Shown here: in pieces, positions 1 to 64,000 of the stretch
How the letters are laid out: each line of letters begins with the position of its first letter
How positions within the stretch are numbered: the stretch's first letter is position 1
IMG/VR virus record: IMGVR_UViG_3300009515_000001
Reading direction: 5' to 3' (one strand)
Origin: a virus
Taxonomy: Duplodnaviria; Heunggongvirae; Uroviricota; Caudoviricetes
Length of the DNA stretch: 64,000 bases
Position numbers and translations under genes: made by a program
The notes under the pieces: generated by a model
The model's database searches: none
What the model was told of the DNA's origin: nothing
The model's input: only the letters and a program-made list of their open reading frames with translations

Positions 1-2
1 TA

Positions 3-160
3 ATATTCCTAGCAGTAGCAATCGGCAGTTTGGGAGTGCTTGGATACTTTGATCCATTGACAGGTTCACCAACTGTAGGAAGCTCTCTAACATACTTTTG
101 GGGCTTTATCATATTTTTGACCTTAGTTGGAGCCTTTTTAGGAAAGAGGTTCTTCTAGAA
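3..160 (+). CDS. C-terminal fragment of a membrane protein running off the window start; ends ...GKRFF
   Basis: Frame-3 open from window edge to TAG at 158-160. Hydrophobic translation IFLAVAIGSLGVLGYF...; C-terminal RFF resembles the other basic F-ended proteins in the window. Confidence 0.3.
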
Positions 161-177
161 ACCTACGGTTATGGACC

Positions 178-420
178 ATGAAATACCAAAATAAACAACT
201 CATAGAAACATCAGTTTTATCAGTTCTATTGATATTTCTAAGCGGATCTTTTTTCATATTAATTACACCATTTTTGTATGAAAATCAGGAACAGTTAGGA
301 TCTTTGTATAATCTTTGGTTACTTTTTCCTATTTTTGTTGTAGGATCAGTATGTGTTTGGGTGATCTTTAGAGTAAGACACGCTGAAAAAATACAAAAAA
401 AGATCAACAAGTATTCTTAA
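178..420 (+). CDS. small membrane protein (2 TM)
   Basis: ORF track; hydrophobic helices, basic C-terminus. Confidence 0.45.
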   Translation: MKYQNKQLIETSVLSVLLIFLSGSFFILITPFLYENQEQLGSLYNLWLLFPIFVVGSVCVWVIFRVRHAEKIQKKINKYS

Positions 421-453
421 ATAATAAACAATTTACGTAATAAATGACAGTAC

Positions 454-1071
454 ATGGGAAAATTTAGCCTCAAAGGCCACTTTCCAATAATGGAATTTAG
501 GTTAATGAGAGGACCAATGGTTCTAATGAAGGTAGGTGATCGACAATTAGAACTACGAAAAGTTACACGCCATCAGGGAAAATACTTTAAAACAATAGAT
601 GGGATCTTTGAGTTAGACGGAGAGTATGCTTACAACTTATCAGGCCAACAACTTTTAATCTATAATTTATTTAATGCAAAACCAATATCAATAACTGGAA
701 TCGAAAGAGTTCAGCAGTTATACCGAGAAAAAAAGGCTTCATTATTAGTAAAAGAACTTGAAAGAATTAATTCAGCAGTAGAAGCTTCAAGTGAAAAACG
801 TTACCAAGATCCAATTCATGCTATGGCAGAACTTTACAAGGGAAAGCCAGACGAGTTAAACAGACAGACACAAAAATATTTGATTGATTCAAGGTTGTTT
901 GACAAAGATGATCTGAAACTACAAAATACAGCGATGATGAACGCAAGAAATGTCAACAAGGGATTATCATTAAAAGTTCCAACAATAATTCCATTATTAT
1001 TAATGTCTGTCATAGGAATTATGACAGTAGTTGTAATGTCACAGTTTAATCCTCTTCGGTGGATCAGTTGA
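454..1071 (+). CDS. hypothetical protein with C-terminal TM anchor; paralog of 1059-1925
   Basis: Shares motif G-I/V-FELD-x-E-x-Y ... Q ... IYN with the next ORF. C-terminal hydrophobic segment. Confidence 0.5.
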   Translation: MGKFSLKGHFPIMEFRLMRGPMVLMKVGDRQLELRKVTRHQGKYFKTIDGIFELDGEYAYNLSGQQLLIYNLFNAKPISITGIERVQQLYREKKASLLVKELERINSAVEASSEKRYQDPIHAMAELYKGKPDELNRQTQKYLIDSRLFDKDDLKLQNTAMMNARNVNKGLSLKVPTIIPLLLMSVIGIMTVVVMSQFNPLRWIS

Positions 1072-1925
1072 GCATATCATTAGTTGTTGATCCAAAAGTT
1101 GATTTTTCTGACTTTGGATTAATATGGTATGGCGGACCACTTGCATTAATTTTAACAGAAAAAAACCATTTCAAGCTAAGAAAAATTGAAAAGATGAGGG
1201 AGTATTTCATAAACGAGTACGGAGTTTTTGAGCTTGATTCTGAAACAGAATACCGTTATGGCAAACAACCAATCTCAATCTATAACAGTCATGGAACACG
1301 AATTCCAAGAAAGATTGTAAATCGTGTCAAAAAACATTACAGACAAGGCAAAAACATGGCAATTCGTAAAGACCTGGAAGAGATCTATCCAGAACTGAAA
1401 GCCTATAACTTCAAAAGCGTATATGAGATTTTTCAGTATTTAGTAAAATCCAGTGGTCATCAGGCAATAGATATTGATACCGAAAAATACCTACCATTTT
1501 ATCGTGCCTACAATCCAATCAGTATAAAAAGGCTAAACGAAGTATGCCAAGTTGGGCGTAAGGCAATAGATTCACTTCACCCATCATTAAAGCCACCATT
1601 TCCTGTGATTGTTGCAATTGTAGGTGGAATTCTTGGCTTGGCATTTATACAAAATGCGCCAAAATATGTGCGAGAGGCCGTTGGTTATTTTGAAAGTTTT
1701 AGTAAACCAGAACCAGTTCCACCACCACCAGCACCGGTTGAAGTGGATGTTGTATCTGTTCCAGCTACTGAAACTATTGCTGAAAATGCAACACAGGGAA
1801 TTCAAACAACAGTTGAAAATGGAGTAGAGATCATTTCAATACCAGAACCAGCAAACTTTCTGCTTAGTTTGTTAAATTACATAGATCCACTGGCGTTTTT
1901 AGGGAGTTTATTTTCTTTTTTATAA
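1059..1925 (+). CDS. hypothetical protein with TM segment; paralog of 454-1071
   Basis: Same FELD...IYN motif as the previous ORF. TM helix VIVAIVGGILGLAFI; PPPPAP linker. Confidence 0.5.
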   Translation: MDQLSISLVVDPKVDFSDFGLIWYGGPLALILTEKNHFKLRKIEKMREYFINEYGVFELDSETEYRYGKQPISIYNSHGTRIPRKIVNRVKKHYRQGKNMAIRKDLEEIYPELKAYNFKSVYEIFQYLVKSSGHQAIDIDTEKYLPFYRAYNPISIKRLNEVCQVGRKAIDSLHPSLKPPFPVIVAIVGGILGLAFIQNAPKYVREAVGYFESFSKPEPVPPPPAPVEVDVVSVPATETIAENATQGIQTTVENGVEIISIPEPANFLLSLLNYIDPLAFLGSLFSFL

Positions 1926-1931
1926 CTGAAA

Positions 1932-2411
1932 GTGAGTACTGGATCTATATTGGATAAAAAAAAGAAGTGGATGGTATTTGATAAATCAGTGATAACTATT
2001 GTTAGTTTTGTAATTGTATTGGGTTTTATTGGAATTGATTCAATTTCAGCATTTGGTCCAAATGATCCTGAATGTTTTGAAGTTCCAGACCAAGAAGATT
2101 GTCCAGATTTTTTTGATCAGCCATTTGATCGTTTATTTGATCCATACAATTCAGTATTCCAAGATTTCACTTATGTTGTAGTATGGGCTATTATCATCGG
2201 GATTCTATGGTTACGTGTAAGCAATACTATGATGGTTGCTGTGATCGGTGTATTGTTAGCTGCGCTATTTACAAGACCTGATCCTGCTACGGGAGCTCTA
2301 ACAGGATTTTCAGAAGAAGCACAAGTAGTAGGTTGGGGCTTGTTAATTTTGGCTGTAATAGTAGCATTATACCAGATATTAACGGTAAGAATCCACTTTC
2401 CGACCAATTGA
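1932..2411 (+). CDS. membrane protein (3-4 TM)
   Basis: ORF track, hydrophobic helices. Confidence 0.5.
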   Translation: MSTGSILDKKKKWMVFDKSVITIVSFVIVLGFIGIDSISAFGPNDPECFEVPDQEDCPDFFDQPFDRLFDPYNSVFQDFTYVVVWAIIIGILWLRVSNTMMVAVIGVLLAALFTRPDPATGALTGFSEEAQVVGWGLLILAVIVALYQILTVRIHFPTN

Positions 2412-2474
2412 CAAGTTTGGTTTAATAATATCAAACATTATTTTTATATAGGATTCATCAAAAACTAACAACCG

Positions 2475-2834
2475 TTGAGTGATCCCAATGGTGAAATTAG
2501 ATCTGTATTAGGTCTGATTACATCTGCAAGTGGAAGAAAACCTGAAAGGTTACTTTATCGGACTTTGGTTGGACCAAAACATCTGGCTGAAGTAGTTCAA
2601 AAAATAGAGCAGATAACTGCTGTCAAGGAAACGCTTCCTGAAAACATGCAAGACGTTGCTGATGAGGCAAAAGAAATTCTGATAAGATCATTAATTTCTA
2701 CAACATCAGTTAAAGGACACATGCTCACAATGTTGACAACCAACAAATCCGAAATCAAAGTCAATGATCCTAGAGTAAGACGTTCTGTAATGGGTGGATT
2801 GTTGAGGGAGCAGGGAGTTGGTGGCGACTATTAG
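2475..2834 (+). CDS. hypothetical protein
   Basis: ORF track; tight tandem arrangement on + strand. Confidence 0.4.
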   Translation: MSDPNGEIRSVLGLITSASGRKPERLLYRTLVGPKHLAEVVQKIEQITAVKETLPENMQDVADEAKEILIRSLISTTSVKGHMLTMLTTNKSEIKVNDPRVRRSVMGGLLREQGVGGDY

Positions 2835-3606
2835 TGAGCTGGACTTGGGAGAAATCTCTAGTCCAAAGGTTTCATTACAAAAACAGGCACAAAACGAAGG
2901 TAAAAACGGTAAAAAAACTAGGTTTAAAAAGAAAAATGGATGTAGATCACTACATCATAGCTGTCATTCACCACATTTAGAAACTGAATTCTGCAAGAAT
3001 TGTGATGCTTATGTTGAATTAATCAATAAAAATCAATGTGATTGCTGTGGAAAAGAGGTGATGAAGTTCCTAAAACATACTTGGTTGAGTAGAGTTTTGA
3101 AATTTGGAATAAGACAGCATAGAAATTTCATAAATGATTGGGTTATGTTCCCTGATCAAGGTATAGAATACAAGAAATTGGACAAGCCATACGCATATTA
3201 TCAAGAAATTATTGATCCAAAAACGCAAAAACCTGTAATAGATTCAAAGACAGGTAAGATAAAAAAAAGAAAGATTGTAGTTGAAGAAGTATATACCAAA
3301 CCACCAAAGCGAAGTCAGATGCTAGAGATCAAATACAGGGATACCGTTTACGAGATTGAAGTAAAATATCTTGCATTGGCATTAGAAACCATTGATGCAA
3401 GTGACGATAAAGCAGGGATACGTGGTGGTGAAGAAGCAAAATTAGAGATAATCAAGAAGCATATTGGTATTAAAGGACTTAGAATATGGATTCCTGATGG
3501 TGAAATAATGGATACCAAGTGCAACAGATGTCAATCATTTCTTAGATATGATAAAAAAGATAACTTTTTCTGCCCTAAATGTGGTAGAATTGATTCTTTT
3601 AAATAA
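2818..3606 (+). CDS. zinc-ribbon protein (two CxxC...CxxC clusters)
   Basis: CKNCDAYVELINKNQCDCCGKE and CNRCQSFLRYDKKDNFFCPKCGRI motifs. Confidence 0.55.
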   Translation: MVATISELDLGEISSPKVSLQKQAQNEGKNGKKTRFKKKNGCRSLHHSCHSPHLETEFCKNCDAYVELINKNQCDCCGKEVMKFLKHTWLSRVLKFGIRQHRNFINDWVMFPDQGIEYKKLDKPYAYYQEIIDPKTQKPVIDSKTGKIKKRKIVVEEVYTKPPKRSQMLEIKYRDTVYEIEVKYLALALETIDASDDKAGIRGGEEAKLEIIKKHIGIKGLRIWIPDGEIMDTKCNRCQSFLRYDKKDNFFCPKCGRIDSFK

Positions 3607-3607
3607 G
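3594..3607 (+). promoter_or_regulatory. TTCTTTTAAATAAG promoter box (archaeal TATA/BRE-like) about 20 nt upstream of ATG 3627; overlaps stop of preceding ORF
   Basis: Exact copy of a motif recurring at least 9 times upstream of start codons in this window. Confidence 0.5.
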
Positions 3608-3626
3608 TAAAGAAGAAAATAAAATT

Positions 3627-3869
3627 ATGTCATTGAATCCTAGCGATCAGCCTAAAAGAAAAAGCAGTGACTTTGATTTTACTAAACAGTTTGATATTTT
3701 CATTAAAGAAGGAAATGTTTTTGGAGTTAGAAAAGAACCCAAAAAAATAAGCACTTTTGTTCCACCAAGCCCTGATGTTGGACTTGATAGATCATTTAAT
3801 GCAGAACAATTATCAATTAAAAACAAAACTAGAAGTGCAAAATTAACAAAGAGGTTCTTTGACTTTTGA
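3627..3869 (+). CDS. small basic protein, FDF motifs, ends RFFDF
   Basis: ORF preceded by promoter box. Member of the basic F-ended protein family. Confidence 0.45.
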   Translation: MSLNPSDQPKRKSSDFDFTKQFDIFIKEGNVFGVRKEPKKISTFVPPSPDVGLDRSFNAEQLSIKNKTRSAKLTKRFFDF

Positions 3870-3938
3870 CTTTTACATCAACAAAAATTTCTTTGGGTAA
3901 AGGAAAAGGAAAGTTTATTCATGTAGATCCAAAGGAGT

Positions 3939-6900
3939 TTGAAAATGGTTCGTAGAATAGCAAAGTCATCAAGATTTTCAAGATCTGTTCCATCAATAAA
4001 ACCAGTTAGAGTTGCACCAGATGTAAAAACAACAAAAAAACCAACAAGAAAAACTACACCTAAAAAAGCAACAGCGCCACCACCAAAACCATCGCCAGTA
4101 ATTTCTTTACCAACAGCACCTGCACAACCTTCAAGAGTTTCAAAGGCAAGTAGGGTTTCTGGGGCTAGAGTTATCATTCCCAGTAGAACTGTAACACCTA
4201 CACCACGACCATCACCAGTGGTTCAAAGACCAACACCAACACCAACAACTACAAAAAAACCATCACCATCAGAACCAAAAGTAGTAGTTCAGCAACCAAC
4301 TACTGTGGTGAAAACATCAATTTCACAAGATGAAAAGGGAAATATTGCAAGCTCACAATCACAAGTTGTTGAAACACCTGCGGCTGTTCAGGAAGTAAAA
4401 CAACAACCATCAGGTGTTCCATTAATACCTGGTGTTCCTGGATTAATAGGTGGTATTCCATTGGCTGCAGGTGCTATACCATTTCAAGAAACAACATCAA
4501 AAAGTCAGGCAGAAGAATCATTATTTGGATTTAAAAAACCTGAAGGTGGCGCGGCTGAATCAAGGGCAGAAGCTTTAGATTTATCAGAAAAAGTTTTGAG
4601 TGAAGAAAGAATTAAAGTTCCCACCGAAGAAGTTGTAGAAGTAATTCCAGGTGGTGAACCAACACAAGAAACTAGAACATTCATTGATCCAAATACAGGA
4701 TTATTAACAACTGAAACAGTGACTACAACACCTGGAGATATTGAAGTAACCACACAGAAAGGTGGGGAGATTGTAAAACAGCAAATTGGACAATCAGAAG
4801 TAAAACCAGACTTTTCAGATCCGCTTGGAAGTTTGGTAAGTGGCGCAAGTCAATCAGCATTAAACGAAGTGATTGGAATTAAAAATTTACCAGCAGCTGT
4901 ATCAGGTGGTGAACAAGAAGAATTATTTGCAACTCCATCAGCAATATTAGGCGAAGGATTATTTTCAGCAGTTGGTAGAGTTGGCGGACAAATATTTGAT
5001 CTAGGGCGACAGGCCGCTGGAAAACCAGAAGCAAAACCTGGTGAACAGGTTACAACATTTGGAATAGCTGGAGATAAAGTTACATTTACACAACAGGAAA
5101 GAGGACCAGATGCTTTCCAAATTCTTGAAGAATCTGGACAAAGAGCAACTAGAATAGCAGTTGCAGATCCATTATTTGCTGTTGGTGACATCGCAGTACA
5201 AGTTCCATTGTTAGTAGTTGCACCAGTTAAAGCGGCTTCAGTTGCAATCAAAGGTGTTGGAGCGGCTGGCAAAGCAATCAAAGGCGTTACAAAAGCTGGG
5301 AAAACACAAAGGTTACTTTCAATAACAGGAGAAAAAGTAACATCACCAAAGCCAAAAACACCACTTTCAAAAACATTTGAACAGGAATTCTTACAAGCTG
5401 AACAAATAAAGAAAGCACAAGCCCCACAAAAAGGACAGATTGAACAATTTGGTTCATTATCAAAGGCAGAACAAGATAAGTTATTACAGTCACAAAGATC
5501 CCAGTTTGAAGAAGCATTAAGTAAAGCACAGCAAAGACAAAAAGTAAAAAGAGATCTTGGACCATCAGAACCAACAGCAGAATTTGCACAAAGACAAAGA
5601 GATGCAAGTGAGTTTGCAAGAATTCCACAAGAAAGAATCAGCCCATCACAAATTGATCCAAATTTACAAAAAGCAATTAAAGAGTTAGAAGGTGGTGGTG
5701 ATCCAGATCTTTTCAAAGTAAGAGAAACAGGAAGATTCACATCAACTCCAATAGAACTTGGAAGAGGAACAGGAATCAGGCTAGGTGATGATCTTGGGGA
5801 TGTTGGAAGAGGTGGTGGTGCAAGACCACCAAAGCCACCAAGTGGCGGTGAACCAAGAGTTTTGGGTGGAGAAGGATCACCGTTTGGTGAATCAGGATTG
5901 CCACTAAGACCAAGTAGTTTTCCAGGTGCTGCAGAAAGAGTTTCAGAAATTGGAAAAGCACAAGGAAGAACAGGATTTACAGGAACATCATTAGATTTAG
6001 GTAGAGCAACAGGAAGGGCTTCTGAAGAAGTAAGTGCAGGACTTGAGGGATTTACATCGGAAATAATAGGATTAGGAACAGGAGTGGCTAAAAAGTCAGC
6101 TAAAGTTACAAAATCACAAATCGATAATTTATCAAAATCAGCAAAAATACCAAAAGACAGGGCAGAAAAAATATTACGAGATGCAGCTGACAAAGGTTCT
6201 GATTCAGCAGAATTTAGAACGGTTACATCACCAGAAGGGTTAAACCTAATTCAAAAACAGGCTACTAAACAAACATCGGCATTAAAACAACTTGAAGAAG
6301 CTAGAAAAGCATTACAAAAGACAAAGAGTACGCAAAAAACAGTTTCAAGTGTAGCAGATCAAAAAACACAAAAAAGGTTATCAGATTTAATTAAAAAGGA
6401 AAAACAAAAGGCAAAAACAGCAGGAAAATCAGTTAGTGCTGAAAAGGCAACACAAAACGCTTTACGAAAATTAATTGCCGCAGAAAAAGCAAAAACAGGA
6501 ACAAAGGCAATATCTTCAACAGAAGATATTCTATTCCAAAAACCTAGAAAACTAAAGGGTGTAACAGATGATGTAAGTGAAATTCAGATACGAAGGCCTG
6601 GTCAAGTTGGAATTCTAGGCGGTATAGCAACTGGTGTAGCGATAGGATCAGCAGTAGGAATTGGTTTAAATCAAGACCAAATCACACAACCAAAAATACT
6701 TGAAAACCCAAATTTATTCAATAAGCAAATTTCAAGACTGGTTAAAGATCCAACAATACAAATAGAAAAAACAGTTCAAAAACCAAAGGTAACAACCGTA
6801 CAGCAACCAATTTCAGATACAATATTTACACAACGACAAGATCAAAGATTTGCAATTTCAACATTATTCCCACAGGAAAAAATAACAAAACAACAGCAAC

Positions 6901-7211
6901 AGCAATCATTTTTCCAACAGCAAAAAGTAACGCAACCGATCCAAGAAATTACTACACAACAACAACAGTTTCTAAGACCTGGCAGATTCCGATTCCCCGA
7001 TGGTGTTGATGATGATAAAGCGGCAGAATCACGATCACAACGCAGATTCTTTAGATTATTTGACATAGCAAAAACACCGTTTGGTAGGGTTGAGGTAGGC
7101 GTAGGCGCACAGATCCAAAGTGAAAGACCGATCTTTGAGTTTGATGAAGAGTTAGAAAAGCGTGGCAGACGTAGAGAAAGAAACTTAGCAGAAGCTTTCT
7201 TCGATGTATAG
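3939..7211 (+). CDS. giant low-complexity protein (1090 aa): basic Pro/Thr-rich N-terminus, Gly/Ala-rich middle, Gln-rich C-terminus, ends AFFDV. Candidate virion or tape-measure-like structural protein
   Basis: 3.27-kb uninterrupted ORF on the dominant strand. Compositional domains read directly from the translation. Confidence 0.75.
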   Translation: MKMVRRIAKSSRFSRSVPSIKPVRVAPDVKTTKKPTRKTTPKKATAPPPKPSPVISLPTAPAQPSRVSKASRVSGARVIIPSRTVTPTPRPSPVVQRPTPTPTTTKKPSPSEPKVVVQQPTTVVKTSISQDEKGNIASSQSQVVETPAAVQEVKQQPSGVPLIPGVPGLIGGIPLAAGAIPFQETTSKSQAEESLFGFKKPEGGAAESRAEALDLSEKVLSEERIKVPTEEVVEVIPGGEPTQETRTFIDPNTGLLTTETVTTTPGDIEVTTQKGGEIVKQQIGQSEVKPDFSDPLGSLVSGASQSALNEVIGIKNLPAAVSGGEQEELFATPSAILGEGLFSAVGRVGGQIFDLGRQAAGKPEAKPGEQVTTFGIAGDKVTFTQQERGPDAFQILEESGQRATRIAVADPLFAVGDIAVQVPLLVVAPVKAASVAIKGVGAAGKAIKGVTKAGKTQRLLSITGEKVTSPKPKTPLSKTFEQEFLQAEQIKKAQAPQKGQIEQFGSLSKAEQDKLLQSQRSQFEEALSKAQQRQKVKRDLGPSEPTAEFAQRQRDASEFARIPQERISPSQIDPNLQKAIKELEGGGDPDLFKVRETGRFTSTPIELGRGTGIRLGDDLGDVGRGGGARPPKPPSGGEPRVLGGEGSPFGESGLPLRPSSFPGAAERVSEIGKAQGRTGFTGTSLDLGRATGRASEEVSAGLEGFTSEIIGLGTGVAKKSAKVTKSQIDNLSKSAKIPKDRAEKILRDAADKGSDSAEFRTVTSPEGLNLIQKQATKQTSALKQLEEARKALQKTKSTQKTVSSVADQKTQKRLSDLIKKEKQKAKTAGKSVSAEKATQNALRKLIAAEKAKTGTKAISSTEDILFQKPRKLKGVTDDVSEIQIRRPGQVGILGGIATGVAIGSAVGIGLNQDQITQPKILENPNLFNKQISRLVKDPTIQIEKTVQKPKVTTVQQPISDTIFTQRQDQRFAISTLFPQEKITKQQQQQSFFQQQKVTQPIQEITTQQQQFLRPGRFRFPDGVDDDKAAESRSQRRFFRLFDIAKTPFGRVEVGVGAQIQSERPIFEFDEELEKRGRRRERNLAEAFFDV

Positions 7212-7267
7212 TTTAATTTTATTAATACCACTATGCTTATAACATCTAACTAACATGAAAAAAGTTA

Positions 7268-7450
7268 ATGGGTAAGTATTTTTGTAAAAAATGTTATGGA
7301 TTAACATTTTCATTAAGATACATGACCAATGGTAGATGGTTAAAACCAAAAGGCAACCCACAATATTGTAAAACATGTAATCTGATCGAACCACAAAAAA
7401 CATGTATCAGTGGATTAAATAAAATTAAAAAATTAAGGGAGGTGAATTAA
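7268..7450 (+). CDS. small zinc-ribbon protein
   Basis: CKKCYG...CKTC motifs. Confidence 0.4.
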   Translation: MGKYFCKKCYGLTFSLRYMTNGRWLKPKGNPQYCKTCNLIEPQKTCISGLNKIKKLREVN

Positions 7451-7677
7451 TGAGAATATATTATGATCTAGTAGTTTGGGAAGAGATAGATCAATACGAA
7501 TTAGAGAAGCTACAAAACCGTTCACAAGAGTTTGCAAAAAGACTAAATGGTTTCGGAATACTTTCATTTAACATGAGGGCGCAACCACCACAACAACAAC
7601 AAGTACAACCAGCCGAACAACCTGTTGAAGAAGTTGAAGAAGAATCACCACAGGAAGAGGAGATAATTGATGAGTGA
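7450..7677 (+). CDS. small acidic protein (Q/E-rich tail)
   Basis: ORF; GGGAGGTGA Shine-Dalgarno 7 nt upstream of ATG. Confidence 0.45.
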   Translation: MRIYYDLVVWEEIDQYELEKLQNRSQEFAKRLNGFGILSFNMRAQPPQQQQVQPAEQPVEEVEEESPQEEEIIDE

Positions 7678-9058
7678 ATTGGTAAACGCATGGGATAACA
7701 AAAGAATTGACGACAAAACAGCGAAAAAACTTCTTAAAGAAAGGGTTCTAGAACTAACCCTTCCACCACATAATCTTAACAGGATACAAATATCCCACAT
7801 GATTAATAGATCAGTCACTACTGTTCATAGAGTACAAAGAGAATTGGTTAAAGATGGTTTACTTCAAACCACTGAAAATGGGTATCTAATACGTGCGGCA
7901 CAGCCAAAACTACTAAAGAGATTCCAAGATATATCAAAAACTGAATTTCTGAATATTCCAAGTGTGAAAAAATGGAAGCAGAAAATGGAGGCAAATGAGG
8001 TCAAAAACATACCATATTTAATATCAAATTTCTGGAAGGTATGCCAAACAATAGACGTTCACCCTGATGCCTTTCTATTGGATATGGAAGAAGTAATTCC
8101 ATTAATTGAAAAATTCAAGCTAATGTTTCGAGATGGAAAAGTATTGTATATGAAAAAAAAACATCTTGATGATCCAATAAAACAATCACAGGCAAACCCA
8201 CAACACTACATTGAAGCTGTTAGAAGTTTCATAAAAGGAAATGGAAAGGAGATACCAAAAGGAGAATTAGAAGTAAAAAGAAAACAAAACAAGCTTTATG
8301 CACAAATAAGAATAAACGATCAAGAAAGAATTCTAGGAATGAAATACATGGCAAAATTCAGTAGTGACCTTAGAGTTTTGTTTACAATTCATAATGAAAT
8401 TGGAGTTAGAGCTGATACATTGTTTAAAATGCGACCAAAGTTTGAAAAATTTACAAGAACCTTTGAAGGAATACCTTGTGAGTGGTATAAAGCATATATC
8501 TTTGAATCAAAACAAGAGAATACAAAAGGTGGTGGCGTTTATGAAAAATATATAATTACACCAAATGCAAGACTGATTGTTTCAAAACTTAAACCAGGAA
8601 AACAAATTCACAGCTACACAAATATTAAAAAAGGAAAAGATGAGTACAACCAAAAGCTAAGAGATTTCTTTGCAAGTATAGGAAAGATAAGTGATGATCC
8701 ATTTGAACAAGCTAAATATGAAAAAGGAACACAGGAATATTATCTAGTTAATGAACCAACACATGCCATGCGACATTCATGCGTTCACTGGTTAATGAGA
8801 ATTACAGGTAATAGAACCGAAGAAGTATCAAGTCTGTTTTGGGAACAGCCACAAACATTAAAGATCTATGCAAAGCAATCATTTGAAGATATGCTGGAAG
8901 ATGACACATGTTCACTATGCAATCCAGATCCAAATGACGAAAGATATAGAAGGTTCTGCACATTAAAACACGCATTGATATTCTATAATACTGATAAAAA
9001 ACAAAGAGAAGATCTTAGAAATATAAAAAATTGGGGGGATAGAAATGAAATTAAATGA
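7667..9058 (+). CDS. tyrosine recombinase / integrase with N-terminal HTH
   Basis: HTH NRSVTTVHRVQRELVKDGLL. C-terminal catalytic signature R...HAMRH...HWL...KIYAK (box II H-x-x-R plus candidate Tyr nucleophile). Confidence 0.65.
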   Translation: MMSELVNAWDNKRIDDKTAKKLLKERVLELTLPPHNLNRIQISHMINRSVTTVHRVQRELVKDGLLQTTENGYLIRAAQPKLLKRFQDISKTEFLNIPSVKKWKQKMEANEVKNIPYLISNFWKVCQTIDVHPDAFLLDMEEVIPLIEKFKLMFRDGKVLYMKKKHLDDPIKQSQANPQHYIEAVRSFIKGNGKEIPKGELEVKRKQNKLYAQIRINDQERILGMKYMAKFSSDLRVLFTIHNEIGVRADTLFKMRPKFEKFTRTFEGIPCEWYKAYIFESKQENTKGGGVYEKYIITPNARLIVSKLKPGKQIHSYTNIKKGKDEYNQKLRDFFASIGKISDDPFEQAKYEKGTQEYYLVNEPTHAMRHSCVHWLMRITGNRTEEVSSLFWEQPQTLKIYAKQSFEDMLEDDTCSLCNPDPNDERYRRFCTLKHALIFYNTDKKQREDLRNIKNWGDRNEIK

Positions 9059-9491
9059 TAGGGAAAAATGGATGTTTATACTAACAGTAATTAAAACATC
9101 ACAGACAGGAAAATCAATGCCATTGAATATGCAGGTAGCAGTATGTGAGTTTCTTCGTGAAAAAATCTGTCCAACAATTAGTTACGAGGGCTGGAAACAA
9201 ATGGAATATGACATCAGGGAATTAAAAGCAGAAGTAATGGACTTGATGTTTAAGGGAATGGAATTAGCAAGTGGAAAAAGAAAGATCTCACCAGAAGCTA
9301 AAGAAATGTTTAGTGAGCTAGAAATGGCAAAATTAGATTCAAGAGTGAAACAAGAAATTAAAAAAATAGACTTTGACAAACTTAAAAAAACCATGAAAAA
9401 GTTACCAGAAGAACAGCAAGAAGAAATAGAACCATTGTTTGAAGCTATAGAGAATTTGACTGGTGAGTATTTCAATGAATCAAAAAGGTGA
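9045..9491 (+). CDS. hypothetical coiled-coil protein
   Basis: ORF track; E/K-rich. Confidence 0.45.
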   Translation: MKLNDREKWMFILTVIKTSQTGKSMPLNMQVAVCEFLREKICPTISYEGWKQMEYDIRELKAEVMDLMFKGMELASGKRKISPEAKEMFSELEMAKLDSRVKQEIKKIDFDKLKKTMKKLPEEQQEEIEPLFEAIENLTGEYFNESKR

Positions 9492-9497
9492 TTTAGT

Positions 9498-9623
9498 ATG
9501 ATGGCTGAACCGCCAAGCGAAACAGAAGGTCCTATATGTAAAAACTGTGGAAAACCAATGAATAGACATACATACTCTCAACAAATAAGATGTCAAAAAG
9601 AGGCAAAGGAAAACGGTTTCTAA
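9498..9623 (+). CDS. 41-aa zinc-ribbon peptide (ICKNCGKP...RCQKE)
   Basis: Read from sequence; below the 60-aa ORF-track cutoff. Confidence 0.3.
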   Translation: MMAEPPSETEGPICKNCGKPMNRHTYSQQIRCQKEAKENGF

Positions 9624-9721
9624 AAAATGGAGCAAAAAATCAATATTAATAGGTGGACTTGCTGGTGGTAATGCTATGATTTGGTTTATTCTTTTAGATT
9701 ATTTCATAAATGGATGATTAA

Positions 9722-9991
9722 ATGACAGAACATGAAGCAATACTAAACCAATTTTATTGGATCGCAGGGATTGGAATCCCATTATGCTTCGCTGGTTTAA
9801 TTGGATATAAAATTTATTTAACAAAACAAGTTAGAAAAAAAGCAACTTTACAGTTAAAAAAACAAAATGGTAAATGCTATCAATGTGGTATAAGATTAAA
9901 CGAATCTGTTGATGCGATTATTTATGGAAATTTTAAGGAAGATCGTCATGCGTATTGTACTAACTGTAAAACAGGAGAGGAAATATCATAA
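9722..9991 (+). CDS. TM helix plus zinc-ribbon protein
   Basis: CYQCG...CTNC motif. Confidence 0.45.
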   Translation: MTEHEAILNQFYWIAGIGIPLCFAGLIGYKIYLTKQVRKKATLQLKKQNGKCYQCGIRLNESVDAIIYGNFKEDRHAYCTNCKTGEEIS

Positions 9992-10142
9992 GAAAGTATA
10001 AAGGTAACATGTTAATTGAAAGAATGAAAAGATCTAATAAAAGAATTCAATGTGATGCACACTGTTGGAGATTTTATTGGGTAAAGTTCAGAACAGATTA
10101 TACAATACAAAGTAGAGAAAGAATGAACGAGAGCAAACTGAA

Positions 10143-10703
10143 TTGAGTTTACAAGAACATTTGATTAAAGTATTAGAAAAAAAACAATTACACCAAAGAA
10201 AAAGATCAAAAAAGAGTTTATCAAATGAATGGTGGACACCTGAAAAACTATACCAATACCTAACAAAGAATTGGAAAATAAAACCAAAATTAGATGTATG
10301 TGCAACCTATCAAAATTCAAAATGTGAATGGTATTTAGATAAAAAAGCAGATGCGACAAACCCTGAAACAGAATGGACAATACCAAAAAATAAAAGAGTT
10401 AATGTTTGGTGCAACCCACCTAATGAATTTACACAGGAATTACTTTATAGAGCATATATAGAATGGGCTTTATCAAATGGCAGACAAAAAATAATGATGA
10501 TCATACCAGCAAACGTACTTTCTTCACAGGGATTCAAGTATAATGTACGAATTCCTATTGATTATGGAGAGAATGTTCACTTTAGAGAGATAGAAGGTAG
10601 GCCAGAATTCTTGGAAAATGGAAAAAAACCAGATAGTTCATCAAGAAATGCCTACATTGTGATCGGTTGGGGAATAGAAGATCCATTCATACCGACATGT
10701 TAA
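10143..10703 (+). CDS. phage-type DNA N6-adenine methyltransferase (Dam_N6 / pfam05869-like)
   Basis: WWTP...DVCA...VWCNPP motifs in the family order. TTG start. Confidence 0.7.
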   Translation: MSLQEHLIKVLEKKQLHQRKRSKKSLSNEWWTPEKLYQYLTKNWKIKPKLDVCATYQNSKCEWYLDKKADATNPETEWTIPKNKRVNVWCNPPNEFTQELLYRAYIEWALSNGRQKIMMIIPANVLSSQGFKYNVRIPIDYGENVHFREIEGRPEFLENGKKPDSSSRNAYIVIGWGIEDPFIPTC

Positions 10704-10711
10704 ATAATATT

Positions 10712-10725
10712 TTCTTTTAAATAAG
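10712..10725 (+). promoter_or_regulatory. TTCTTTTAAATAAG promoter box upstream of ATG 10748
   Basis: Exact motif copy 23 nt before the start codon. Confidence 0.5.
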
Positions 10726-10747
10726 CAGTTTAACAAAAAAATAATGT

Positions 10748-11728
10748 ATGTCATTCTTTGGTGGAAGTCCTAGATTAGCTGATGTTGGAGATTTTTTACC
10801 AAAAAGAAAAAAGAAAAATGGTAAAAATGGAAGAAATGGCAGATCTGGTTTAGCAAATGGTCGAGGTGCCAAAGAAGCGGCTATGGGTTTTGAATCACCA
10901 GGATTTTTCAGTGGGCTTAGACAAAACGGAAATGGATCAAGAGGAATACCAAAGGCTGATCCAGTTGGTTTTGATAGAGGTTTAGAAATACCTGAATTAG
11001 GAAGTGGATTTAATTCAAGAATTGGAAACATTGGTTCAGGATTTGTAGAATCAGTAAATCCATTTAGAATTGGTTTTAGTGATGTATTAACAGGTAACGG
11101 TAGAACAGGCGAAATTATCAAAGGTAGTGGTGGATTTGTTACGCCATCTATTGGTAAAAGAAAGAGAGGCAGACCAAAGGGAAGTGGTAAAAAACAAAAA
11201 GTAGTTCAGAAAGGATTAGGAAAATCAAAGACATTAGAATTTGATACCAAAGGAGCAAAAAAATTACGAGCAGAAGCAATTCAATTAGCGAGAGAAGGAA
11301 AAACTGATGAAGCACGAGCTAAGCTTTCACAAATTCAAACTAAGAGTGTAGGTGGATTACTTAAGGAAGATATTAAATCTAAAGGTGGTAGATTAAAACA
11401 AAGTTTGGGTTTTACAGGCGATGATCAAAGAGAAGAAATTTCACTTGATGAAATTCAAGAAACAATTAGAGCAGATAGAGAACCAGGTGGACTTGGAACA
11501 AGACTAGAAGAAATAGAATTAGAAAGAGAAGTTGACGAAGAAAGTAGAGAAAGATTACAGGAAGCATTAGCAACTGAAAGAGCTAGTGAAGGTGCATTGG
11601 AAGAAGCAGTAGTTGAAGAAGTAGATGAAGAAGAAGAAAACGGATTAGATGAAGATTTGGATGAAATAGAAAAAGATGACTTTTCATTTGAAGTTGATGA
11701 ACAAGGACAAATACAAAGGAGGCGATAG
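10748..11728 (+). CDS. Gly/Lys/Arg-rich basic protein with acidic E/D tail (326 aa); candidate virion-associated protein
   Basis: ORF after promoter box; compositional bias. Confidence 0.55.
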   Translation: MSFFGGSPRLADVGDFLPKRKKKNGKNGRNGRSGLANGRGAKEAAMGFESPGFFSGLRQNGNGSRGIPKADPVGFDRGLEIPELGSGFNSRIGNIGSGFVESVNPFRIGFSDVLTGNGRTGEIIKGSGGFVTPSIGKRKRGRPKGSGKKQKVVQKGLGKSKTLEFDTKGAKKLRAEAIQLAREGKTDEARAKLSQIQTKSVGGLLKEDIKSKGGRLKQSLGFTGDDQREEISLDEIQETIRADREPGGLGTRLEEIELEREVDEESRERLQEALATERASEGALEEAVVEEVDEEEENGLDEDLDEIEKDDFSFEVDEQGQIQRRR

Positions 11729-11812
11729 TAGAATTGTCAATGGATGATATTTTTAAATTGCCAGGAACAAAGAAAAAAAAGAAAGGTAAACAGAAATTCA
11801 TAGATACACCCT

Positions 11813-12559
11813 ATGGGAGAATTCCAGTTGGTTAACGGAAAACGTAAACAATCAAATGATATAGGATTCAAAGAGGTAGATTTCTTTGCAGGTATTAGAA
11901 CACCGTCACCTGATGATGATAGAAGAGTTAAATTTGTTGCAAGAAAAAGAGGAAAGAAATCACCGTTACCAAGACCAAAGATTGCAAGACTACAAGGAAT
12001 TAACGGATTTGAGGGAATAAATACAAAACTACCAAAAGCAACAAAAAAACTTCCAGCAGGATTAGCTGAAGTTTCTGGTTTATCATTTGATAAAGTATTT
12101 GGTTTAGGTAAAACAAAGGATACAAATCCATTCAAATCAAAAATAGGAATTGATCCAGGATTTGGAAAGGGAACTTTTGATGTTGATTTTTCAGAAGGAT
12201 TTGCAAATCAAGAGTTTGACTTTGGTGAATCAACAATGATTAGTGACGATTTTCCAGAACCAGATCAAATAGATTTTGTCGGTGAATCAGATGTAGATCG
12301 TGATGTTCCAACATTATTAGATTCGATTCAACAACTAGGAGATGATCGTAGAGTTCCACTAACAGACGAAGAAGATGATATGACAAGGAATGAAAAATTA
12401 GAAAGAAAATTTAGAAGAGTGAGAGCTGAAGCATTGGAAACAGGTGCAAATCCATTGTCACCAGAAGAACAAAGGTCGTTTGAATCATCTACCAAATTTA
12501 CTAGAAATTTTGGAACTACATCGAAAAAATCAAGAGGCGCAGGATTTGAGGGATTTTAA
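11813..12559 (+). CDS. basic protein with FDxDF repeats, ends GAGFEGF
   Basis: ORF; member of the F-ended basic family. Confidence 0.55.
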   Translation: MGEFQLVNGKRKQSNDIGFKEVDFFAGIRTPSPDDDRRVKFVARKRGKKSPLPRPKIARLQGINGFEGINTKLPKATKKLPAGLAEVSGLSFDKVFGLGKTKDTNPFKSKIGIDPGFGKGTFDVDFSEGFANQEFDFGESTMISDDFPEPDQIDFVGESDVDRDVPTLLDSIQQLGDDRRVPLTDEEDDMTRNEKLERKFRRVRAEALETGANPLSPEEQRSFESSTKFTRNFGTTSKKSRGAGFEGF

Positions 12560-12837
12560 TGGCTAGAAAAAACAGAACTATAACAGATGAAGAAAAAATG
12601 TTCGGAGTATTCTATGCACATAACAATAAACGAAGTAAAAAAGCAAGAGAAGTTGACAATGCCAGTACAAAAGGCGTTGATACAAATCTGGCAAAGTGGT
12701 GGGCTGAAGGTGGAAAAAGAAGTGACTGGCCTGGAATTGATACGGTTGTTAGAGTAAAGCCAAGAGGCTATACAAAAATGAAAGGAAAAAAAGCATTTGA
12801 CAATATCACAGATATAATAGGAAAGGGTGGATTTTGA
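12559..12837 (+). CDS. small basic protein, ends GKGGF
   Basis: ORF; GAGGGAT SD-like sequence upstream. Confidence 0.5.
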   Translation: MARKNRTITDEEKMFGVFYAHNNKRSKKAREVDNASTKGVDTNLAKWWAEGGKRSDWPGIDTVVRVKPRGYTKMKGKKAFDNITDIIGKGGF

Positions 12838-12842
12838 AAAAT

Positions 12843-12857
12843 TTCCTTTTAAATAAG
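12843..12857 (+). promoter_or_regulatory. TTCCTTTTAAATAAG promoter-box variant; GGAGGTG SD follows before ATG 12877
   Basis: One-mismatch copy of the recurring box. Confidence 0.45.
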
Positions 12858-12876
12858 TGTAAAGGGAGGTGTAATT

Positions 12877-13131
12877 ATGGTTAATGGAGTTGGTAATGTA
12901 GCAGGAACAATTGGAACAGTCGTAGGACTAGGTGTGACATTAGGAGCATTAGGTTTAGCATTAGAGTTTGTTGACAGATCATTTGATCGTGCAACACCAA
13001 GAAATGCAAAAGGAAAAAGACGAAAGCGACAACCATTGTTTGACATGGGTTTTGATCAACCAAGAACAAAGTCAAAAGGAAGAAGATCAAATAACATATT
13101 TGATGTTCCAAGAGGAGGTGACTTCTTCTAA
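12877..13131 (+). CDS. small protein with Gly-rich hydrophobic N-terminus and basic tail, ends RGGDFF
   Basis: ORF with SD. Confidence 0.5.
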   Translation: MVNGVGNVAGTIGTVVGLGVTLGALGLALEFVDRSFDRATPRNAKGKRRKRQPLFDMGFDQPRTKSKGRRSNNIFDVPRGGDFF

Positions 13132-13343
13132 TGGGATTTGGATTTGGTAAAAAAGGCAAGAAAAAAAAATCAGTAGATGATATATTAGAAATTGATGAAG
13201 ATGTGATGAACCTTAAACTTGACGGTAGTAGGGGATAGCAAAATGCCGCATAAAGGACTAAAAGTTCCACTAAAGAACGCAGGAACTAAAAATAAATTTC
13301 TTAAAGTAGGAAAGAAAAATCCTTTTAGAGGTGAGATCTTCTA

Positions 13344-13754
13344 ATGGTTAGACGAATTTCAAGAGGTAGAACAGGCGGATTTTCTGAACGTGGAAGAATA
13401 AGAACAGGTGGATTCGTAACTTCATCATCAAAAACTAATATACAAAAAACTGGACAGAAAAGAAAAGCAGGAGCACAGATAGTAAAAGCAGAAAGAATAA
13501 GACAGGTTGCTTCATCAATCCGACCAAAAATAAGAGTTGCACAACAACCAAGATTAGTGAAGGCACCACCACCAAGAATAAGTTCACAGCAAAGAAAAGT
13601 TACAATAACGAACCCATTATCATCATTAATCAACGCAATAGAAACTACTTCATTAAGAAATGCACAAAGAAAAGAACAGTTAAGACAGCAAAGACTTAGA
13701 GGGGAAAGATCTGAAGCATTTTCAATAGATGAAATTTTTGGGGGATTCCTATGA
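13344..13754 (+). CDS. very basic Arg/Lys-rich protein, ends IFGGFL
   Basis: ORF; GAGGTGAG SD upstream. Confidence 0.5.
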   Translation: MVRRISRGRTGGFSERGRIRTGGFVTSSSKTNIQKTGQKRKAGAQIVKAERIRQVASSIRPKIRVAQQPRLVKAPPPRISSQQRKVTITNPLSSLINAIETTSLRNAQRKEQLRQQRLRGERSEAFSIDEIFGGFL

Positions 13755-13912
13755 GTATGTTAGTAAGAAAAATTGCAATAGAATTAGATGCAGATGAAAC
13801 TCAATGTTTTACAAATTATATGCGAAATAACAATTTAGATTCAGTAGATGAAGCAGTAAAACACGCTGCGTTAAAATCATTACCACCAAGAAAAAGATGG
13901 AAGGGAAAATAA
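13751..13912 (+). CDS. 54-aa possible ribbon-helix-helix-like small protein
   Basis: RKIAIELDADETQ...VDEAVKHAAL pattern (beta strand plus two helices). Below ORF-track cutoff; weak. Confidence 0.3.
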   Translation: MSMLVRKIAIELDADETQCFTNYMRNNNLDSVDEAVKHAALKSLPPRKRWKGK

Positions 13913-14104
13913 ATGGTAAATGGGAAAAAAAGAAAAAAACAGGATTCAAGACGTAAACCAAGAGTAAAGAAACACTCAAAGACAGTTGATTTTAACTTTG
14001 GAAGATTTCCTAAAGTAAAATTTTGTGACAAATGTTTAGTTCCACATACAATTAACGAACATAGATTTCATGGTGCAGGCGCATTTGATAGGACACATAA
14101 GTGA
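13913..14104 (+). CDS. small basic protein (KKRKKQDSRRKPRVKK)
   Basis: ORF with GGAAGGGA SD upstream. Confidence 0.4.
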   Translation: MVNGKKRKKQDSRRKPRVKKHSKTVDFNFGRFPKVKFCDKCLVPHTINEHRFHGAGAFDRTHK

Positions 14105-14316
14105 TTAAAATGGTATTTGACATGGACAAAGATCTAACAGAAGATTTCAAAGATATTGTCAGTGGTGGTAAGAAAAAGAAAACTTCAGTAAAAGATTTTG
14201 AATTTTCAAGAGAATCAGCTGCAAAGTTAGACTTGGGATTTGATGAAACAATATCAGATAAAGATCCTATTGCAGTAGGTCATAAACGTATTTTTGGAAA
14301 AGGAAAAAGGGGGTGA
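14101..14316 (+). CDS. small protein
   Basis: ORF track. Confidence 0.35.
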   Translation: MIKMVFDMDKDLTEDFKDIVSGGKKKKTSVKDFEFSRESAAKLDLGFDETISDKDPIAVGHKRIFGKGKRG

Positions 14317-14572
14317 ATTTATGGTAGGAAGAAAATTGCCCAAAGCATTAACATCAAACCCAAAACCTTTCGTTGATATATCCGCAGGACTAATGAATGT
14401 TCCAAAAAGCATGGGAGATTTACCAGCTTCAGGAGTTGACTTTACAGTTGGTGGAACAGTAAAAGCAAGAAAGAACGGTAACGGTAAGAAAGGATTCAAA
14501 GAAGGTAAACGAGAAGGTCAAAGACTAACTAAACTAAGCAGAAAGAGGGCTTCTAAGGTATTGAGGAAATAA
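14294..14572 (+). CDS. small basic protein; true start probably ATG 14321 after GGGGGTGA SD
   Basis: ORF track; SD position. Confidence 0.45.
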   Translation: MEKEKGGEFMVGRKLPKALTSNPKPFVDISAGLMNVPKSMGDLPASGVDFTVGGTVKARKNGNGKKGFKEGKREGQRLTKLSRKRASKVLRK

Positions 14573-14576
14573 GAAA

Positions 14577-16733
14577 ATGGGTGCAACACAGGAACTAAAA
14601 AATGCACAAGCTGGTGTTGAAAGGTCACAAGCATTAATCAAACAGGCAGAAGCACAAATAGCTAGTGCTAAGGCAAGTGGTCGTAGTACATCATCAGGAG
14701 AAAGATTACTAGCGGCTGCTAAGCAAAATTTAACAGTTTTTCAAAGTAGAGCTCAAACAGCTTTTCAAGAAGTAGCAAAAGAAGAGTTTGTAAAAAGAAA
14801 GGCACAAGCAGAACGTGAAAGAAAACAATTAGAAGCCCAAAGGAAAGCCGAAGCCGCAAGAAAGAAAAAAGAGGCTGAATTAATTGCACAAAGAAAAGCA
14901 ACAGAAGAATCAAAAAGATTACAAGAAGAAAGAGCAAAGGCAGAACAAGCTTCAATATTAGATGTAGCCACGACACCAAAACCGATAGCAACAACTGGTG
15001 AAGAAGCCCAATTACAAAAGTTAGAACAAAGAAGAGAAGATGTAATTGAAAAATTAGAGAAAACAAGAGCAATAGAAAGATTGGAAGCTGGAACAACTGT
15101 TTTTGAAACAGGAGCAGGTTTCAAACCTGTCAAAATAGATTCGGGGGCTGGTCAAGTTTTCAAAAGGCCAGACGGAACTATATTTGTAGTTAGGGATGGT
15201 AAAACGACAGAACTCCCAAATATTAGAACAATACAGCCAGGATCATCAGAAGGATTATTTATAACTGGTCAAGTACAATCACAGCAAGTAGATACCCTTA
15301 GTGATCTTTTAGATGTAGAAAAACAAATTGCAATTATCAAAACAGAAGAACCTGGAACACCAGAATCAAGATTTTCCGATAGTGACCTTGCAGGAGTAAA
15401 GGCTTTAGAAACAGCACAGCAAACAAGAGGGATTGAAGCAACACCAGATCTATTTCCTGGTGAAACAATTCTAGGAACAGCAGAAGAGTTTGGTGTAGCA
15501 GTTCCAGCTAAAGTAAAAGTAGGTCCAGGTGAGTTTGTTGAACTACCAAAAATTTCAGGAACATTATTTGCAGAAGTAGAATCACCTAGTCAATTAGCAA
15601 ACAGGTTAAATGAACAGTTTATTCCTGGTTCAGATTTTGTAGTTAAGGGCGGTGAAGTAACCGAATTTGTTAGAACTCCTCTTGATCCATTCCAAATAGC
15701 ACAGGAAGAACGTGAACAGACAGGATTAATTCCAGGTGAACCAGTGAAGTTTGGTGAGTTATTAGGTTTTGATATTCCAGATGAAAAGCCAAAAAAGACT
15801 ACAACCCAAACAAAAGTTACAAAATCAAAAGATCCATTACAAGCAATTGCAGAAGCTGGTTTACAACCATCATCACAACAAATCTCATCAGGTTTCATTC
15901 CATTTTCACCACAACAAGATGTAATATTGCCAACATTAGATGTAGGAGGTGGTGGAAAAAGAGGCCAAAGTGTATTCAACCAACAGTCAAAAGTTCCTGA
16001 AATAGACATTCCAACTACTGATAAAATAGGATTACCGCCAATCCCATCAGCAGGACTTGTTAAAGGCGCACCAACAGTGTTACCAACAGTCGAAACTTTT
16101 GGTGATTTTCTAGGAGATCTTGGAAAGAGTTTAGGAATTGCTGGAACAAGCTTTTTTGACACAATTTCAAAAGGTGTAAGTTTTACAGGTATATTTGGTG
16201 GATCTACATCGAAACCAAAATTAACAGAATCACAGAAAGCGAAAAATGAAATTGCTTCATTAAAAAGAAGAGGTGGATCAGTACCAGCTTCATTAATTAA
16301 CAAAGCATTTCCAGAAAAAGCAAAACAAGCTAAACAGTTAGGATTTCAGTTAAATTCACAAGGAGAATTTGTAGAAGGATTTAGATCAAAAGGAACGTTA
16401 ACAGGAGCTAAAGCAAGTTCAGCAAAAACATTACAAGCTTCAATAACAGCAAGAGAAAAAGCAAAAGCCGAAGCTGAAAGAAAGAAACGTGAGAGAGAAG
16501 CAAAGAAAAAAGCAGAAGCTGCAAAAAAACAAAGAAAAATAAGTAGAGCAAAAACACCAAAATCTGCAAGAATAATTGTAGGTAGTACTGGAAGAAAGAA
16601 AATTACAAAAACTTCAACGCCAACAAGAAGAAAAAAACCAAAAAGAGTTTCAAAACCATCACGTACAACCGAAATTAAAATCAGAAATCCATTTGAAAGC
16701 TTTGGATTTGGAGATAGGAGTGGGTTCTTCTAA
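14577..16733 (+). CDS. 718-aa protein: N-terminal A/K/E coiled coil, central Gly/Pro region, Lys/Arg-rich C-terminus ending RSGFF. Candidate structural protein
   Basis: Long ORF on the dominant strand; composition. Confidence 0.7.
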   Translation: MGATQELKNAQAGVERSQALIKQAEAQIASAKASGRSTSSGERLLAAAKQNLTVFQSRAQTAFQEVAKEEFVKRKAQAERERKQLEAQRKAEAARKKKEAELIAQRKATEESKRLQEERAKAEQASILDVATTPKPIATTGEEAQLQKLEQRREDVIEKLEKTRAIERLEAGTTVFETGAGFKPVKIDSGAGQVFKRPDGTIFVVRDGKTTELPNIRTIQPGSSEGLFITGQVQSQQVDTLSDLLDVEKQIAIIKTEEPGTPESRFSDSDLAGVKALETAQQTRGIEATPDLFPGETILGTAEEFGVAVPAKVKVGPGEFVELPKISGTLFAEVESPSQLANRLNEQFIPGSDFVVKGGEVTEFVRTPLDPFQIAQEEREQTGLIPGEPVKFGELLGFDIPDEKPKKTTTQTKVTKSKDPLQAIAEAGLQPSSQQISSGFIPFSPQQDVILPTLDVGGGGKRGQSVFNQQSKVPEIDIPTTDKIGLPPIPSAGLVKGAPTVLPTVETFGDFLGDLGKSLGIAGTSFFDTISKGVSFTGIFGGSTSKPKLTESQKAKNEIASLKRRGGSVPASLINKAFPEKAKQAKQLGFQLNSQGEFVEGFRSKGTLTGAKASSAKTLQASITAREKAKAEAERKKREREAKKKAEAAKKQRKISRAKTPKSARIIVGSTGRKKITKTSTPTRRKKPKRVSKPSRTTEIKIRNPFESFGFGDRSGFF

Positions 16734-16809
16734 TGAGTAAAAGAAACACAAATGATATGACATCAAAGAAATCAATAAAAAAAATTCTAAACAGGAGTTT
16801 AACAGAAGC

Positions 16810-17007
16810 ATGACTAGAAAAAGAATAGAAAATGCAGTAACAATAAGAAGGATACCTAAAACAGAAGAATTTTTCAATCTAGGTAAACAACCATCAATAC
16901 CAACTAGAGGGTTATCCACAATAATTTCTGATAAACCAAAAAGAAAAACCCTAAAGTTCAGCATTAATGAGTTAGCAAATAACAGGATGGAGAGTACACA
17001 TGGTTAA
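16810..17007 (+). CDS. small basic protein
   Basis: ORF track. Confidence 0.35.
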   Translation: MTRKRIENAVTIRRIPKTEEFFNLGKQPSIPTRGLSTIISDKPKRKTLKFSINELANNRMESTHG

Positions 17008-17257
17008 CAGTATTATTTCAAAAAGAGCTACAAAAAGCATTAGAAGTAAGGGTTTTATTAAAAATGATTTTGATCCTATCGACATAGTAGATACAGTAAA
17101 TGTATTCTTTCTAGGACCAAATGCGGCTTTATCAGAAAGAAATAGAAAGATTGCACAGAAAGATTTTTCAGCTCAACTTGGATCATTTGGTGGAGATTTT
17201 GGCATGTTTACACTGAAGGATAAAAAATCAAAAGAAATAAGGAGTTTTGGGGAATAA
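17000..17257 (+). CDS. small protein, ends RSFGE
   Basis: ORF with GGAGAGT SD-like upstream. Confidence 0.45.
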   Translation: MVNSIISKRATKSIRSKGFIKNDFDPIDIVDTVNVFFLGPNAALSERNRKIAQKDFSAQLGSFGGDFGMFTLKDKKSKEIRSFGE

Positions 17258-17520
17258 TGGTAGGAAAAAAATCAACTAGAGAAGCTGTAAACAAATTTAG
17301 AAGTATGAGATTTCCAGGAACTGAAAGAAGATTAGGATTGCCACCTGGTCACTTCATAGTTCCCAAAGGTCAAAAGATTTCAGATATTCATTTTCTTGGA
17401 ACTGAAAGAAGATTAGGATTGCCACCTGGAATGAAGTTGCCAAGTGTTGATCAAAGAAAAAAGGCTAGAAACCGTATAAAAAAGTTTGAAGAATTTGACA
17501 TCAGGGGTGAATTGATTTAG
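17257..17520 (+). CDS. small basic protein with internal duplicated GTERRLGLPPG repeat
   Basis: Exact 32-nt DNA repeat at 17317-17348 and 17398-17429; AGGAG SD upstream. Confidence 0.5.
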   Translation: MVGKKSTREAVNKFRSMRFPGTERRLGLPPGHFIVPKGQKISDIHFLGTERRLGLPPGMKLPSVDQRKKARNRIKKFEEFDIRGELI

Positions 17521-17561
17521 TAGATAAGACCTTAAAGAAAATTGAATCTAATAATATTAGA

Positions 17562-17744
17562 ATGTTAGGTAAAGCAGGAAAGTTCAATAATTCAAGTATT
17601 TTTACAGCACCTGGTTTAACAAAAGCTGATAAAATTATAACTAAAAGATTAAAGAAAAAAAATATCAAATCAACAAGAAAGGGATTTTTAACAGATGAAG
17701 AGTTTGATAGATTCAGTAATAAATTATTCAGGAGAGAAATTTAA
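17562..17744 (+). CDS. small basic protein
   Basis: ORF track. Confidence 0.35.
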   Translation: MLGKAGKFNNSSIFTAPGLTKADKIITKRLKKKNIKSTRKGFLTDEEFDRFSNKLFRREI

Positions 17745-18409
17745 TGGTATTATTCCTTGACAGACCTGATACAAAATTTTTAATCCAGCAAAAAGGATGT
17801 GCGCCATCAGAAGCATTTGCTATTCTTGAAAGAGGTGGAGATCCATCAAAAAAATGTGGTGGCAGACTTGGTAGTGCAAGAAACATTTCACAGCTAAGAG
17901 AGCAATTTCCAGGATTTGATTCAGCGTATAGTCAAACATTAGCAATCTTACAAGCAGAAGAAGAAGAAGCAAAAAAGTCAGCCCCACCACCACCACCACC
18001 TCCACCACCAGTAGTTGAAGAACCACCACCACCAGTAGTTGAACCACCACCAGTAGTTGAAGAACCACCACCACCAATACCAGATCCAATAGGTTCAGAT
18101 CCATTAGGGGTAACAGTAAAAAGAAAGAAATCAAGATTAGATAAGGTAAGACAAAAAACAGCTCAACGTAGGGGTAAACCAATACCAAAGGACATTGATA
18201 TTGCTGCACAGTTTGGATTTCAGGGGATAGTAACAAAACCTACAAGATTCTTGGTCGGTGAAGCAGGACCTGAAAGAGTAATGATTAAACCAATCAAAAA
18301 AGCAAAAAATATTTTTGATTTTAACTTTGCAAAACCAAGAAAATCAGCAAGAAGAAGAAAAAATAATAATTTCATGTTTGACTTTGACTTTGGGAAGGGC
18401 ATATTCTAA
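17744..18409 (+). CDS. protein with PPPPVVEE proline-repeat linker, ends FMFDFDFGKGIF
   Basis: Tandem CCACCACCAGTAGTTGAAGAA DNA repeats at about 17985-18078. Confidence 0.55.
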   Translation: MVLFLDRPDTKFLIQQKGCAPSEAFAILERGGDPSKKCGGRLGSARNISQLREQFPGFDSAYSQTLAILQAEEEEAKKSAPPPPPPPPPVVEEPPPPVVEPPPVVEEPPPPIPDPIGSDPLGVTVKRKKSRLDKVRQKTAQRRGKPIPKDIDIAAQFGFQGIVTKPTRFLVGEAGPERVMIKPIKKAKNIFDFNFAKPRKSARRRKNNNFMFDFDFGKGIF

Positions 18410-18645
18410 TGGTCAGATTAAGAAAAAAAAGAAAAATAAACATCTTTGGATTAGAGGTTAACGCACCAGACACAGTTCCAGATGACATACCAACATTGTT
18501 TAAAACATTTAGAGAAGCAGAAGGAAAACCAAAAAAAGAACTAGAAAGAATTAACAGATTTAAAAAAAGATTTGAAGAAATTGAGGAATATCAAGCATGG
18601 GAACAAAGCCAACGAAGTTCAGGAAGAAATGGGAGATTAAGATAA
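18409..18645 (+). CDS. small basic protein
   Basis: ORF track. Confidence 0.4.
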   Translation: MVRLRKKRKINIFGLEVNAPDTVPDDIPTLFKTFREAEGKPKKELERINRFKKRFEEIEEYQAWEQSQRSSGRNGRLR

Positions 18646-18829
18646 TGGGCTGTGCATGTGATCTAGGAGTTAAGGAAATAAAAAAAGCCAGAAAAAGATC
18701 AAAAAAGAAAGATGATTTCCAAACAATAACAATGGGGTTGATCTAGTTGGCTAGAACAATGTCAAGAGCAAAAGGAAAAAGAATCAAAACACCATTTGGT
18801 AAAATTACAGCTAGGAGTGAGGTAAAGTA

Positions 18830-19033
18830 ATGGTTCTATTAAGTTTATTTTTACTTGCAGGAATTGACGAAGCAATTAACCCACCAAGAAAAAGAACAAT
18901 CGCAAAGCGAGTAAAGCTTGGATTAACGCCAGAAGAACAAAGAAGGTTGTTTGCACCAGTTGATTTTACATCTTCAACTGGTTTGGGAGTTAGAAAACGA
19001 AAAAGAAAAGGTCGGAGAACCATAACATTTTGA
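18830..19033 (+). CDS. small basic protein (ends RRTITF)
   Basis: ORF track. Confidence 0.35.
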   Translation: MVLLSLFLLAGIDEAINPPRKRTIAKRVKLGLTPEEQRRLFAPVDFTSSTGLGVRKRKRKGRRTITF

Positions 19034-19164
19034 GCAAAAAAGGTAGAAGAAGAAAAAAAAGATTAAAAAAGAAAAAAGCTAGAACAATTACTAAAGGTTT
19101 ACCAGAACCATTCAGACCATACGGATAGTAATCTTTAACTAAAAGAGAATTTGCAACGATCATA

Positions 19165-19527
19165 TTGGAAGATGATACTGTCGAATACGAAGAAGTAGTT
19201 GATTTCAAAAAGATAGGACTGATAGCAACAATCTTAATTTTAGGTTCAATTATAATTGCTGTGTATGTTTTAGGTATGGATTTTCCAACCATTGAGATTC
19301 CAGAAATTAATTCAAATGAACAGATTGAACCAGAAACAGAAACAATACAAGCAGATCCAAGAATTAGAGATGAGTATAAAAAATACATTGATTTCGGTTT
19401 AAGTGAAGATGACATTCTAAACATACAGGAGTTGCCATGTGAGGCATTTGAAACAAAAGAAAACTTTTCACAAGATCCTAAATACGGAATGATATTCCAG
19501 CAAAGAGAATCCGAGTGTTCAGTATAA
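19165..19527 (+). CDS. TM-anchored acidic protein
   Basis: ORF track; one TM helix. Confidence 0.45.
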   Translation: MEDDTVEYEEVVDFKKIGLIATILILGSIIIAVYVLGMDFPTIEIPEINSNEQIEPETETIQADPRIRDEYKKYIDFGLSEDDILNIQELPCEAFETKENFSQDPKYGMIFQQRESECSV

Positions 19528-19560
19528 TCTTTTTAATAAGAGTTTTATCTAAAATAAATA

Positions 19561-19845
19561 TTGGTCATACACAAAAACGATTCATTCAATCCAAAGCGTA
19601 GGCAAGTAAATTCAAGGCTAAGAAGGCTGAAACTACTAAATAGAAAAAAGACAAACAAGCTTAGAAAAATAGAAAGAAAGCAAAGAAAGACATTCAATAA
19701 AACACTAAGAAAAAGAGTACCAGGAGAAAGATCCATTATTAACGGAAACAACTCATTAGATCGGGGAGCAACCATGCTATCAAAAAGAGTTGAGAAACAA
19801 ACCAAAAATATAGAACTAAAAATGAGTAAAATTAAATTTCTTTAG
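19561..19845 (+). CDS. K/R-rich basic protein
   Basis: TTG start about 25 nt after the TCTTTTTAATAAG box variant at 19525. Confidence 0.4.
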   Translation: MVIHKNDSFNPKRRQVNSRLRRLKLLNRKKTNKLRKIERKQRKTFNKTLRKRVPGERSIINGNNSLDRGATMLSKRVEKQTKNIELKMSKIKFL

Positions 19846-19914
19846 ATCGCACAAAAATGTCAAAATAGATCGACAATATCCTTAATACAAATGTATTATA
19901 AATTGTAGATCTCT

Positions 19915-20586
19915 ATGAATAAAAAGCAACGAGATGATGAATATGATAAATTATATGATAAACAACATGGTGAATATTGTAATGGATGTGGTGCAATTCC
20001 ACACCCAACCGTAGCAAAGTACAAACAACCAAAATCAACATTAGAACCATTTTATATTGTATCAAAAAAAGGAAAATTTCTACCATTAGAAATAGATCAT
20101 ATTGATGGTGATTCATTAAACATTATTTTAGAAAATGAGCAATTCATGTGTCCAAGTTGTAATAATATCAAAAAACCAAGAAAAAGAATGGAATTATCAG
20201 AAAGGCCAAAGACAGCAGAAATGCAAAGAGGTGATTTACAAGAGGACAATTACAGATCATGGTTGAACAGGCAGGTTGCACATGAAAGAGATTTCATAAC
20301 AGATGAAGAAGCAATTTATGGTGGTGCAGAATGGCTAACAAATTTTTCAGCGGGAGAAACAATATCCCCAGTAACAACAAGAAGATATTTGAAAAAACTC
20401 ACATCTTCGGTTGGAATATATTATTGGTATAAGGGATTCATAGGTTTAAAATCAAAGTTGGTAAACCTAGAGGAATACCTTAATGAGGTTCAAAGAAAAA
20501 AAGGTAGAAAAGTTAAAAAACTTGAAGAGTTTGTAGAAGCATATCAAAAAGATTTTGGACCATTAAATAATATTGATGAAGATTAG
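19915..20586 (+). CDS. HNH endonuclease
   Basis: HGEYCNGCG...EIDHIDGDSLN...N...MCPSCNN (Zn ligands plus H-N-H catalytic core). Confidence 0.7.
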   Translation: MNKKQRDDEYDKLYDKQHGEYCNGCGAIPHPTVAKYKQPKSTLEPFYIVSKKGKFLPLEIDHIDGDSLNIILENEQFMCPSCNNIKKPRKRMELSERPKTAEMQRGDLQEDNYRSWLNRQVAHERDFITDEEAIYGGAEWLTNFSAGETISPVTTRRYLKKLTSSVGIYYWYKGFIGLKSKLVNLEEYLNEVQRKKGRKVKKLEEFVEAYQKDFGPLNNIDED

Positions 20587-20679
20587 TCTAAGGCAAATCT
20601 AATGCAATTTTAAATCCGTACATGTTTTCAGGCACAAAAGTCTAAGGCAAATTAGCCTTGTGTGTGAGCTCGTAATAAT

Positions 20680-20769
20680 ATGCAGTATCAATGTGGCAAG
20701 TGCAAGAGGTTATTCGTATTTGAGTGTGATTACTATAAACATTGGGATAAGTGTGATCGCAAAAAATGA
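20680..20769 (+). CDS. 29-aa zinc-finger peptide inside a repeat-bounded cassette
   Basis: MQYQCGKCKRLFVFECDYYKHWDKCDRKK; flanked by direct and inverted repeats. Confidence 0.3.
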   Translation: MQYQCGKCKRLFVFECDYYKHWDKCDRKK

Positions 20770-20883
20770 AATTGCCTTCGACTTTGCATTAGACTTGTAG
20801 CCGACAGCCTCGACTTTGTGTGTGTGTGAGCTCCAAAAACGAGATCGCAAGAGAAAAGGTTTACCTATTGATTAAAATATAAT

Positions 20884-21111
20884 TTGGTAGATAGTAAAAA
20901 AATGGAAGATGACGAGTATATTAATGATGAAAACGATCCACAAAAAGTTGAGTTGATAACAGACCAAAACGATCCTGAAAAAGTAGAAGTTATAAAAAAC
21001 GATAGAAGAATCCATACGACTTCGATTGGTGACGAATTAATAGGTTCTGGTTCAGATATTATCAAACCAAAAAACAAAAAAGAAGGATCAAGGTCATGGT
21101 TTAACCTATGA
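20884..21111 (+). CDS. small acidic protein
   Basis: ORF track. Confidence 0.4.
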   Translation: MVDSKKMEDDEYINDENDPQKVELITDQNDPEKVEVIKNDRRIHTTSIGDELIGSGSDIIKPKNKKEGSRSWFNL

Positions 21112-21362
21112 GTTTATTTTCAAAAGACGATTATCTTAACGACACGAAAAGAGAAACTGGCAAAAAAAACAACAGGATAATCCAAAAGAAAACAAAACTC
21201 CCAACAAATCTGAAAACAAAATTTTCAGTTTGTCCTAGATGTAGTAAGGTAAAGTATGTAAGGAAAAAAGAATACTGTTTTAATTGCAAGTTTAGGTTTA
21301 CACCAGAAAAAGAGTTAGAATGGAGAAAACCAAGATTCAAAAAACCAAGATTCAAAACCTAA
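21108..21362 (+). CDS. zinc-ribbon protein
   Basis: CPRCSK...CFNC motif. Confidence 0.45.
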   Translation: MSLFSKDDYLNDTKRETGKKNNRIIQKKTKLPTNLKTKFSVCPRCSKVKYVRKKEYCFNCKFRFTPEKELEWRKPRFKKPRFKT

Positions 21363-21371
21363 AAAAATAGA

Positions 21372-21590
21372 CTAAGCAAGCTGTTTGACTTGCTTGTTTT
21401 TTCGTCTGTTGACGACTTTAACAATTAGTGCTAGGATACCAAATCCAACCCATATTTTTGCAACATCGAAGCTATTTGCACCAACTTCATAGAAAACATT
21501 CCCTGTTCCAAAGGAATAGAAGAATGGTGTAGCTATCCACCCTACTGATGCAATTGCTAGTATGATACCTAGTATTGCTAATTTTCGCAT
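21372..21590 (-). CDS. small 2-TM membrane protein (one of only two minus-strand CDSs called)
   Basis: Non-overlapping ORF with two clean hydrophobic helices. Confidence 0.4.
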   Translation of the reverse strand: MRKLAILGIILAIASVGWIATPFFYSFGTGNVFYEVGANSFDVAKIWVGFGILALIVKVVNRRKNKQVKQLA

Positions 21591-21689
21591 AGTTTTTGAA
21601 ACCAGAAATATGGTATATTAGATCGTGTATCTGCATTTGAACGCACATTGGTTTACCTTAACCTTAAATAGATCATATAATCATTTTTT

Positions 21690-22304
21690 GTGTTGGGAAA
21701 GTCAGAACAGTGGGATAAGAAAGAAATGGGAGAGTTGTCAATGACGATGATCTGCAAACATATTATAAAAAAAAGTATTCCGCCAGACGAATCTTATTTT
21801 CCAGAATCATTGGTCTGTAAAAAATGCTCAAAAAAGATGGAAAACGAATCTTTGACAACTGAAGAGCAGATCAAAGATGTTGTATTGGTATGTACTGATT
21901 GTGTTTCAAAGGAAATTAGGGATAGAAGTTATTGGAGAACTTGGTATCAATACAAGTTAAAAAAATTCAAAGAGTATGGGTTTGATTCGATTCCATGTAT
22001 GGAAGATCTAAAATCACACCAACCTTTGTTTGATCGTGAATGTGGTGTTTGTAACAACATAGAAAGTCCAAAGAATTGGCATATTGAAGATCCTGGCAAA
22101 CCAGATGAATTTGGCTGTTATATCAAACAGTACTTTCATTGTAAAAAATGTATAAATGAAAAACCAAAAGACCAATCAGCTTCTGAATGGGCTAGATTAA
22201 ACGCAGGGTTTACCGCAAAAGGATTGGAAATTTGGTGTAATAGACACAATATCTCAATAATTCATTTAGATTTCAAGGGAAACAAACCAGAATTTGTTAG
22301 TTAA
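21690..22304 (+). CDS. Cys-rich protein with multiple zinc-finger-like clusters
   Basis: CKKCSKK, CTDC, CGVCNN and CKKC clusters. Confidence 0.55.
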   Translation: MLGKSEQWDKKEMGELSMTMICKHIIKKSIPPDESYFPESLVCKKCSKKMENESLTTEEQIKDVVLVCTDCVSKEIRDRSYWRTWYQYKLKKFKEYGFDSIPCMEDLKSHQPLFDRECGVCNNIESPKNWHIEDPGKPDEFGCYIKQYFHCKKCINEKPKDQSASEWARLNAGFTAKGLEIWCNRHNISIIHLDFKGNKPEFVS

Positions 22305-22435
22305 GTTTTTTAATATTAGAAAGGATCTTATTAATGGAGAGGTTTAGTAACCCAATTAGCCCCAATTAATAGTGGAAAATCTGCTAAATTCCCCCTCTCC
22401 AAATCTTTTATTAAACCTGAAAACAATCAAAAGAT

Positions 22436-22558
22436 ATGTCAGCCCAACCAGCAACTGGAAGAAGAAATCCATTAACAAAACCTGTCTGTCCTACCTGTGG
22501 TAAACCAGTTCGATCAAACGTATTATGTCCTACATGTGCAATTGCAAGAAAAAAGTGA
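22436..22558 (+). CDS. 40-aa zinc-ribbon peptide (CPTCGKP...CPTC)
   Basis: Read from sequence; preferred over overlapping minus ORF 22411-22632. Confidence 0.35.
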   Translation: MSAQPATGRRNPLTKPVCPTCGKPVRSNVLCPTCAIARKK

Positions 22559-22955
22559 TCCGATGGCAAAAAACCTGTTGAAAACTCCTTCGGCTTACAG
22601 AAAAAAAGTAAGAATGGATGCCAGTCAAACAATCGCTAGTGGAAATTAACTAATAGAAAAATTTAAAAAATATTTTATTTACTACAAACTATGGCAAAAA
22701 AACTTGGTAAGCAAAAGATTTTCCGAAAAAAACAGGTTGAACATATCAACAAATTCGACAAGGTAGCAAGAGTATCACCTTAATTGCAACATGGAATGTC
22801 CTAAATGTAATTATGATGGGGGAAAATATGGGCATACTAAACAATTAAATCCTGAAAATCCTTTTAATTGGATTTGTTCTTCTTGTGGTTTCACATTTGG
22901 TAAAAAGGTTTTTGGTAATCAGAATCCTTAACTAACAACTGTTTCATAGAAAAAT

Positions 22956-23180
22956 ATGAAGCATTTGAATGAGAATTTAGAACCGATATGTGAAAAACAT
23001 ATTCAACATGATTTTTTAATAGACGATGGGTGTCCATTTTGCGGTGGAGAAATGTTTGGTCCTTGTGAGTGTTGTGAACAGTATTTTTGTCATGGAAAAT
23101 GTGAGATGCCTGTATATGATGACGATGATCTTAAGGAAGCTGATAACCTTCACATTAAATTCAAGAATAATTTAAAATGA
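22956..23180 (+). CDS. small Cys-rich protein
   Basis: CPFCGG...CECCEQYFCHGKC. Confidence 0.4.
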   Translation: MKHLNENLEPICEKHIQHDFLIDDGCPFCGGEMFGPCECCEQYFCHGKCEMPVYDDDDLKEADNLHIKFKNNLK

Positions 23181-23427
23181 AAAAACCAAAAATTAGCAGG
23201 ATAGATACTTTTCTTTGGGGAATGATAGCTGGAATGATCTAGATTGTTCAATAATTGGAAATCTACAAAAAATTCTTAAACATCTAGATCGAATGTGAAA
23301 AACTCTACAATTTCTAAAAACAACAAAATGAAAACGTATCTTGAAAGATTAATGGTTAATAATGATCTAAAAATACCAAAAAAATGGAAATAATAATACT
23401 TAAAAAGAAAGATGTTTTATAATTATT

Positions 23428-23940
23428 ATGGAGTTACAGACAACTGAAAGTGAACTTCCTGCTCTTGGTTGGGAAACTCCTGAAAAGAGATTAGAGAATA
23501 GTTATTCAAAATGTAGAATGAACCAATATGTCGATGGTCATTATGCAAAATATGAAAATGGAAAACTTAGTGTCTGTGGAATTGGTTGGGCATTAAAGGC
23601 GGCTGGTTGGACTGATCAAGAATTAAAAGCAGATCAAAATATTGGATGTTTAATCAAAAGTATAACAAGTTACAAAGATCCTAGTAAGGCACTTGATGAG
23701 TATGGTTTTTCAAAAGAAGTAGCTAAAAAACAAAGAACATGCCCAATGCCTGATTGTGTTCATACAGGTCGATTACGACACATGCTAGAACATCTTAACG
23801 AATCTCATCGTATTCCAATCCCAAATATAGGAAAACTTATTCCATTAATTCTAAAAGAAAATACAAAACCAAAGACAACGATAGCCGATCACTTGGTAGC
23901 ATTAAAAAAAGATATTAAACAATTAATTCTAGCAAAATAA
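23428..23940 (+). CDS. hypothetical protein with C-terminal C2H2-like zinc finger
   Basis: CPMPDC...HMLEH motif. Confidence 0.5.
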   Translation: MELQTTESELPALGWETPEKRLENSYSKCRMNQYVDGHYAKYENGKLSVCGIGWALKAAGWTDQELKADQNIGCLIKSITSYKDPSKALDEYGFSKEVAKKQRTCPMPDCVHTGRLRHMLEHLNESHRIPIPNIGKLIPLILKENTKPKTTIADHLVALKKDIKQLILAK

Positions 23941-24504
23941 GTGCCAAAAGATCTTATAAAGAAAATTAAAGACCAGTTCAAGACAACAGTTCCAGAAGAT
24001 TATGAATTAGAATTTGATATTTGTATGAAGTGTGGTAGAAGATTAGAGGACAAAAAACTTTCAACCTTAAGAAAACATCAAGAAAAGAATCACCCAATAG
24101 TTAGAAAACACAAGTTAAAAGAAATATTTTTCAAATATCCAGTAACATCGGTTGTAGTCTTAATGGTATCGGCTGTAATTTTTTTTGGATATGTTTTAGA
24201 TCCAGTCTTAGAATCTGTTTTAATTCAGTTGGGAGTAACAATGCCTGAACAAATTGATACAGTAAAATGCAGTGATGATGTTAGAGCATTAAAGGAACAA
24301 ATCTATTCATCAAAGGGATTTACTTCTGAACATACTGATGAATTTAATAGGCTTTTAACTGAATGTAATGTTAATTTTTTCGCAGTAACTAGGGAAGTTC
24401 CAATTTACGAACAAGAAAACTATAATCCAGACAAGGATTTTCTTTCACCAGTATTTGAAGATGGGGAAGAAATTCTTAACAGACCACAAAATCCAGAACC
24501 ATGA
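23941..24504 (+). CDS. C2H2-like zinc finger plus TM protein
   Basis: CMKCGRR...HQEKNH; one TM helix. Confidence 0.5.
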   Translation: MPKDLIKKIKDQFKTTVPEDYELEFDICMKCGRRLEDKKLSTLRKHQEKNHPIVRKHKLKEIFFKYPVTSVVVLMVSAVIFFGYVLDPVLESVLIQLGVTMPEQIDTVKCSDDVRALKEQIYSSKGFTSEHTDEFNRLLTECNVNFFAVTREVPIYEQENYNPDKDFLSPVFEDGEEILNRPQNPEP

Positions 24505-25427
24505 AGATTCTATCATTATACTGTGGAGCTGGCGGATTAGATCAAGGGTTAAAGCAAGCTGGATTAAAAACAACACTTGCAATAGATTACGTTGAAGATT
24601 GTTGCAAGACAATAAAACTGAATCACCCCGATTGCGAAGTGATCTGTGGTAAGGTTTCAGACTATAAGGAATCTTTATCAAACTTTGATGTTATCGTTGG
24701 CGGTCCACCATGTCCTGAATTTTCAAATGCAAAAACAAACAAAACATTTGATCCAACAGAAGTAAATCATTTTTGGGATATAGTAGATAAGATAAAACCA
24801 AAACATCATTTGATGGAAAACGTTCCAGGTGTCATTAAGGTTTGTAAAAGACGTAACATGCTTTTAAATTGTGCCAACTACGGAACACCTCAAACTAGAA
24901 TAAGGCGGTTCTTTACAAACCTTCCAGCACCGGTTGAAACTCATTCTGAATTTCCGTCAAAAAAATTATTTGAGGGAGAAACAAAAAAATGGGTTTCAGT
25001 AAAGGATGCTTTAGGTATCGAGGGAACAATAGAAGATCGAAAGACTAGCTTCGGAGAAGGATTAAGAAAGTACAATGTAGAAAACCCATCAATAACATTG
25101 TTGGCTGATTCAAGATTATGGATCACACCAACAGGATTTAAGAAAAAAAACGAGAAGATGATCTCAAGATCCATAGATGAACCAGCACAAACGATCTTGG
25201 TTGCAGGATCATTCATGGTAACAGACAAACCACTTCACTCGGAAAAATATATCAAATACAAAAATGAAAACTACCAAAGTCGGAAGCTTACAAACGAAGA
25301 ACTGAAAATATTACAGGGATTCCCAAAGGAATACAAGTTTGTCGGTAATATTCAAAGTATAAAGCGGCAGATCGGAAACGCTGTTCCGTCACAGATAATA
25401 GAATCCTTTTTCAGACAAATAGCATGA
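24501..25427 (+). CDS. DNA (cytosine-5)-methyltransferase
   Basis: Motif I LYCGAGG, IV GGPPCPEFS, VI ENVPG, VIII QTRIRRFF, X GNAVP. Confidence 0.8.
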   Translation: MKILSLYCGAGGLDQGLKQAGLKTTLAIDYVEDCCKTIKLNHPDCEVICGKVSDYKESLSNFDVIVGGPPCPEFSNAKTNKTFDPTEVNHFWDIVDKIKPKHHLMENVPGVIKVCKRRNMLLNCANYGTPQTRIRRFFTNLPAPVETHSEFPSKKLFEGETKKWVSVKDALGIEGTIEDRKTSFGEGLRKYNVENPSITLLADSRLWITPTGFKKKNEKMISRSIDEPAQTILVAGSFMVTDKPLHSEKYIKYKNENYQSRKLTNEELKILQGFPKEYKFVGNIQSIKRQIGNAVPSQIIESFFRQIA

Positions 25428-25720
25428 CGATAATAAAAACAAGTAAGGAATGGCAACTTTTCACCTTTATCCCATTTATCATAGGTGCAATATTTAGTGG
25501 TGTTGTGATCCCTATTTTTTGGATTTTAGAAATTATTCCAACATGGAGTTTGTTTTTTTTGGGTATAATTCCATTGATAATAGGATTATTTATTACAGAT
25601 GTTTTTAGACATTTAGAATACAAACCAGGTGAACCAAGCAGAAAATGTCACCAATGTGGTTTGGATGTTTATGTTTCTAGTATGGAAGAACATCTAAAAT
25701 TTTGTGGTGAATACAACTGA
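25424..25720 (+). CDS. membrane protein with C-terminal zinc-binding motif
   Basis: Two TM helices plus CHQCG...HLKFC. Confidence 0.45.
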   Translation: MTIIKTSKEWQLFTFIPFIIGAIFSGVVIPIFWILEIIPTWSLFFLGIIPLIIGLFITDVFRHLEYKPGEPSRKCHQCGLDVYVSSMEEHLKFCGEYN

Positions 25721-25919
25721 AAAAAAAATTTTCAAAAGATTTATTGATTGGAATATTTGGAATTCAGTTAGGAATTGCAGGATTACTTTTAGTTATTTGG
25801 TTTTTCTTAGAGTTGTTCAATTCGGTTGGATTACCTGAATACCTAATTATTTTATTTTTAGGCATGTTAATAGTATTATTTTTAGGCATGTTAACTGTTA
25901 GAAATATTGCTGGGAAATT

Positions 25920-26120
25920 TTGAGTGAATACTGTCCTATTTGTAATGAAAGACTTGCAAACTCGGATCATGTTATAAGGTGGATTCACGATATTATCAAA
26001 CATAGAAACTATTGGAAAGGTCAGACAGACGTTATGACAAAGAATCAGTTAAACGAAGTTCTATTTGAGATCATTGACTATTTTCATAAAAGAGAAAAGG
26101 ATGGAGTTGGAAGGATTTGA
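25920..26120 (+). CDS. small C2H2-like zinc-finger protein; 3' end overlaps tRNA on opposite strand
   Basis: CPICNERLANSDHVIRWIHDIIKH. Confidence 0.4.
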   Translation: MSEYCPICNERLANSDHVIRWIHDIIKHRNYWKGQTDVMTKNQLNEVLFEIIDYFHKREKDGVGRI

Positions 26121-26176
26121 ACCTTCGACCTCTAGCTCCCAAAGCTAGCTGGCTATCCAGACTACCGCACAACTCC
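26102..26176 (-). tRNA. tRNA-Pro (anticodon UGG)
   Basis: Minus-strand GGAGTTG acceptor stem pairs with CAACTCC. Anticodon stem CTAGC/GCTAG with loop TTTGGGA. T-arm GAAGG-TTCAAAT-CCTTC; D-loop AGTCTGGATA. D-stem has a C10-A25 mismatch and CCA is not encoded. Confidence 0.8.
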
Positions 26177-26784
26177 GATAGTCATTTGATGTGTAGGGAG
26201 GGCGTGCAGCGTTTTAACGCCACTTGGCAATTGAGAGTTCCCCACACACCAATAAAAGTAATCACATCATAATGTAATAACATCTATGGACTTGATAGTC
26301 TAGAACAGACTGTAAACTGTGCGGATAAACCGTACGGTTTGTTAAAGGATCGTTTAATTGGTATTTTCAGTAATCAGTTCGATCAGAAAGCTGAAACTTC
26401 AGTATTCAGTTTTAACGAATTACCATTAATCGGAAAGGCCGCAACACGCCTGGAGAAACACCAGCCCCTGGGGATTTAACCCATGCGTGGACCAGTTTCA
26501 GCAATTTCAAAATCCAACTACTGAAAATTTCAGTAGCGATCATGGATCTTGGAAAAGGAATATGAAGTTAAATGCAATTATCAATTCAGGAAACTGTTTT
26601 TATATTGCTTATAACATATTATAACTGATTCCTGGTGACAGTACCATTATTTTCACTTTGGGATCATTCAACAGGTGGCTGGCATTGGATGAGATTTCAT
26701 TCTTGCCCCACCAATAACTTTTTACGATTTAACAATGTAGTATAGTTGCTTCTGAATCAAGCGATGTCGAAGCGTACATTCGTT

Positions 26785-26826
26785 CAAGCAGGGGTGGATT
26801 TTGTTACCCCTTGCTTGAATTTTTTT
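26785..26826 (+). terminator. hairpin (about 11 bp, one bulge) followed by T7 tract; terminator-like on + strand
   Basis: CAAGCAGGGGT-loop-ACCCCTTGCTTG then AATTTTTTT. Confidence 0.4.
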
Positions 26827-26916
26827 GTCTAGTTGTTCTTATTACGATTGGAGATGTAGTATATTCACTCCGTTTGATTTGGTCGTCAATCGAGTATTGG
26901 GTGACAACCTAGTTGA

Positions 26917-27462
26917 ATGATCCCAAGTCATGTTTATAACATCTATTTAGTGATAGCAGTGATAATGGCATTAAAACATAAAATCAGCAGACTTTGGTTT
27001 TATTTTAGGGCTGGTTACGGTTTCTATTTCGTTTTTATCATTAGTGGTTTGAACGCATTGATGATCGCATACTTTCTTGTCTTGGGATCAGTAGAGTGTG
27101 AAGCTGGTCAACCTTTGGAACAGACAGGTAGATACATCTGTGCAATACGATGGATGTTCCCAACATTTGCCCACTTTGTTGTTGGGGCTATTGCAATAGG
27201 ATTTCCTTTGCTAATGACAGTTGGTTATTTTCATTATCAAAAAAACCAATATGGAACTCATGCACATGTTAACTGGACAACAAATCCATACCAAAAAATT
27301 ACACTTCAACTATTTCTAGAGTTGATAGCTGAAATGAAAAAAGAAGAGCTGAATGAAGAACGGAGAAAAAGGTTTGAAGAAATGGAAAATAAAATTATAG
27401 ATTTCTTAGAAGATAAAAGGTTACAGGACAAACCAGAAGATGAACTCTTTAAACAATTCTAA
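26917..27462 (+). CDS. membrane protein (4 TM) with charged coiled C-terminus
   Basis: ORF track. Confidence 0.5.
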   Translation: MIPSHVYNIYLVIAVIMALKHKISRLWFYFRAGYGFYFVFIISGLNALMIAYFLVLGSVECEAGQPLEQTGRYICAIRWMFPTFAHFVVGAIAIGFPLLMTVGYFHYQKNQYGTHAHVNWTTNPYQKITLQLFLELIAEMKKEELNEERRKRFEEMENKIIDFLEDKRLQDKPEDELFKQF

Positions 27463-27757
27463 AAAGAAAAAATGCAGAATTAGTGGGCATATTCATTTAA
27501 AAAATGGGGTGTGTGCTGAACTATTATGATCAAAGTTGATGGCGGTTTCATCTGTACGAGATGTAACCCAAGTGTTTTTATCGCAACAAAAAAACTTGAA
27601 CAACATATTAAGGAGTATCATTTCAAGGAGTGAATGGATGTTGAATACTGTAAGATATGTGGTAATCAATTAATGGGCGAATGTTGTGTTTGTGACAAAT
27701 GTTACCTTGATTCTAATTGACAAAAATTCATATTAATAATTTCAGACTACCAAAAAC

Positions 27758-27913
27758 ATGCTATTTAGAAAGTGTAAGGGTTGTAACAAAAGAATGATCG
27801 TTGGAATGTTTTGTAGGGAATGTGCTGAATCATTGGCTATTTGGGTTTATTCAAACGAGATCAGAAAAGAAGATCTAGAGAAACTTATTCATTATTACAA
27901 GACTAAAAAATAG
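27758..27913 (+). CDS. 51-aa zinc-ribbon peptide, representative of 4 such sub-60-aa ORFs in 27.5-28.1 kb
   Basis: MLFRKCKGCNK...CRECAE. Confidence 0.3.
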   Translation: MLFRKCKGCNKRMIVGMFCRECAESLAIWVYSNEIRKEDLEKLIHYYKTKK

Positions 27914-28167
27914 CGAAAATCTTAATACCTAAAATATCCAAAACAGGTTATGGAACTTCGGGAATCAATAGGCAAATGTTACATTTGTAGCCAGGATATT
28001 AATGGACAGGAATGGGTTTATAATCCAGACATAGATGAGCATTGTCATAGGAGTTGTTTTAATGGCAATAGCTGAAGTTACAATTTCAGTCTTGTTAGGA
28101 TTTATTAGTGGTGTTGCATGTGGTGTTATGGTAATGGCTTTCTGGATAAGGCATAAGGAGAAAAAAA

Positions 28168-28377
28168 TTGAAACTGGACAAGCTTGACAAATTCACAACA
28201 ATTTTAGGAATTAGTGCGTTAATTTTCTTCATGCCGATTATAGGTTACATGTTTGGTTGGGCTGCAACTGTTGAGTTTGATACGATCCAAAATGCTTTTG
28301 CAGATGAATTAATCGAAGGAGTAAAATACAAAGTTACTCTTCACGATGGTATAGATGGTTCAGATCAGCTTAGGTAG
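28168..28377 (+). CDS. small membrane protein
   Basis: ORF track. Confidence 0.35.
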   Translation: MKLDKLDKFTTILGISALIFFMPIIGYMFGWAATVEFDTIQNAFADELIEGVKYKVTLHDGIDGSDQLR

Positions 28378-29806
28378 AATCGTAGTCTTATCTGGAATTG
28401 TTATAGCAACATTACTTTATTTTGTATTACCTGGTTTACTATTTCAAGAGGCCGAAGGAGCTTACTGTGCAGATACATGCCAAAAAAGACTAGCTGAACA
28501 AAAAGGCCAAACCACAAAAAGCACAACTTCAAAAGCAACAACATCAAACGAACCTAAATGTTATGGAATCTATTGTGACAAAAACAATGATAAAAAAGAT
28601 AATGATTCTGTAACTAAATATCAGAAATCAATTACAAATAGAAACTTTATCTCAATCCAAGTTTCAGAAACATGTCAGCTTTCAGGAACATGTCCTACAT
28701 TAAAAGAACTTGCAGATATGTATGATAACTCGGATCGTTACCTAAGTGGTGACTTTTCATTTAATGAGGAAACACAAATGTGGGAAAGATCAAAACCACA
28801 AATTTACAATGTGTTTGAACTATACAAGTGGATGAACCTGCCTTGGGTTGTATTTGTAGCGCCTGATGACTATACATGGGATAGAAGTAAGCAAATTATT
28901 ATTGAATCACAACTACATTACATAGATTCTAAAGACCAAATAAAAGATCAAGTTAGGATAGAATACAAAGGACTAAGTATGGAATCCTGTAAATCTGCAA
29001 CCATTGGCTGGGTAAACAACGGTTCAGAAATTTTATTAGATGTTTTAAATCATTTTTATTCAAACTGTAAAGAACCAGTTCACTTTGATCCAAAGATTGA
29101 GATATTTATGAATAGTACAATTTTTCCAGAATGTGATAGAGAATGTTTCTATCTTAAAGATCAGTTCAAGCATGAATTAAAAGCCGAGCATTTAATTTCA
29201 TCAGAAGAATGGGAAAGAAACAACTGTAAAGACGATGATGAAAGTAAGTATAGTAAACTATCAAGTTACGACAGAAATAAAGCTGAATGTGATAGAATTA
29301 GGGCAAGTTTAGATCTTGAAGATGATGACGATGACGAACCATGCTACGGAATTTATTGTGATGATAAAAAGAAAAAACCAAAAGTAGAACCCAAAACTGC
29401 ATTTGAGATAAGGCAAGAACGTATAAAGGAACTAGAAGATATTCAACAATGTAAGGAAGATAAGATTTGGGATGAGTTGAAAATAGATGGAAAGTATCGA
29501 AGATTACTATATAACTGTGATGACAAAGAAGATCGAAATGAATATGCTGATATTTTACTTTGTGAACAGGTTTATGATGAAGATGTTGACTGTAATAATG
29601 ATGACCAAAGGAAAAAACAATTAGAAAAGATTAATGAAAAGCCACCGCCAGATTTAGAGGTTTTAGAATGTGAGAAATTCAAAGCCTATGAAATGACAAT
29701 TCCAGAAAGAAAAGCTAGGGCGACTATTGTGACCTGTGAAGATCAGTTCGAAAGAGATGAATACTTGCAGGAAATGAAAAACATATACCCTGAAGGTTTA
29801 CCATAA
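28355..29806 (+). CDS. N-terminally anchored or secreted Cys-rich protein (483 aa) with duplicated CYGIYCD motif
   Basis: TM/signal segment; PKCYGIYCDKNNDKK and EPCYGIYCDDKKKKP repeats; many paired Cys. Confidence 0.6.
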   Translation: MVQISLGRIVVLSGIVIATLLYFVLPGLLFQEAEGAYCADTCQKRLAEQKGQTTKSTTSKATTSNEPKCYGIYCDKNNDKKDNDSVTKYQKSITNRNFISIQVSETCQLSGTCPTLKELADMYDNSDRYLSGDFSFNEETQMWERSKPQIYNVFELYKWMNLPWVVFVAPDDYTWDRSKQIIIESQLHYIDSKDQIKDQVRIEYKGLSMESCKSATIGWVNNGSEILLDVLNHFYSNCKEPVHFDPKIEIFMNSTIFPECDRECFYLKDQFKHELKAEHLISSEEWERNNCKDDDESKYSKLSSYDRNKAECDRIRASLDLEDDDDDEPCYGIYCDDKKKKPKVEPKTAFEIRQERIKELEDIQQCKEDKIWDELKIDGKYRRLLYNCDDKEDRNEYADILLCEQVYDEDVDCNNDDQRKKQLEKINEKPPPDLEVLECEKFKAYEMTIPERKARATIVTCEDQFERDEYLQEMKNIYPEGLP

Positions 29807-29807
29807 A

Positions 29808-29821
29808 TTCTTTTAAATAAC
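29808..29821 (+). promoter_or_regulatory. TTCTTTTAAATAAC promoter box; implies true start ATG 29845 for the next gene
   Basis: One-mismatch copy of the recurring box. Confidence 0.45.
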
Positions 29822-29826
29822 CTAAA

Positions 29827-30906
29827 TTGTTAAAAAAAATTCGTATGGTACTGTCACTGGCGTTTATTATCGCTTTCATAGGTGCAGCAGTTGCTCTTTT
29901 AATAGGAATTTTAATATTTTCAGAAGTTTCAGACAGTCTGGTATGCCCAGCTCCCGCTGGTGGTGGGGGAACTGTTGATATTACAGGCTATGATAATCTT
30001 GGATCGATAGGTTCATCAGCGGATGCGAATTATTTTGATGATGGTGATCCATTTAATTTTACTTCTGTGACAGGTATAATTAATGAAGGTGCGTTCCAAA
30101 ACGGTACAGCAACAGGTGGTAATGAAGCTGTAATAGTATTTGCACCATCACTTGCAGTAACATCAGACTTTGACTTTTTACATCAAGGCACAACTGGTAA
30201 CAACATTACAAGCATAAATTTCTGGATGAAGGGAGATGTAGATGGAGCACCTGCATATCCAGTTTTAAACACTGGTTCTAGTGATTCTGGTGGCACAGGA
30301 TTATCAGTTTGGACACAATCTGGAACAACTACATACTTTACAATTTATGAAGGCGGTGGAACTTCACTTGTAGATCAAAGCTCAATAGCCCAAATTCCAG
30401 ATGATGCAAGTTGGCACATGATAACTTATGTTTATGATAAAGGTAATATGACTAGTAATTTCGGATTTATGTGCTTAGACGCTTCTTGTACTAACACTGG
30501 CACAATAATTGGAACTCCATTTTCTGCTGAAACAAATTCAGCAGCTAACCCATTAACATTAGGTGGTGGAACTGGTTATGCTTCTGGACCAGTCGAAAAT
30601 GAGTTTGATGTCGATGAAATTATAATTTGGCAAGGTTATCAATTAACACAGTCAGATATTGATAATATGTATAATTCTGGATCAGGTGCAACAGGAATAG
30701 GAATCGCAAGTGGTTCACAAGTTTTAGCAGTTACATTTGATGAAGGTTCACAACAAGTAGTTGTAAGTGGCGGTAGTGGTGGTCAAGGTTCAGACGAATG
30801 TGAACAAGCCAAAGATACTGCATGGACTGTTATAGGCATATTGCCTGTTGCTTTATTCTTTGCCCTCTTTGCAATATTTGGTAGCTTAGGTGGCAGACAA
30901 AGTTAA
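29827..30906 (+). CDS. membrane-anchored protein with concanavalin/LamG-like (Laminin_G_3-like) beta-sandwich domain
   Basis: N- and C-terminal TM helices; SWHMITYVYDKGNMTSNFGFMCLDASC resembles the Laminin_G_3 core; Gly/Thr/Ser-rich. Confidence 0.5.
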   Translation: MLKKIRMVLSLAFIIAFIGAAVALLIGILIFSEVSDSLVCPAPAGGGGTVDITGYDNLGSIGSSADANYFDDGDPFNFTSVTGIINEGAFQNGTATGGNEAVIVFAPSLAVTSDFDFLHQGTTGNNITSINFWMKGDVDGAPAYPVLNTGSSDSGGTGLSVWTQSGTTTYFTIYEGGGTSLVDQSSIAQIPDDASWHMITYVYDKGNMTSNFGFMCLDASCTNTGTIIGTPFSAETNSAANPLTLGGGTGYASGPVENEFDVDEIIIWQGYQLTQSDIDNMYNSGSGATGIGIASGSQVLAVTFDEGSQQVVVSGGSGGQGSDECEQAKDTAWTVIGILPVALFFALFAIFGSLGGRQS

Positions 30907-31091
30907 TTGGGCAAGAAAGGATCTTTTACAAAAAAAGGCGAGAAAGTAATCAAGGCAATCAAACGTAGAAACAAAAAACTACCAAAGTCTAAACGTATAA
31001 ATCCATTTGCTGTTGCAACAGCAAGAGGACTACGTAGAAAAAACAGATGAATTTCAAGCCTCTAAATATAAAATTTACTAACCAAACACCT

Positions 31092-31712
31092 TCATAATTT
31101 AAACCTGACACAATCAATATACACTATTGCTTTTTTGAAATCCTTCCATACAACAGGATAGTCTTTTTGTAAACATCTAAAGACCAATCCCTTATCTTGT
31201 GTTATTATAATATAGTCATCTTTCATAGCAAATTGTAAAAGAGTTTGATCTGCCACACCTATTCCTGTTGGGTGTCCATTATTTTTACATAAAGTCGTTG
31301 AGTTGATAACATTCGGGATAGTAGATTGAAAGTTGTTTGCGGCAAGGTTTTCATCTAATACAAATTTCTTATCAGTCTGGTTTGTTAGATCATAGAGTAT
31401 TTTCCAGAATGGGTTATGAACAGTCATTCTAATTCTCTTCAAAACAAGACTACGTTCAATCATTTTAGTAGGTCTTGCACTAACAGCTTTGAAGCCCTTT
31501 CTAGTCAGTTTTGGTGTCTTTGCCTTGTTTTTTTCAGTTCTATATGGTGGAAAAGCATAGTCATTTGGAAATCCACTCTTATCTTTAAACCTCTCATAGA
31601 ATTTAGGTTCAGTCAAATCAATGATTTTCTTGCCAGGATTAGGAATTTCCTTAAAACCATCTCGTTCCTTTATCGCTTTACTGGTAGAATAGAAAGGTTG
31701 CTCTTTCATCAA
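31092..31712 (-). CDS. hypothetical protein (206 aa), divergent from SPFH gene
   Basis: Non-overlapping minus-strand ORF; AT-rich divergent promoter region 31713-31804. Confidence 0.5.
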   Translation of the reverse strand: MMKEQPFYSTSKAIKERDGFKEIPNPGKKIIDLTEPKFYERFKDKSGFPNDYAFPPYRTEKNKAKTPKLTRKGFKAVSARPTKMIERSLVLKRIRMTVHNPFWKILYDLTNQTDKKFVLDENLAANNFQSTIPNVINSTTLCKNNGHPTGIGVADQTLLQFAMKDDYIIITQDKGLVFRCLQKDYPVVWKDFKKAIVYIDCVRFKL

Positions 31713-31804
31713 AAAATGAGATAAATACCATACTATATTAGTTATTAAGGCTTTAGGCTACAAGAATATTTTTAAATATGTTATAATGAAGATGTTATAA
31801 TGTT

Positions 31805-32992
31805 ATGTATAATGATGGGGTAATTGAAGAAGGGGGTTATGAAGAACGATCTGTTGTTTCCACTCCAGTAGGTTTAGTTGTACTGTTTTTAGGCGGTCTG
31901 ATCATTTTTACATTAATCACACTAGTATTAAAAAACCCAGTATGGACATGGTTCGACAACTTGATGATCCACGAAATTTTTGTAGATACAACAACTATGG
32001 ATCTAACAGACGAACAGGTAGAGGGGATTACCAATATGGCATTTGATTGGAATTGGATCTGGCAGGGATTTTTAATTTTAGTAGTAGTTATTATCATAGC
32101 AAAAGGCATTAGGATCATTAGACCAACTCATAGGGCGGCTGTTGAAACACTTGGGAAATATACTGGTTTTAAAAAATCAGGAATTACATACGTTCTGCCT
32201 TTCATTCAAAAGCTTTACGATGTAAATATCACAGATCAGTTGGTAGATGTTCAACGCCAAGAGGTAATCACAAAGGATAATCTTAACTGTAAAGTGGATG
32301 CACAGGTGTATTACAAGGTAGGAGAAACCGAATCTGAACTAAAAAAGGCATTATACAAGGTAAACAGCTATGAAAGACAGATTGTTCAGCTAGCTAGAAC
32401 CACTCTAAGAAACGTAATCGGTGATAATTTATTCAAAGATGTAAACTCTCAAAGGGGAAAACTTAACGTAGAAGTCTTTGAAACTATGGAAAAGGAAACA
32501 AGAGATTGGGGAATTAATCTGGTTCGTGTTGAATTAAAGGAAATTGAACCACCAGCAGACGTACAACAAACAATGAACATGGTTATCAAAGCAGAAAATG
32601 AAAAACAGTCAGCAATTGACTTTGCAAATGCAACAGAAACAAAGGCAGACGGTCAAAGAAGAGCAGAAATTAAGCTAGCAGAAGGAGAAAAACAATCACA
32701 AATACTAAAAGCACAAGGAGAAGCACAAGCTATAATTGCAGTTGCAGAAGCAAAAGCAAAACAAATTGAGTTGGTAAATAGTGCTGCAGATAAATATTTC
32801 AAAGGAAACGCACAGACTTTGGAGAAATTACAGGTTACAAGGGATTCACTTCAAATTAATACCAAGTATATTATGACAAAAGAAGGAATTACACCTACAT
32901 TGGTTGTTAATGAATCAGGTGAAAGTATAATTCCAATTAAAAAAGAAAGCCAAAAAAGTCAAATACATGAAGCTTATGAGGATATTCAGTAA
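31805..32992 (+). CDS. SPFH/band-7 (stomatin/prohibitin-like) membrane protein
   Basis: N-terminal TM, SPFH core (IRIIRPTHRAAVETLGKY...QVYYKV...), A/E/K coiled-coil tail. Confidence 0.75.
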   Translation: MYNDGVIEEGGYEERSVVSTPVGLVVLFLGGLIIFTLITLVLKNPVWTWFDNLMIHEIFVDTTTMDLTDEQVEGITNMAFDWNWIWQGFLILVVVIIIAKGIRIIRPTHRAAVETLGKYTGFKKSGITYVLPFIQKLYDVNITDQLVDVQRQEVITKDNLNCKVDAQVYYKVGETESELKKALYKVNSYERQIVQLARTTLRNVIGDNLFKDVNSQRGKLNVEVFETMEKETRDWGINLVRVELKEIEPPADVQQTMNMVIKAENEKQSAIDFANATETKADGQRRAEIKLAEGEKQSQILKAQGEAQAIIAVAEAKAKQIELVNSAADKYFKGNAQTLEKLQVTRDSLQINTKYIMTKEGITPTLVVNESGESIIPIKKESQKSQIHEAYEDIQ

Positions 32993-33654
32993 TGAGAATC
33001 GATACAAACTCCTGGCATTACAAAATGAATTACAGAAATTATGGTGATTCAATTCCCAAGAGTTTATGTCCTTATTTCTGGTCAACAGTTCTTTCAGTAA
33101 TTATGATCAGTTGGCTGTCTGCTTTATTTAACTTGATTGAAAAACAACATTGGCACTTACCAGAAGTAAATATTGGGATTTTTAATTTTCTCGGTAAACA
33201 TCGTATGGCTATGTTAATTGCTTTAAACGGAGGAGTTTTTTCAATGGGAGCTATAAGTTACTTTGGCTATGGGAATATTTCAGGGTTTTTTTCTATGGGT
33301 ATTGGTGCAGGAATGACAATTTTTATGCTCTTTTCAGATAGGATTTTCAAAGCAACTTCAAGAACCACATATAAAATTCCAGACAGAAACACACAACCAT
33401 CTATTTTTAAAGAGTTTGTAAAAGCCAAACATAAATCAGTTTGTCCAATGTTGGAGTTTGTAGATGTAAAAAAGGAAGAGTTTAACAAAAATGTAAAGAA
33501 AATCGGAGAGAAAGAATCACCAATAATCATATTCGATGATGTTTCATTTGAATTAGATAATCTTTCAGAAGATGATAAAAATATGTTAAACAGAAAATAT
33601 CAACAACAAAATTGGCGACCAAACCAAGTGGAGAGTGAAGCACACGAAAGTTAG
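32992..33654 (+). CDS. polytopic membrane protein
   Basis: ORF track; start overlaps stop of SPFH gene. Confidence 0.5.
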   Translation: MRIDTNSWHYKMNYRNYGDSIPKSLCPYFWSTVLSVIMISWLSALFNLIEKQHWHLPEVNIGIFNFLGKHRMAMLIALNGGVFSMGAISYFGYGNISGFFSMGIGAGMTIFMLFSDRIFKATSRTTYKIPDRNTQPSIFKEFVKAKHKSVCPMLEFVDVKKEEFNKNVKKIGEKESPIIIFDDVSFELDNLSEDDKNMLNRKYQQQNWRPNQVESEAHES

Positions 33655-33694
33655 AAAAACAATCGCCTTTAATCAATTTTCGGGAGGTGATTAA

Positions 33695-33937
33695 ATGGCA
33701 AGAAAAATAAAAAGAAAAACCACCAGAAGAAAAACTAGAAGAAGAACCACTAAAAGAAAAACTAAGAGTAAAACTTCAAAGAAAAAAAGAAAGCCCTTTG
33801 GAGGTTACTCAATAAATTTCACTAATAGACATGAAACAATGGAAGAAGTGTTTGGCAAGAAGCAGATTACTCCTGCTCAAATGACTAAGATCCTATGGAA
33901 GTTCATTAAGAAACATAGGTTAGCTAGTCATGGATGA
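33695..33937 (+). CDS. very basic KRKT-rich small protein; C-terminal helix weakly SWIB/MDM2-like
   Basis: GGGAGGTGAT SD 4 nt upstream; KILWKFIKKHRL resembles the SWIB helix (weak). Confidence 0.45.
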   Translation: MARKIKRKTTRRKTRRRTTKRKTKSKTSKKKRKPFGGYSINFTNRHETMEEVFGKKQITPAQMTKILWKFIKKHRLASHG

Positions 33938-34724
33938 GATCATTAAATTACGAGAGTTAGATCAAATTTCCAAAAATCTTCCAGATGGAATGAAAGAAAT
34001 TGCAAAGCAGATGATGTTTAATTATCAAAATGCACTTATATCTACTGGTTCAGTAAAGGGAAATTTAATTAAAAAACTTTCAAACAGACACATAGACAAA
34101 CACGATAACGATGATCTTTTTTATGAAAAGTTACTTCATCAACCACTTATAGAAATTGGAAGGTTCAGACAGTTTTTCATTTCAGCCATGTCAAAAGGAG
34201 ATAGAAAAACTGCAATCCAGTGTCTTTACAATATAGTTGGAAGGTTGCCACAAGAACTTGAGTTTGATTTTGATGACAGGTTTTACCATGATCTAGAAAA
34301 AAGGTATCCTAGTATTGAGTTACTAGAGAAATTATCATCAAGAATTGAAAATGCAATTACGAAATATACTGAATTTCTCATAAATGATTCTAGTAACAAC
34401 TGGAAACAACGAAGGGATCGAAGAAGAGAAATGGCAAGAAATTTGATGATGAAACGAAAAAGATTTGCTGAAATTGCAAGACAAAGAAAATTAACCAACT
34501 ACGGTCAAGAACCAATGAAACCAAAAAGAATTTGCAGATTTGGGCACCCAATAATTGTTTCAACATGCAAATTTCATCATAGGGAAGGAACGATCGATAA
34601 GAGAGCAAAAATAGAAAAAGAATTCTTAAGGATAATTCACCAGAAATTCCAACCCAAACACTGGCTTAAAGAAGCTTACACAAGGTTTTTTTGGCTTGAT
34701 TATAAAAAAAGGATTGAGGCTTGA
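33930..34724 (+). CDS. hypothetical protein (264 aa)
   Basis: ORF track. Confidence 0.5.
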   Translation: MDEIIKLRELDQISKNLPDGMKEIAKQMMFNYQNALISTGSVKGNLIKKLSNRHIDKHDNDDLFYEKLLHQPLIEIGRFRQFFISAMSKGDRKTAIQCLYNIVGRLPQELEFDFDDRFYHDLEKRYPSIELLEKLSSRIENAITKYTEFLINDSSNNWKQRRDRRREMARNLMMKRKRFAEIARQRKLTNYGQEPMKPKRICRFGHPIIVSTCKFHHREGTIDKRAKIEKEFLRIIHQKFQPKHWLKEAYTRFFWLDYKKRIEA

Positions 34725-34903
34725 TGGTCAGACTTTGGAAGATTACGCATAAAGGAAATTGGGAAGAACAAACTCTAACAGTTAAAGGAGATACATTAGA
34801 AGAAGCTGTTCTCGCTTTTGAATTATATGAAGAAAAACAACAATCACAAGCTAGAGCAAAACATATCATAAAAGCTGAAATGATCGGGGATAGTGTTAAC
34901 TGA
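34721..34903 (+). CDS. small protein
   Basis: ORF track. Confidence 0.35.
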   Translation: MMVRLWKITHKGNWEEQTLTVKGDTLEEAVLAFELYEEKQQSQARAKHIIKAEMIGDSVN

Positions 34904-35362
34904 AAGTGAGGCATATTATTGAACTGTAAAAAATGCGGATTTGAACATTTTGGAATGACATGTGATAACTTCATAGATGCTATGAGGGCATGGGATCATG
35001 AACCATGCAACGACTGTGGTTTTGGACCAATGTGGCCTCATAAAGATTGTAAGGAGTGTAATTCGTTTTTTGAGTAATTGTCAAAGAATAGGAAATTATA
35101 CTTTGATGTATGAAAATCCCTATGACGATGAAGTGAAATTAATAGTATGGAAAACACATAGAGAAGATGACATACCTTTCAGTGAGGTAATAAAAATTGA
35201 CTGAAATAATGGATTGTCTGAAATGCAGATTTCCAGATTACACCTGGTATGAAGTCTTAAAAGATAATTGTGGGAATGGTAAAAGTGTAAAAGAAGTATT
35301 TGATGAGTGTCTTTGTCCAAAACATTACAAAGAATTAAGAAAAATCGTAAACGAGATCGGAT

Positions 35363-35665
35363 ATGAACGAGTATGATGATCTAGTTAAACAGTTTTGGAA
35401 AACAAGAAACGGAATTTTCAGGTTTAGAAAATGGTTGATTGTTCAATGTATAGCAGGGATTGGTTCACAAATTTTAGCAGTTAGTTTACTTTCGGATACA
35501 CCGTATTTTTTTGGATTGGTTTTATTTGGAACTATCATTTTCATTAGTGGTGCTTTCTTTTTAAACAGAAATAATAAACATGTAGAAGAAATTAATAAGC
35601 AAGGTGATAGATTGTTTTACCGAGATCCAAATTGGAGAGAAAAAAATGGGAGAACTGTTTATTAA
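35363..35665 (+). CDS. 2-TM membrane protein
   Basis: ORF track. Confidence 0.4.
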   Translation: MNEYDDLVKQFWKTRNGIFRFRKWLIVQCIAGIGSQILAVSLLSDTPYFFGLVLFGTIIFISGAFFLNRNNKHVEEINKQGDRLFYRDPNWREKNGRTVY

Positions 35666-35810
35666 AATAATACCAAAAGACAGTGAAGTTGCTGAAGAAG
35701 TTTCAGTAATGAAGTTTGATTCCAATTATGTTTGGGATAAAACTGTCTTGGATACAATAGATCACTATCTAAAAAACGACCAGATTATAGAGGTTAAATT
35801 AATAAAATGA
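35604..35810 (+). CDS. small protein
   Basis: ORF track. Confidence 0.35.
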   Translation: MIDCFTEIQIGEKKMGELFIKIIPKDSEVAEEVSVMKFDSNYVWDKTVLDTIDHYLKNDQIIEVKLIK

Positions 35811-36172
35811 TGAGATGTGCAGTACCAGAAATTAGAATTGGTGATCTAGTTAAAGTAACCTTAGCAAAGGATTCAAAAGTTTATGAACTGGTTGATATTG
35901 CAGTCTGGAACAAAGCCCAAACAATAAAAACAATCGAAATGCAAGAGCTAAAACTTCCTTATGATCCAACAAAAAAAGATAAAATATTATTCAAAAAGAA
36001 GCAATCAAAGGCAAAGATCAGGCTAAGACATAATGATCGAATAATGATAAAGACAAAAACTGATGCTAAACCATACCAAGTTTTCGTTTCATCGGCTTAT
36101 CAAAACGACAAAGAGATAGGCAAAGTATTTTTCACAAAACTGATGAATCCCGCGTTTAGGTGTAATGTTTAG
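35807..36172 (+). CDS. hypothetical protein
   Basis: ORF track. Confidence 0.45.
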   Translation: MMRCAVPEIRIGDLVKVTLAKDSKVYELVDIAVWNKAQTIKTIEMQELKLPYDPTKKDKILFKKKQSKAKIRLRHNDRIMIKTKTDAKPYQVFVSSAYQNDKEIGKVFFTKLMNPAFRCNV

Positions 36173-36374
36173 TTTGAATTTCAATCAATGGATAATGGTT
36201 TTCATGTTAATAACAAGCAACCTAAGTATGATCTTTGGTGTTTTTTTTCTTATAAATTCACTTGAAATTGATAATGAAATCGCTTCATGGCAATCCTATT
36301 TTATGATAGTTTTGGGTGCATTGGGTGTAGTTGTTTTTTCAAGGTTTTATGAAAAACTTTTTGTTTTAAAATGA
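36165..36374 (+). CDS. small 2-TM membrane protein
   Basis: ORF track. Confidence 0.35.
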   Translation: MFSLNFNQWIMVFMLITSNLSMIFGVFFLINSLEIDNEIASWQSYFMIVLGALGVVVFSRFYEKLFVLK

Positions 36375-36548
36375 GATTAAAATGCGATAAATGTAACCAC
36401 CAAGCCTTCTCACATACAAAAGAAGGTTGCCAAGTATGGTATTGTGATTGCCCTAGATATATAGGACCAATGGGGAAAACAATCAACCCATACAAAAAAT
36501 AATTGTATTATACGAAAATAAGTTTATAACATATACAATTATAGTTTT

Positions 36549-38540
36549 TTGATGAGTAAAAATTTAAATAATAAAATTAAGAAGGGTAAAACGAACGAAG
36601 TAAAGGGTGTTCCTATTAACTTTCAATCGGTGAAAAATTACACCCCACTTGTTCAATCTACATTAAGATTATTCAACGCAGTTCCAATAGAATCAAAAAC
36701 GAAGAAAAATCCATCAAAAAAGATCCTTTCAAAGACACTAAATCATGGGTTTATTATTTCACCAGAAGTAGTTTCAAACTATTCAGAAGATGAGATACTT
36801 GACATTATAGAAGAAGTTTCTAACGAGATCGGTTTAACACCAGAACAAATGAATTCATCATTCCATAAGTCCTGGAAAAAAGTTAGGGAAGCACCAATAT
36901 TCCAATTAGTAGTAGAACAGATATTTCATTACATTACAACTTATGGATATGAAAGACTTGGTATCTATGATAAAAATTCCGTTTTCATTCCTAATGAAGA
37001 ACTAAAAATCTCAAAACTAAAAGATGGAATAAAACTTACAGTAATAAACGGATACACAAAATCACAGTTAAAAGAAAAAATAATCAATCTACTTGGAAGT
37101 GGAATTGCTTTAAAATCAATTGATGAAATCATTGAAGTTGCTACATTTTGTGAATTCAAACTAAAGGATTTTACAAATATAAAAAACAAGGAAATTAGAA
37201 TCAGGCTTTATGATAAAATGCAAATACTTCCAGAATTGCCTTTAGAGTTCTTAAGGTTCATAATCTACAAAAAAACAGATGATTCTTTACTAATTATTAA
37301 CAAGGATACAATCTCAAAAATAAAGGATTCAAACACAGATGTAAAATTCTTATTCAGACAATACGATGAAACATTTGCATTTGGTTACAAGAGATTAGCA
37401 GAAATCTTCTTAAGGTTTAAGCCATTATTTTTAGCACTTAGACAAGAAGATAGAATGGCTCCGATTATAAACAAAATCAGTCATTTATCAAATAAATATC
37501 ACAAGCCATTGGAAAGATCAGTACTAAATGATGTTACTGGTCTATTAAAAAACAAACAAATGGGAATTGAAAAATACACAAAACTAAAAAAAGAATTAGA
37601 AAACTGCAATATTTTTAGAAAGATCAGACTTCTTTCTGCACTAAATTATCGAATAAACGGTTCACCAAGTATGTTATACAAAATTAGAAATGGAAAAGGT
37701 TATGCTAAAAGATCTGAATTTTTAAACATTGGTGAAGCAAAGAGTGTTTTTGACATTGTAATGGAATCAATTCTTTTGGATCTACAACATCTAAAAGGTA
37801 AAAAATTCTTTATTCCAAGAAATATCAAGTATGCTTTACCAGCAACAGCAAAACAGTTTACAGGAAATATTCCTTCGGGGAGTTATATTATTATTCCTAA
37901 AGATATGATTTTTGGAGTTTATTGGGTAAATGTAGGTAGCCATAGAATTGATTTGGATTTGAGTACAATCTCTTTAAAACATGGAAAGGTTGGCTGGGAT
38001 TCATTATACAGATCCGATGATGAAAACATTCTATTTAGTGGTGATATAACAGATGCACCAAACGGAGCTTCTGAATTGTTTTATGTTGCAAGAAACTATG
38101 ATGATGTTATTTTGCTTTGTCTTAATTATTACAATTATAACCAAGATATTCCAGTTCCTTACAAGATTTTAATTGCCGAAGAAAAACCACGAAAATCATT
38201 TCATTCGTACATGGTAAATCCAAATAAGATCCAATGCGTAACAAAGGCAGAAATAAAGCATAAACAAAGAATTCTAGGAATTGTAAAAATTACTAACAAC
38301 GAATGTAGATTCTACTTTTCAGAAACTGCTTTAGGCAAGTCAATAACATCAAGAGAAAATGATTACAGTTTGACATCAAGGGAGTATTTGCAACATTATA
38401 CGACAAATATGATAACATTAAACGATGTATTGGAAATGGCAGGTGCAGAAATAACTTCAAAAAAACAAAACAATTCAATAGACCTTTCACCAGAAACACT
38501 ACAAAAAGACACAATTATTGGACTGTTAATTGGCAAATGA
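36549..38540 (+). CDS. large hypothetical protein (663 aa); no recognisable motif
   Basis: 2-kb ORF on the dominant strand. Confidence 0.65.
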   Translation: MMSKNLNNKIKKGKTNEVKGVPINFQSVKNYTPLVQSTLRLFNAVPIESKTKKNPSKKILSKTLNHGFIISPEVVSNYSEDEILDIIEEVSNEIGLTPEQMNSSFHKSWKKVREAPIFQLVVEQIFHYITTYGYERLGIYDKNSVFIPNEELKISKLKDGIKLTVINGYTKSQLKEKIINLLGSGIALKSIDEIIEVATFCEFKLKDFTNIKNKEIRIRLYDKMQILPELPLEFLRFIIYKKTDDSLLIINKDTISKIKDSNTDVKFLFRQYDETFAFGYKRLAEIFLRFKPLFLALRQEDRMAPIINKISHLSNKYHKPLERSVLNDVTGLLKNKQMGIEKYTKLKKELENCNIFRKIRLLSALNYRINGSPSMLYKIRNGKGYAKRSEFLNIGEAKSVFDIVMESILLDLQHLKGKKFFIPRNIKYALPATAKQFTGNIPSGSYIIIPKDMIFGVYWVNVGSHRIDLDLSTISLKHGKVGWDSLYRSDDENILFSGDITDAPNGASELFYVARNYDDVILLCLNYYNYNQDIPVPYKILIAEEKPRKSFHSYMVNPNKIQCVTKAEIKHKQRILGIVKITNNECRFYFSETALGKSITSRENDYSLTSREYLQHYTTNMITLNDVLEMAGAEITSKKQNNSIDLSPETLQKDTIIGLLIGK

Positions 38541-38992
38541 GTGAAATAGATATACTTACTCAACAGATCATAGAGTTAGAACCACTAATAGAATCAAGAC
38601 GATATGAAATCGGATTTATGTTCGCTGGGCTATTTGGCACTTTAATCGCTGGATCAATTCTAAGTGCAACCTTTAATGATCCAGGAAGATTATTAGGATT
38701 CGCTTTACTTTGTGCAACATTACCAATTGGAGTATTATTATTTTCTGAACTTAATTCACCAGATTCGCCAATTATTAAACAAAATGAGTTAATTGATCTT
38801 AGAAGTAATATGACTAAAGCACAGATCAAATCTTTATCTTGTGAGGAATTACGATTAGATATTTTAGAAAAATTAGAAAGTGATAATATTCCAGAATGGA
38901 TCAAGGAACATGACGAGTTTCAACGAGATCTTTATTATCACAAATGTGAAATCCCATTAAGGGAAGAAGTAATGAAGTTAGGTGATAAATAA
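38537..38992 (+). CDS. membrane protein
   Basis: ORF track; 2 TM. Confidence 0.5.
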   Translation: MSEIDILTQQIIELEPLIESRRYEIGFMFAGLFGTLIAGSILSATFNDPGRLLGFALLCATLPIGVLLFSELNSPDSPIIKQNELIDLRSNMTKAQIKSLSCEELRLDILEKLESDNIPEWIKEHDEFQRDLYYHKCEIPLREEVMKLGDK

Positions 38993-39198
38993 TGGCAAAT
39001 CACATTAGTGTTTATCTAAATAAAGATCCAAGAAATCTAAAGGCAAAAGAAAAATCCAGAAAAATAAAAAAACAACCAAAGGCAAAAAAAGTTGAACCAG
39101 ATGAACCGAAAACATTCTTTGATCCTAAAAACATTCCAAAATTAAAAAAAATCCAAAACAAGATCGAATCAATGCAAATTCCTAAGAAGTGGGAATGA
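38992..39198 (+). CDS. small basic protein
   Basis: ORF track. Confidence 0.4.
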   Translation: MANHISVYLNKDPRNLKAKEKSRKIKKQPKAKKVEPDEPKTFFDPKNIPKLKKIQNKIESMQIPKKWE

Positions 39199-39446
39199 TG
39201 AGAAAGATAAACCCTAAAACATATTCATTAATTAAAGCAGAAAAAGAGTTAGAAAAAATAAATCAAAGAATAGTAAAGAACACAGAACAAATAATGACAC
39301 TAAAAAAATTAACCGAAAAATCAGAAGAAACAATATGTCAAGTTATTGCAAGAAAGATCTATATCAAATCAATACTTACTCAAAAGAAAAAATTTGTAAA
39401 AAGATATACAAAAATACGAGAGATCGATAGGTTGCTAAAACAATGA
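39189..39446 (+). CDS. small coiled-coil protein
   Basis: ORF track. Confidence 0.4.
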   Translation: MGMMRKINPKTYSLIKAEKELEKINQRIVKNTEQIMTLKKLTEKSEETICQVIARKIYIKSILTQKKKFVKRYTKIREIDRLLKQ

Positions 39447-39783
39447 CAGACCAACTTTTCTTCAAACTTCCCTGTCAATGGTGCGGAACAATAGTGCATG
39501 AAAAAATTCCAACACCAGCAAAAGACGATGGTTTTATTATTACTTGCCAAAGATGTCAGAAAACAGTCCTAGAATTTCATTGGCATGAGATAGATGAATG
39601 AGGTTCAAGATCGTGAAGTTATCGGAAGTTTTAAAAAATAAGAAACTAACATTTTTACCAGAAGATTACATTGAAGAAAATTAAGTGTATAAATTGCGGA
39701 AAAACATTTCCACCAAAATGGGGAACTTTGGAGTTGGAAAAACATAGTTCAACACATTATTTCAAGGGATACGAGATGATCGA

Positions 39784-40029
39784 ATGAAGTTAAGTGACGA
39801 AGAAAAAAACTTGGGAAAAACAATTTTTGAACACATGTTAAAAAATTCAAAACTAAGTAAAGATGAATTAATTAAAAATTGGAAAGATAACAATCTAAAT
39901 CCTGATAAACCATTTTGCGGTCCATGTATGATAGGAAACCATAACAAATGTACTTTTAAAAAAGACAAGCGAAGAAAATGTAATTGCAAACAGTGTACTG
40001 TTTCATATATTTCAAAAAAATGGAGTTAA
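39784..40029 (+). CDS. Cys-rich zinc-binding protein
   Basis: CGPC...HNKC...CNCKQC. Confidence 0.4.
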   Translation: MKLSDEEKNLGKTIFEHMLKNSKLSKDELIKNWKDNNLNPDKPFCGPCMIGNHNKCTFKKDKRRKCNCKQCTVSYISKKWS

Positions 40030-40030
40030 A

Positions 40031-40759
40031 ATGAAAGACACAGCTATTGAATGGGCAGAAAACACAATCAACTTCTACATGGGATGTACTAAGGTTTCAC
40101 CAGGTTGTACTAATTGTTACATGTATAGGCTTATGCCAAGATTCGGTAGAGATCCAAATGTAGTTAATAAAATGAATTTTAAAAATATAGAAAAGAATTT
40201 AAAAAAATGGAATCCATCAAGAATTTTTGTAAACTCAATGTCTGATACTTTTCACAAAGATATTACAGATCAGGAGATAAATCAAATGTTTTCACTTATG
40301 GAACAGTATGATAAACATCAATACCTTGTATTAACAAAAAGAATTCAGCGAGCTTACGAATATTTCAAAGGAATTAAAATACCAGATAACATTTGGATAG
40401 GAACATCAGTTGAAAGTGAAAAATATGCAGATAGGATAGATCATTTAAGAAAAATAAACGCAAAGATTCACTTTGTAAGTTTTGAACCACTTCTAAATGA
40501 GATGATTAATTTCAATTTAGACAATATCCAATGGGTAATAGTTGGAGGTGAATCAGATCCTAAACCAAGAGGAATGAGATCTGAATGGGTTGATAAGATT
40601 TTTGACAAGTGTAGAGAAAAACAAATTCCATTTTTCTTCAAACAGTGGGGTGGAAAATCAAAATGCAAATGTCATAAAGCTTGGGGATGCAGAATTTACA
40701 AAGAAAAAACTTGGGATCAAATTCCAACTGATTTATTTTTTATTGAGGTAAACCAGTAA
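40031..40759 (+). CDS. phage Gp37/Gp68 family protein (DUF5131-like)
   Basis: N-terminal IEWAENT...GCTKVSPGCTNCYM matches the family's IEWT...GC...GC.nCY signature. Confidence 0.55.
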   Translation: MKDTAIEWAENTINFYMGCTKVSPGCTNCYMYRLMPRFGRDPNVVNKMNFKNIEKNLKKWNPSRIFVNSMSDTFHKDITDQEINQMFSLMEQYDKHQYLVLTKRIQRAYEYFKGIKIPDNIWIGTSVESEKYADRIDHLRKINAKIHFVSFEPLLNEMINFNLDNIQWVIVGGESDPKPRGMRSEWVDKIFDKCREKQIPFFFKQWGGKSKCKCHKAWGCRIYKEKTWDQIPTDLFFIEVNQ

Positions 40760-41007
40760 TGCCAGCTACTTGTAGAGGACTTTGCAACAGATTAGAAATG
40801 CCAAAACCACTTAAGAGAGGTGGTTTCTATCGAAATGGTTTCAAACGTTGTAGCTATTGTGTCTGGTGGATGAGTGTCGAGGAATTAAAAAGATTAGGAT
40901 ACAAGCCAAACAGATGTCCATGTTGCAATTTATTATTAAAAAAACGACCAAACAAAAAGGAGTTCAAGAAAAAATATGACAAAACCATGCAAGTGCTGTC
41001 AGGGTAA
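40759..41007 (+). CDS. zinc-ribbon protein
   Basis: CRGLC...CSYC...CPCC. Confidence 0.45.
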   Translation: MPATCRGLCNRLEMPKPLKRGGFYRNGFKRCSYCVWWMSVEELKRLGYKPNRCPCCNLLLKKRPNKKEFKKKYDKTMQVLSG

Positions 41008-41081
41008 ATATGAATGTCCTGATTGCGTTTTCAGCTTTGAAAACAAACAAGACTTAAAAATACATAGTTATAATCATCTTA

Positions 41082-41336
41082 ATGTTCGGAAGGGAACAAA
41101 AGATCAAACTAAACCATGAAGAAACAATTATGTTTGAAGAATTATGGCAGATATACCAGAATGAAAAATCACTTGGTATAGAAAATTTTCCAGAACCACC
41201 AGAAGATATGTTTAACCATTACATTGAATATCTAGCATTAAAGTATAGGTTCGATCCAAACAACTTTACTATTCACAACCACAAAGGAAAGTTTCTACAT
41301 TCAAGAGTTGAAAGGGCAAAGGAATCTGTAAATTGA
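41082..41336 (+). CDS. small protein
   Basis: ORF track. Confidence 0.4.
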   Translation: MFGREQKIKLNHEETIMFEELWQIYQNEKSLGIENFPEPPEDMFNHYIEYLALKYRFDPNNFTIHNHKGKFLHSRVERAKESVN

Positions 41337-41905
41337 ACTGGTTTGCTGTAATTTGGTTTGGGATTGGTGCGGCATTAATTGGAATTATGCTTTTTGCATA
41401 TACACTACCAGAAGATCCACAACCACACCCCACAAGGTCTGAAAAATCTGCAAGATTATACTGGCAACCGATAGTTCAAGAGATGTCATGTGTTGAATTA
41501 AAACAAATTTTAGATGAAGATAACGATAACAGGTTTAACCCATTTCCTAACATGGAAGTTACAGAAAATGTAAAAAGACAATTTACAAGATGGGAGTACA
41601 TGGATTATGAAAAAATATTTCCTTCCCCAAGAGGAAGAGAGTGTATTGAAGAACTTGGTTATCCAAGAGATGCACCTGCATATTGTCAAGAATATAGAAG
41701 ATATTGTTATGCGTATAACTTTACAAGATCAGATGAACCTAAGAGATGGTTAGAAGATAATCCACAATTAAAAACAATGTGGTTTCCCAAAGACTGGTTT
41801 TACACCGATCCATTTACAATGGAAAAATATACTGAACCAAATGAATTTTTATCAAAGTACAGACCTGATTTAGATCACTATAATGGAGTAATTAGAGATG
41901 ACTAA
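41333..41905 (+). CDS. N-terminally anchored Cys-containing protein
   Basis: ORF track; TM at N-terminus. Confidence 0.5.
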   Translation: MNWFAVIWFGIGAALIGIMLFAYTLPEDPQPHPTRSEKSARLYWQPIVQEMSCVELKQILDEDNDNRFNPFPNMEVTENVKRQFTRWEYMDYEKIFPSPRGRECIEELGYPRDAPAYCQEYRRYCYAYNFTRSDEPKRWLEDNPQLKTMWFPKDWFYTDPFTMEKYTEPNEFLSKYRPDLDHYNGVIRDD

Positions 41906-42186
41906 AAAATGAGTACAAGAATATGTTTTAATTGTCATCATGTTACTGATCAATCTGAAGTGAATTGCTATTTCTGTGGGGTTACATTTGATGACTGAAT
42001 GGTATGATCAAGCATTAAAATTGACTAAGATCGATCCAAGTTTTTCAAAAGAATTAAACTTTATAGCAAAAGAAATTACATCGCAAAGCTGAATAATACA
42101 TATTAACAGTGGTTATTAATGAAAAGATTATGTGCAGTTTGCTTGGAAGCAAAAGACGATACAAAATTTGTAGAAGGTGTTAGGAA

Positions 42187-42399
42187 ATGTGCGAGTTGTG
42201 TCCACAATGGGTGGTCAAGGAAGATTTCACCAGAAAACATGGAAGTAACTACTCCCTCAATTCAGGACTTGAAGAGGAAGTGGGAAAGACGATAGATGAG
42301 CATGATCCATGCAAACATTTTTCAGTTTCTAGATTACAGAACGGAAATTTTTATTGTCATCAATGTCAGCAAGAACTAAAATTAATTCTGAATAACTAA
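42187..42399 (+). CDS. small Cys/His protein
   Basis: ORF track. Confidence 0.35.
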   Translation: MCELCPQWVVKEDFTRKHGSNYSLNSGLEEEVGKTIDEHDPCKHFSVSRLQNGNFYCHQCQQELKLILNN

Positions 42400-42755
42400 T
42401 GCCATTTTTCCATTTTGCTGAAAAAGATAAGGTAGCTGACAGTAGAATTGGTTTTAGAAAAGAGATCAAATGTGAAAAATGTGATTATTTTGCAATAAAC
42501 TTAAAAGATTTAAAATCACATGTTAGAGAGGTTCATGCCTATTGACATGTGGTAAAGAAGGATGTCTAAAAAATACAAGATGGCCTAACAAACATGAGTG
42601 TTGGAGAAATGGGTTTTGTCCTGATCATTATTGGGGAGATTCCAATTGGAGATACAGAAAAAAAAGATTTAGGTCAAGAGAATTTCCAGGTGTAGAATAA
42701 TTCACGCCTGGCTTTAACAAAAAACCTTAACTACCAATTTTGTTTTACCTGGATA

Positions 42756-43058
42756 ATGGAAAGTGATTTTTTAACAAAGCCAGAAATCTTTGATAAATAT
42801 CCAGAAGAATTAACCTTTGATGAGTTTGATAGTATTAAATGGGATTTTGAAAAGCAATTTGGTTTAAATGATGACAGACCATGTGGAGAAATTTGTGAAT
42901 CAATTTTTGATCACATGAAAAAATTAGATGGATCATACGTGCTATACACACAAGTTGATGGAGATGATGGTGACAGAATTTATGAAAAAGGAAATCATTT
43001 GGTAAACAGAACTGGTATTTGGTGGGTTGTAAAATCAAAGGAGATTGAAAAAAAATGA
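42756..43058 (+). CDS. small acidic protein
   Basis: ORF track. Confidence 0.4.
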   Translation: MESDFLTKPEIFDKYPEELTFDEFDSIKWDFEKQFGLNDDRPCGEICESIFDHMKKLDGSYVLYTQVDGDDGDRIYEKGNHLVNRTGIWWVVKSKEIEKK

Positions 43059-43552
43059 AATCAGTGATGAATGGCGAATGTGTTTATCCAGTTAAAGAAG
43101 ATGACCGAAGAATAACAGTAACTGACAAAGACATCAAAAAAATGAAAGACCTTAGAAGGAAAGGTCTTTCCTATGACATGATTGCAGAATTATTAAAAAG
43201 ACAAAAAAATGTAGTAAAGTCTTATCTTCAAGAAGATTTTAGTAAAAATTTTACAAGGTATGTTGTAAAAAGTAATTCAAAAAGATATGCAAATGACAAA
43301 AAATTTAGAGAAACAATCAAAAAAACTGTAAGAAAAAATCAGAAAAAAAGATATGAAAATGACATTGAATATAGGATTTATATTGCATGTAAAAAACTTG
43401 GCTGTAAGTTTGTTAAAGAAAGATTTGGTTCTCTTGAAAGATATAGAGAATATAGGATAAAATTATTCAAGCTTGAAAAAGATCCAAAGATTAACAAACC
43501 TAAATACTTGGAATTGAGAAGGGAATTAAGAAAGAGGTATCATATTGGTTAA
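43055..43552 (+). CDS. basic protein with HTH-like segment (LRRKGLSYDMIAELLKRQKNVVKSYL)
   Basis: Motif read from translation. Confidence 0.45.
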   Translation: MKSVMNGECVYPVKEDDRRITVTDKDIKKMKDLRRKGLSYDMIAELLKRQKNVVKSYLQEDFSKNFTRYVVKSNSKRYANDKKFRETIKKTVRKNQKKRYENDIEYRIYIACKKLGCKFVKERFGSLERYREYRIKLFKLEKDPKINKPKYLELRRELRKRYHIG

Positions 43553-43790
43553 AGATTACGTTCCAGCCATGACTAGTGTTTTTCCAGTTAACGGAACATT
43601 AGCTGAAAAAATACAGTTTCTAAAAAGACAGGTTTCAGAATTAGAACAGCAAAAAAAATGCTATGACAAAATGATCCGAGATAGAAAAAAAACTATTAAA
43701 CAACTACAAAAACACATAGGATTCATTGATGTTATACCGATGGTATTCAAATGTCCAGTTAAAAAGAAGAGGCCGAGAAAAAGAAAATGA
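43545..43790 (+). CDS. small coiled-coil basic protein
   Basis: ORF track. Confidence 0.4.
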   Translation: MVKDYVPAMTSVFPVNGTLAEKIQFLKRQVSELEQQKKCYDKMIRDRKKTIKQLQKHIGFIDVIPMVFKCPVKKKRPRKRK

Positions 43791-44005
43791 GTGAAATAGT
43801 TGGTAATGAATCAGTCTTAATTCCAATCTGGAAACAATGTCCAAAATGCAAGTCAGTTGATATTACAGTTCAAGAAACTGGACATTATTCTGAAACTTTC
43901 AAGTATGGTGTTTTGATTGGAAGAAACGTAGAGTTTGCAAAGCTGGGACCTACAATAACAACTTGCGAAAAATGTGGACATGAAGAAGAGGAAGATGTGA
44001 ATTGA
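43787..44005 (+). CDS. zinc-ribbon protein
   Basis: CPKCKS...CEKCGH. Confidence 0.45.
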   Translation: MSEIVGNESVLIPIWKQCPKCKSVDITVQETGHYSETFKYGVLIGRNVEFAKLGPTITTCEKCGHEEEEDVN

Positions 44006-44236
44006 GGTTTGAAGTTTTGAAAAGAATATGGGAAATGCTGGATGAGGGTTATTCAGGAAAAGAGATCGCCAATTTTTTTTATATAAATCCAGATATTATC
44101 GATTCGATAATTGAATTAAAAAAAGCAAAGGTAAACTTGGATGTGTACGCATGAGGTGTCACGATTGCAACTCAAATCATTTGTTAATCAATCCAGATAA
44201 AACAATAACCTGTCGTCAATGTGGTGGAAATGAGGC

Positions 44237-44428
44237 ATGGTCAAGATAATTAGTATTAACGAGTTTTTCAAAAGAGAAAAAATATTTGAAAAATGCTTCA
44301 GGTGTGGATATAAAAGATATAATGAATTCTATGTAGCAGAACATCTTTTTCGGGTTTGTAGCAAATGTTTGAAAGAAAAGAAAGTGCAAGATCATTTTAG
44401 GAGATTAAAGGAGTTTAACAATGGATAA
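44237..44428 (+). CDS. zinc-ribbon protein
   Basis: CFRCGY...CSKC. Confidence 0.4.
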   Translation: MVKIISINEFFKREKIFEKCFRCGYKRYNEFYVAEHLFRVCSKCLKEKKVQDHFRRLKEFNNG

Positions 44429-44741
44429 GATTAACGTAACAGCTTATAAGATTAACGTAACAGCTTCTGGTGACGGTAAAAACAGGGATAAGCTAACAAG
44501 AAATTCTGATTATGTCGCACTACTAACCGAAAATTTTCATAAAAACGACAAATGCTTGGGTGAAATGCGAGATGCAAAAGCCATGAACATACCAATGTAT
44601 GCAATTGTAAAACATGGTGACATTATTCCAAAATGGATTTTACAAATGCCTTGGCGCAAAATGATTTACTTTAATGGTGAAGATGATATGCAGATAGTTG
44701 CAAAAATATTGATCAAAGAAATCCAAGAAGGAAAAAGATGA
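44421..44741 (+). CDS. small protein, possibly nucleoside 2-deoxyribosyltransferase-like fold; immediately upstream of C5-MTase
   Basis: SDYVALL...GEMRDAKAMNIPMYAIV loosely fits the D..A.l...G..E.G.A.a.g.P family pattern; weak. Confidence 0.4.
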   Translation: MDKINVTAYKINVTASGDGKNRDKLTRNSDYVALLTENFHKNDKCLGEMRDAKAMNIPMYAIVKHGDIIPKWILQMPWRKMIYFNGEDDMQIVAKILIKEIQEGKR

Positions 44742-45527
44742 AATGTTTTTCATTGTTCACAGGTATAGGCGGTTTCGATCTTGCATTAAAAAATTTAGGG
44801 CATGAGATTGTAGGTGCATGTGAAATTGACAGAAACGCTAGACGAGTTTATTCCGAACACTTCCCAAATGTCCGAATCTGGGAAGATGCTACAAAAATTA
44901 ATCCAAGAGAACTCCCCGATTTCGATCTCCTTTGTGCAGGATTTCCTTGCCAATCTTTTTCAATCGCTGGAAAAAGGAGAGGATTCGATGATCTACGAGG
45001 CACAGTATTTTTTGAAATTGCAAGAATCGTTAAAGAAAAACGGCCTAAACTACTTTTGCTTGAAAACGTTGCAGGGATTCTCAATCACGACAAAGGGGAA
45101 ACGTTCCAAATTATCCTCGAAACGCTTTCTGAATTACGGTATTGTATCCAATGGGAAGTGCTTGACAGCAGATATTTTGTTCCACAAGCAAGGAAACGTA
45201 TCTTCATTATTGGAAATCTTGGAGAAGAACCCATCAGAAAAGTATTACCTATCGGAGAAATATCTGACTTATTTGAAAAGGAATCTACCACCTACCTCCC
45301 TTCACTTACTGCAAGTGACTACAAAGGACCGAGTAAACAACGTATCGCCAACATCATTGTCGAAGAAGAAAGTTAGAGTTAGAAGATTAACACCATTAGA
45401 GTGTGAAAGATTACAAGGACTGCCTGATAATTACACTGATTTGATTGCAGATGGTCCAAGATGGAAAGCACTTGGAAACTCCGTTACGATACCTGTGGTT
45501 GAGTATGTAGTTAAAAACATAAGCTAA
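44738..45527 (+). CDS. DNA (cytosine-5)-methyltransferase interrupted by a 1-nt frameshift near 45350-45370
   Basis: Frame 1 (44738-45376): motif I FTGIGGF, IV FPCQSFS, VI ENVAG, VIII QARKR. Frame 2 continues RRLTPLECERLQGLPD ... GNSVTIPV (IX/X). Shift lies in the GAAGAAGAAAG run. Confidence 0.7.
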
Positions 45528-45557
45528 TTTAAATAGAATGATTATAACATAAATTTA

Positions 45558-45770
45558 ATGAAGTATTGCCTAAACTGTGAGCAAAACGTAGAACCAAAAC
45601 GACATTTCAATATGGCAATTCTCTTTATACTTTTACTTTTGGGAATTATTCCTGGAATTATCTATTATATTATTTTAGGTAAATCATGTCCAATGTGTAA
45701 TAGTAACAACTGGGGAATAAGGAAAAAACCAAAACCTGAAAAACAGCCAGAAGAATCAGAAGAACAATAA
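45558..45770 (+). CDS. zinc-ribbon/TM hairpin small protein
   Basis: CLNCEQ...TM...CPMCNS. Confidence 0.45.
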   Translation: MKYCLNCEQNVEPKRHFNMAILFILLLLGIIPGIIYYIILGKSCPMCNSNNWGIRKKPKPEKQPEESEEQ

Positions 45771-45806
45771 GCATATTAAAAAAGAATAAAAAATTCTAAT
45801 TAATAC

Positions 45807-46262
45807 ATGAGAATTGAAAGATCATGGGCTATGCCAAGCCATGAAACATTCAGTATTTTACCAATAAAGAAACTAATTAAAGAAGAACTTGGTGATTCTT
45901 ACATTGATCCTTTTCCATATCCGTTCAAAAGAGATGCCTTAGAATATCTAAAGACATTTGAAACTGAATCAGTTGGCAAACTAGCATTTGATCCACCATA
46001 TTCAGTTAGACAGCTTAAAGAAAAATACTCAAAAGCTGGTCTAAGTTATGAAACACGACCTACATACTGGAAAAACCTAAAGCAAGAGATCTCTCGAATT
46101 ATCAAACCAGGTGGCAAAGTAGTATCATTTGGTTGGAATAGTGGTGGTATTGGTATAACTTTGGGCTTTGAAATAACAAGAATACTTCTGGTAGCTCATG
46201 GTGGAATACACAACGATACGATCTGCACCGTTGAACGAAAGATTCAAGAACGATTAATGTAA
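45807..46262 (+). CDS. short DPPY-motif protein resembling the core of a beta-class N6A/N4C DNA methyltransferase
   Basis: LAFDPPYS followed by IIKPGGKVVSFG (post-IV RvLKpgG-like motif). Only 151 aa, possibly truncated. Confidence 0.45.
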   Translation: MRIERSWAMPSHETFSILPIKKLIKEELGDSYIDPFPYPFKRDALEYLKTFETESVGKLAFDPPYSVRQLKEKYSKAGLSYETRPTYWKNLKQEISRIIKPGGKVVSFGWNSGGIGITLGFEITRILLVAHGGIHNDTICTVERKIQERLM

Positions 46263-46409
46263 TGGTATAACAAGCAGATTGAATTCTAGAGTAGTAGATC
46301 TGTGGCACTTGCTTCTTGTGGAGTTGAAGCCAACGACTAGGGTGGATCGGTAACTGTTCGGTGAAGCCCTTCAACATCTTTTTAAATTAGAAGATTATAA
46401 CAAACTTGA

Positions 46410-47111
46410 TTGAAAACAATTCCCAACGATCACAAATCTGAAGCTGGTAAGTGGTATGATTTCGATGGACAGATTAAAGTCGAGGAAGTTGAAAAGGATT
46501 TTGACCAGTATGATCACAACGAAAAACAACCAGTTTATAGAATCTCACTAAAAATCCCATCAAAATATGCAGTTGGAATTCATAAAAAAGAATGTGTAAT
46601 TAGCGGCGTAGAAAGGAATTGGGCTACATATTACTATCAAGGTTTGAGTGATCCAATACCAAAAGCCATGATGAACATGTCCTCAAAAATTCGGGATTTA
46701 AATCGTCAGCTAAATGAACTAAAACAAAGAAACCACGCACTAGAATTACACTTTACAAGAACAAGATTTGAAGAAGATTTAGAGTATTCCCGAAGGAAAA
46801 AAGAAAAAGAGGAATGTCAATATTGTTACAAAGAGATTGAAAAAACAAAACAGATTGAAGGAAGAGATTGGTTCTACCTAAACGAAGATGGAATCATGCA
46901 CATTAATTGCGGTGTAAAATGCTTTGATTCAATCTGTACTGAATGTAACGCAGTCTTTGAAGCAGATTATTGTGAAGAAGATGGTTGTCCAAACTGTGAC
47001 GGAAGAATGAGATCTGCAAAGAAAAAAGAGATTAAGGAACATCTTGTGTATAACGCAATCAAACGTTACCTTCCAAATGAGCTACAAAACAAAGTAGTAA
47101 TGAAAGAATAG
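46410..47111 (+). CDS. Cys-rich multi-zinc-finger protein
   Basis: CQYCYKE...CGVKC...CTECN...CPNCDG. Confidence 0.5.
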   Translation: MKTIPNDHKSEAGKWYDFDGQIKVEEVEKDFDQYDHNEKQPVYRISLKIPSKYAVGIHKKECVISGVERNWATYYYQGLSDPIPKAMMNMSSKIRDLNRQLNELKQRNHALELHFTRTRFEEDLEYSRRKKEKEECQYCYKEIEKTKQIEGRDWFYLNEDGIMHINCGVKCFDSICTECNAVFEADYCEEDGCPNCDGRMRSAKKKEIKEHLVYNAIKRYLPNELQNKVVMKE

Positions 47112-47154
47112 ATCGCCAACACGCATTTATAATATCATTATAACACATTATTAA

Positions 47155-48912
47155 ATGATAATTGGGCATGACTTTGATAATAAAGCGATAAATATCGATG
47201 TTCAGCGTGTTGTGGAAGGAAGGTTGCTTTTCCAAGCCAACAGTGGCGGTGGTAAAAGCTACGCATTAAGAAAGTTTTGTGAGGTCACTCATGGTAAGGT
47301 TCAGCAGATCATTTTAGATGTAGAAGGTGAGTTTGCTTCACTTAGGGAGAAATTTGACTATATTTTAGTTGGAAAAGAAGGTGACATACCAGTTAACCTA
47401 AGAGCTTCAGAACTTTTGGCAAAAAGATTGTTAGAACTTAATACTTCAGCAATTATAGATCTTTATGAGCTAAAACACCATGAAAGGAAAAGATTTGTTA
47501 GAAATTTCCTAGATTCATTAATTAATTCACCAAAAGAGCTTTGGCACCCTTGTTTAGTTATAATTGATGAATGTCACATCTTTGCACCTGAAAAGACAAG
47601 TGGAGAATCAGAATCTCTTGATTCTGTAAAAGATTTAGCTACAAGGGGAAGAAAACGAGGATTTGCATTGGTAGCTGCAACACAAAGGCTTTCAAAGTTG
47701 AACAAAGACGTAGTTGCAGAACTAAATACAAAACTAATCGGTAGAAGCTCTCTTGATGTGGATATGAAACGTGCGGCATTTGAGCTTGGTTTTACCGATA
47801 AAAAAGATGTTTTGTCACTTAGAAATATGAACAAGGGAGAATTTTATGCTTTTGGACCTGCATTAACCAATGAAGTAACAAAAATAATGGTTGATAATGT
47901 TTTGACAACACACCCTGAAGCTGGTAAAACATACCAGAAAACCAAATCAGCGCCTGCTGAAAAAGTAAAAAGAGTGCTTGAAAAACTCAAAGATCTACCT
48001 GTTGAAGCAGAAGAAGAACTAAAGACACATGAAGATCTAAAGAGAAAAATTATCGAGTTAAAACGTGAAATTACAACTCTAAAACGAGCAAAACCCACTC
48101 AAAAAATAGATGAAAATCTGTTAAAAGAGCATTATGAAAGAGGCTATAAAGATGCTACAAAGCAAAGAAATGATAAATTACCAAGTATGATTAGGAGTAT
48201 TAACAGTGAATTAAAGGCAATCAACACTTTAAAACGACAAACTGAAATAACTTTAAAGAAATCTAACGAGAATCTTAGCTACATTCTTGGTTCAATGGAA
48301 TCATTAAAGCAAGTTTCAACACCTAAACAAAGAAAAATTAATTTAAAACCAGCACCATTAGGTTATGTAGGTAGTGTAGTTGCAACACAAGTTGGAATTC
48401 CACTTATTAAACAAACACCAGAACTAGAATCAGAATCAGAAATTGGAGCAGGACCAATAAAGATACTAAACGCAATAGCACAGTTTGATCCAAATCCAAT
48501 CTCTATTTATCAAACAGGAACTTTTGCTGGATATTCAGTTGGTTCAGGAACATGGACTAACTATATTTCAATACTAAAAAAGAATTATTTGATTAACAAA
48601 ACAGGTAAAATGCTAAGTTTAACTGAACAGGGAAGGGAAATGACAAAAGATATTGAACCACTTCCAACAGATCCAGATTCATTACTTCACATTTGGAAGA
48701 ATAAACTTCCAGCTGGACCAGCCAAGATCTTACAAGTTTTGTTTGATAATTATCCAGATTCAATAGAAAGGACTGAACTTGCAGATAGATCGGGATATTC
48801 TTTTGGTTCAGGAACATGGACAAATTACATATCCATTCTTAGAAAGAATCACCTAATAGAAGATGATTCGGGAAATTATAAGGTATCAAAAACTTTGTTT
48901 CCACTTCAATAA
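47155..48912 (+). CDS. HerA/FtsK-superfamily (DUF87-like) P-loop ATPase with two C-terminal repeated winged-helix-like modules
   Basis: IGHD...RLLFQANSGGGKSY (Walker A), VIIDECH (Walker B), ATQRLSKL. Repeats GYSVGSGTWTNYISILKKNYLI and GYSFGSGTWTNYISILRKNHLI. Confidence 0.7.
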   Translation: MIIGHDFDNKAINIDVQRVVEGRLLFQANSGGGKSYALRKFCEVTHGKVQQIILDVEGEFASLREKFDYILVGKEGDIPVNLRASELLAKRLLELNTSAIIDLYELKHHERKRFVRNFLDSLINSPKELWHPCLVIIDECHIFAPEKTSGESESLDSVKDLATRGRKRGFALVAATQRLSKLNKDVVAELNTKLIGRSSLDVDMKRAAFELGFTDKKDVLSLRNMNKGEFYAFGPALTNEVTKIMVDNVLTTHPEAGKTYQKTKSAPAEKVKRVLEKLKDLPVEAEEELKTHEDLKRKIIELKREITTLKRAKPTQKIDENLLKEHYERGYKDATKQRNDKLPSMIRSINSELKAINTLKRQTEITLKKSNENLSYILGSMESLKQVSTPKQRKINLKPAPLGYVGSVVATQVGIPLIKQTPELESESEIGAGPIKILNAIAQFDPNPISIYQTGTFAGYSVGSGTWTNYISILKKNYLINKTGKMLSLTEQGREMTKDIEPLPTDPDSLLHIWKNKLPAGPAKILQVLFDNYPDSIERTELADRSGYSFGSGTWTNYISILRKNHLIEDDSGNYKVSKTLFPLQ

Positions 48913-48946
48913 AATTAAAAACAAGTAATACAAAGAATCTAACAGT

Positions 48947-51076
48947 TTGAGGCTGGAAAATCGTACAATTTTGATCGGAGATGTGATGGAAAAGATTAAA
49001 GAGATTCCAGACAGTACAGTTGATTGCGTTATAAGTAGCCCACCTTACTGGGCACTGCGAGATTACGGAACAGGAAAGTGGGTTGGTGGTAACAACCCTA
49101 ACTGTCAGCATGAAGCTATACGTCACAAAACAAGAGATGAAAGAAAATCAAATGCTTGGATGGAAGAAAAATTAACTGAAGGAACATACGGTGATGAATT
49201 CAAGTGGAAAGCAAGAAGATGCCCTGATTGTAACGCTGAATATACGGACTTGCAGTGGGGTTTAGAACCTGATTTCAAAGATTATTTAAAAAAATTAGAT
49301 GATTTAATGGAACAATTACGCAGGGTTCTAAAGGATACAGGTTCAATCTGGATTAATTTAGGTGACACTTACTCTTCTTCTGGTAGTGGAACAAACTCAA
49401 AAACCACTGGATTGCATGGAAAAGATTGCAAATGCCAGACATGTGTAGCAACTCATGGAACTTCTTATTATAGAAAGGGCTTAAACTATATTCAAACCAA
49501 AAGCAGGATAGGAATTCCTGAAAGATTTTACATAAATTGTATTGATAAGGGATTCATAGCACGTAATCATATTCCCTGGATTAAACCAAACGCCATGCCA
49601 AGTTCAGTTCAAGATCGTTTTACAAACAAATGGGAATCAGTTTTCTTCTTTGCAAAGAAGCAAAAGTATTACTTTAACCTAGACGCTGTTCGGGAAAAGA
49701 CTATCACTGAATTAAAGCCACCAAAAGAAAAAACAAAAACAAAACTGAAACCATTATTTGATAATACTGAAAACGAACCAGATCGAAAGATGTTAGATGT
49801 TCCTGGTCAACCAACTCATTCAATTCACAAGAGAAGAGAACAAGGATTATCAGATTATGAAGAAAAGGGAAATCATCAACCAGAAGGAAGATCACATTTT
49901 GGAACAGGATCAGACATCAAACAAAACATGTTAAAGGCAAGATTCAAACAAAGAGAACTAAACAAGGCACAAGATCAATACACACAAAGAATCCTAGAAG
50001 CTAGGGCAGAAGGAGCTGGACATGACAATCCACTTGGAAATCCAATGGGTAAGAATCCTGGCGATGTGTTTGTAGAACAAAATGATGATTCAAGATGGCG
50101 TAAACACTTTGATGAAAATGGAAATTGTTACGGTTGTGGGAAACATTATACAAAACATACAGTAAAAAATAGAGCACAGGGATCTGAAAATAGGGATCAA
50201 AGACAACAAGATGGGTACTGCTGGTGTAACCCTCAAGGAAAAAATCCTGGAGATGTAATCTACGACAAATCAAAACCTTATTCAGTTGTCGAAAGATTTG
50301 GAGAAGTAATTTACAGAAAACTTCCAGCTCACGATGCTTTGAGAGAATATCTAAACGAATCACGAAACAAAGAGGGAATTACAATAGATTACATTGAAGA
50401 GTATTTTGGCAACCAAGCAGGACATCATTGGTTTGAAAAAAACGGATCTTACCCAAGTGTTTCAGACTGGCTAAAACTGAAAAAACTGCTAAAATTAGAC
50501 AATACTTATGATGACCAATTACTAACAGAATACACAAAGCCAGCAGAAAAGCAGAATGATCCAAGAGGAAAGAATCCTGGTGACGTATTCATAATAAACA
50601 CAAAACCCTTCACATCAGCCCATTTTGCAACTTTCAACCTTGATCTTCCACTAAAAATACTGAAATGTTCATGCCCACAAAATGTATGCAAGAAATGTGG
50701 AAAGCCAAGAGAAGCAATATGGAAGAGGGCTTCCTTGCAGGATACAACAGATGAGTGTGAGTTAAAGATTGAAAAATCTCAATACAAACTTGGAAAATCA
50801 TCAGCATTACGATTGAGTGGCGGTGGAGATACGTATAACGCATGGAAAGCTGAAAACCCTGACGAGTTAGTTGGTTACACTGATTGTGGTTGTCATCAAG
50901 GGTATGAACCAGGTGTTGTACTAGATCCTTTCTTCGGTTCTGGAACTGTTGGAGTTGCTGCAGAAAAATTAGGATTAAACTGGATAGGCATTGAAATCAA
51001 TCCGCAATATGTTTCAGAAATTATAACAAAAAGACTTGATAAACACAAAAACGAAAGGATGACTGAATTCTTTTGA
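48947..51076 (+). CDS. beta-class (SPPY) N4C/N6A DNA methyltransferase, unusually long (709 aa), with triplicated GKNPGDV motif and a Cys-cluster insertion
   Basis: ILIGDVMEKIKEIPDSTVDCVISSPPYWALRDY (motif IV); HFATFNLDLP (HPAxFP-like); VLDPFFGSGTVG (motif I); three copies of G-K-N-P-G-D-V. Confidence 0.8.
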   Translation: MRLENRTILIGDVMEKIKEIPDSTVDCVISSPPYWALRDYGTGKWVGGNNPNCQHEAIRHKTRDERKSNAWMEEKLTEGTYGDEFKWKARRCPDCNAEYTDLQWGLEPDFKDYLKKLDDLMEQLRRVLKDTGSIWINLGDTYSSSGSGTNSKTTGLHGKDCKCQTCVATHGTSYYRKGLNYIQTKSRIGIPERFYINCIDKGFIARNHIPWIKPNAMPSSVQDRFTNKWESVFFFAKKQKYYFNLDAVREKTITELKPPKEKTKTKLKPLFDNTENEPDRKMLDVPGQPTHSIHKRREQGLSDYEEKGNHQPEGRSHFGTGSDIKQNMLKARFKQRELNKAQDQYTQRILEARAEGAGHDNPLGNPMGKNPGDVFVEQNDDSRWRKHFDENGNCYGCGKHYTKHTVKNRAQGSENRDQRQQDGYCWCNPQGKNPGDVIYDKSKPYSVVERFGEVIYRKLPAHDALREYLNESRNKEGITIDYIEEYFGNQAGHHWFEKNGSYPSVSDWLKLKKLLKLDNTYDDQLLTEYTKPAEKQNDPRGKNPGDVFIINTKPFTSAHFATFNLDLPLKILKCSCPQNVCKKCGKPREAIWKRASLQDTTDECELKIEKSQYKLGKSSALRLSGGGDTYNAWKAENPDELVGYTDCGCHQGYEPGVVLDPFFGSGTVGVAAEKLGLNWIGIEINPQYVSEIITKRLDKHKNERMTEFF

Positions 51077-51333
51077 AGCTTGTGATCGCACTTTCAGTTT
51101 TACTTGTAGCAACATTAACAGCCTTAGTTTTAAACACAAACTTTTCAGAAAGTAAGATCTTAAACCCTGATCGCACTTCTTATGTATTACCAGATTGGGT
51201 AAAACATAATGCCTATTGGTGGTCACAAGACATGATCAGTCAAGAAGAATTTTCATTTTCAATAGAATACTTATTTGAGGAAGGAATCATTAAAGAATCA
51301 AAATGTGTGGGGGAATGTATTGGTGAACATTAA
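51073..51333 (+). CDS. N-terminally anchored small protein
   Basis: ORF track. Confidence 0.4.
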   Translation: MKLVIALSVLLVATLTALVLNTNFSESKILNPDRTSYVLPDWVKHNAYWWSQDMISQEEFSFSIEYLFEEGIIKESKCVGECIGEH

Positions 51334-51550
51334 TTTTAGAAACAAATGTAAAATTTGCACAAATCCTGATGAAGATCTTTCAGTACTGTGGAAATTTACA
51401 GATAAAGATATTAGAAATCTTTGCGTGAACTGTAAAGTAAAATTTTTAGAAATACAGCCATATCTTGAAGAACAACGAGAGAGGTTAATAAAAGCATTGG
51501 AAACAGAAATACAAAAAAGAAATATGGGGATTGGACCACGAGATGACTAA
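51275..51550 (+). CDS. small zinc-ribbon protein (start probably internal)
   Basis: CKICTN...CVNCK. Confidence 0.4.
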   Translation: MRKESLKNQNVWGNVLVNINFRNKCKICTNPDEDLSVLWKFTDKDIRNLCVNCKVKFLEIQPYLEEQRERLIKALETEIQKRNMGIGPRDD

Positions 51551-51624
51551 AAATTTAGATGAACTTTGTATTTTTTCAGACTTTGAAAAAGAATGGATAA
51601 GAGATCAAATGGAGAGCAAAAAAA

Positions 51625-52050
51625 TTGAAGAGTGATCAATTATACAATCTAATTACAAAAATTGTTGTATTTACACTTGTAATTGGAATTACAACGTTTC
51701 TTTTTTTGGATTGGTGGTTATTTCCAATATCAGAAGCTTTCAACTATACCTATGACTTTCTAAATGATTCTAACTACATGGAATTATTTGCAGAACAAAA
51801 GGCTACCCAAATCAACGAAGAACTGCTATCTGATATTGAAAGTGGTATTGAAATTGATGACGAGTATGCACGTAATTTCTGGATAAATGCAAGAGAAGAA
51901 GCTGGTAACTCAATTCATGGATTTTTTTTGTTTCTGTTTGCTCCCTGGATTGCGACAATTTGTGTAGGTTATTTTGCTTATAAATTCAGTTGGAAATCTT
52001 CTGAAAAGATCAATAAGTTAATTCTAAAATACATGGGTGATAAAAAATGA
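51625..52050 (+). CDS. membrane protein
   Basis: ORF track. Confidence 0.45.
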   Translation: MKSDQLYNLITKIVVFTLVIGITTFLFLDWWLFPISEAFNYTYDFLNDSNYMELFAEQKATQINEELLSDIESGIEIDDEYARNFWINAREEAGNSIHGFFLFLFAPWIATICVGYFAYKFSWKSSEKINKLILKYMGDKK

Positions 52051-52149
52051 GTTTTGCAGGTGCAATAACAGCGGCTTTACTTCACATGGAAAAAATGAAA
52101 AAACTTCGTAAGAAGAAATTAGAATATCAGATCCACAAGACAATAACAC

Positions 52150-52893
52150 ATGGAGTGTAAACTAATGTCAAAAACTGAAAAAGCTGTGCTAAGAAAAGTA
52201 ATTGAAGCTTACACAAGAGATGTGGGAAGGGGAGTTTGCAGGTTAGATTATGACACTATGGACATGCTAGATATTGCAACAGGTGATCCGTTAAAACTAA
52301 AAAACAAGGATACGGTCACTGGTGCAAAGGCATTACCACTTTATCCATCAGACGAAGGAAAGGATATTGTAAGAATTGATGGTTTGTTAAGACAGAATCT
52401 TCATGTTCAAGTAGGACTTCCAATAGAAATTACAAAGACAGAAGCTTCACCAGCCCAAGAATTAACACTATTCCCACTTCGAGAGATCCCACCATTAGAA
52501 GAAAAATACATAGCTGATGCTTTGGAAAGTGTTCCTGTAACCAAAAATGATATTGTCAACGTTCCTTATTTCGGGGGAAGATTAGAGTTTAAAGTTAAAA
52601 AAACAATACCAAACGGTATAGTGGTTATTACACAAGTGACTAAAGTAAACCTAATCATTGAAGATCTTCCTGACGAGTTGGATGATTATGAAAAATATAT
52701 TACAAGAGAGAGAAATAAATTATTACGTGATGTTAAAAAACAGATCAAAGATTCATTAGTAAAGAAAGATTTTGCAAGGATACAAGAACTTTCATCATTT
52801 TATGAAAAAAAGATTGATGATTTAGAATCAACATGGAGGATTGCAAGACACATCTTACAGAAAAAAGAAGATAGTGATAATAATGTGTCCTAA
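52150..52893 (+). CDS. stand-alone CDC48/VCP N-terminal-domain-like protein (double-psi barrel) without AAA modules
   Basis: VIEAYTRDVGRGVCRLDYDTMDMLDIATGDPLKL...GKDIVRIDGLLRQNLHVQVGLPIEI matches the CDC48_N pattern. Confidence 0.55.
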   Translation: MECKLMSKTEKAVLRKVIEAYTRDVGRGVCRLDYDTMDMLDIATGDPLKLKNKDTVTGAKALPLYPSDEGKDIVRIDGLLRQNLHVQVGLPIEITKTEASPAQELTLFPLREIPPLEEKYIADALESVPVTKNDIVNVPYFGGRLEFKVKKTIPNGIVVITQVTKVNLIIEDLPDELDDYEKYITRERNKLLRDVKKQIKDSLVKKDFARIQELSSFYEKKIDDLESTWRIARHILQKKEDSDNNVS

Positions 52894-53196
52894 CTGCGTT
52901 TGGAATCATAATAACAAAATCGATATAGAAAAGTCTGGTCACTGCAATTGCAACTGTCATCGCATGGGCGGTTTTGGTTTAAAATGACTGAAAATATTAC
53001 AAAAAATGTTTGTAATGATTTCCCATTTTGTGATTGGGAATGTTTAGAATGGAAAAAGAATGATGGAGTATTAACTAATGTCAAAAACTGAAAAAGCTAT
53101 GACCACATCCCTTATTTTTTGTTATTTCTGTATGGAGTTCAAATTATTAACCTATGATGAAATTGAAGAACATTTCTTTAATCACTGGTGTAAAGT

Positions 53197-53379
53197 ATGA
53201 ATCATTACCTTAGAATACCGACCTGGACATGCCCCAACTGTAATTCAGAAAAAGAGATACCATTGTTCTGTAAAGAGTGCGATCTTTGGATTTGTAGTGC
53301 ATGTTGGCTTGACCACGATGTTAAAATGATGAAACAAAAAGGCTTGTTAGTTTGTCCTTGTGGAGAAAAACATGGATGA
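53197..53379 (+). CDS. zinc-finger protein
   Basis: CPNCNS...CKECDLWICSAC...CPCGEKHG. Confidence 0.4.
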   Translation: MNHYLRIPTWTCPNCNSEKEIPLFCKECDLWICSACWLDHDVKMMKQKGLLVCPCGEKHG

Positions 53380-53653
53380 ACGTCAGAAGAATAACGCAAA
53401 AGCAATCATAGCTTCAGTAGTAACCATTGTATTTTTGTATGGTTTGGCGTTTGTATTTCTAGTTCCAATACACGAACATCAGACACAAAAATTAATTGAA
53501 GAGAACTGTCCAGATGGTTTGGAAAATTGCGGATTAATAATTGATCCCTCACCAATATGGATGCTTTTGGGTATGCCAGCAGTAATTGTTTACTTTGTGA
53601 CATTCAAACACTTGGAAAATAAGCGGTTCAAAACATGGAGTTCGTATAGATAA
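53360..53653 (+). CDS. membrane protein
   Basis: ORF track. Confidence 0.4.
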   Translation: MEKNMDERQKNNAKAIIASVVTIVFLYGLAFVFLVPIHEHQTQKLIEENCPDGLENCGLIIDPSPIWMLLGMPAVIVYFVTFKHLENKRFKTWSSYR

Positions 53654-53859
53654 TGGGTATCGAACTTAATACAGATTCTTCAGGTTCAGCTGCAGGTTCA
53701 CTAAACGAAGGATTTGGTGGCTTTAGCGGTGGTTTGAGAAGCATTTTGGATTTCTTTTACAACATTGATCAGGCATTTGATGGTATGGTCACATTCCTAA
53801 AGGGAACGTTTCTTGGTTGGGAGAACATTGAATTTCTATTTGGAGTGTTTTTGTCTTGA
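53653..53859 (+). CDS. small Gly/Ser/Phe-rich protein
   Basis: ORF track. Confidence 0.35.
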   Translation: MGIELNTDSSGSAAGSLNEGFGGFSGGLRSILDFFYNIDQAFDGMVTFLKGTFLGWENIEFLFGVFLS

Positions 53860-54071
53860 AGGAACACCAAAAAATTACGCAGGAAGATATGGATCATCTT
53901 GTAGAAATTGCAGATAATGATCCAAAATTCAAAAAAACATTAAGAGAGTTGGATCAGCTTGCAAATGCAAGGGGATTAAATCTAAACGAGGTAATCGAAA
54001 CAGCATGTGCATTATACTTGGTAAAGCAAAAAGCAAAGGAGTGGAATAATGCCAGAAGAAAAACCATATAA
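53856..54071 (+). CDS. small helical protein
   Basis: ORF track. Confidence 0.4.
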   Translation: MKEHQKITQEDMDHLVEIADNDPKFKKTLRELDQLANARGLNLNEVIETACALYLVKQKAKEWNNARRKTI

Positions 54072-54419
54072 GAAATTAAGTTCATGTCACTATCGTGTAT
54101 CTAAAAAGAAGATCTGTGGTTCTAAAGATTTGTGCAGACATCCAGGCTGGCCTACTCTATGCAAAAAACATTGTGAGATGATGTAAGAGGCGATGAAGAT
54201 CTTTGGTTGAATGTCCTAGATGTAACACTAAAATGGAAAAATATGTAGCATGTGAACTTAGGTGTCCTAATTGCAAGGGATTAGTTGATTGTAGTGATTT
54301 ACTATGAATTCAATTTTACACTGTCCGATCTGTCAAGAATCTTTTATTTTACAAAAATATCTAAAAGCTCACATCACATCAAAACATAAAGACGACAAAT
54401 TTTTACAAGATAATTAGTC

Positions 54420-54827
54420 ATGGATTGCCCTTATTGTAGTATGCCATATCAAGAATGGCGGATGGATGAAGTAATTTCAAAGAACAAATTATTTGATACA
54501 AATCTAGGTATTTGGCATGATTGTAAAAAATCACCAGAAGCTAAAAGAAAAAAGAAGGAACAGGAATTTAAAAAACAGCGTGAAAAGGAACTACTTGAAA
54601 TGAGAAAAGAAAAAGTTAGGAAGCTAAAAACTCCTGTTTTTTGCCACGCATGTAACAAAGCCTTCAGACCAAAAGAACCATGTAAGCACATGATAGCTGA
54701 TGGTTTTGAGATCGGTGTTGATGGCGGTGATTTTTATTCAGATACATTCAAAGCTATTGAACGTAGAAAGTATTTAAAAAGTAAAATGAAGGAGAAGAAA
54801 AGAATGAAGATGGAGAACTTCTTCTAA
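54420..54827 (+). CDS. zinc-finger plus basic coiled-coil protein
   Basis: CPYCSMP...CHACNK...CKH. Confidence 0.5.
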   Translation: MDCPYCSMPYQEWRMDEVISKNKLFDTNLGIWHDCKKSPEAKRKKKEQEFKKQREKELLEMRKEKVRKLKTPVFCHACNKAFRPKEPCKHMIADGFEIGVDGGDFYSDTFKAIERRKYLKSKMKEKKRMKMENFF

Positions 54828-54863
54828 CAATATGTTTATATCATAAAAAAGTAGAGGGTTTTT

Positions 54864-55127
54864 GTGGAACAGATCGATATTATGGACATCAAAAAGGGGC
54901 ATGAAACAAAATTCTTCGATCCAGAAAACAAGTCTGACGTAAACAAAATGATGAAATTAATTAAAGAAAAAATAAGTCAAGGATATTATTTCTATGCGGC
55001 AAAAAAGAATGGTGAATATTATGTTGTCAATAAACCAAGTGAAATCAAAGATAAAGATCTAGAGAAGTTTCTTCTAGCAAAACAATCCAAGAAAAGACTG
55101 ATCACCCCACCAGTAACAGGTGGTTAG
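54864..55127 (+). CDS. small protein
   Basis: ORF track. Confidence 0.4.
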   Translation: MEQIDIMDIKKGHETKFFDPENKSDVNKMMKLIKEKISQGYYFYAAKKNGEYYVVNKPSEIKDKDLEKFLLAKQSKKRLITPPVTGG

Positions 55128-55409
55128 ATGAAAGTATCGGTAGAACTTGGTGAAGATGTAATTGAAATAAAAAAAGCAAAGGTATGTTGTATTAAGGAAT
55201 GTAAAGAATATGCGACTGAAAATTTATGTAGTTTAGGTATGTGTAAAAAACATCATAATCAAATGAGGGATTAAAAATGGCACACATGACATGTAAGATG
55301 TGTTTGGATGGTAAACACGATAACTGTTCTCTTGATAAAGCCTGTTATTGTAATCAGTTAAAACACCCAGCAAACATCTTAGAAATCTTAGCAAAGGAGA
55401 TCTAATCAC

Positions 55410-56435
55410 ATGTTTGACTGTAAAAGAACTTGGCCTCTACAAAGGCCAAAAAAGAAGGATGATTTGGCCTCTACGAATCAAGTAATGAAAGTCAATAAAG
55501 AGGTTCACAGCATTATCAGTGACAACGAAGAAACGTTATCAAGAGATAGTAAAGAAAATGGTTTCATTTTAATGCGAAATAAAACACCAGCTCAAACTCC
55601 TTTGGGAAGTTTACAACCACAGACTAGATCCAGGTTTCAAATATTTGATGAGGGTGGTCATTTTAAAGATGGTTTTGATGTGTATGATCGACAAACAAAA
55701 CAACGTCACAAAATTGATTTTGCTTTTTGTGGAAACGATGAAAATCAATGTGCAACATGGGATTTTGCACCATTATGTGAAATGAGAGAAGTTGATGGAA
55801 TAGGGTTCAATAGTTTTAGAACTAGATTACATCAAGATGATCTTTTCGTAGAACAGCAATTACGAATGAACAGACGAGAAAATATCTTTCATCAAGCTGG
55901 TATTGGGAAGGGAGTAACAGACAACGGACTTCACATGTTCGGTGGTCAGTTCCAAGATCCAATAACAAAAACCAACTTCTTTATGACTTCTGATGTAAGA
56001 TATGGTAAAGATCCACCACCATTATTACAAAGATTAGAATATCAAATCAATCCAATCTTCAAACCACTAATAAGAAAAACTTACAGTACAACAAGATGGA
56101 TTAACAAATATCTAAAACTAAACAGATCCCCTGATGAAATTCTAAGAGAGTTTGCTGAAAAGAAATCAAAAACATTACTAAAATCCTGGTTAACTGAAAA
56201 AGAATATGATTCATTGATGACTCTAGGAAAGATGGAGATCTATAACGATGATGAGATCTTCATTGTAAAGAAGAATCCACACGACACCGTTCTTGTAAAG
56301 AAGGGAGATAAAAAAGAAGAGTTCTGTATAATACCCAAAAACTTTGGTTATGCAAGTGGTGATATATTATTAACAAAGGTAATGATGATTAAGACTGATC
56401 CATCTAACTTCAAAAAGGTAGCGATTAAAAGATGA
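55410..56435 (+). CDS. hypothetical protein (341 aa)
   Basis: ORF track; no motif recognised. Confidence 0.55.
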   Translation: MFDCKRTWPLQRPKKKDDLASTNQVMKVNKEVHSIISDNEETLSRDSKENGFILMRNKTPAQTPLGSLQPQTRSRFQIFDEGGHFKDGFDVYDRQTKQRHKIDFAFCGNDENQCATWDFAPLCEMREVDGIGFNSFRTRLHQDDLFVEQQLRMNRRENIFHQAGIGKGVTDNGLHMFGGQFQDPITKTNFFMTSDVRYGKDPPPLLQRLEYQINPIFKPLIRKTYSTTRWINKYLKLNRSPDEILREFAEKKSKTLLKSWLTEKEYDSLMTLGKMEIYNDDEIFIVKKNPHDTVLVKKGDKKEEFCIIPKNFGYASGDILLTKVMMIKTDPSNFKKVAIKR

Positions 56436-56594
56436 GTGGTGGACAAATTGCATGGTTTGTATTTATGTCCAAACTGTAATGCAAAAATGCAAAAAATTAG
56501 CGTAACAAATTATCGATGTCATGTTTGTAGATTGGAATGGAAACTTACTGAATGGGTGGATAAAAAATGAATAAAAAAAGGGGTTAGATTTCTA

Positions 56595-56924
56595 ATGATT
56601 ATGAACATGTATGATTACAAATTAATGGAAAAATTAATCACCGTTGCAAAGATGCACAACGAGTTAGATCAAGTAAAGGAACGCTTGGAAGCTAGAGTTT
56701 GGTGGGATGATGGCTTTAAGGCATTATTTGACATGGTTCTAAAAGACGTAGAAAAAAACGAAACAGATCCACATACCCCGATAGATCCACATCATTTTAA
56801 CTCAATGCAGTTCAAAGATTCAGAAGCTGTAGATGGAGAAGCTAACAAAATCAAGGTGAATCGTTATGTTAGATCTTGTCTAAGGATAGTTACAGATTAC
56901 ATGGATAGGAAAGAAAATGGGTAA
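56595..56924 (+). CDS. small protein
   Basis: ORF track. Confidence 0.45.
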   Translation: MIMNMYDYKLMEKLITVAKMHNELDQVKERLEARVWWDDGFKALFDMVLKDVEKNETDPHTPIDPHHFNSMQFKDSEAVDGEANKIKVNRYVRSCLRIVTDYMDRKENG

Positions 56925-57426
56925 GTCAGGTTACAGTGGATTAGTTATAATCTGCATGGTTTGGAGTATTTACTTCGGTTTTATTGCTATTGGAAACAAC
57001 AGTGGTTACAACTCTTGTATTGAAGATCCAATAAAGTTTTTTGAAGAAAATCCAGACATGAATGTTTTTGGAATGTGGGATCTAAATGAGTGTATTGATT
57101 TTAAGGATGCTAGAGATCTCTTCTTATTATTGTCAATGCCATTTGTTTTCTTGGCCTCAATCAAACAACAACATAATGTATGGAATAATGATAAGAAAGA
57201 AAACCTAAAAAAATACAACCCAACTCAACCGTTAATGTTCTATATCCTAATAATGCTAATTTCTGCAATTTGTTTCATTGGTGGAATTTGGTATTTCCTT
57301 CAAATGCAAGGTGACGATTGGCTTTTGATAATTGGAATATTTTTCCTGCCACTGGTTGCTGGTGGAATATTCACAAGTGCATTGAAGAGATATTGGGCTT
57401 TGAAAGAGCAAAAAGTTTTCAGATAG
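56917..57426 (+). CDS. polytopic membrane protein
   Basis: ORF track; 4 TM. Confidence 0.5.
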   Translation: MGKSGYSGLVIICMVWSIYFGFIAIGNNSGYNSCIEDPIKFFEENPDMNVFGMWDLNECIDFKDARDLFLLLSMPFVFLASIKQQHNVWNNDKKENLKKYNPTQPLMFYILIMLISAICFIGGIWYFLQMQGDDWLLIIGIFFLPLVAGGIFTSALKRYWALKEQKVFR

Positions 57427-57448
57427 ATATAAGTGATAAACAAAATAT

Positions 57449-57462
57449 TTCTTTTAAATAAG
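57449..57462 (+). promoter_or_regulatory. TTCTTTTAAATAAG promoter box with no ORF downstream; precedes hairpin-rich 57487-57563 segment
   Basis: Exact motif copy. Confidence 0.45.
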
Positions 57463-57556
57463 CAAATAACGTAACATTTTGTAATTGGTTTTAGGGGAGA
57501 ACCAACATGTGATCTTCAAAAAAGATCCGACACATGGGTGTTAATCACCCATTTTT

Positions 57557-57570
57557 ATCTTTTAAATAAC
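57557..57570 (+). promoter_or_regulatory. ATCTTTTAAATAAC promoter-box variant upstream of 57575/57590 start
   Basis: Motif variant. Confidence 0.4.
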
Positions 57571-57574
57571 TGGT

Positions 57575-57790
57575 ATGTCTAGTAAAAACATGAGTGGGGT
57601 AATAGATCCAAAGGTAAGAAAAACAGTTACAACTGGTGCCAAAAACCTGAAATTAACTCCGCCTGGAAGTACTGGTAGTAATTTAGGTTCTGTTCCAATG
57701 TCAGATGGACCATCAAACAAGGCAACAAAAAGACTTGAGAAACGTTCCCAAGCACAAGAAAAAGCACTTAGAAGAGGATTAGGATTCTAA
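57575..57790 (+). CDS. small basic protein, ends RRGLGF (start may be ATG 57590)
   Basis: ORF track. Confidence 0.45.
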   Translation: MSSKNMSGVIDPKVRKTVTTGAKNLKLTPPGSTGSNLGSVPMSDGPSNKATKRLEKRSQAQEKALRRGLGF

Positions 57791-58228
57791 TTCAACTTGA
57801 TCAACATGGGAACAATTGCATTAAACCACGAAATAATTCAACAGATCTATTCTAAATTAAAGACACCAAATGAAAAAGCATTGTTTCTAATTCAACTTAA
57901 TTCGTTTTTACATTAATTTCAACTCTTAATTACTAGGTGTTACACCAATAAGACATGAAGAAATACACATTAAAAAAAATAGGAGCTACTAAAACAAAGG
58001 GAAGATTACCAACTGGAGGATTCTAAATTTGCCAAAGAGATCTAAGCCAAAAAAACTAAAACTTAACAAAGCCCCAAAAGGATTAATGACAAGTAAATCA
58101 CAGGACTTTTAATGTCAAGATCGAATAAATCCGCTTCAAATAGTGCAAGAAAAGCTAGTAGTCCAAAGTTCAAAGGAATCAAAGCAAATGCTGTAAATGG
58201 TAAAATGCCAAGAACGATGAAATTTTAA

Positions 58229-58242
58229 TTCTTTTAAATAAG
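58229..58242 (+). promoter_or_regulatory. TTCTTTTAAATAAG promoter box 20 nt upstream of ATG 58262
   Basis: Exact motif copy. Confidence 0.5.
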
Positions 58243-58261
58243 TGTTAACCCAATTTTCAAT

Positions 58262-58375
58262 ATGCCAGGTCTAACTAAAAAGGGCATGATGATGGTAAAG
58301 AAAGCTCGTGATATGAGAAAAGATGCCATGATGATGCGTAAGAAAGGTATGATGATGAAAAAGAAACGTGGATAA
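58262..58375 (+). CDS. 37-aa Met/Lys-rich peptide with three KGMMM/DAMMM repeats
   Basis: MPGLTKKGMMMVKKARDMRKDAMMMRKKGMMMKKKRG; promoter box upstream. Confidence 0.3.
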   Translation: MPGLTKKGMMMVKKARDMRKDAMMMRKKGMMMKKKRG

Positions 58376-58390
58376 TTCCACTTCATTTTT

Positions 58391-58404
58391 TTCTTTTAAA
58401 TAAG
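58391..58404 (+). promoter_or_regulatory. TTCTTTTAAATAAG promoter box upstream of ATG 58426
   Basis: Exact motif copy. Confidence 0.5.
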
Positions 58405-58425
58405 TAAGAATCAAATTAATTTTTA

Positions 58426-58521
58426 ATGATATGTTCAGAACATGATAGACTTTTCGATCACACAGATGATTGTCCTGATTGTGAAGCTGAAAGATTAACA
58501 ACACTAGCAAGAAGTTGATTC
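58426..58521 (+). CDS. 31-aa zinc-binding peptide (C-x3-H ... C-x2-C)
   Basis: MICSEHDRLFDHTDDCPDCEAERLTTLARS. Confidence 0.3.
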
Positions 58522-58784
58522 AAGATATTGTGTGTGAACACAAATCAAATCTGAATTGCCCCTGCTGTGCCAAGAAATTCTGCTATACATGTATCTATAA
58601 GCATATCAAAATTCACTCTCAAAGGCTAGAGAGTATTGGAGTTGAGTTGAAACATGTTTCAAAACCCCCCACTCATTCTGCTAAGATCTCACCTAAAACA
58701 ATCAAAGCCCCCAAAATTCCTTCATTGAATATTTCAAATCCTGTACTAAACAGTTCACCTAAACCCAAAAACACTTTTCTTTAA
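58515..58784 (+). CDS. zinc-finger plus Ser/Pro-rich protein
   Basis: CEHKSNLNCPCC...CYTC. Confidence 0.45.
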   Translation: MIQDIVCEHKSNLNCPCCAKKFCYTCIYKHIKIHSQRLESIGVELKHVSKPPTHSAKISPKTIKAPKIPSLNISNPVLNSSPKPKNTFL

Positions 58785-58917
58785 AATAAGTCAACAACAA
58801 ACTATCTTTGGGCTGGATTGGAAAAAGTAGCCAATGTCCTATCTCGATGTACGTGTACTGTCATCTTCTAGTATATCCAATCCCCAATCCAGTTCCTTTA
58901 TAATTATTATCAATATA

Positions 58918-58974
58918 CTAGTGCTACTACTAGTAACTAGTGCTACTACTAGTAACTAGTCCTGCTACTGGTTA
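58918..58974. repeat. tandem 19-nt repeat CTAGTGCTACTACTAGTAA (2 exact plus 1 degenerate copy) in 855-bp ORF-free region
   Basis: Read directly from sequence. Confidence 0.8.
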
Positions 58975-59641
58975 TTGACTTGTATCAATTCTTTTCAAAT
59001 TACCCTAGTGATTCTATCGATGTTTGTATCATACTGTTATTTCAAAAAAAAGTCCATTACAGAATTGATTTGAAAAACCCCTTCTCCTAAACCCCGATTT
59101 TCCTTCACTGGAAAATTCGACAAAGAAATTGGAATAGCAATAAGGTGTTGTAACACCTAGTATTCGTAATATCGTTCCTGACTTGAAACAATTCTGTGCT
59201 ATTTGACGATACATCTAGGCATAAGCAATTAGTGGTATATTCGGACTAGCTAAAGTAGGTTATTTGACAATATTACTGATCCGAAAGATCTTAAAATCAG
59301 ATCCGTATCAAAACTATTCCTAGATCCAAGTTTTCTAAGTGATCAGATCTGCGAGAGATCGAATCATGGATTTTCCATACGTAGTCGAATCCTCTTTTAT
59401 TAATTACTAGTTAATACTAGGAAGAGAATGGCTGCCCATTGTATACCCAAACGTAGAAAAATAGAAAAGTCTTTAAAAAAAAATTAAAATAGAGAGCTCG
59501 ATTTCGGGCTTTTTGTTCTAAAAAAGTAAAAAATCGAATTTGAAATAAAAATTTGGAATGTCAAAAAAATTTTTTTTTAAAAATTGAATTTAAATAGTAG
59601 ATAACTCATGCTCAAGTTGATGGGGAGGTGTTGCCAACTAA

Positions 59642-59959
59642 TTGTCTGCTAGTTCAGCATTGATCGCCACCGCTTTCAGCCAGTTAAGAAACGCATACAT
59701 ATCCTGCATAATAAACAAGGCCGATCCATTCAACGCCACCACAATGATAATGAATATGGTTGCTATGTTGCCACCAGATTCTAGACCAGAACTGAAAGAC
59801 CTTGAAGATGAACCTAGTCGTAAAGAATTTCTAGATGATGTCGATGAAGATCTATACATGGCAGAAGCTTGGGCTTACGTTAGGAAGCTAGGGTATCTTG
59901 TAGAAGAATGTGTAGCAAAGTATGTGAGTAATATTCAATCGAGAAGGAGTATGGCATAA
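59642..59959 (+). CDS. small acidic protein; TTG start after GGGGAGGTG SD
   Basis: ORF abuts next gene; SD 13 nt upstream. Confidence 0.4.
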   Translation: MSASSALIATAFSQLRNAYISCIINKADPFNATTMIMNMVAMLPPDSRPELKDLEDEPSRKEFLDDVDEDLYMAEAWAYVRKLGYLVEECVAKYVSNIQSRRSMA

Positions 59960-61263
59960 TGGCATTAGAAGAAGTGGGTGAAGAGATAGTTGAACAGGAT
60001 ATTGAAGCTAAGATACAAGCTAAGGCAGTTGAAAAGAAGAAGGCTTTCACTGGAGTAAAGACAACTCTCTTTAAAGATCCTCGTGATGGTCAACGCTATC
60101 CAATACCTGTATCGATGTCACCAATGCCAACGGTAGATCGTATCCTAACCTATTCAGCAAGGACAGGTTTCTGTGGTATCTTGTGCATTGGAATGTCAGG
60201 CACTGGAAAGAGTACACTTGCCAGATTCTTGGTCCATCAACTGCACCAAAAGAAGAACTTTAACATTCACTGGTATGAGAGAGATGACATTCAAAGGCTG
60301 GACAAGATCATAGCCAGCTTGCAGAAGGGGTTGGACCATATCATAGTGATGGATGACGCTTCATTCAGTTTAGAACAACTGAAACGTGAGGACATTACCA
60401 AGATTGCACAGAAGCTTACCTACGTTAGACACGATGTTAGAGGACAGGTGATAGTGATAATGAATATACATTATTCTAAAGCAATTTCCAGGTTCTTTAG
60501 GAACGTTCCATTCGCTTTCCTCACTTCAATCACACAAGAAGAAGTACATACATTCCAAGATGTTTGGCCTCATGGTAGGTGGAAGTTCAAAGACTTTGCA
60601 TGGTATTACCAACAGATGATGTTCACAGATAAGTGGACATTCGATGTTGATAGGTGGGAGAACAAGACCATGACGTATAGAACAGATGATCCTTTCAGAC
60701 TTGGACTAGCTATGGAAGGGAACTACATACACTTCATAGTGTATTTAAAAGATGGTTGTACTTTATGCGATGCACAATTTGATATAAAGAAGATAGTAAA
60801 TAGTAAAGAGTTGGTTGATTACTTTGTCAAGTCATACGGATTACCTAGAGCAAGAAGTATACTGAACCTCTATGCCTTTACTAAGCATGGACAGAAGGCA
60901 TTAGATTCAAACAGACAGGCTATCTGGAATAGCATAGCAGACTTTGATAAGAACAATAAGATTAACTGGGTGAATGTTGTGCAGGAATTACGTAAGACAT
61001 TGAAGAGTAGAAGAAGAACCTATGTAAAGAAGTCTGTACTAAAAGAGAACGCAGAACAACTTGAAGATCTACCCGAAGGTGATCCTGAATTGGAACGTGT
61101 CAAGACAGAACAGGAGTTAGAACTACAAGAACAACTAGCAGACTTGGAAGAGAACCAAGACAAAGTAATACCTATGGGATATGATCCTGATACATCAAAC
61201 CCTAATCAAATGCCATACGGTGAGGAAGAAATAGACAGGCAACTTGATCAAGATAACCAATGA
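59959..61263 (+). CDS. P-loop NTPase (SF3-helicase-like or A32/FtsK-like ATPase); candidate replication or packaging protein
   Basis: Walker A GMSGTGKST, Walker B HIIVMDDAS, downstream VIVIMNIHY (motif C-like Asn). Confidence 0.6.
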   Translation: MALEEVGEEIVEQDIEAKIQAKAVEKKKAFTGVKTTLFKDPRDGQRYPIPVSMSPMPTVDRILTYSARTGFCGILCIGMSGTGKSTLARFLVHQLHQKKNFNIHWYERDDIQRLDKIIASLQKGLDHIIVMDDASFSLEQLKREDITKIAQKLTYVRHDVRGQVIVIMNIHYSKAISRFFRNVPFAFLTSITQEEVHTFQDVWPHGRWKFKDFAWYYQQMMFTDKWTFDVDRWENKTMTYRTDDPFRLGLAMEGNYIHFIVYLKDGCTLCDAQFDIKKIVNSKELVDYFVKSYGLPRARSILNLYAFTKHGQKALDSNRQAIWNSIADFDKNNKINWVNVVQELRKTLKSRRRTYVKKSVLKENAEQLEDLPEGDPELERVKTEQELELQEQLADLEENQDKVIPMGYDPDTSNPNQMPYGEEEIDRQLDQDNQ

Positions 61264-61274
61264 TCTATATTCAG

Positions 61275-61397
61275 TTAGTGATACCAAGTAGTGATAATAA
61301 TTTATCATTTTTATTATCACTTAGATCTATTTTCAGTTAGTGATAATGTAGACCACTAGTGATAACAAGTAGTGATAACCTGGAAGGTAGTGATACC
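61275..61397. repeat. cluster of 6 direct plus 1 inverted TAGTGATA(A/C) iteron-like repeats, ending in palindrome CCTGGCAACCAGG
   Basis: Read directly from sequence. Confidence 0.75.
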
Positions 61398-61487
61398 TGG
61401 CAACCAGGCGCACAATTATTTTTGTATTTTTCTGACAACAATTTTTCAGTTACGTGCCTGTAATAATTTTCAGTTATAATTTTTTAG

Positions 61488-61554
61488 TGGTTAACATATT
61501 GTTGGTTAACATATTGTTGGTTAACATATTGTTGGTTAACATATTGTTGGTTAA
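61488..61554. repeat. 4.5 tandem copies of 15-mer GGTTAACATATTGTT
   Basis: Read directly from sequence. Confidence 0.9.
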
Positions 61555-61799
61555 CTACCTAAGATTAATCTTAATTCAATCTTAGAATTTATACCTAGAT
61601 TTATTTAATAAATAAAATACCTTGATCTTTAATCTTAAATTAAGATCTGAAATTTCAGATAATCATTTTATATTAAAATCTGAAAAGCTGAAATTTTTTA
61701 AAGTCTGTAATTTACGCCTAAGCATTTTTAGATATACCCTTTTTGTATGTTCATTTAAACACACAAGTGATTTATTAATATACGTACATATTTAAAATT

Positions 61800-63026
61800 A
61801 TGAATGAGGATACCACAAGATCCAACAATAACCCAACTAATGAAAATTCATCTAATGAAAATTCAGTTTCTGAAAATTCAGATCACAAATACAATCCATC
61901 AAAAGATCACTTAGAAATTTGTGAACCATGCAGAATAGAAAAGAAAAGAAAAAATGATCTATACTATGCAAACAATAAGGATAAAGTTTTAGCTAAAAGA
62001 AAAGCTGAACGTGAACAAAAATTATCTAAGTTGAATAAAGCAATTAACGATCCAAATAAAACAACTTTAACAAAAGACGATCTACATTTAGCAAACACGA
62101 TCCCGATCCAAGAAATAGATCCACAAAACTATATGTTAAAACAAACAACTAAGTTTATTTTTCCAAAAGGATCTGAAAATCTTTTGAAAAAATATTCAAT
62201 GAAAAAAGTATCTAAAGGATTAATTTTATTTGGTCATGCTGGAAACGGTAAAACCGAGCTTCCAAAACAATGGTCTATTAAAAATAAAGTGCCTAATGTT
62301 TTTCTAAGTTGTCATAACGATATTAGATCAACCGATCTTCTTGGATCTTTTTCACTTAAAGAAGGTTCAAGCGTTTTTGTATTAGGAAAAATAATTGAAG
62401 CTATCGAGATCGCAAACAAACATAGTTCTAAACAATGTGTTTTAGTTCTTGATGAGATTAACACAATGGATAATAATGTTCAAAAGATCTTAAACACTAA
62501 TTTAGATTTCAGATCTGGAATTAATATTCCATTGGTTAACAAACAATATAGATTAAACGATGAATCAAAAATAATCGTTGTAGCTACAATGAACCCTAGT
62601 TCTTATAGTGGCACATATCCATTAAACTTAGAACTAAATTCAAGGTTCGACTTTAAAGAAATTAAAACCATGCCAGATAAATTAATTAAAGATCTTTTAA
62701 AGTCAAAAAACATCGATGAAAAAACAATCGAATCTTTATTGATTACACAAAAAGAATTATTGAAAGCTTTTGAAGCTGATAAGATACAACAACCGATCGA
62801 TCCAAGAGGATTATTAAAATTTGCAGAAGATTATAATCTAAACAAAACTGAATTTAAAATGGATCATTCAGAAGCTTTGCAAGAAGCTTTAGAATTAACT
62901 TTAGTTGGTAGATACCTAGACAATAAAGAAGATCTCAAATTTGTAAATGAAATTATAGAATCTAATTTCAGCTTTGAAGATCCAGAAGTAAACGAACAAA
63001 CAGAAAAAGAAGATAACGAACAATAG
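61800..63026 (+). CDS. AAA_5-type (MoxR/McrB-like) ATPase
   Basis: Walker A GHAGNGKTE, Walker B LVLDEINTMD, sensor VVATMNP, arginine finger SRF. Confidence 0.7.
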   Translation: MNEDTTRSNNNPTNENSSNENSVSENSDHKYNPSKDHLEICEPCRIEKKRKNDLYYANNKDKVLAKRKAEREQKLSKLNKAINDPNKTTLTKDDLHLANTIPIQEIDPQNYMLKQTTKFIFPKGSENLLKKYSMKKVSKGLILFGHAGNGKTELPKQWSIKNKVPNVFLSCHNDIRSTDLLGSFSLKEGSSVFVLGKIIEAIEIANKHSSKQCVLVLDEINTMDNNVQKILNTNLDFRSGINIPLVNKQYRLNDESKIIVVATMNPSSYSGTYPLNLELNSRFDFKEIKTMPDKLIKDLLKSKNIDEKTIESLLITQKELLKAFEADKIQQPIDPRGLLKFAEDYNLNKTEFKMDHSEALQEALELTLVGRYLDNKEDLKFVNEIIESNFSFEDPEVNEQTEKEDNEQ

Positions 63027-63038
63027 GAGATCTAAAAA

Positions 63039-64000
63039 TTGTCTATACAAAATTCCCAAAAAATCGATCCTTCTTCTGATGATTCATTAAAAGAATTTTC
63101 AGAAGAAGATCGAAAATTTGTTTTAGATTTTATTAGTATGTTTTCAGCAATTAAAAATAAACCATTAAAAATATTTTTCAATAATAATTCAGGTAAGCAT
63201 TTTATTACTTATAATAAATATGAAAAAGAATATCAGATCTATACAGATCCTTATGATGAAAAAATTTATTGGAAAACTGCGATCGAGCATGAAGTAAGCC
63301 ATTTATTATTTGATACAAAATTCGATTCATTCAAAAGATATGCTAATGAAATAATTTCTAATTGTCCTTATGAATTAAGATCAATTAGTTTCAAAAGTAT
63401 TCACACGATCTATAATGTGTTTGAAGATATGAGGATCGAATCATGGTTCGGAAAATACAAACAAGGATTTAGAAAAAGAATAATTCAAACTAGAAAATCA
63501 TTAGGAAAAGATCCGCAAATAGTAAAAGGCGATCCAGATAATCCAATTTCAGCTTTATTATATTCTAGATTTTTTAGAAACGATTTAGTAAGATTATCTA
63601 ATTTTAAAGTGTGTGAAGATTACATAAACAAATCTGAATTTATTAACCCTAAAGGATCAATTCTTTTAGTTAAAGATTTTTACGATAAAGTTTTTCTACC
63701 ATTCTTAAAAGAACAAAAAGAAAAACAAAAGGAAAAAGAAAAACAAAAAGAGAATCAAAAAAATGAAACTGAAAATTCAGATCCAAAAGGAACTGAAAAT
63801 TCAAAAGATGATTCAAATAAAAAACAATCAGAAGATCAAAAAGATAATTCAGACAATGAAGATCCAGAAGATAAAGATCCAGAAGATAAAGATCCAGACT
63901 TTAACGATTTAGATTCTGATGATTCAGATAACGATTTAGATTCTGATGATTCAGATAACGATTTAGATTCTGATGATTCAGATAACGATTTAGATTCTGA
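63039..64000 (+). CDS. partial CDS (runs off window): HExxH-motif protein with Asp/Ser-rich acidic repeat tail; possible metallopeptidase-like partner of the AAA_5 ATPase
   Basis: TTG start 63039; AIEHEVSHLL (HExxH); frame stays open to window end. Confidence 0.5.
   Translation, partial: MSIQNSQKIDPSSDDSLKEFSEEDRKFVLDFISMFSAIKNKPLKIFFNNNSGKHFITYNKYEKEYQIYTDPYDEKIYWKTAIEHEVSHLLFDTKFDSFKRYANEIISNCPYELRSISFKSIHTIYNVFEDMRIESWFGKYKQGFRKRIIQTRKSLGKDPQIVKGDPDNPISALLYSRFFRNDLVRLSNFKVCEDYINKSEFINPKGSILLVKDFYDKVFLPFLKEQKEKQKEKEKQKENQKNETENSDPKGTENSKDDSNKKQSEDQKDNSDNEDPEDKDPEDKDPDFNDLDSDDSDNDLDSDDSDNDLDSDDSDNDLDS
63906..64000. repeat. 3.5 tandem copies of 27-nt GATTTAGATTCTGATGATTCAGATAAC (encodes DLDSDDSDN repeats)
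   Basis: Read directly from sequence. Confidence 0.9.

What the first reader, a model, noticed from the sequence alone, without database searches (positions are those of the whole stretch)
1..64000. Extreme strand asymmetry and absence of recognisable capsid, terminase or host housekeeping genes
About 110 ORFs are on the + strand. Only two CDSs and the tRNA are on the minus strand.

Recognisable genes are all mobile-element-type: integrase, MTases, HNH, DUF5131, ATPases and Zn-finger proteins. Nothing matches a major capsid protein, portal or terminase by motif inspection. This suggests either a novel virus lineage, possibly spindle-shaped or pleomorphic with the basic protein module as its structural unit, or a large integrative/conjugative element.
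Basis: inference. Interest (0 to 1): 0.6.

Follow-up and report, generated by a model that had tools for sequence, protein, structure and literature searches.

The report
Large archaeal virus-like element, spindle-virus relative
The window is about two-thirds of a roughly 93 kb uncultured mobile element of marine ammonia-oxidising archaea. It lacks classical capsid and terminase genes but shares three gene families and a conserved gene order with recently proposed small spindle-shaped viruses of those archaea, which would make it an unusually large relative of them.

Summary
About 115 credible genes are on the + strand, against 2-4 genes and one tRNA on the minus strand. No HK97 capsid, double jelly-roll (DJR) capsid, portal or canonical terminase is detectable by Pfam or PHROGs.

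The "absence" is partly an artefact of the window. The window is 64 kb of a 92,862 bp metagenome contig and begins in the last 50 codons of a giant (about 2,500-3,000 aa) fibronectin-repeat gene.

The AAA+ ATPase (59959-61263) matches only the "Nitrosopumilaceae spindle-shaped virus" genomes (NYMAG-47 group, 27-38 kb) among 50,697 phage records. A secreted Cys-rich protein (28355-29806) matches one of their core families. The gene at 29827-30906 is their alpha-hairpin capsid-type protein with a roughly 280 aa beta-rich domain inserted in the loop. Relatives carry plain hairpin genes directly upstream of the giant gene, the same order as in NYMAG-47 genomes.

The closest binned relative is a Nitrosopumilaceae MAG contig. 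No conjugation genes are present.

Best reading: a large (93 to 111 kb or more) virus-like element of Nitrosopumilaceae, an enlarged relative of those putative spindle viruses. About 17-29 kb of the genome is unseen, so a hidden tailed-virus module cannot be excluded. The capsid assignment is computational.

The parts
1..158 (+). C-terminal tail (about 50 codons, membrane anchor) of a giant ORF that runs off the window start
   Evidence: The translation matches the C-termini of 2,482-2,995 aa fn3-repeat ORFs in relatives L006, L008, L009 and L005.
178..420 (+). 80 aa protein with two hydrophobic helices (hairpin-like), directly after the giant gene
   Evidence: Sequence inspection. No significant profile match to NYMAG capsid proteins.
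454..1925 (+). Two paralogous proteins (454-1071 and 1059-1925), each C-terminally membrane-anchored
   Evidence: Reciprocal 23-28% identity; conserved at 60-81% in relatives L004-L010. No family hit.
1932..2411 (+). Multi-pass membrane protein of the module downstream of the giant gene
   Evidence: Its homologue in the 61.6 kb IMG/VR relative (32% identity, E 3e-22) sits in the same position after that contig's giant ORF.
2475..2834 (+). Most conserved small protein of the clade (119 aa, all-alpha), function unknown
   Evidence: 82-93% identity in relatives. AF2 single-sequence model pLDDT 62.9, six helices. No PDB fold match below E 0.7.
3939..7211 (+). 1,090 aa low-complexity, Pro/Thr/Gln-rich protein ending in FFDV
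   Evidence: 45-50% identity over about 970 aa in L004 and L005. No family hit.
7667..9058 (+). 463 aa protein with an N-terminal winged helix; candidate tyrosine recombinase
   Evidence: Weak HTH hits only and no PDB hit. The R..HAMRH..W..Y pattern is seen by eye. 76-80% identity in relatives.
10143..10703 (+). Dam-type N6-adenine DNA methyltransferase
   Evidence: PF05869 E 1.5e-11; phrog_111.
10748..18645 (+). Block of basic, Gly/Lys/Arg-rich, mostly disordered proteins, including the 718 aa coiled-coil protein at 14577-16733; several end in F-x-(D/G)-F motifs
   Evidence: Composition and C-termini. No family hits. 10748-11728 is conserved in L004 and L005.
19915..20586 (+). HNH endonuclease
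   Evidence: phrog_10822 E 5.7e-07.
24501..25427 (+). C5 cytosine DNA methyltransferase
   Evidence: PF00145 E 2.3e-43.
26102..26176 (-). tRNA-Pro (UGG)
   Evidence: ARAGORN and Rfam, 56.2 bits.
26177..26916 (.). 740 nt ORF-poor, strongly structured stretch next to the tRNA
   Evidence: MFE z-score -6.6 on the + strand and -4.3 on the - strand against 20 shuffles. No Rfam family.
28355..29806 (+). 483 aa secreted or anchored Cys-rich acidic protein, homologous to a core protein family of NYMAG-47-type viruses
   Evidence: hhalign probability 96.9%, E 1.7e-10 over 164 columns against L175 23422-24429 and its family. Also present in the Nitrosopumilaceae MAG contig L012 and in L180.
29827..30906 (+). 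Alpha-hairpin capsid-type protein with a roughly 280 aa beta-rich domain inserted in the hairpin loop
   Evidence: Its N- and C-termini are 82% and 65-91% identical to the 76 aa hairpin protein of L009. Hairpin profile against the NYMAG MCP profile: probability 67-75%, E 3-5e-5, score 29.2 against 11.9 +/- 2.75 for 150 column shuffles. The AF2 model has terminal helices 2-37 and 321-355 at pLDDT 74-81.
31092..31712 (-). The one clear minus-strand protein gene (206 aa)
   Evidence: Coding score 0.24, within the range of + genes. Weak DUF5615 hit, E 7e-4.
31805..33654 (+). SPFH/Band 7 protein plus the adjacent membrane protein
   Evidence: PF01145 E 2.2e-36; phrog_200 and phrog_944.
40031..40759 (+). 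DUF5131 (phage Gp37/Gp68 family)
   Evidence: PF07505 E 5.3e-75.
44738..45527 (+). C5 methyltransferase split over two reading frames (motifs I-VIII in one frame, IX-X in the +1 frame)
   Evidence: Translations. The same split occurs in L001, L002 and L171, with in-frame indels only.
45807..46262 (+). Small N6/N4-type DNA methyltransferase
   Evidence: phrog_11619 E 3e-32. 83-89% identity in relatives.
47155..48912 (+). HerA/FtsK-type ATPase with two C-terminal winged-helix domains; an accessory gene
   Evidence: PF01935, PF14947 and PF05707. phrog_2666, P-loop part only. Missing at the syntenic site in L169 and L171. 35-47% homologues lie in bacterial prophage accessory regions.
48947..51076 (+). 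N4/N6 DNA methyltransferase with large insertions
   Evidence: PF01555 E 4.7e-39.
52150..52893 (+). Stand-alone CDC48 N-terminal double-domain protein
   Evidence: PF02359 E 1.6e-18 and PF02933 E 8.5e-13.
59642..61263 (+). Conserved 105 aa protein plus the AAA+ ATPase that marks this group of elements; candidate replication initiator
   Evidence: tblastn hits only the nine Nitrosopumilaceae spindle-shaped virus records. hhalign probability 99.8%, E 4e-29. The family has only 271 clusters among 1.84 billion representatives.
61488..61555 (.). Perfect 15 nt x 4.5 tandem repeat (TGGTTAACATATTGT) in the 536 nt gap after the AAA+ gene; candidate iterons or origin
   Evidence: TRF score 136, 100% matches; palindrome at 61628-61677.
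61800..63026 (+). MoxR/CobS-like AAA_5 ATPase
   Evidence: PF07728 E 1.3e-17; phrog_249.
63036..64000 (+). Partner ORF with an HExxH motif and acidic perfect 27 nt tandem repeats; runs off the window end
   Evidence: Translation and TRF. The homologue is 751 aa in L171. The contigs behind L169 and L187 end inside this gene, about 0.9-1.1 kb in.

Best explanation
The window is about two-thirds of the genome of a large (>=93 kb; relatives 75-111 kb) double-stranded DNA virus-like element of marine-sediment Nitrosopumilaceae (ammonia-oxidising archaea). It is an enlarged, distant relative of the putative 'Nitrosopumilaceae spindle-shaped viruses' (NYMAG-47 group, 27-38 kb).

Shown here:
- It shares with that group the marker AAA+ ATPase, a secreted Cys-rich core protein and, at moderate confidence, the alpha-hairpin capsid-type protein.
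- Its relatives carry two plain hairpin genes immediately upstream of a giant fn3 surface-protein gene, as NYMAG-47 genomes do.
- The window starts at the last 50 codons of that giant gene.

Inferred:
- The virion is built from small hydrophobic alpha-hairpin proteins, as in spindle-shaped archaeal viruses, and not from HK97 or double jelly-roll capsids.
- The giant fn3 protein, and the hairpin protein carrying an inserted beta-rich domain (29827-30906), decorate the particle surface and mediate adsorption.
- The basic disordered proteins at 10.7-18.6 kb condense the DNA.
- The AAA+ ATPase, with the adjacent 15 nt iterons, starts replication.
- The five methyltransferases, the HNH endonuclease and DUF5131 protect the genome from host restriction.
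- The recombinase-like gene allows integration.
- The one-directional gene layout reflects co-oriented transcription from many archaeal TATA-type promoters placed 25-35 nt before start codons.
For: Source and relatives:
- The ATPase and AAA_5 proteins are 100% identical to proteins from one 92,862 bp JGI contig.
- Syntenic relatives sit on contigs of 75,340, 86,932, 95,078 and 110,958 bp with no housekeeping genes in the parts seen.

Link to the NYMAG-47 group:
- AAA+ ATPase: the only hits among 50,697 phage records are nine BK0677xx genomes. Profile-profile probability is 99.8%, E 4e-29. The family is small and specific.
- 28355-29806 matches NYMAG core family f4 at probability 96.9%, E 1.7e-10.
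- Hairpin against NYMAG MCP: E 3-5e-5. None of 150 shuffles reached the real score, and cross-controls were low.
- The order hairpin, hairpin, giant ORF is seen in L175 and L176 and in relatives L009 and L172.
- A 61.6 kb IMG/VR contig bridges the two groups.

Host:
- The best genome hit is a Nitrosopumilaceae MAG contig with 9 shared proteins and 32% GC.
- A relative carries an archaeal PriL primase. The window encodes a CDC48-N protein and has TATA-like boxes before start codons.

Negative results:
- No capsid, portal or TerL, and no conjugation genes, by Pfam or PHROGs.
Against: - No particle has ever been seen for this element or for the NYMAG-47 group. That group's capsid assignment is itself a structural prediction (PMC10866085).
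- The hairpin match covers only about 30 columns of a transmembrane helix plus a Cys. It would be borderline if corrected for all 1,536 profile comparisons. Two-helix membrane proteins could also be holins or ordinary membrane proteins.
- The second hairpin family shows no significant similarity to the NYMAG ORF6 family.
- Only 3 of the 12 NYMAG core families compared by profile have detectable counterparts (the 13th, the giant ORF, was left out).
- About 17-29 kb of the source genome was never seen and could hold other structural genes.
- No replication polymerase or helicase was found in the window.
- AF2 models were made without alignments and are weak.
- Host assignment rests on MAG binning, composition and homology. 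No CRISPR spacer evidence was obtained.
Confidence: 0.55

Rival explanations
1. A head-tailed archaeal virus (Caudoviricetes) whose HK97 capsid, portal, terminase and tail genes lie in the 17-29 kb of the genome outside the window. Under this reading the giant fn3 protein is a tail fibre and the hairpin proteins are holin-like.
For: The window is only 64 of 92.9 kb or more. Giant fn3 proteins and CobS-like ATPases occur in tailed viruses. One fn3 homologue is labelled 'predicted phage tail protein' by its source. HerA-ATPase and DUF5131 homologues sit in bacterial tailed prophages.
Against: None of about 100 kb of clade sequence inspected (the window plus the flanks in L001, L002, L004-L010, L169 and L171) shows a tailed-virus hallmark in Pfam or PHROGs. 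No close relative is in IMG/VR, which recruits on such hallmarks. The specific homologies are to complete 27-38 kb genomes that their authors describe as morphologically unrelated to Caudoviricetes, although only their putative capsid protein was analysed there (PMC10866085).
Confidence: 0.12
2. A non-viral extrachromosomal or integrative element (a large plasmid or 'cryptic integrated element') of Nitrosopumilaceae. It would share an SSV-type AAA+ replication ATPase and some membrane proteins with viruses, but make no virions.
For: AAA+ ATPases of this kind are shared between archaeal viruses and plasmids. Thaumarchaeal cryptic elements reach 98 kb and lack signature genes (PMC6563490). The window has a candidate recombinase and many defence or anti-defence type genes. 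No virion protein is experimentally supported.
Against: The conserved module of hairpin genes plus a giant surface protein is shared with elements recovered from viromes and IMG/VR (PMC10866085). No conjugation or partition genes were detected.
Confidence: 0.25
3. A membrane-containing icosahedral (double jelly-roll) virus that packages DNA with the HerA/FtsK-type ATPase at 47155-48912.
For: The HerA/FtsK-type ATPase hits a PHROG annotated as a packaging enzyme (E 1.5e-18) and Zot-like families. Such ATPases are the packaging motors of DJR viruses (PMC6563490).
Against: No DJR capsid candidate lies next to it; the neighbours are methyltransferases and a Zn-finger protein. The gene is missing at the syntenic site in L169 and L171. 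In bacteria it lies in accessory regions next to DUF5131 and an integrase. DJR capsid families were not hit.
Confidence: 0.04
4. An ordinary chromosomal island of a small-genome (DPANN-type) archaeon rich in giant surface proteins.
For: Giant fn3 and LamG surface proteins are typical of DPANN archaea. More distant ATPase homologues (43-47% identity) are binned with Woesearchaeota, Iainarchaeum, Parvarchaeota and Micrarchaeia MAGs.
Against: There is no housekeeping gene in 64 kb or in the relatives' flanks. Strand bias is near total. The closest relative (64% identity, 9 shared genes) is in a Nitrosopumilaceae bin. The specific homologies are to viral genomes.
Confidence: 0.04

Closest known systems
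Putative 'Nitrosopumilaceae spindle-shaped viruses' (NYMAG-47 and relatives; GenBank BK067782-BK067792; PMC10866085)
   Same: They share the marker AAA+ ATPase (23-30% identity, profile E 4e-29), a core secreted protein family (E 1.7e-10), an alpha-hairpin capsid-type protein with a conserved Cys pair at the loop base (profile E about 4e-5), and the gene order hairpin, hairpin, giant ORF. They also share low GC, several methyltransferases and a predicted Nitrosopumilaceae host.
   Different: The genome here is about 3 times larger (>=93 kb against 27-38 kb). Nearly all genes are on one strand, whereas NYMAG genomes have two divergent blocks. No D5-like primase-helicase is seen in the window, while L175 ORF20 has one. 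Extra modules are present: the block of basic disordered proteins, SPFH, CDC48-N, the MoxR/CobS-like pair, the HerA ATPase, DUF5131 and a tRNA. One hairpin protein carries a large inserted domain. Only 3 of the 12 NYMAG core families compared by profile are detectable.
IMG/VR contig IMGVR_UViG_3300024517_000020 (61,587 bp, unclassified)
   Same: It has the AAA+ ATPase (31-34% identity), an f4-like protein, the tail of a giant repeat protein followed by a homologue of window 1932-2411, and 35% GC.
   Different: It shares many more genes with the NYMAG group than with the window. It is smaller. Only about 25 kb of it was read here.
Spindle-shaped archaeal viruses in general (Fuselloviridae, Thaspiviridae, Halspiviridae, Bicaudaviridae and large tailed spindles such as STSV and SMV1)
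   Same: It would work in the same way: small hydrophobic alpha-hairpin capsid proteins, a large terminal or adhesion protein, a conserved AAA+ ATPase, a tyrosine-recombinase-type integrase, and basic DNA-binding virion proteins. A MoxR-type ATPase with a partner protein is also a feature of Acidianus two-tailed virus (from my own knowledge, not tested here).
   Different: No sequence-level match was found to any solved spindle-virus capsid protein. The host is mesophilic and lives in marine sediment. The genome would exceed the largest spindle-virus genomes I know of (about 76 kb, from memory). No protein-primed polymerase was seen.
Thaumarchaeal cryptic integrated elements and ICEs (Krupovic et al. 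2019, PMC6563490)
   Same: Same host phylum, sizes up to 98 kb, dominated by ORFans, integrase-like genes, methyltransferases, and integration often at tRNA genes.
   Different: No VirB4/VirD4 conjugation set was detected. No evidence of integration or att sites was found here. The homologies found are to virome-derived genomes.

Membership tests
NYMAG-47-type proposed family of Nitrosopumilaceae spindle-shaped viruses (criteria stated in PMC10866085: shared Zn-binding protein, three proteins of unknown function, MCP, ATPase) | Core AAA+ ATPase | tested here: met
   tblastn E 1e-14 and lower, to nine members only. hhalign probability 99.8%, E 4e-29.
NYMAG-47-type proposed family of Nitrosopumilaceae spindle-shaped viruses | 89 aa alpha-hairpin major capsid protein | tested here: inconclusive
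   Window 29827-30906 and the plain 76-79 aa versions in L009 and L172 match the MCP profile at probability 67-75%, E 3-5e-5. None of 150 shuffles reached the real score. The aligned region is only about 30 columns, and the window copy carries a roughly 280 aa insertion.
NYMAG-47-type proposed family of Nitrosopumilaceae spindle-shaped viruses | Three conserved proteins of unknown function | tested here: not met
   Only one NYMAG core family (f4, L175 23422-24429) has a counterpart (28355-29806, E 1.7e-10). The other core families gave E >= 3e-4, not significant after 1,536 comparisons.
NYMAG-47-type proposed family of Nitrosopumilaceae spindle-shaped viruses | Conserved Zn-binding-domain protein | tested here: inconclusive
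   Several window Zn-ribbon proteins give only weak matches (E 0.004-0.015) to NYMAG family f10, the gene preceding the ATPase.
NYMAG-47-type proposed family of Nitrosopumilaceae spindle-shaped viruses | Genome of about 27-38 kb | tested here: not met
   The source contig is 92,862 bp. Relatives are 75-111 kb.
Caudoviricetes (head-tailed viruses) | HK97-fold major capsid protein, portal and large terminase | tested here: not met
   No Pfam or PHROG hit in any window ORF >=60 aa, nor in relatives' flanks. The only weak hit is Phage_portal at E 0.097, 12 bits. The 17-29 kb outside the window could not be tested.
DJR-capsid viruses (PRD1, STIV and relatives) | Double jelly-roll capsid gene next to an FtsK/HerA packaging ATPase | tested here: not met
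   A HerA-type ATPase is present. No DJR family was hit, its neighbours are methyltransferases, and the ATPase is absent at the syntenic site in L169 and L171. No structure-level test of the neighbours was possible.
Thaumarchaeal integrative-conjugative elements (PMC6563490) | [quoted passage not shown] | tested here: not met
   None of these families was hit in the window.
Integrated provirus or integrative element | Tyrosine recombinase plus att repeats flanked by host genes | tested here: inconclusive
   7667-9058 has a recombinase-like motif by eye but no HMM or PDB support. No flanking host DNA or att repeats were seen in the window. The contig ends are not available.

The most novel reading that the evidence does not exclude
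This is the first glimpse of a clade of very large (93 to over 110 kb) hairpin-capsid (spindle-type) viruses of mesophilic ammonia-oxidising archaea. It would be larger than any spindle-shaped virus genome I know of. Its capsid-type protein would have acquired a lectin-like surface domain in the exposed loop, it would carry a roughly 3,000 aa fn3 adhesin, and a dedicated set of basic disordered proteins with a shared C-terminal aromatic motif would package the DNA.
Probability: 0.35. Interest if true: 0.75.

Novelty: new variant of a known kind. Interest (0 to 1): 0.55.

Why it matters
Ammonia-oxidising archaea drive marine nitrification, yet few of their viruses are known and most detection pipelines depend on HK97, DJR or terminase hallmarks. 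This element and its relatives come from at least eight different metagenome or sequencing-run records, several of them marine or deep-subsurface sediment. No close relative (over 35% identity in either ATPase) is in IMG/VR, so this kind of element escapes standard virus mining.

If it is a virus, three things follow:
- It extends the genome-size range of hairpin-capsid archaeal viruses roughly three-fold within one related group.
- It offers a natural example of a capsid protein decorated by domain insertion.
- It provides a small, specific marker (the AAA+ ATPase family, about 270 clusters at 50% identity) for finding more such elements.

If it is a plasmid, it documents gene sharing between thaumarchaeal plasmids and viruses.

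Tried and rejected
**Searches that found nothing or could not be completed**
- Megablast of 24 kb against 50,697 phage records: no match.
- Exact 50-mer and single-protein scans of IMG/VR: nothing.
- Retrieval of the source contig by exact protein look-up failed twice. The missing about 29 kb could therefore not be read.
- The third homology search, using the giant ORF's C-terminus, was swamped by generic fn3 proteins. It returned only one true relative, on a 1.8 kb contig, so I could not walk upstream.
- A test for a circular junction (L009, L006 and L008 upstream regions against the ends of L171, L169 and the window): no match.

**The HerA ATPase as a hallmark gene: rejected**
- The family is huge (more than 2,866 hits) and spans bacteria and archaea.
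- It lies in prophage accessory regions.
- It is missing at the syntenic site in two close relatives.

**Structure and remote-homology attempts**
- Relaxed Pfam on 10 key ORFs: nothing significant. My by-eye calls of LamG (29827-30906) and TerD (36549-38540) domains were not confirmed.
- AF2 without alignments: 29827-30906 gave pLDDT 41.7, usable only for the two terminal helices. 2475-2834 gave pLDDT 62.9 with no PDB fold match.
- The hairpin-B family against NYMAG ORF6: not significant.
- Hairpin profiles against PDB sequences: nothing.
- 14577-16733 is coiled-coil and low-complexity, not a capsid-fold candidate.

**Other**
- Rfam on the structured 26.2-26.9 kb region: no family.
- A DPANN host was considered because one homologue is named Woesearchaeota. 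It was rejected in favour of Nitrosopumilaceae, which has the closest and multi-gene match.

Full report
**1. The observation**

The window is AT-rich (about 33% GC). GC skew is positive in all 32 consecutive 2 kb windows and AT skew in 31 of 32.

A greedy non-overlapping ORF set gives 117 ORFs on the + strand and 27 on the - strand, with 93% coding density. A codon-usage score trained on long + ORFs shows that nearly all minus ORFs score like antisense shadows. Only 31092-31712 (206 aa), 21372-21590 and perhaps 22411-22632 look coding. The single tRNA, tRNA-Pro(UGG), lies on the minus strand at 26102-26176.

I ran all ORFs of at least 60 aa against Pfam and PHROGs, concatenated into packs. 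The hits were:
- five DNA methyltransferases, an HNH endonuclease and DUF5131;
- a HerA/DUF87 ATPase with winged-helix domains;
- an AAA+ ATPase and a MoxR/CobS-like AAA_5 ATPase;
- an SPFH protein with a membrane partner, and a stand-alone CDC48 N-domain protein.

There is no HK97 capsid, DJR capsid, portal or canonical terminase, and no housekeeping gene. The one 'terminase large subunit' label (phrog_2666, E 1.5e-18) belongs to the P-loop region of the HerA-type ATPase. The 'integrase' at 7667-9058 has only a motif-level resemblance to tyrosine recombinases.

**2. Where the window comes from**

The HerA ATPase and the AAA_5 ATPase are each 100% identical to proteins recorded on a single 92,862 bp JGI contig. 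I could not retrieve that contig. The window is therefore about 69% of a longer sequence.

Syntenic relatives (66-89% protein identity) lie on metagenome contigs of 75,340, 86,932, 95,078 and 110,958 bp, and on marine and deep-subsurface sediment contigs.

Several of these contigs break at the same places:
- the iteron-containing gap after the AAA+ gene (the 86,932 bp contig behind L002);
- inside the AAA_5 gene (the 75,340 bp contig behind L001);
- about 0.9-1.1 kb into the acidic-repeat gene after AAA_5 (L169 and L187), which carries perfect 27 nt tandem repeats in the window.

These are assembly breakpoints, not proven genome ends.

Upstream of the window-start equivalent, every relative has a giant ORF of 2,482-2,995 aa with fibronectin type III repeats. 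Window positions 1-158 encode its last 50 or so codons.

**3. The HerA ATPase is not a hallmark**

Its family is enormous. It occurs at 35-47% identity in many bacterial phyla and in DPANN MAGs, and in 30-70 kb IMG/VR contigs, often next to DUF5131. In Rhodanobacter it lies between a reverse transcriptase and DUF5131 plus an integrase, next to pheT. It is missing at the syntenic position in two close relatives. It is an accessory gene, so it is not evidence of a packaging motor.

The same scan did give the best host clue. The closest genome hit (64% identity, nine shared proteins, 32% GC) is a contig binned with a Nitrosopumilaceae MAG.

**4. The link to putative spindle-shaped viruses**

*The AAA+ ATPase.* The protein at 59959-61263 finds, among 50,697 phage records, only nine 'Nitrosopumilaceae spindle-shaped virus' genomes (BK067782-92). 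These are the NYMAG-47 group, described in PMC10866085 as complete 27-38 kb genomes. Their 89 aa alpha-hairpin protein was proposed as a spindle-type capsid protein by structure prediction. The ATPase family is small and specific: 271 clusters at E <= 1e-3 and 52 at E <= 1e-30 among 1.84 billion representatives.

*Profile comparison of core families.* I compared profiles of 12 NYMAG core families with 128 window protein families, 1,536 comparisons in all. Two matches are unambiguous:
- the ATPase (probability 99.8%, E 4e-29);
- window 28355-29806 against core family f4 (probability 96.9%, E 1.7e-10).

*Gene order.* In NYMAG genomes, two hairpin genes lie immediately upstream of a giant ORF of 2,300-2,900 aa. 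Relatives of the window have the same order:
- L009 has a 76 aa hairpin, then 104 aa and 83 aa hairpins, then the giant fn3 ORF.
- L172, on a 36 kb contig, has a 79 aa hairpin and an 81 aa hairpin, then a giant fn3 ORF, with basic proteins in between.

*The hairpin protein in the window.* The 359 aa protein at 29827-30906 has the N- and C-terminal helices of the 76 aa hairpin (82% and 65-91% identity), separated by a roughly 280 aa beta-rich insertion. A single-sequence AF2 model is confident only for those two helices.

The insertion-free hairpin profile matches the NYMAG capsid profile at probability 67-75%, E 3-5e-5. The score is 29.2, against 11.9 +/- 2.75 for 150 within-segment column shuffles, none of which reached the real score. 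The reversed profile scored 19.7 and cross-family controls 12-15. Both families have a Cys pair at the base of the loop.

The second hairpin family is not significantly similar to NYMAG ORF6.

*A bridging relative.* A 61.6 kb IMG/VR contig bridges the groups. It has the ATPase, f4, f6, the tail of a giant ORF, and a homologue of window 1932-2411 in the same relative position.

**5. Interpretation**

The most economical reading is a large virus-like element of Nitrosopumilaceae that belongs to the wider kinship of the NYMAG-47 group but is about three times bigger.

The archaeal nature is supported by:
- a PriL primase in relative L172;
- the CDC48-N protein;
- TATA-like boxes 25-35 nt upstream of many start codons.

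A candidate replication origin is the perfect 15 nt x 4.5 iteron array at 61488-61555, next to the AAA+ gene.

The following roles are inferences, not results: hairpin proteins as capsid, the giant fn3 protein and the domain-bearing hairpin as adsorption devices, basic proteins as DNA condensers, and methyltransferases as anti-restriction.

**6. Rivals**

A tailed virus with its structural module in the unseen 17-29 kb cannot be excluded. It is disfavoured because none of about 100 kb of clade sequence shows a hallmark, and because no close relative of this clade is in IMG/VR.

A non-viral plasmid or cryptic element remains a serious alternative. No particle evidence exists, even for the NYMAG group. 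Thaumarchaeal cryptic elements reach 98 kb (PMC6563490).

An ICE is not supported, since no VirB4/VirD4 set is present. A DJR virus and a chromosomal island are both unlikely.

**7. Novelty and score**

The kind of element, putative hairpin-capsid viruses of Nitrosopumilaceae, was proposed in 2024. This clade differs in several respects:
- genome size;
- strictly one-directional gene layout;
- a domain-inserted hairpin protein;
- a block of basic disordered proteins with a shared C-terminal aromatic motif;
- additional modules.

It fails the proposed family's membership criteria apart from the ATPase and, tentatively, the capsid protein. I rate it a new variant of a known kind, with interest 0.55. 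All structural claims are computational and a third of the genome is unseen.

Noticed in passing
window 26177-26916: A 740 nt ORF-poor stretch directly beside the tRNA-Pro gene folds far more stably than shuffled sequence (z -6.6 on the + strand, -4.3 on the - strand, 20 shuffles). It matches no Rfam family. It could be a structured RNA, an att site or an origin region. No relative covers it, so covariation could not be tested.
   Followed up: partly
window 61488-61555 (and the palindrome at 61628-61677): A perfect 15 nt x 4.5 tandem repeat, TGGTTAACATATTGT, lies in the 536 nt gap between the AAA+ and AAA_5 genes. It looks like iterons of a replication origin. One relative's contig (86,932 bp) ends in this gap.
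   Followed up: partly
window 44738-45527; L001 about 5965-6750; L002 about 6899-7685; L171 1-192: A C5 cytosine methyltransferase is split between two reading frames. Motifs I-VIII are in one frame, which ends at a stop near 45376. Motifs IX-X are in the +1 frame. The split is conserved in four elements from different metagenomes, with only in-frame indels. It is therefore either a two-subunit enzyme or a programmed frameshift, not a sequencing error.
   Followed up: partly
window 3627-18409: Eight basic or disordered proteins end in a similar aromatic C-terminal motif (FFDF, FFDV, FEGF, KGGF, FGGFL, SGFF, GKGIF). This suggests a shared docking signal for a common partner.
   Followed up: no
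window 63859-64000: The ORF after the MoxR/CobS-like ATPase has an HExxH motif, followed by perfect 15 nt and 27 nt tandem repeats encoding acidic DSDDSDNDL units. The contigs behind L169 and L187 end about 0.9-1.1 kb into this gene, so the repeats break short-read assemblies.
   Followed up: partly
window 52150-52188 and 53063-53101: The first 39 nt of the CDC48 N-domain gene, including its start codon, are duplicated at 92% identity about 900 nt downstream.
   Followed up: no
window 47155-48912; loci L013-L168: The HerA/DUF87 ATPase with two winged-helix domains belongs to a very large family spread across bacterial and archaeal phyla. It is frequently found within 10 kb of DUF5131, in prophage-like accessory regions. 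Its function appears to be uncharacterised.
   Followed up: partly
window 36549-38540: The C-terminal part of this 663 aa protein contains DLDLS...GKVGWD...FSGDITDAPNG motifs that recall TerD-type calcium-binding domains. Pfam did not confirm this.
   Followed up: partly
L172 (JGI Ga0452207_004157, 36,135 bp): A smaller, more distant relative carries the AAA+ ATPase, an archaeal PriL-like primase, the HerA ATPase, a 1,375 aa LamG/Ig-like protein, basic proteins interleaved with hairpin genes, and a giant fn3 ORF of at least 1,633 aa. The clade therefore spans 36 kb to 111 kb.
   Followed up: partly

Follow-up and report, generated by a model that had tools for sequence, protein, structure and literature searches.

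A block of + strand genes at 3.6 to 19 kb of the window, the 64,000-nucleotide stretch of viral DNA analyzed here, encodes about 20 non-homologous proteins, roughly one-third of which end in an aromatic residue; many of the others end in Lys or Arg. Our best reading, unproven and advanced tentatively, is that these are disordered, polycationic, virion-internal proteins that share a C-terminal aromatic docking tag. The initial annotation had suggested a shared sorting or assembly signal, and this idea gained partial support: the aromatic excess is seen at the last residue only, in more than 10 non-homologous families and in four clades, while the rest of the genome and the Nipumfusiviridae lack it, and the block is basic and disorder-prone.

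A gene block in an undescribed archaeal virus lineage

The block and a mini-cluster at 57.5 to 58.2 kb are part of an undescribed large archaeal virus lineage, whose hosts are probably Nitrososphaerota, ammonia-oxidizing archaea. The block also recurs in metagenomic relatives that form four diverged clades, on contigs of 83 to 111 kb; in the 111-kb relative, the genes ahead of it encode small membrane proteins and a 4717-aa protein with weak Fn3 hits. In every clade the block includes an integrase-like gene and a Dam methylase, unusual content for a module of structural genes alone; zinc-ribbon genes are also scattered through it, and Arg/Ala-rich protamine-like proteins occur in the block of relatives. 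No capsid, portal, terminase, tail tube, chaperone or baseplate gene was recognized among the genes of the window.

Nipumfusiviridae and Thaspiviridae, spindle-shaped viruses of Nitrosopumilaceae, have an AAA ATPase in common with the window (23 to 30% identity) and, as here, AT-rich genomes with giant ORFs. However, their genomes are about 27 to 38 kb, compared with contigs of 83 to 111 kb in the new lineage, no gene apart from the AAA ATPase is clearly in common, and the terminal-aromatic excess is absent.

The block members considered here, preceded by the end of the giant protein, are the following.

3 to 158, + strand: C-terminus of a giant protein, a hydrophobic anchor and then GKRFF-COOH (an orthologue is annotated at 4717 aa with weak Fn3 hits; orthologue B_3_9317 ends FLGKRFF)
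3627 to 3869, + strand: 80-aa basic protein with SDFDFTKQFDIF near the N-terminus, ending KRFFDF, as does its orthologue on the 111-kb contig
3939 to 7211, + strand: 1090-aa protein with a basic, Pro/Thr-rich N-terminus, a hydrophobic Gly-rich segment and the tail RRFFRLFDIAKTPFG...AEAFFDV (orthologue ends DFGNIFA, KFFGFNI)
10748 to 11728, + strand: 326-aa protein starting MSFFGG, N-terminal half Gly/Arg/Lys-rich with GF repeats, C-terminal half acidic, end not aromatic
11813 to 12559, + strand: 248-aa protein with motifs VDFF, FDVDF and EFDF, ending GAGFEGF (orthologue ends FEGGF, SFGRF, GRGFY; GGAQR in clade III)
12559 to 12837, + strand: 92-aa basic protein ending IIGKGGF (orthologue ends GRGGF, GESGF, GESGFENKF)
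12877 to 13131, + strand: 84-aa protein whose N-terminal hydrophobic helix is of the Gly-zipper type and whose polybasic tail contains LFDMGF and NIFDV, ending RGGDFF (orthologue ends GGDFF or RGDFF in three clades, GGGYF in clade IV); its last codons contain GGAGGTGA, the Shine-Dalgarno (SD) sequence of the next gene
13131 to 13238, + strand: 35-aa peptide starting MGFGFGKKGK, conserved in all clades
13243 to 13344, + strand: 33-aa basic peptide (ORF 13219-13344; orthologues start MPHKG), ending NPFRGEIF (orthologue ends RGDFF, TGEFF, VGSFG, VGDLT)
13344 to 13754, + strand: 136-aa protein, pI 12, ending SIDEIFGGFL
13913 to 14104, + strand: 63-aa basic Cys2/His2-type peptide with VDFNFGRF behind a basic cluster
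14101 to 14316, + strand: 71-aa protein with motifs KKKKTSVKDFEF and LGFDE, ending RIFGKGKRG
14577 to 16733, + strand: 718-aa protein, N-terminal region Ala/Lys/Gln-rich, C-terminal region polybasic, ending IRNPFESFGFGDRSGFF; the tail is near-identical in clade II paralogues of 813 to 833 aa at an overall identity of 37 to 40% (remaining orthologue ends GGFGF, RRFG, GGFRR, EDLFY)
17000 to 17257, + strand: 85-aa protein with motifs GFIKNDFD and SFGGDFGMF, ending RSFGE
17257 to 17520, + strand: 87-aa basic protein with GTERRLGLPPG duplicated internally, ending KKFEEFDIRGELI (orthologue ends DFEFGGELI, VFNLGDELL)
17744 to 18409, + strand: 221-aa protein with a small N-terminal domain, a Pro-rich linker and the tape-measure-type motif GFQGIVTKPTRFLVGEAGPERVMIKPI, followed by KKAKNIFDFNF...RRRKNNNFMFDFDFGKGIF
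18409 to 18645, + strand: 78-aa basic protein starting MVRLRKKRKINIFGLEV, an N-terminal basic cluster plus IFG
18830 to 19033, + strand: 67-aa protein, hydrophobic over a short N-terminal stretch and polybasic in its tail, ending RRTITF (orthologues end ITF, LTF or YTF in all four clades)

At 57.5 to 58.2 kb, four successive small + strand ORFs are all F-terminal.

57575 to 57790, + strand: 71-aa basic peptide ending RRGLGF, the first of the four, with no homologue among the relatives' loci compared
57955 to 58026, + strand: putative 23-aa basic peptide ending PTGGF
58029 to 58112, + strand: putative 27-aa basic peptide ending KSQDF
58112 to 58228, + strand: 38-aa basic peptide ending RTMKF (MPKSGF in a clade III homologue at 62% identity, E = 2e-9)

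Every ORF and ending listed in the initial annotation is present at, in most cases, the positions given there; the partial ORF at the window start ends at 158, not 160, and the RTMKF peptide lies at 58112-58228. Three members were absent from that list, namely 13219-13344 (RGEIF), 18830-19033 (TITF) and 58029-58112 (SQDF). The ENGF ending of 9498-9623 showed no conservation in other clades and is probably due to chance.

The aromatic excess is restricted to the last residue

Terminal F was found in 9 of the 28 + strand genes at 3.6 to 19.1 kb versus 6 of 102 elsewhere in the window (Fisher p = 6e-4), and tested against the block's own Phe content of 5.3% it gave a binomial p = 9e-6, both p-values being optimistic because the block limits were set after the data had been seen. 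Off-frame ORFs ended in F in 7% of cases. These data confirmed the initial observation.

In the four clades, terminal F, Y or W occurred in 9/30, 9/35, 6/38 and 11/22 block proteins (16 to 50%), compared with an aromatic content of 7 to 9%, and the excess formed a peak at position -1 only, with positions -2 to -10 at about 10%. The endings recur in orthologues of the four clades, with Gly and Phe codons changing synonymously; clade IV has Y or W in place of the terminal F, and its 4-residue extension from GESGF to GESGFENKF is again F-terminal. By a hand count from the family listing, the terminal aromatic was retained in about 18 of 25 cross-clade comparisons, which is not far above the level of aromatic residues in general, and sequence identity over the last 8 residues (0.51) does not exceed that of the protein bodies (0.52). 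In Nipumfusiviridae genomes, taken as a control, terminal aromatics did not exceed background (3/41 and 4/51); a trait common to thaumarchaeal viruses in general was excluded.

Internal motifs and basic composition

The internal FDF/FxF-type motifs pointed out initially are real: FD occurred 29 times in the block versus 11.6 expected (z = 6.1) and F[DE]F 8 times versus 1.6, and FD, DF, GF and F[DE]F were over-represented in the block only, the rest of the window not being enriched. A common two-part motif, in which a Lys/Arg cluster is followed within about 8 residues by an aromatic-acidic/Gly-hydrophobic triplet (FDF, FDM, FGF or NPF, for example), was observed 24 times in the block versus 4.4 expected, and 20 times versus 21.5 elsewhere; very often the protein is in addition aromatic at its last residue. 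Comparison of the block proteins with one another revealed no paralogy, so that the initial label "family" does not hold in the sense of shared ancestry. Their description as very basic fits the block as a whole (median pI 10.1) but not 11813-12559, which, together with 10748-11728, is acidic overall (pI 5.6 to 5.9). Moreover, 75% of the block proteins plot as disordered relative to the Uversky charge-hydropathy boundary, and a few have an N-terminal hydrophobic anchor.

Phe-type stickers are found in low-complexity regions of the RGG/GAR or FG type, to which the block motifs can be likened. It is conceivable, if unlikely, that the block encodes disordered DNA- or RNA-condensing polycations in which Phe beside Gly or Asp is cohesive and drives coacervation with nucleic acid; neither a dedicated receptor nor a particular function of the terminus would be involved. 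The internal enrichment, the strong basicity and disorder propensity, the KKSTNIFDMG units repeated in clade II orthologues, the GIFGGGFGGGRRFG tails in relatives and the Arg-rich protamine-like proteins there all agree with this account. Yet it implies no positional preference, in contrast to the sharp peak at the last residue, and the extended clade IV orthologue regains its terminal F.

Comparison with known C-terminal docking tails

Docking tails are known from bacterial SSB (SSB-Ct, DDDIPF), from T7 gp2.5 and gp4, which end in Phe, and from the ribosomal stalk (GFGLFD/LFG); in SSB-Ct and gp2.5/gp4, the partner reads the last Phe and the free carboxylate. Like SSB and the T7 proteins, block members would combine a disordered acidic-aromatic tail with nucleic acid binding, the latter being putative. 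Where these systems have a single hub protein, the block has many unrelated ones, with polycationic bodies. An improbable alternative is that they are effectors, produced or delivered early, whose tips imitate a host docking tail and capture replication or translation factors. Ends such as FDFDFGKGIF, DDFDFGGGMF, FGFGDRSGFF and RRFG or SVFG resemble such tails in sequence only, and the integrase-like, Dam methylase and zinc-ribbon genes occur among those of the block; however, no OB-fold or stalk homology was found for the block proteins, each tail has one or two acidic residues and no acidic run, and the PIP-box pattern was observed 0 times versus 0.2 expected.

Encapsulin cargo-loading peptides and the C-termini of herpesvirus and P22 scaffolds are tags through which proteins are loaded into a shell; the block tips would likewise be short C-terminal peptides that unrelated proteins have in common and that direct them to one shell surface. 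The block consensus differs from these, its motif is also internal and repeated, and no HK97-fold shell was identified here.

Gly-Gly before the tip is largely a Shine-Dalgarno sequence

The presence of at least 2 Gly at positions -2 to -6 was associated with an overlapping or abutting downstream start (21/26 genes, odds ratio 6.5, p = 3e-4), and several genes contain SD-like GGAGGTGA or GAGGTGA in their last 3 to 5 codons. Therefore, the Gly-Gly is mostly the in-frame translation of the SD that serves the overlapping downstream gene, not part of a tag. In the "Gly-Phe-Phe" consensus proposed earlier, the aromatic terminus survives as a protein-level feature, while the Gly is largely a nucleotide-level one.

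That gene packing and base composition also produced the aromatic tips, through the SD, the spacer and an overlapping TAATG start in an AT-rich, Phe-codon-favoring genome, is very improbable. The terminal aromatic was independent of stop/start overlap (odds ratio 1.03, p = 1), the codon for terminal Phe is TTC in most cases against the genome's 70:30 preference for TTT, clade IV swaps F for Y (TAY) and W (TGG), tails are kept without an overlapping downstream start or with the SD 3' of the stop codon, and internal motifs are enriched far from gene ends. A packing by-product is thus refuted for the aromatic residue and holds for most of the Gly-Gly. AT-richness as the source was also rejected, given the low off-frame frequency and the AT-rich Nipumfusiviridae that lack the excess; T-run terminators were excluded.

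Comparison with viral core proteins

Adenovirus VII, V and mu, baculovirus P6.9 and SSV1 VP2 are also small, extremely basic, low-complexity proteins that are encoded together, but they have no sequence similarity to the block, which has far more distinct proteins (about 20), and to our knowledge the aromatic terminus has no described counterpart among them. Adenovirus core proteins are cleaved at (M/L/I)xGG↓x, and it is extremely improbable that the block motifs are cleavage sites of a viral or host protease: although IFGG↓F-type sequences occur in 13344-13754 and clade II tails and [MLI].G.G is mildly enriched (9 observed versus 4.2 expected; 5/200 shuffles reach 9), [MLI].GG. is not (6 versus 4.3), no protease gene, of the adenain type or otherwise, was recognized in the window, a cut would take off 1 to 3 residues only, and most endings do not match the adenain consensus.

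A tape-measure-type motif in the 221-aa protein

The motif of 17744-18409, G-[IY]-V-x-x-P-T-x-x-L-[IV]-G-E-x-G-P-E-x-V-x-x-P, is likewise found close to the C-terminal end of phage tape measure proteins (PF10145 PhageMin_Tail; PHROG "tail length tape measure protein"), namely those from Campylobacter, Nitratiruptor, Bacillus, Serratia and Lactobacillus phages. A family profile search retrieved 267 proteins, and among 7 large hits tested, 4 were tape measure proteins and 1 was a tail protein. The block protein is only 221 aa, with no PhageMin_Tail core and no PHROG hit, and is one of a widespread family of small proteins whose tails, of the form FDFDF...GGMF, are of low confidence in the family's AlphaFold model. 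Small motif-bearing proteins were aromatic-terminal in 39/90 cases and had FDF-like tails in 41/78, compared with 8/42 and 3/29 for those above 600 aa; hence, few large hits have a basic, FDF-rich aromatic tail. The 718-aa and 1090-aa block proteins are, by inspection only, long and of low complexity like tape measures.

Proposed role of the aromatic tip

A virion context for the docking-tag reading is suggested by the position of the block directly 3' of the giant Fn3 and membrane proteins and by its tape-measure-motif protein. We infer that the block proteins may be internal to the virion, associated with the DNA, with a tail or ejection apparatus, or with both. Their basic stretches would bind and neutralize DNA, and the aromatic-acidic tip with its free carboxylate would act as a common C-terminal ligand. 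Such tips could dock all the client proteins on a single surface, which would be a tail hub or the inside of the shell, or on each other, so that they would be incorporated jointly. If this is true, some 20 unrelated basic proteins of one virus group carry a common docking or packaging tag.

RESULTS

Phe-ending genes are concentrated in one block of basic genes

Counted on a mechanical set of + strand genes, 9 of the 28 genes in a run of mostly small, basic, + strand genes at 3.6 to 19.1 kb (the block) end in Phe, compared with 6 of 102 elsewhere in the window (Fisher P = 6 × 10−4). Phe accounts for 5.3% of block residues (binomial P = 9 × 10−6 for terminal Phe), and only 7% of off-frame ORFs have a Phe ending; the excess of C-terminal Phe thus survives a test against the AT-rich background. 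The ORFs that the initial annotation had listed as ending in Gly/Asp-Phe-Phe were all present with their endings, two coordinates being 1 to 2 bases off; KNNNFMFDFDFGKGIF and RNPFESFGFGDRSGFF are examples of block tails. At 57.5 to 58.2 kb, four tiny ORFs in succession all end in Phe, and among these conservation was confirmed only for 58112-58228. The neighboring 58262-58375 encodes a basic, Met-rich peptide (MPGLTKKGMMMVKKARDMRKDAMMMRKKGMMMKKKRG) with a weak likeness (E = 0.016) to a 34-aa block peptide of clade II, one of the related clades listed below.

An oligo-T terminator overlapping the stop codon was rejected as the source of the ending, because the terminal Phe codons are mostly TTC, whereas TTT makes up 70% genome-wide. 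AT-richness (the G+C content is about 33%) with Phe codon bias was rejected on the basis of the off-frame ORFs, the TTC usage, and the background level in Nipumfusiviridae: two genomes of these spindle-shaped viruses, similar in composition, have no excess (3/41 and 4/51), which also rejects a general thaumarchaeal trait.

The Gly-Gly part is largely a nucleotide-level feature

The virus uses Shine-Dalgarno (SD) sequences, and many of its block genes share a TAATG overlap with the gene that follows. In many cases, an GGAGGTGA-like SD falls within the final 3 to 5 codons of the upstream gene and reads in frame as Gly-Gly or Arg-Gly. Across four clades, at least two Gly at positions −2 to −6 were associated with an overlapping or abutting downstream start (21/26; odds ratio, 6.5; P = 3 × 10−4), whereas the terminal aromatic residue showed no link to gene overlap (odds ratio, 1.03; P = 1), so that translational coupling was rejected as its source. 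The Gly/Asp-Phe-Phe consensus of the initial annotation is therefore a composite. Its Gly-Gly is explained by translational coupling and for the most part mirrors, at the nucleotide level, the ribosome-binding site that comes next; its aromatic terminus stands, as a separate protein-level feature.

The carriers are unrelated to one another

An all-against-all phmmer comparison of the block proteins returned only one marginal pair, joined via the tail motif, and profiles of the block families gave no cross-matches; the single paralogous family proposed at the outset was rejected on these grounds, since no homology is found beyond that pair. The same signature is carried by more than 10 unrelated families, which points to a shared function or partner and not to duplication. 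Block proteins had no Pfam or PHROG matches, a profile search against PDB sequences gave only Pro-rich low-complexity matches, and the 718-aa protein had no tblastn matches in phage records. The products of 3939-7211, 14577-16733, and 17744-18409 matched neither a PhageMin_Tail/TP901-type core nor a PHROG tape measure family.

The block proteins have a median pI of 10.1, compared with 8.4 elsewhere, and the Uversky boundary places 75% of them, compared with 44% elsewhere, on its disordered side. The + strand carries almost all genes of the window, and the following features lie in the block or at the window start.

3-158: C terminus of a giant upstream protein (L023 1-9317; annotated as 4717 aa, with weak Fn3 matches, in the 111-kb relative), a hydrophobic anchor followed by GKRFF-COOH; probably a fiber or adhesin, with a C-terminal hydrophobic helix as its anchor
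7667-9058: integrase-like protein (HAMRHSCVHW...Y, N-terminal HTH), inside the block, position kept in four clades
10143-10703: Dam methylase, likewise inside the block and kept in position in four clades
12877-13131 and 18830-19033: N-terminal hydrophobic helix, then a polybasic tail, then the tip
17257-17520: 87-aa basic protein with an internal duplication, FPGTERRLGLPPGHF and FLGTERRLGLPPGM

Unlike archaeosortase signals (PGF-CTERM/PEF-CTERM), in which a transmembrane helix and then a basic cluster come after the motif at the extreme C terminus, block proteins have the aromatic itself as the last residue, and none has a C-terminal hydrophobic run of at least 15 residues. SSB-Ct tails follow an OB-fold body and consist of an acidic run ending in Pro-Phe, whereas the block tails have one or two acidic residues and rarely Pro, and their proteins have no OB or SSB Pfam match. 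No described counterpart of the terminal-aromatic signature was found in the literature searched.

Within the block proteins, FD (29 versus 11.6 expected), DF (25 versus 11.9), GF (35 versus 20.1), and F[DE]F (8 versus 1.6) are in excess, and none shows a comparable excess outside the block in the same window. The best description of the block signature is a two-part motif, defined as at least two Lys/Arg and then up to 8 residues to an aromatic-acidic/Gly/Asn-hydrophobic triplet, which occurs 24 times in the block (4.4 expected), compared with 20 times in the rest of the window (21.5 expected).

The aromatic terminus is conserved across four clades

Homologues of 17744-18409 and 14577-16733 gave access to syntenic loci of metagenomic relatives (L numbers). 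Four clades share one block order, namely, a large protein, the integrase-like gene, Dam, and then small basic genes, the last run including one or two proteins of 630 to 830 aa in each clade. Terminal aromatics are in excess over an aromatic content of 7 to 9%, with the peak confined to the last residue.

Clade members and share of block proteins with a terminal aromatic residue
Clade I: window, L005, L003; 30%
Clade II: L001, L002, L006, L007, 111-kb contig; 26%
Clade III: L018, L019; 16%
Clade IV: L020, L024; 50%

Tips of orthologues
GGDFF, RGDFF, GGGYF
GKGGF, GESGF, GESGFENKF
GKGIF, GVEF, MEFDF, GGGMF
ITF, LTF, YTF
SGFF, SGFI, GGFGF, DLFY

The Gly and Phe codons at the tips vary synonymously among orthologues, tips are retained where the SD follows the stop codon or where genes do not overlap, and clade IV tips use Tyr and Trp besides Phe. 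Two points temper this picture. By our own count from the orthologue listing, the terminal aromatic is kept across clades in roughly 18 of 25 cases. In addition, the tails are not conservation hot spots, the last eight residues having an identity of 0.51, compared with 0.52 for the rest of the protein. Blocks of the relatives also contain protamine-like Arg/Ala-rich proteins of 150 to 240 aa (L018 7729-8325, 12517-13236, and 13608-14069; L007 5532-6053), to which no counterpart was seen in the window.

Many small proteins with a tape measure motif carry the tail

The 17744-18409 product contains GFQGIVTKPTRFLVGEAGPERVMIKPI, a stretch whose tblastn matches lie, for the most part, in tail tape measure genes annotated in unrelated phages, with individually weak E values. 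The motif GxVxxPTxxLxGExGPExVxP is present at about residues 158 to 183, and the aligned form, (A/F)xGG(I/Y)VxxPTxxL(I/V)GExG(P/Y)E(A/M)(V/I)IPL, lies near the C terminus of the matched tape measure proteins. The family profile retrieved 267 proteins at an E value of ≤10−3 among 1.84 billion representatives, which puts the family at 267 or more metagenomic members. Seven large matches were tested, and these included four tape measures (Pfam or PHROG confirmed) and one tail protein. The 90 small matches (≤300 aa) typically have the motif, then a basic cluster and an FDFDF...GGMF-type tail; an aromatic ending was found in 39 of the 90, compared with 8 of 42 matches of >600 aa, and an FDF-like triplet in 41 of 78, compared with 3 of 29. 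Both small matches with readable contigs lie within the same conserved block. Given these tails and the block context, the aromatic-tipped tail is integral and widespread in the virus group and not specific to the window. AlphaFold predicts this 221-aa family with little confidence (pLDDT, 61), the tail being disordered (<50).

The window belongs to a lineage of large archaeal viruses

The genes that could be recognized are those expected of a virus or mobile element: Dam methylase, zinc-ribbon protein, integrase-like protein, further methyltransferases, HerA/FtsK-type ATPase, MoxR-like AAA_5 ATPase, SPFH protein, and a stand-alone CDC48 N-domain protein. Features outside the block are as follows.

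178-420: 80-aa protein with a confidently predicted two-helix hydrophobic hairpin (pLDDT, 85), resembling spindle-shaped virus capsid proteins, although a fold search was nonspecific
454-1071 and 1059-1925: neighboring paralogues, both with hydrophobic segments
26102-26176, − strand: tRNA-Pro(TGG), within a gene-poor stretch at 25.7 to 26.9 kb
44738-45376 and 44814-45527: C5 cytosine DNA methyltransferase that on inspection of the translations appears split, its N-terminal motifs falling in one of two overlapping frames and its C-terminal motifs in the second; a frameshift, recoding, or a pseudogene could account for this
47155-48912: HerA/FtsK-type ATPase with two C-terminal winged-helix domains, best PHROG match phrog_2666 ("terminase large subunit"); may be a genome-packaging or translocation motor
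52150-52893: stand-alone CDC48/VAT N-domain protein (PF02359 and PF02933) without the ATPase domain; could be a virus-encoded peptide-binding adaptor
59959-61263: ATPase

The last of these is 23 to 30% identical to ORFs of Nitrosopumilaceae spindle-shaped viruses (Nipumfusiviridae) and is the sole link to described viruses (PMC10866085, PMC12451623). The Nipumfusiviridae core genes encode an alpha-hairpin major capsid protein, an ATPase, a zinc-binding protein, and three proteins of unknown function (PMC10866085). The 1059-1925 product has a 100% identical match recorded from a 92.9-kb JGI contig, and the contigs of relatives are 83 to 111 kb long. These contigs and the single ATPase link therefore indicated an undescribed lineage of large archaeal viruses, for which the same ATPase is the one pointer to Nitrososphaerota as the probable host. 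With 53 relatives, many at 58 to 87% identity, the 1059-1925 product is conserved far above the basic block, and its gene is a good candidate marker for the lineage.

Scans of IMG/VR viral contigs and GTDB reference genomes found no relatives, exact look-ups of the window proteins and of P0168 (the 100% identical protein) returned no record, and an exact 37-mer of the tRNA-Pro gave no host match in the reference genome collection. No capsid gene was recognized within the window, nor were tail tube, chaperone, or baseplate genes within these 64 kb, about 29 kb of the source contig lying outside.

DISCUSSION

The terminal-aromatic finding is genuine once its consensus is corrected, and it is stronger than a first reading of the sequence could reveal, because it holds throughout the lineage and is linked to a protein family of wide distribution. 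We tentatively favor a reading, somewhat short of probable, in which the tip would be a common C-terminal ligand on disordered, putatively DNA-binding proteins that would be assembled jointly, with the virion interior or a tail/ejection apparatus as the likeliest place; on the DNA side, membrane-anchored members and the giant protein would display this tip too. This shared ligand is favored because the peak is position specific, its carriers are many and unrelated, and it is restricted to one conserved module. The integrase-like gene and Dam methylase within the block call for caution here. SSB-Ct, T7 gp2.5 tails, encapsulin cargo peptides, adenovirus core proteins, and RGG/FG regions serve as analogies to the block proteins and imply no membership.

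The main rival, itself rather unlikely, is that the tip would be a generic aromatic "sticker" that drives condensation with nucleic acid and needs no receptor; this accounts for the internal repeats but leaves the terminal peak unexplained. A dedicated packaging/ejection code is doubtful. A single viral receptor, for which the shell, the tail hub, or the HerA/FtsK-type ATPase would be candidates, would read the free aromatic C terminus of more than 10 unrelated polycationic clients and load them with the genome, after which they would enter the host together with the DNA. If true, this would be a client-hub system without a described counterpart in archaeal viruses.

The remaining explanations are less likely than condensation. 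Mimicry of a host factor is improbable; in the block proteins, the PIP box Q-x-x-[LIVM]-x-x-[FYW]-[FYWL] occurs 0 times (0.2 expected). The Cdc48/p97 SHP box F-x-G-x-G, looked for on account of the window's stand-alone CDC48 N-domain protein, occurs once there (2.1 expected). That the tip is purely a by-product seems very improbable. Proteolytic sites are the most improbable source: the adenain-type site [MLI].G.G is marginally elevated (9 versus 4.2 expected), [MLI].GG. is not (6 versus 4.3), and no protease gene was recognized in the window.

A methodological lesson is that what looks like a Gly-Gly "motif" at the C terminus can be the ribosome-binding site of the following gene, read in frame. 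Most proteins of archaeal viruses have no known relatives or function, and a position-specific short motif on many unrelated proteins, kept throughout the lineage, offers a homology-independent handle on them. Should the tip prove to be a loading or docking tag, it could serve as a peptide bait for finding its receptor and possibly as a sequence signature for related viruses in metagenomes, and it would mark the internal protein set of uncultivated, globally distributed viruses of 83 to 111 kb that probably infect ammonia-oxidizing archaea.

Follow-up and report, generated by a model that had tools for sequence, protein, structure and literature searches.

A 64-kb stretch of DNA (the window) from an uncultured, unclassified virus or virus-like element carries one 14-base sequence, TTCTTTTAAATAAG, again and again, and the question is what this sequence does. 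Our analyses indicate that it is a real, conserved promoter box. It is probably an archaeal TATA-box core promoter serving one class of transcription unit, with the Nitrososphaeria as the probable host. The signal is of an ordinary kind, yet it makes an otherwise unannotatable virus readable.

The recurrence of the box was assessed against 100 dinucleotide shuffles of the window. With at most one mismatch allowed, eight matches were found, all on the + strand, compared with 0.35 ± 0.54 expected by chance, and none of the 100 shuffles reached eight. The motif is thus commoner than chance, a point on which the first-pass annotation had made its proposal depend. Exact copies lie at 3594, 10712, 57449, 58229 and 58391, and one-mismatch copies at 12844, 29808 and 58777. 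Nine copies of this quality had been counted originally; the ninth strong copy, at 57557, reads ATCTTTTAAATAAC and differs at two positions. Two of the strong copies and the three looser relatives are present but had been placed 1 to 2 nt off (12843 and 58775 for 12844 and 58777; 19525, 31765 and 46376 for 19527, 31767 and 46377). A further conserved variant is found at 1913. At a cut-off of three mismatches the enrichment is gone (47 matches versus 41 expected), so only the tight class of box is real. Copies occur in 0-31 kb and 57-59 kb only, and strong ones are missing from 31.8 to 57.4 kb.

The box also keeps a fixed position upstream of start codons. Counted from the last base of the box, the start codon is reached after 19, 22, 19, 23, 19, 19 and 21 nt at the seven strong sites that precede genes and after 19 to 24 nt at the loose sites, a much narrower spacing than the 13 to 30 nt proposed earlier. 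An ATG follows at 19-23 nt in 7 of the 9 strong copies, while an ATG that opens an ORF of 30 aa or more stands at that distance from only 3.3% of + strand positions (binomial P = 1.4e-9), which answers the possible objection that the box has no positional bias to starts. Downstream of the remaining two copies, 57449 and 58777, lie structured segments that contain no ORF, in agreement with the first reading. The box behaves as an archaeal-type promoter that sets the starts of transcription units and the true start codons.

Four of the strong copies are dispersed. Copy A (3594..3607, + strand, exact) overlaps the last three codons and the stop codon of ORF 2818-3606, whose S-F-K-stop end it encodes as had been noticed, and is separated by 19 nt from ATG 3627, where an 80-aa basic protein begins; in six relatives the site reads (T/C)TCTTTTAAATAAG, then 19-20 nt, then ATGTCA. 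Copy B (10712..10725, +, exact) lies 22 nt before ATG 10748 and is invariant in six relatives; the gene that starts there encodes a G/K/R-rich protein of 326 aa with an AT-hook. In three distant relatives tgtATG is kept at +20 to +25 and the real start comes 19 nt later, behind an AAGGAG Shine-Dalgarno (SD) site. Copy C (12844..12857, +, beginning TCC, one mismatch) is followed after 19 nt by ATG 12877, the start of an 84-aa protein whose N-terminus is hydrophobic and whose C-terminus is basic; the spacer of this copy also contains the SD sequence GGGAGGTG, and its orthologues have the form GTC/CTC...AAG, with TTCTTTTTTATAAG in L007 and L008. The fourth copy (29808..29821, +, ending AAC, one mismatch) lies 23 nt before ATG 29845. 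The protein that begins there, G/S/T-rich and membrane-anchored, has 353 aa, the same length as in the database gene model. The earlier preference for this ATG over TTG 29827 is borne out in four relatives (L211-L214), all of which keep the box 21-23 nt before (A/T)TGGTACTGTCACT and none of which has the upstream TTG.

The other five strong copies (57449-58777), here P1 to P5, cluster within 1.4 kb and could be compared with three relatives, L204, L126 and L143. P1 (57449..57462, +, exact) precedes an ORF-free small RNA and is conserved in all three. P2 (57557..57570, +, ATC…AAC, two mismatches) has ATG 57590, the first codon of a 66-aa protein, 19 nt downstream, and the three relatives retain the box, 19-20 nt and an ATG; the in-frame ATG 57575 is not conserved in them, so ATG 57590 is likewise favored. 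P3 (58229..58242, +, exact) is 19 nt from ATG 58262 of a 37-aa Met/Lys-rich peptide, with a small ORF at the equivalent place in L204 and L143. P4 (58391..58404, +, exact), with a hairpin (58368-58381) and T-run directly upstream, is 21 nt from ATG 58426 of a 30-aa Cys/His peptide, and all three relatives have the box, 20-21 nt and ATG(T/A)T(T/C)TG. P5 (58777..58790, +, TTCTTTAAAATAAG, one mismatch) encodes the T-F-L-stop end of ORF 58515-58784, as the first-pass annotation had read, and has an ORF-free RNA downstream; at its place L204, L126 and L143 carry the variants TTCTTTAAAATAAC, TTCTTTTAATTAAC and TTCTTTTTAATAAC.

The best reading of P1 and P5 is that the transcripts of these two units, made from the same promoter, are short structured non-coding RNAs. 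The predicted P1 transcript (57483..57556, +, approximately 70 nt) would form three hairpins (MFE -20.8 kcal/mol, z = -1.9), the last of which (57534-57552), with its T-run, is terminator-like. This terminal hairpin is preserved in relatives with differing stems (GGGTG/CACCC, GGGTC/GACCC and GGGCC/GGCCC). The segment after P5 (58810..58900, +) contains a conserved structured RNA, which matches no Rfam family, with a 12-bp terminal stem whose 5' arm begins exactly 20 nt after the box; in four sequences, two of the 12 pairs show compensatory changes.

Weaker forms of the box follow a similar layout. The variant TTCTTTTTTATAAC (1913..1926, +) supplies the stop codon of ORF 1059-1925 and reads TTCTTT(T/A)(T/A)TATAAC in six relatives; the start of its downstream gene is ambiguous, being GTG at +5 or TTG at +23. 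The loose variant ATCTTTTTAATAAG (19527..19540, +) lies 20 nt before TTG 19561 of a 94-aa basic protein, and two loose relatives lie 24 nt before ATG 31805 of a 395-aa Band-7/HflK-like protein (TATTTTTAAATATG, 31767..31780, +, with two copies of TGTTATAA in the spacer) and 19 nt before TTG 46410 of a 233-aa protein (TCTTTTTAAATTAG, 46377..46390, +, with TTATAACA in the spacer).

Conservation of the box extends across the virus family. In 274 kb of related metagenomic contigs, 44 distinct copies are on the gene (+) strand and none on the - strand, with an ATG 19-23 nt after the box at 33 of the 44. Relatives carry the box at orthologous sites where the flanking sequence has diverged. Six relatives (41-65% protein identity) keep the box constant at sites A, B and C while adjacent non-coding bases vary, and the same pattern is seen at 29808 (four relatives) and in the five-promoter cluster (three relatives). 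Within the box, no exception to C3, A12, A13 or S14 occurs among the 46 family sites, while A/T positions of the core vary; swaps such as TTTTTTATA, TTTAAAATA and TTTTAATTA are tolerated and the flanking C and S never change. Tolerance of A/T swaps in the core is the behavior expected of a TATA box. Conservation reaches only approximately 3 nt past the 14-mer (approximately 17 nt in all), and position +19 after the box is T in 33 of the 46 sites, followed by purines, which is initiator-like.

The identity of the virus bears on how the box should be read. The window has no relatives in PHROG, in IMG/VR or among GenBank phages, its large proteins have no phage hallmark or PHROG match, and no relatives of the window were found in genomes. 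Its proteins match CDC48_N/CDC48_2, HerA, Sso10a-family and Csl4-like models. The CDC48 N-domain gene is nearest to Nitrososphaeria homologs, the lineage of every named close homolog of its protein and of the best 80 of 583 genome hits. The G+C content of 34% matches Nitrosopumilus and Nitrosopelagicus loci, and the viral tRNA-Pro has G1:C72 plus A73, a combination of archaeal rather than bacterial type. One host-like gene, composition and promoter geometry are the main grounds for placing the probable host in the Nitrososphaeria, the ammonia-oxidizing archaea.

That geometry was profiled in 1.2 Mb of Nitrososphaeria loci, which are orthologous loci around a single gene rather than whole genomes. 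TTTWWWWA octamers peak sharply there at 21-23 nt before the ATGs of long ORFs, compared with the 21-25 nt that separate the viral TATA octamer from its ATGs. In marine ammonia-oxidizing archaea, nirK and amo genes are described as having a TATA box and a partial BRE 23-25 nt ahead of them (PMC4010524). With its core at the 21-23 nt TATA-to-ATG distance of the Nitrososphaeria, the box behaves as the proposed archaeal TATA promoter for leaderless or near-leaderless mRNAs. In our model the center of the box, TTTAAATA (positions 5-12), would be the TATA box; host TBP presumably binds it and, with TFB, would recruit host RNA polymerase. Transcription would begin at a purine with a T before it, approximately 20-21 nt past the end of the box, and in most units the first nucleotide would be the A of the start codon or lie 1-3 nt before it, so that the mRNAs would be leaderless or nearly so and need no SD. 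Proxies that point independently to the start are the P5 RNA stem at +20, tgtATG kept at +20 to +25 at site B, and the T at +19. We infer which proteins bind, exactly where transcription starts, and at what level and time the units are expressed; the enrichment, strand bias, fixed spacing, orthologous conservation and match to host geometry are direct observations.

Not all of the original promoter proposal stood. An upstream BRE had been suggested, and the invariant TTC does sit at the BRE position, but it is pyrimidine-rich, whereas host-like promoters are A-rich at -8 to -6 with G at -5, and host tRNA-Leu promoters have AAAGAAA ahead of their box (AAAGAAA-CTTATT). Comparison with the host BRE/TATA consensus, as had been recommended, showed that the exact 14-mer is not that consensus: with at most one mismatch, the 1.2 Mb contain a single match, not at promoter position, a density approximately 150 times lower than in the window. 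The full 14-mer is virtually missing from the sampled host-like DNA and is thus virus-specific, a degree of conservation beyond the needs of a generic TBP/TFB site. TBP alone does not account for the invariant flanks (T2, C3; A12, A13, S14), which are missing from host-like promoters and most probably adjust promoter strength or specificity in this virus family. The description of the box as the dominant promoter element was too strong, as its approximately 9 strong and 4 loose copies are among approximately 22-25 TATA-like candidates in the window. The 14-mer is not the only promoter class there: a second conserved box class, TTATAACATCT, exists, and generic TATA boxes serve other genes too.

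The SD sites cited for genes within operons are real (GGAGGTG 5 nt before ATGs 7450, 12877 and 33695, GAGGTGA before 13344 and GGGGGTGA before 14321), and an SD-like 5-mer is present at approximately 32 of 119 ORFs. The proposed division between box-driven and SD-bearing genes is no more than a tendency: 9 of 10 box-driven starts have no SD in the spacer, but one of the cited SD sites, 12866, lies within the spacer of copy C (12844). This strong SD is upstream of the predicted transcription start and would serve read-through transcripts only.

Other explanations were weighed against this model. Possible, though less probable, is a refinement compatible with the TATA promoter, in which a virus-encoded sequence-specific factor (an activator, a repressor or a TFB-like protein) reads the TTC…AAS flanks and is needed for, or gates, the promoter, so that the box would mark a temporal class, early or late, and not just the strongest constitutive promoters. 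The four invariant positions beside a variable core, the density relative to host-lineage loci, the missing canonical BRE, the use of other boxes by other genes and the restriction of copies to two regions would all suit such a factor, and archaeal viruses are known with near-identical promoter cores and virus-specific flanking regulatory sequences under viral regulators (PMC11065993). However, no candidate factor was identified, and no TBP or TFIIB is among the 25 strongest of the 31 Pfam families matched in a scan of 116 window ORFs or in the precomputed domains of relatives. A separate operator would be expected to be longer than the approximately 3 nt conserved outside the 14-mer, and selection for a maximally strong core promoter could equally freeze the flanks.

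Archaeal transcription terminates at oligo-T tracts, and the T-rich 5' half of the box (TTCTTTT, often with more T ahead) might be thought to stop upstream transcripts as a terminator or insulator, its gene-proximal position being a by-product. At three copies the stop codon of the upstream ORF falls inside the box, and a hairpin plus T-run directly precedes two (57534-57556 and 58368-58390). We consider this very unlikely, since a terminator needs neither the invariant AAATAAG half, nor a constant 19-23 nt to the next start, nor a conserved RNA 5' stem at +20; the invariant C interrupts the T-run, and the hairpins, where present, lie upstream of the box as elements of their own. The box may both terminate and then restart transcription, but such a role would be secondary. 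Most improbable is a bacterial phage promoter, with a -10-like TAAATA or a phage RNA polymerase starting at the box end and the spacer as a short 5' leader. The SD of copy C is perfect and correctly spaced, and G+C content and SD sequence alone cannot separate Firmicutes-like hosts from archaea, but nearly all box-driven starts lack an SD, no conserved -35 element is present, and sigma-70-type promoters around the cluster show no excess (7 found versus 11 expected). The large proteins without phage matches, the archaeal-type gene content with its closest cellular homologs in the Nitrososphaeria, the host-lineage spacing and a P5 RNA whose conservation begins at +20 rather than at the box end also argue against it. 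We give equally little credence to a non-transcriptional repeat, such as a site for a packaging, replication or recombination protein or the remnant of a small mobile element. The clustered copies do adjoin an ORF-free, repeat-bearing, AT-rich region (58.9-59.6 kb), but absolute strand bias, constant start distance at dispersed loci and orthologous conservation are promoter properties, and copies that share only 14-17 nt are not copies of a mobile element.

The archaeal TATA promoter can be compared with several known systems. Archaeal core promoters, as in Sulfolobales, Thermococcales and Haloferax (TATA at approximately -26/-27, BRE, initiator, leaderless mRNAs), share with it an 8-bp A/T-rich TATA (TTTAWATA), a start that we infer approximately 23 nt after the TATA with a T-purine initiator-like signal, start codons at or within approximately 3 nt of that start without SD, and internal operon genes that use SD or overlapping stop/start codons. 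They differ in that the viral box has T-T-T-T-C-T rather than purines in the 6 nt before the TATA, so no canonical BRE is visible, and in that its flanks are invariant beyond cellular promoter sets; cellular starts are mapped, the viral start predicted. Among marine ammonia-oxidizing archaea (PMC4010524) and the Nitrososphaeria loci, the TATA-to-ATG distance is alike (host 21-23, virus 21-25 nt) and similar TTTWAAWTAA cores precede some host genes, but the host upstream element is of the A-rich kind described above and the viral 14-mer is not at host promoters. T7-type promoters include the start site and require a phage-encoded single-subunit polymerase. They too are long, near-invariant, strand-specific sequences before the transcription units of one virus family, but here the conserved block, which has a TATA box as its core, stops approximately 20 nt before the predicted start, and the window showed no polymerase gene. 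The Sulfolobales viruses (SIRV2, other rudiviruses and the SSV T6 promoter family) have conserved early-gene promoter motifs specific to the virus (PMC11065993). There, as here, many genes of one viral genome share a near-identical TATA core (TTTAWATA there, TTTAAATA here), conserved ahead of unrelated and often small genes and useful for annotation. Their core has a strong purine-rich BRE that the present box lacks, lies within 30-75 bp of conserved regulatory sequence tied to the regulator Aca8 rather than approximately 17 nt, and occurs identically at highly expressed host genes, whereas the sampled host-like DNA has no promoter copy here. The host lineages and virus groups are unrelated, and several genes driven by the present box are conserved, structural-looking genes of the virus family.

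A search of the window for the 14-mer TTCTTTTAAATAAG, allowing at most one mismatch, found eight copies, at 3594, 10712, 12844, 29808, 57449, 58229, 58391 and 58777, all eight on the + strand. Dinucleotide-preserving shuffles gave a chance expectation of 0.35 ± 0.54 copies and none of 100 shuffles reached eight. The recurrent box reported in the first-pass annotation is thus confirmed, at a genome-wide count far above the shuffled expectation. The positions listed there were right to within 1 to 2 nt, and the copy at 57557, which had been included among the one-mismatch variants, carries two mismatches. Looser relatives lie at 19527, 31767 and 46377, and at three mismatches the enrichment in the window is gone (47 observed versus 41 expected). 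A position weight matrix was built from the nine strong sites, namely the eight copies and 57557, which score 23 to 30 bits, cleanly apart from all others. The top match outside this set, TTCTTTTGAGTAAG on the minus strand near 39.4 kb, reaches 21.4 bits, and the remaining matches in the window do not exceed 16.3 bits, the score of a weaker variant at 1913. The family of contigs related to the window (274 kb) holds 44 distinct copies with at most one mismatch on the gene strand and none on the opposite strand, so that the box is co-linear with the genes in 8/8 window copies and 44/44 family copies.

The distance from the end of the box to the start codon is 19, 22, 19, 23, 19, 19 and 21 nt at the seven strong sites that precede coding genes, and 19 to 24 nt at the loose sites. 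An ATG that opens an ORF of at least 30 aa lies 19 to 23 nt downstream of only 3.3% of + strand positions, so the probability of finding one at seven of nine strong sites is 1.4e-9. The other two sites, 57449 and 58777, have ORF-free segments downstream and no start codon at this distance. Across the family, an ATG occurs 19 to 23 nt past the box in 33 of 44 copies; the copies lacking a start codon (n = 8) comprise RNAs of the type found after 57449, three leadered copies of the 10712 site and one unexplained copy. The fixed distance proposed earlier therefore holds, but the 13 to 30 nt originally allowed narrows to a much tighter 19 to 24 nt. The box overlaps the stop codons of upstream ORFs at 3594 (SFK-stop) and 58777 (TFL-stop), just as had been described, and the 1913 variant provides the stop of ORF 1059-1925. 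A Shine-Dalgarno site precedes only one of the ten box-driven starts, 12877.

Conservation among the relatives places the box at orthologous positions. At sites A, B and C (3594, 10712 and 12844), which precede an 80-aa gene, the gene for a 326-aa AT-hook protein and an 84-aa gene, respectively, the box is found in six relatives (41 to 65% protein identity) as an island of identity amid diverging flanks. The site C copies in contigs L007 and L008 read TTCTTTTTTATAAG; A/T exchanges in the core are tolerated and the flanks are kept. At site B, close relatives have the box and, after 21 to 22 nt, the start codon in ATGTCATTC. In three distant relatives the box and tgtATG are kept at the unchanged distance, but this ATG is not in frame; translation there begins 19 nt downstream of it, after an AAGGAG Shine-Dalgarno site. 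What is conserved is therefore a DNA position approximately 20 to 23 nt after the box and not a translation signal, which looks as a transcription start would. The 29808 box is kept in four relatives, 21 to 23 nt before (A/T)TGGTACTGTCACT. The window's upstream TTG at 29827 is absent from all four and the database gene model is the 353-aa ATG form, which bears out the earlier preference for ATG 29845.

The five copies at 57449, 57557, 58229, 58391 and 58777, designated P1 to P5, belong to a cluster (57.4-58.8 kb) whose order is unchanged in contigs L204, L126 and L143. In the window and these three relatives, P1 leads into an ORF-free RNA, P2 into a 66- to 76-aa protein (the window's in-frame ATG at 57575 is not kept), a small basic ORF lies between the P2 gene and P4, P4 precedes a 27- to 30-aa Cys/His peptide and P5 precedes a second ORF-free RNA. 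Scanning metagenomes for pairs of boxes spaced by about 100 nt brought up mainly AT-rich or tandem-repeat contigs with no relation to the window; L126, L143, L204 and L159 were the only relatives. Contigs L166 (2384-3059) and L170 (1502-1990) have arrays of 95-nt tandem repeats, each repeat with TCTTTTAAATAA; these contigs are 38 to 47% G+C and have no protein in common with the window. A scan of IMG/VR for the box plus ATG gave single chance matches and no relatives.

Several proxies were used to locate the start of transcription. The P5 RNA (58810-58900, +), compared in four genomes, has a 12-bp terminal stem that begins exactly 20 nt past the box: CTGGATTGG / CCAATCCAG in the window and L204 and ATTGGATAGG / CCTATCCAAT in L143, with a difference on one side of one pair in L126 and compensatory changes in two pairs overall. 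Internal ATCTCG and GTACGTG blocks are also conserved in this RNA. In a 46-site matrix, 33 sites have T at +19 after the box, with purines next to it, which fits a pyrimidine-purine initiator. Together with the tgtATG of the leadered relatives and start codons at +20 to +24, these proxies converge on a predicted start at +20/21 past the box, or 22 to 23 nt past the TATA. A spacing of 22 to 23 nt from TATA to start is the canonical archaeal distance. With such a start, the start codons would lie 0 to 3 nt from the 5' end and the mRNA leaders would be equally short. The leaderless architecture and transcription-unit boundaries of the first-pass annotation appear largely right. The P1 RNA (57483-57556, +), between P1 and P2, is an ORF-free segment of approximately 70 nt with three hairpins. 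It ends in a terminator-like hairpin and T-run, whose stem sequence differs between genomes with pairing kept. It is present in three relatives, and the unit in L204 is about 165 nt longer. Rfam has no family for either RNA.

The products of the box-driven genes are basic or disordered proteins, a small hydrophobic-plus-basic protein, a membrane-anchored G/S/T-rich protein and tiny peptides, a set that would be compatible with abundant virion or nucleoid-associated proteins. Ordinary ORF calling misses two of the peptides: a 37-aa Met/Lys/Arg-rich peptide (MPGLTKKGMMMVKK..., 58262-58375, +) and a 30-aa Cys/His peptide (MICSEHDRLFDHTDDCPDC..., 58426-58518, +) whose start is kept in relatives. 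The gene after site B (10748-11728, +) encodes a low-complexity G/K/R-rich product that carries an AT-hook-like GRPKG motif and ends in an acidic C-terminal tail. This protein is found throughout the family, and it may serve to condense DNA or be located inside the virion; a capsid gene was ruled out at this locus by the low complexity, G/K/R richness and AT-hook of the product. In contigs L213 (7350, 10177) and L214 (5094, 9966), the box and the first 15 nt or so of the gene (ATGGTACTGTCACT, MVLSL...) precede several paralogous genes, which suggests joint duplication of the promoter and the signal or anchor sequence.

Positions 5 to 12 of the box, TTTAAATA, form an A/T-rich 8-bp TATA (compare the consensus, approximately TTTAWATA), and orthologous copies tolerate A/T swaps inside this octamer. 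For comparison with the host lineage, we used 1.2 Mb of Nitrososphaeria loci and their ORFs of at least 100 aa. Motif discovery with OOPS-EM on the host upstream regions gave only a blurred consensus, and anchoring on TTTWWWWA worked better. These octamers peak sharply 21 to 23 nt before ATGs, with counts of 11, 18, 17, 24, 11, 11 and 9 at 20 to 26 nt and of 1 to 8 at other distances, and the ATG-anchored base profile is T-rich from -31 to -27 and A-rich from -26 to -22. The viral octamer, 21 to 25 nt before its own ATGs, has the same architecture. The distance also agrees with that in marine ammonia oxidisers, where TATA/BRE elements lie 23 to 25 nt upstream of nirK and amo genes (PMC4010524). 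The host tRNA-Leu genes have AAAGAAA-CTTATT approximately 22 nt before the mature 5' end.

Beyond the core, the resemblance ends. Host-like promoters are A-rich from -8 to -6 and have G at -5 in 42% of cases versus a 15% background, whereas the 6 nt upstream of the viral TATA are TTTTCT with an invariant C and no purine-rich BRE is present there. The upstream BRE of the first-pass annotation is thus unsupported in the canonical sense, and the host BRE/TATA consensus with which it proposed a comparison agrees in TATA core and geometry but not in the flanks. Conservation around the 14-mer fades about 3 nt upstream and 2 nt downstream, aside from an A-rich spacer. With at most one mismatch, the 14-mer occurs once in the 1.2 Mb of host-lineage DNA, outside promoter position and not before a gene, versus eight times in the 64-kb window, so there is no host consensus for the whole box. 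A host-like core and geometry combined with near-absence from host-lineage DNA indicate that the complete box is virus-specific.

The best-supported reading is that the box is a TBP/TFB-dependent archaeal core promoter. It is likely that TBP and TFB would bind here and that initiation at +20/21 would yield leaderless mRNAs and the two small RNAs. The earlier identification as an archaeal TATA element appears largely right, to judge from the TATA-like octamer, its restriction to the gene strand and the host-like TATA-ATG geometry. Compatible with a core promoter, though on balance doubtful, is the idea that a virus-encoded specificity factor or temporal class lies behind the box. C3, A12, A13 and the last base, S14, are invariant, the BRE is missing and a second box class exists, all of which speaks for it, as does the precedent of Sulfolobales viruses, in which near-identical cores go with viral regulators (PMC11065993), but no regulator was identified. 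More specifically, the flanks (TTC in the place of the BRE and AAS downstream) might be read by a virus-encoded transcription factor or a virus-adapted initiation factor, since the host-lineage promoters sampled lack them; we consider this still less probable. If true, this undescribed family of virus-like elements of approximately 75 to 110 kb, whose hosts are probably ammonia-oxidising archaea, would run its own promoter code, partly independent of host BRE/TFB logic and with at least two box classes, TTCTTTTAAATAAS and TTATAACATCT.

Readings other than a core promoter are less favoured. The T-rich half of the box may act secondarily as a terminator, and separate hairpin and T-run sites do adjoin two copies; the box itself has no hairpin, and termination leaves the fixed downstream spacing unexplained. 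A bacterial promoter is disfavoured by the gene content, by the lack of any conserved element 17 nt ahead of the box and by the finding that 9 of 10 spacers contain no Shine-Dalgarno site; the 57-60 kb region holds 7 sigma-70-like sites versus 11 expected, none of them at boxes. Strand bias, spacing and orthologous placement likewise contradict a non-transcriptional repeat, which is also disfavoured.

Whether the core promoter dominates the genome, as had been proposed, is a separate matter. It does so only in part: nine strong and about four loose copies belong to this class, among approximately 22 to 25 TATA-like candidates that lie 19 to 27 nt before plausible starts, and other conserved boxes exist. 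No strong copy is found between 31.8 and 57.4 kb, a region with many small zinc-finger genes, methyltransferases and the HerA-like ATPase. Elsewhere, the conserved start TTGAGTGATCC of gene 2475 has TTTTATATA approximately 24 nt before it in all relatives. A second box, (C/T)TTATAACATCT, also recurs, with 8 + strand versus 3 - strand copies in the window and 22 versus 10 in the family. It typically lies 20 to 24 nt before starts and is conserved before the 60-aa gene at 7268, where CCTTATAACATCT is kept in six relatives. Copies of the form (C/T)TTATAACAT(C)T were found at 7237, 26934, 36524, 45542, 46395 and 47138. At three sites the second box is 20 to 23 nt before the start codon, like an alternative TATA box, and at three others it falls, operator-like, between a different TATA and the start codon; the spacer of the 31805 promoter contains two inverted copies (31779-31800).

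The Shine-Dalgarno sites described earlier are real, though they serve a minority of genes: an SD-like 5-mer precedes approximately 32 of 119 ORFs versus 3 of 119 at control positions, and GGAGGTG is found 5 nt before the ATGs at 7450, 12877 and 33695. The proposed division of genes between promoter and Shine-Dalgarno site is a tendency, not a rule, as the site at 12865 lies within the spacer of box C. It precedes the inferred start, so that only transcripts reading through from box B could use it.

Little in the window can be named. Its plausible genes are all on the + strand, with a G+C content of 34%. A PHROG scan of ten large proteins gave no match except for one Band-7-like protein (the match is described as a lipoprotein). 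Pfam matches comprise methyltransferases, a HerA/FtsK-like ATPase with a winged helix, AAA/STAND ATPases, DUF5131, Band-7, zinc fingers and a stand-alone CDC48 N-domain protein, to which NCBIfam adds the archaeal-flavoured CDC48, HerA, Sso10a family and Csl4. Searches of GenBank phages by blastn (47155-51076) and tblastn (two large proteins) gave nothing useful, an alignment of the 326-aa protein retrieved no relative from GTDB genomes or IMG/VR and a 169-aa protein found none in JGI metagenomes. Syntenic relatives are metagenomic contigs of 43 to 111 kb, from samples judged by name alone to be mostly marine sediments. Synteny with these contigs, in the absence of phage, IMG/VR or GTDB relatives, points to an undescribed family of virus-like elements.

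The host is very probably an archaeon, as read from gene content, composition and promoter geometry, and probably one of the Nitrososphaeria. The CDC48 N-domain protein (52150-52890, +) is the N-terminal double domain without the ATPase domains and is kept in related contigs; it might be a decoy or adaptor for a host unfoldase. Its cellular homologues are 50 to 60% identical over the N-domain, and those with organism names are all Nitrososphaeria/Thaumarchaeota. The best 80 of 583 confirmed genome matches are all Nitrososphaeria or unresolved archaeal MAGs, in a scan whose peptide patterns came from a Nitrososphaeria-rich alignment, the named-homologue search being less biased. An Asgard (Lokiarchaeia) host, suspected from deep-sea sediment sample names, was dropped because these homologues are uniformly Nitrososphaeria. 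The window G+C matches that of Nitrosopumilus and Nitrosopelagicus loci. The viral tRNA-Pro(UGG) has G1:C72 and A73, the archaeal pattern, where bacteria have C1:G72; the host loci sampled hold no tRNA-Pro for comparison. Archaeal signs thus include the CDC48_N/2, HerA, Sso10a and Csl4-like matches, the Nitrososphaeria homologues, the TATA-ATG geometry and this tRNA.

The tRNA gene (26102-26176, -) is the sole minus-strand feature found in an otherwise one-stranded genome, and adjoins approximately 700 nt (26180-26900) in which the only ORFs are short and spurious and several segments are GC-rich and hairpin-like. Three tandem 19-nt repeats (ACTAGTGCTACTACTAGTA) at 58917-58973 are followed by approximately 650 nt (58975-59640) that are ORF-free and partly very AT-rich, with inverted A/T runs, where the cumulative GC skew flattens. 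The region 58917-59640 may be an origin, terminus or attachment region. Past it lie a STAND/AAA-like NTPase (59959-61263, +; 58% identical in L143) and an AAA_5 (MoxR/McrB-like) ATPase (61800-63026, +), which could act in replication initiation or defence.

In a virus-like family with almost no nameable protein, the box is a handle on the genome that needs sequence only. It fixes transcription-unit boundaries and true start codons such as ATG 29845 and ATG 57590, exposes genes of 30 to 37 aa that ORF callers miss and has revealed two conserved non-coding RNAs. Its practical value is for annotation, in a family of large virus-like elements that is otherwise opaque, apparently undescribed and probably associated with Nitrososphaeria. 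If that host is right, the family would consist of large viruses, not recognised before, that infect nitrifiers of global importance, and their promoter code could help in finding relatives and reading metatranscriptomes.

As a mechanism, the box is ordinary. It is a conserved, virus-specific TATA promoter box of an archaeal virus, a kind of signal that is already known. A full-text literature search for the motif gave no match, and searches for a thaumarchaeal or Asgard promoter consensus gave indirect matches only. Archaeal viruses are known to reuse near-identical TATA promoters, and in Sulfolobales viruses near-identical cores, virus-specific flanking sequences and viral regulators are documented (PMC11065993). 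The SIRV2/Aca8-type motif (PMC11065993) resembles our box in that a near-identical core is common to many genes of one archaeal virus, here in nine copies in the window and 44 in the family. The two differ in extent, since the SIRV2/Aca8-type motif is conserved over 30 to 75 bp and has a cognate viral regulator, whereas conservation of the box reaches only about 3 nt and 2 nt beyond the 14-mer and no regulator was identified. Immediate-early expression and anti-defence function mark the genes of the SIRV2/Aca8 type; the genes predicted to be driven by the box include those for conserved basic or membrane proteins and small peptides.
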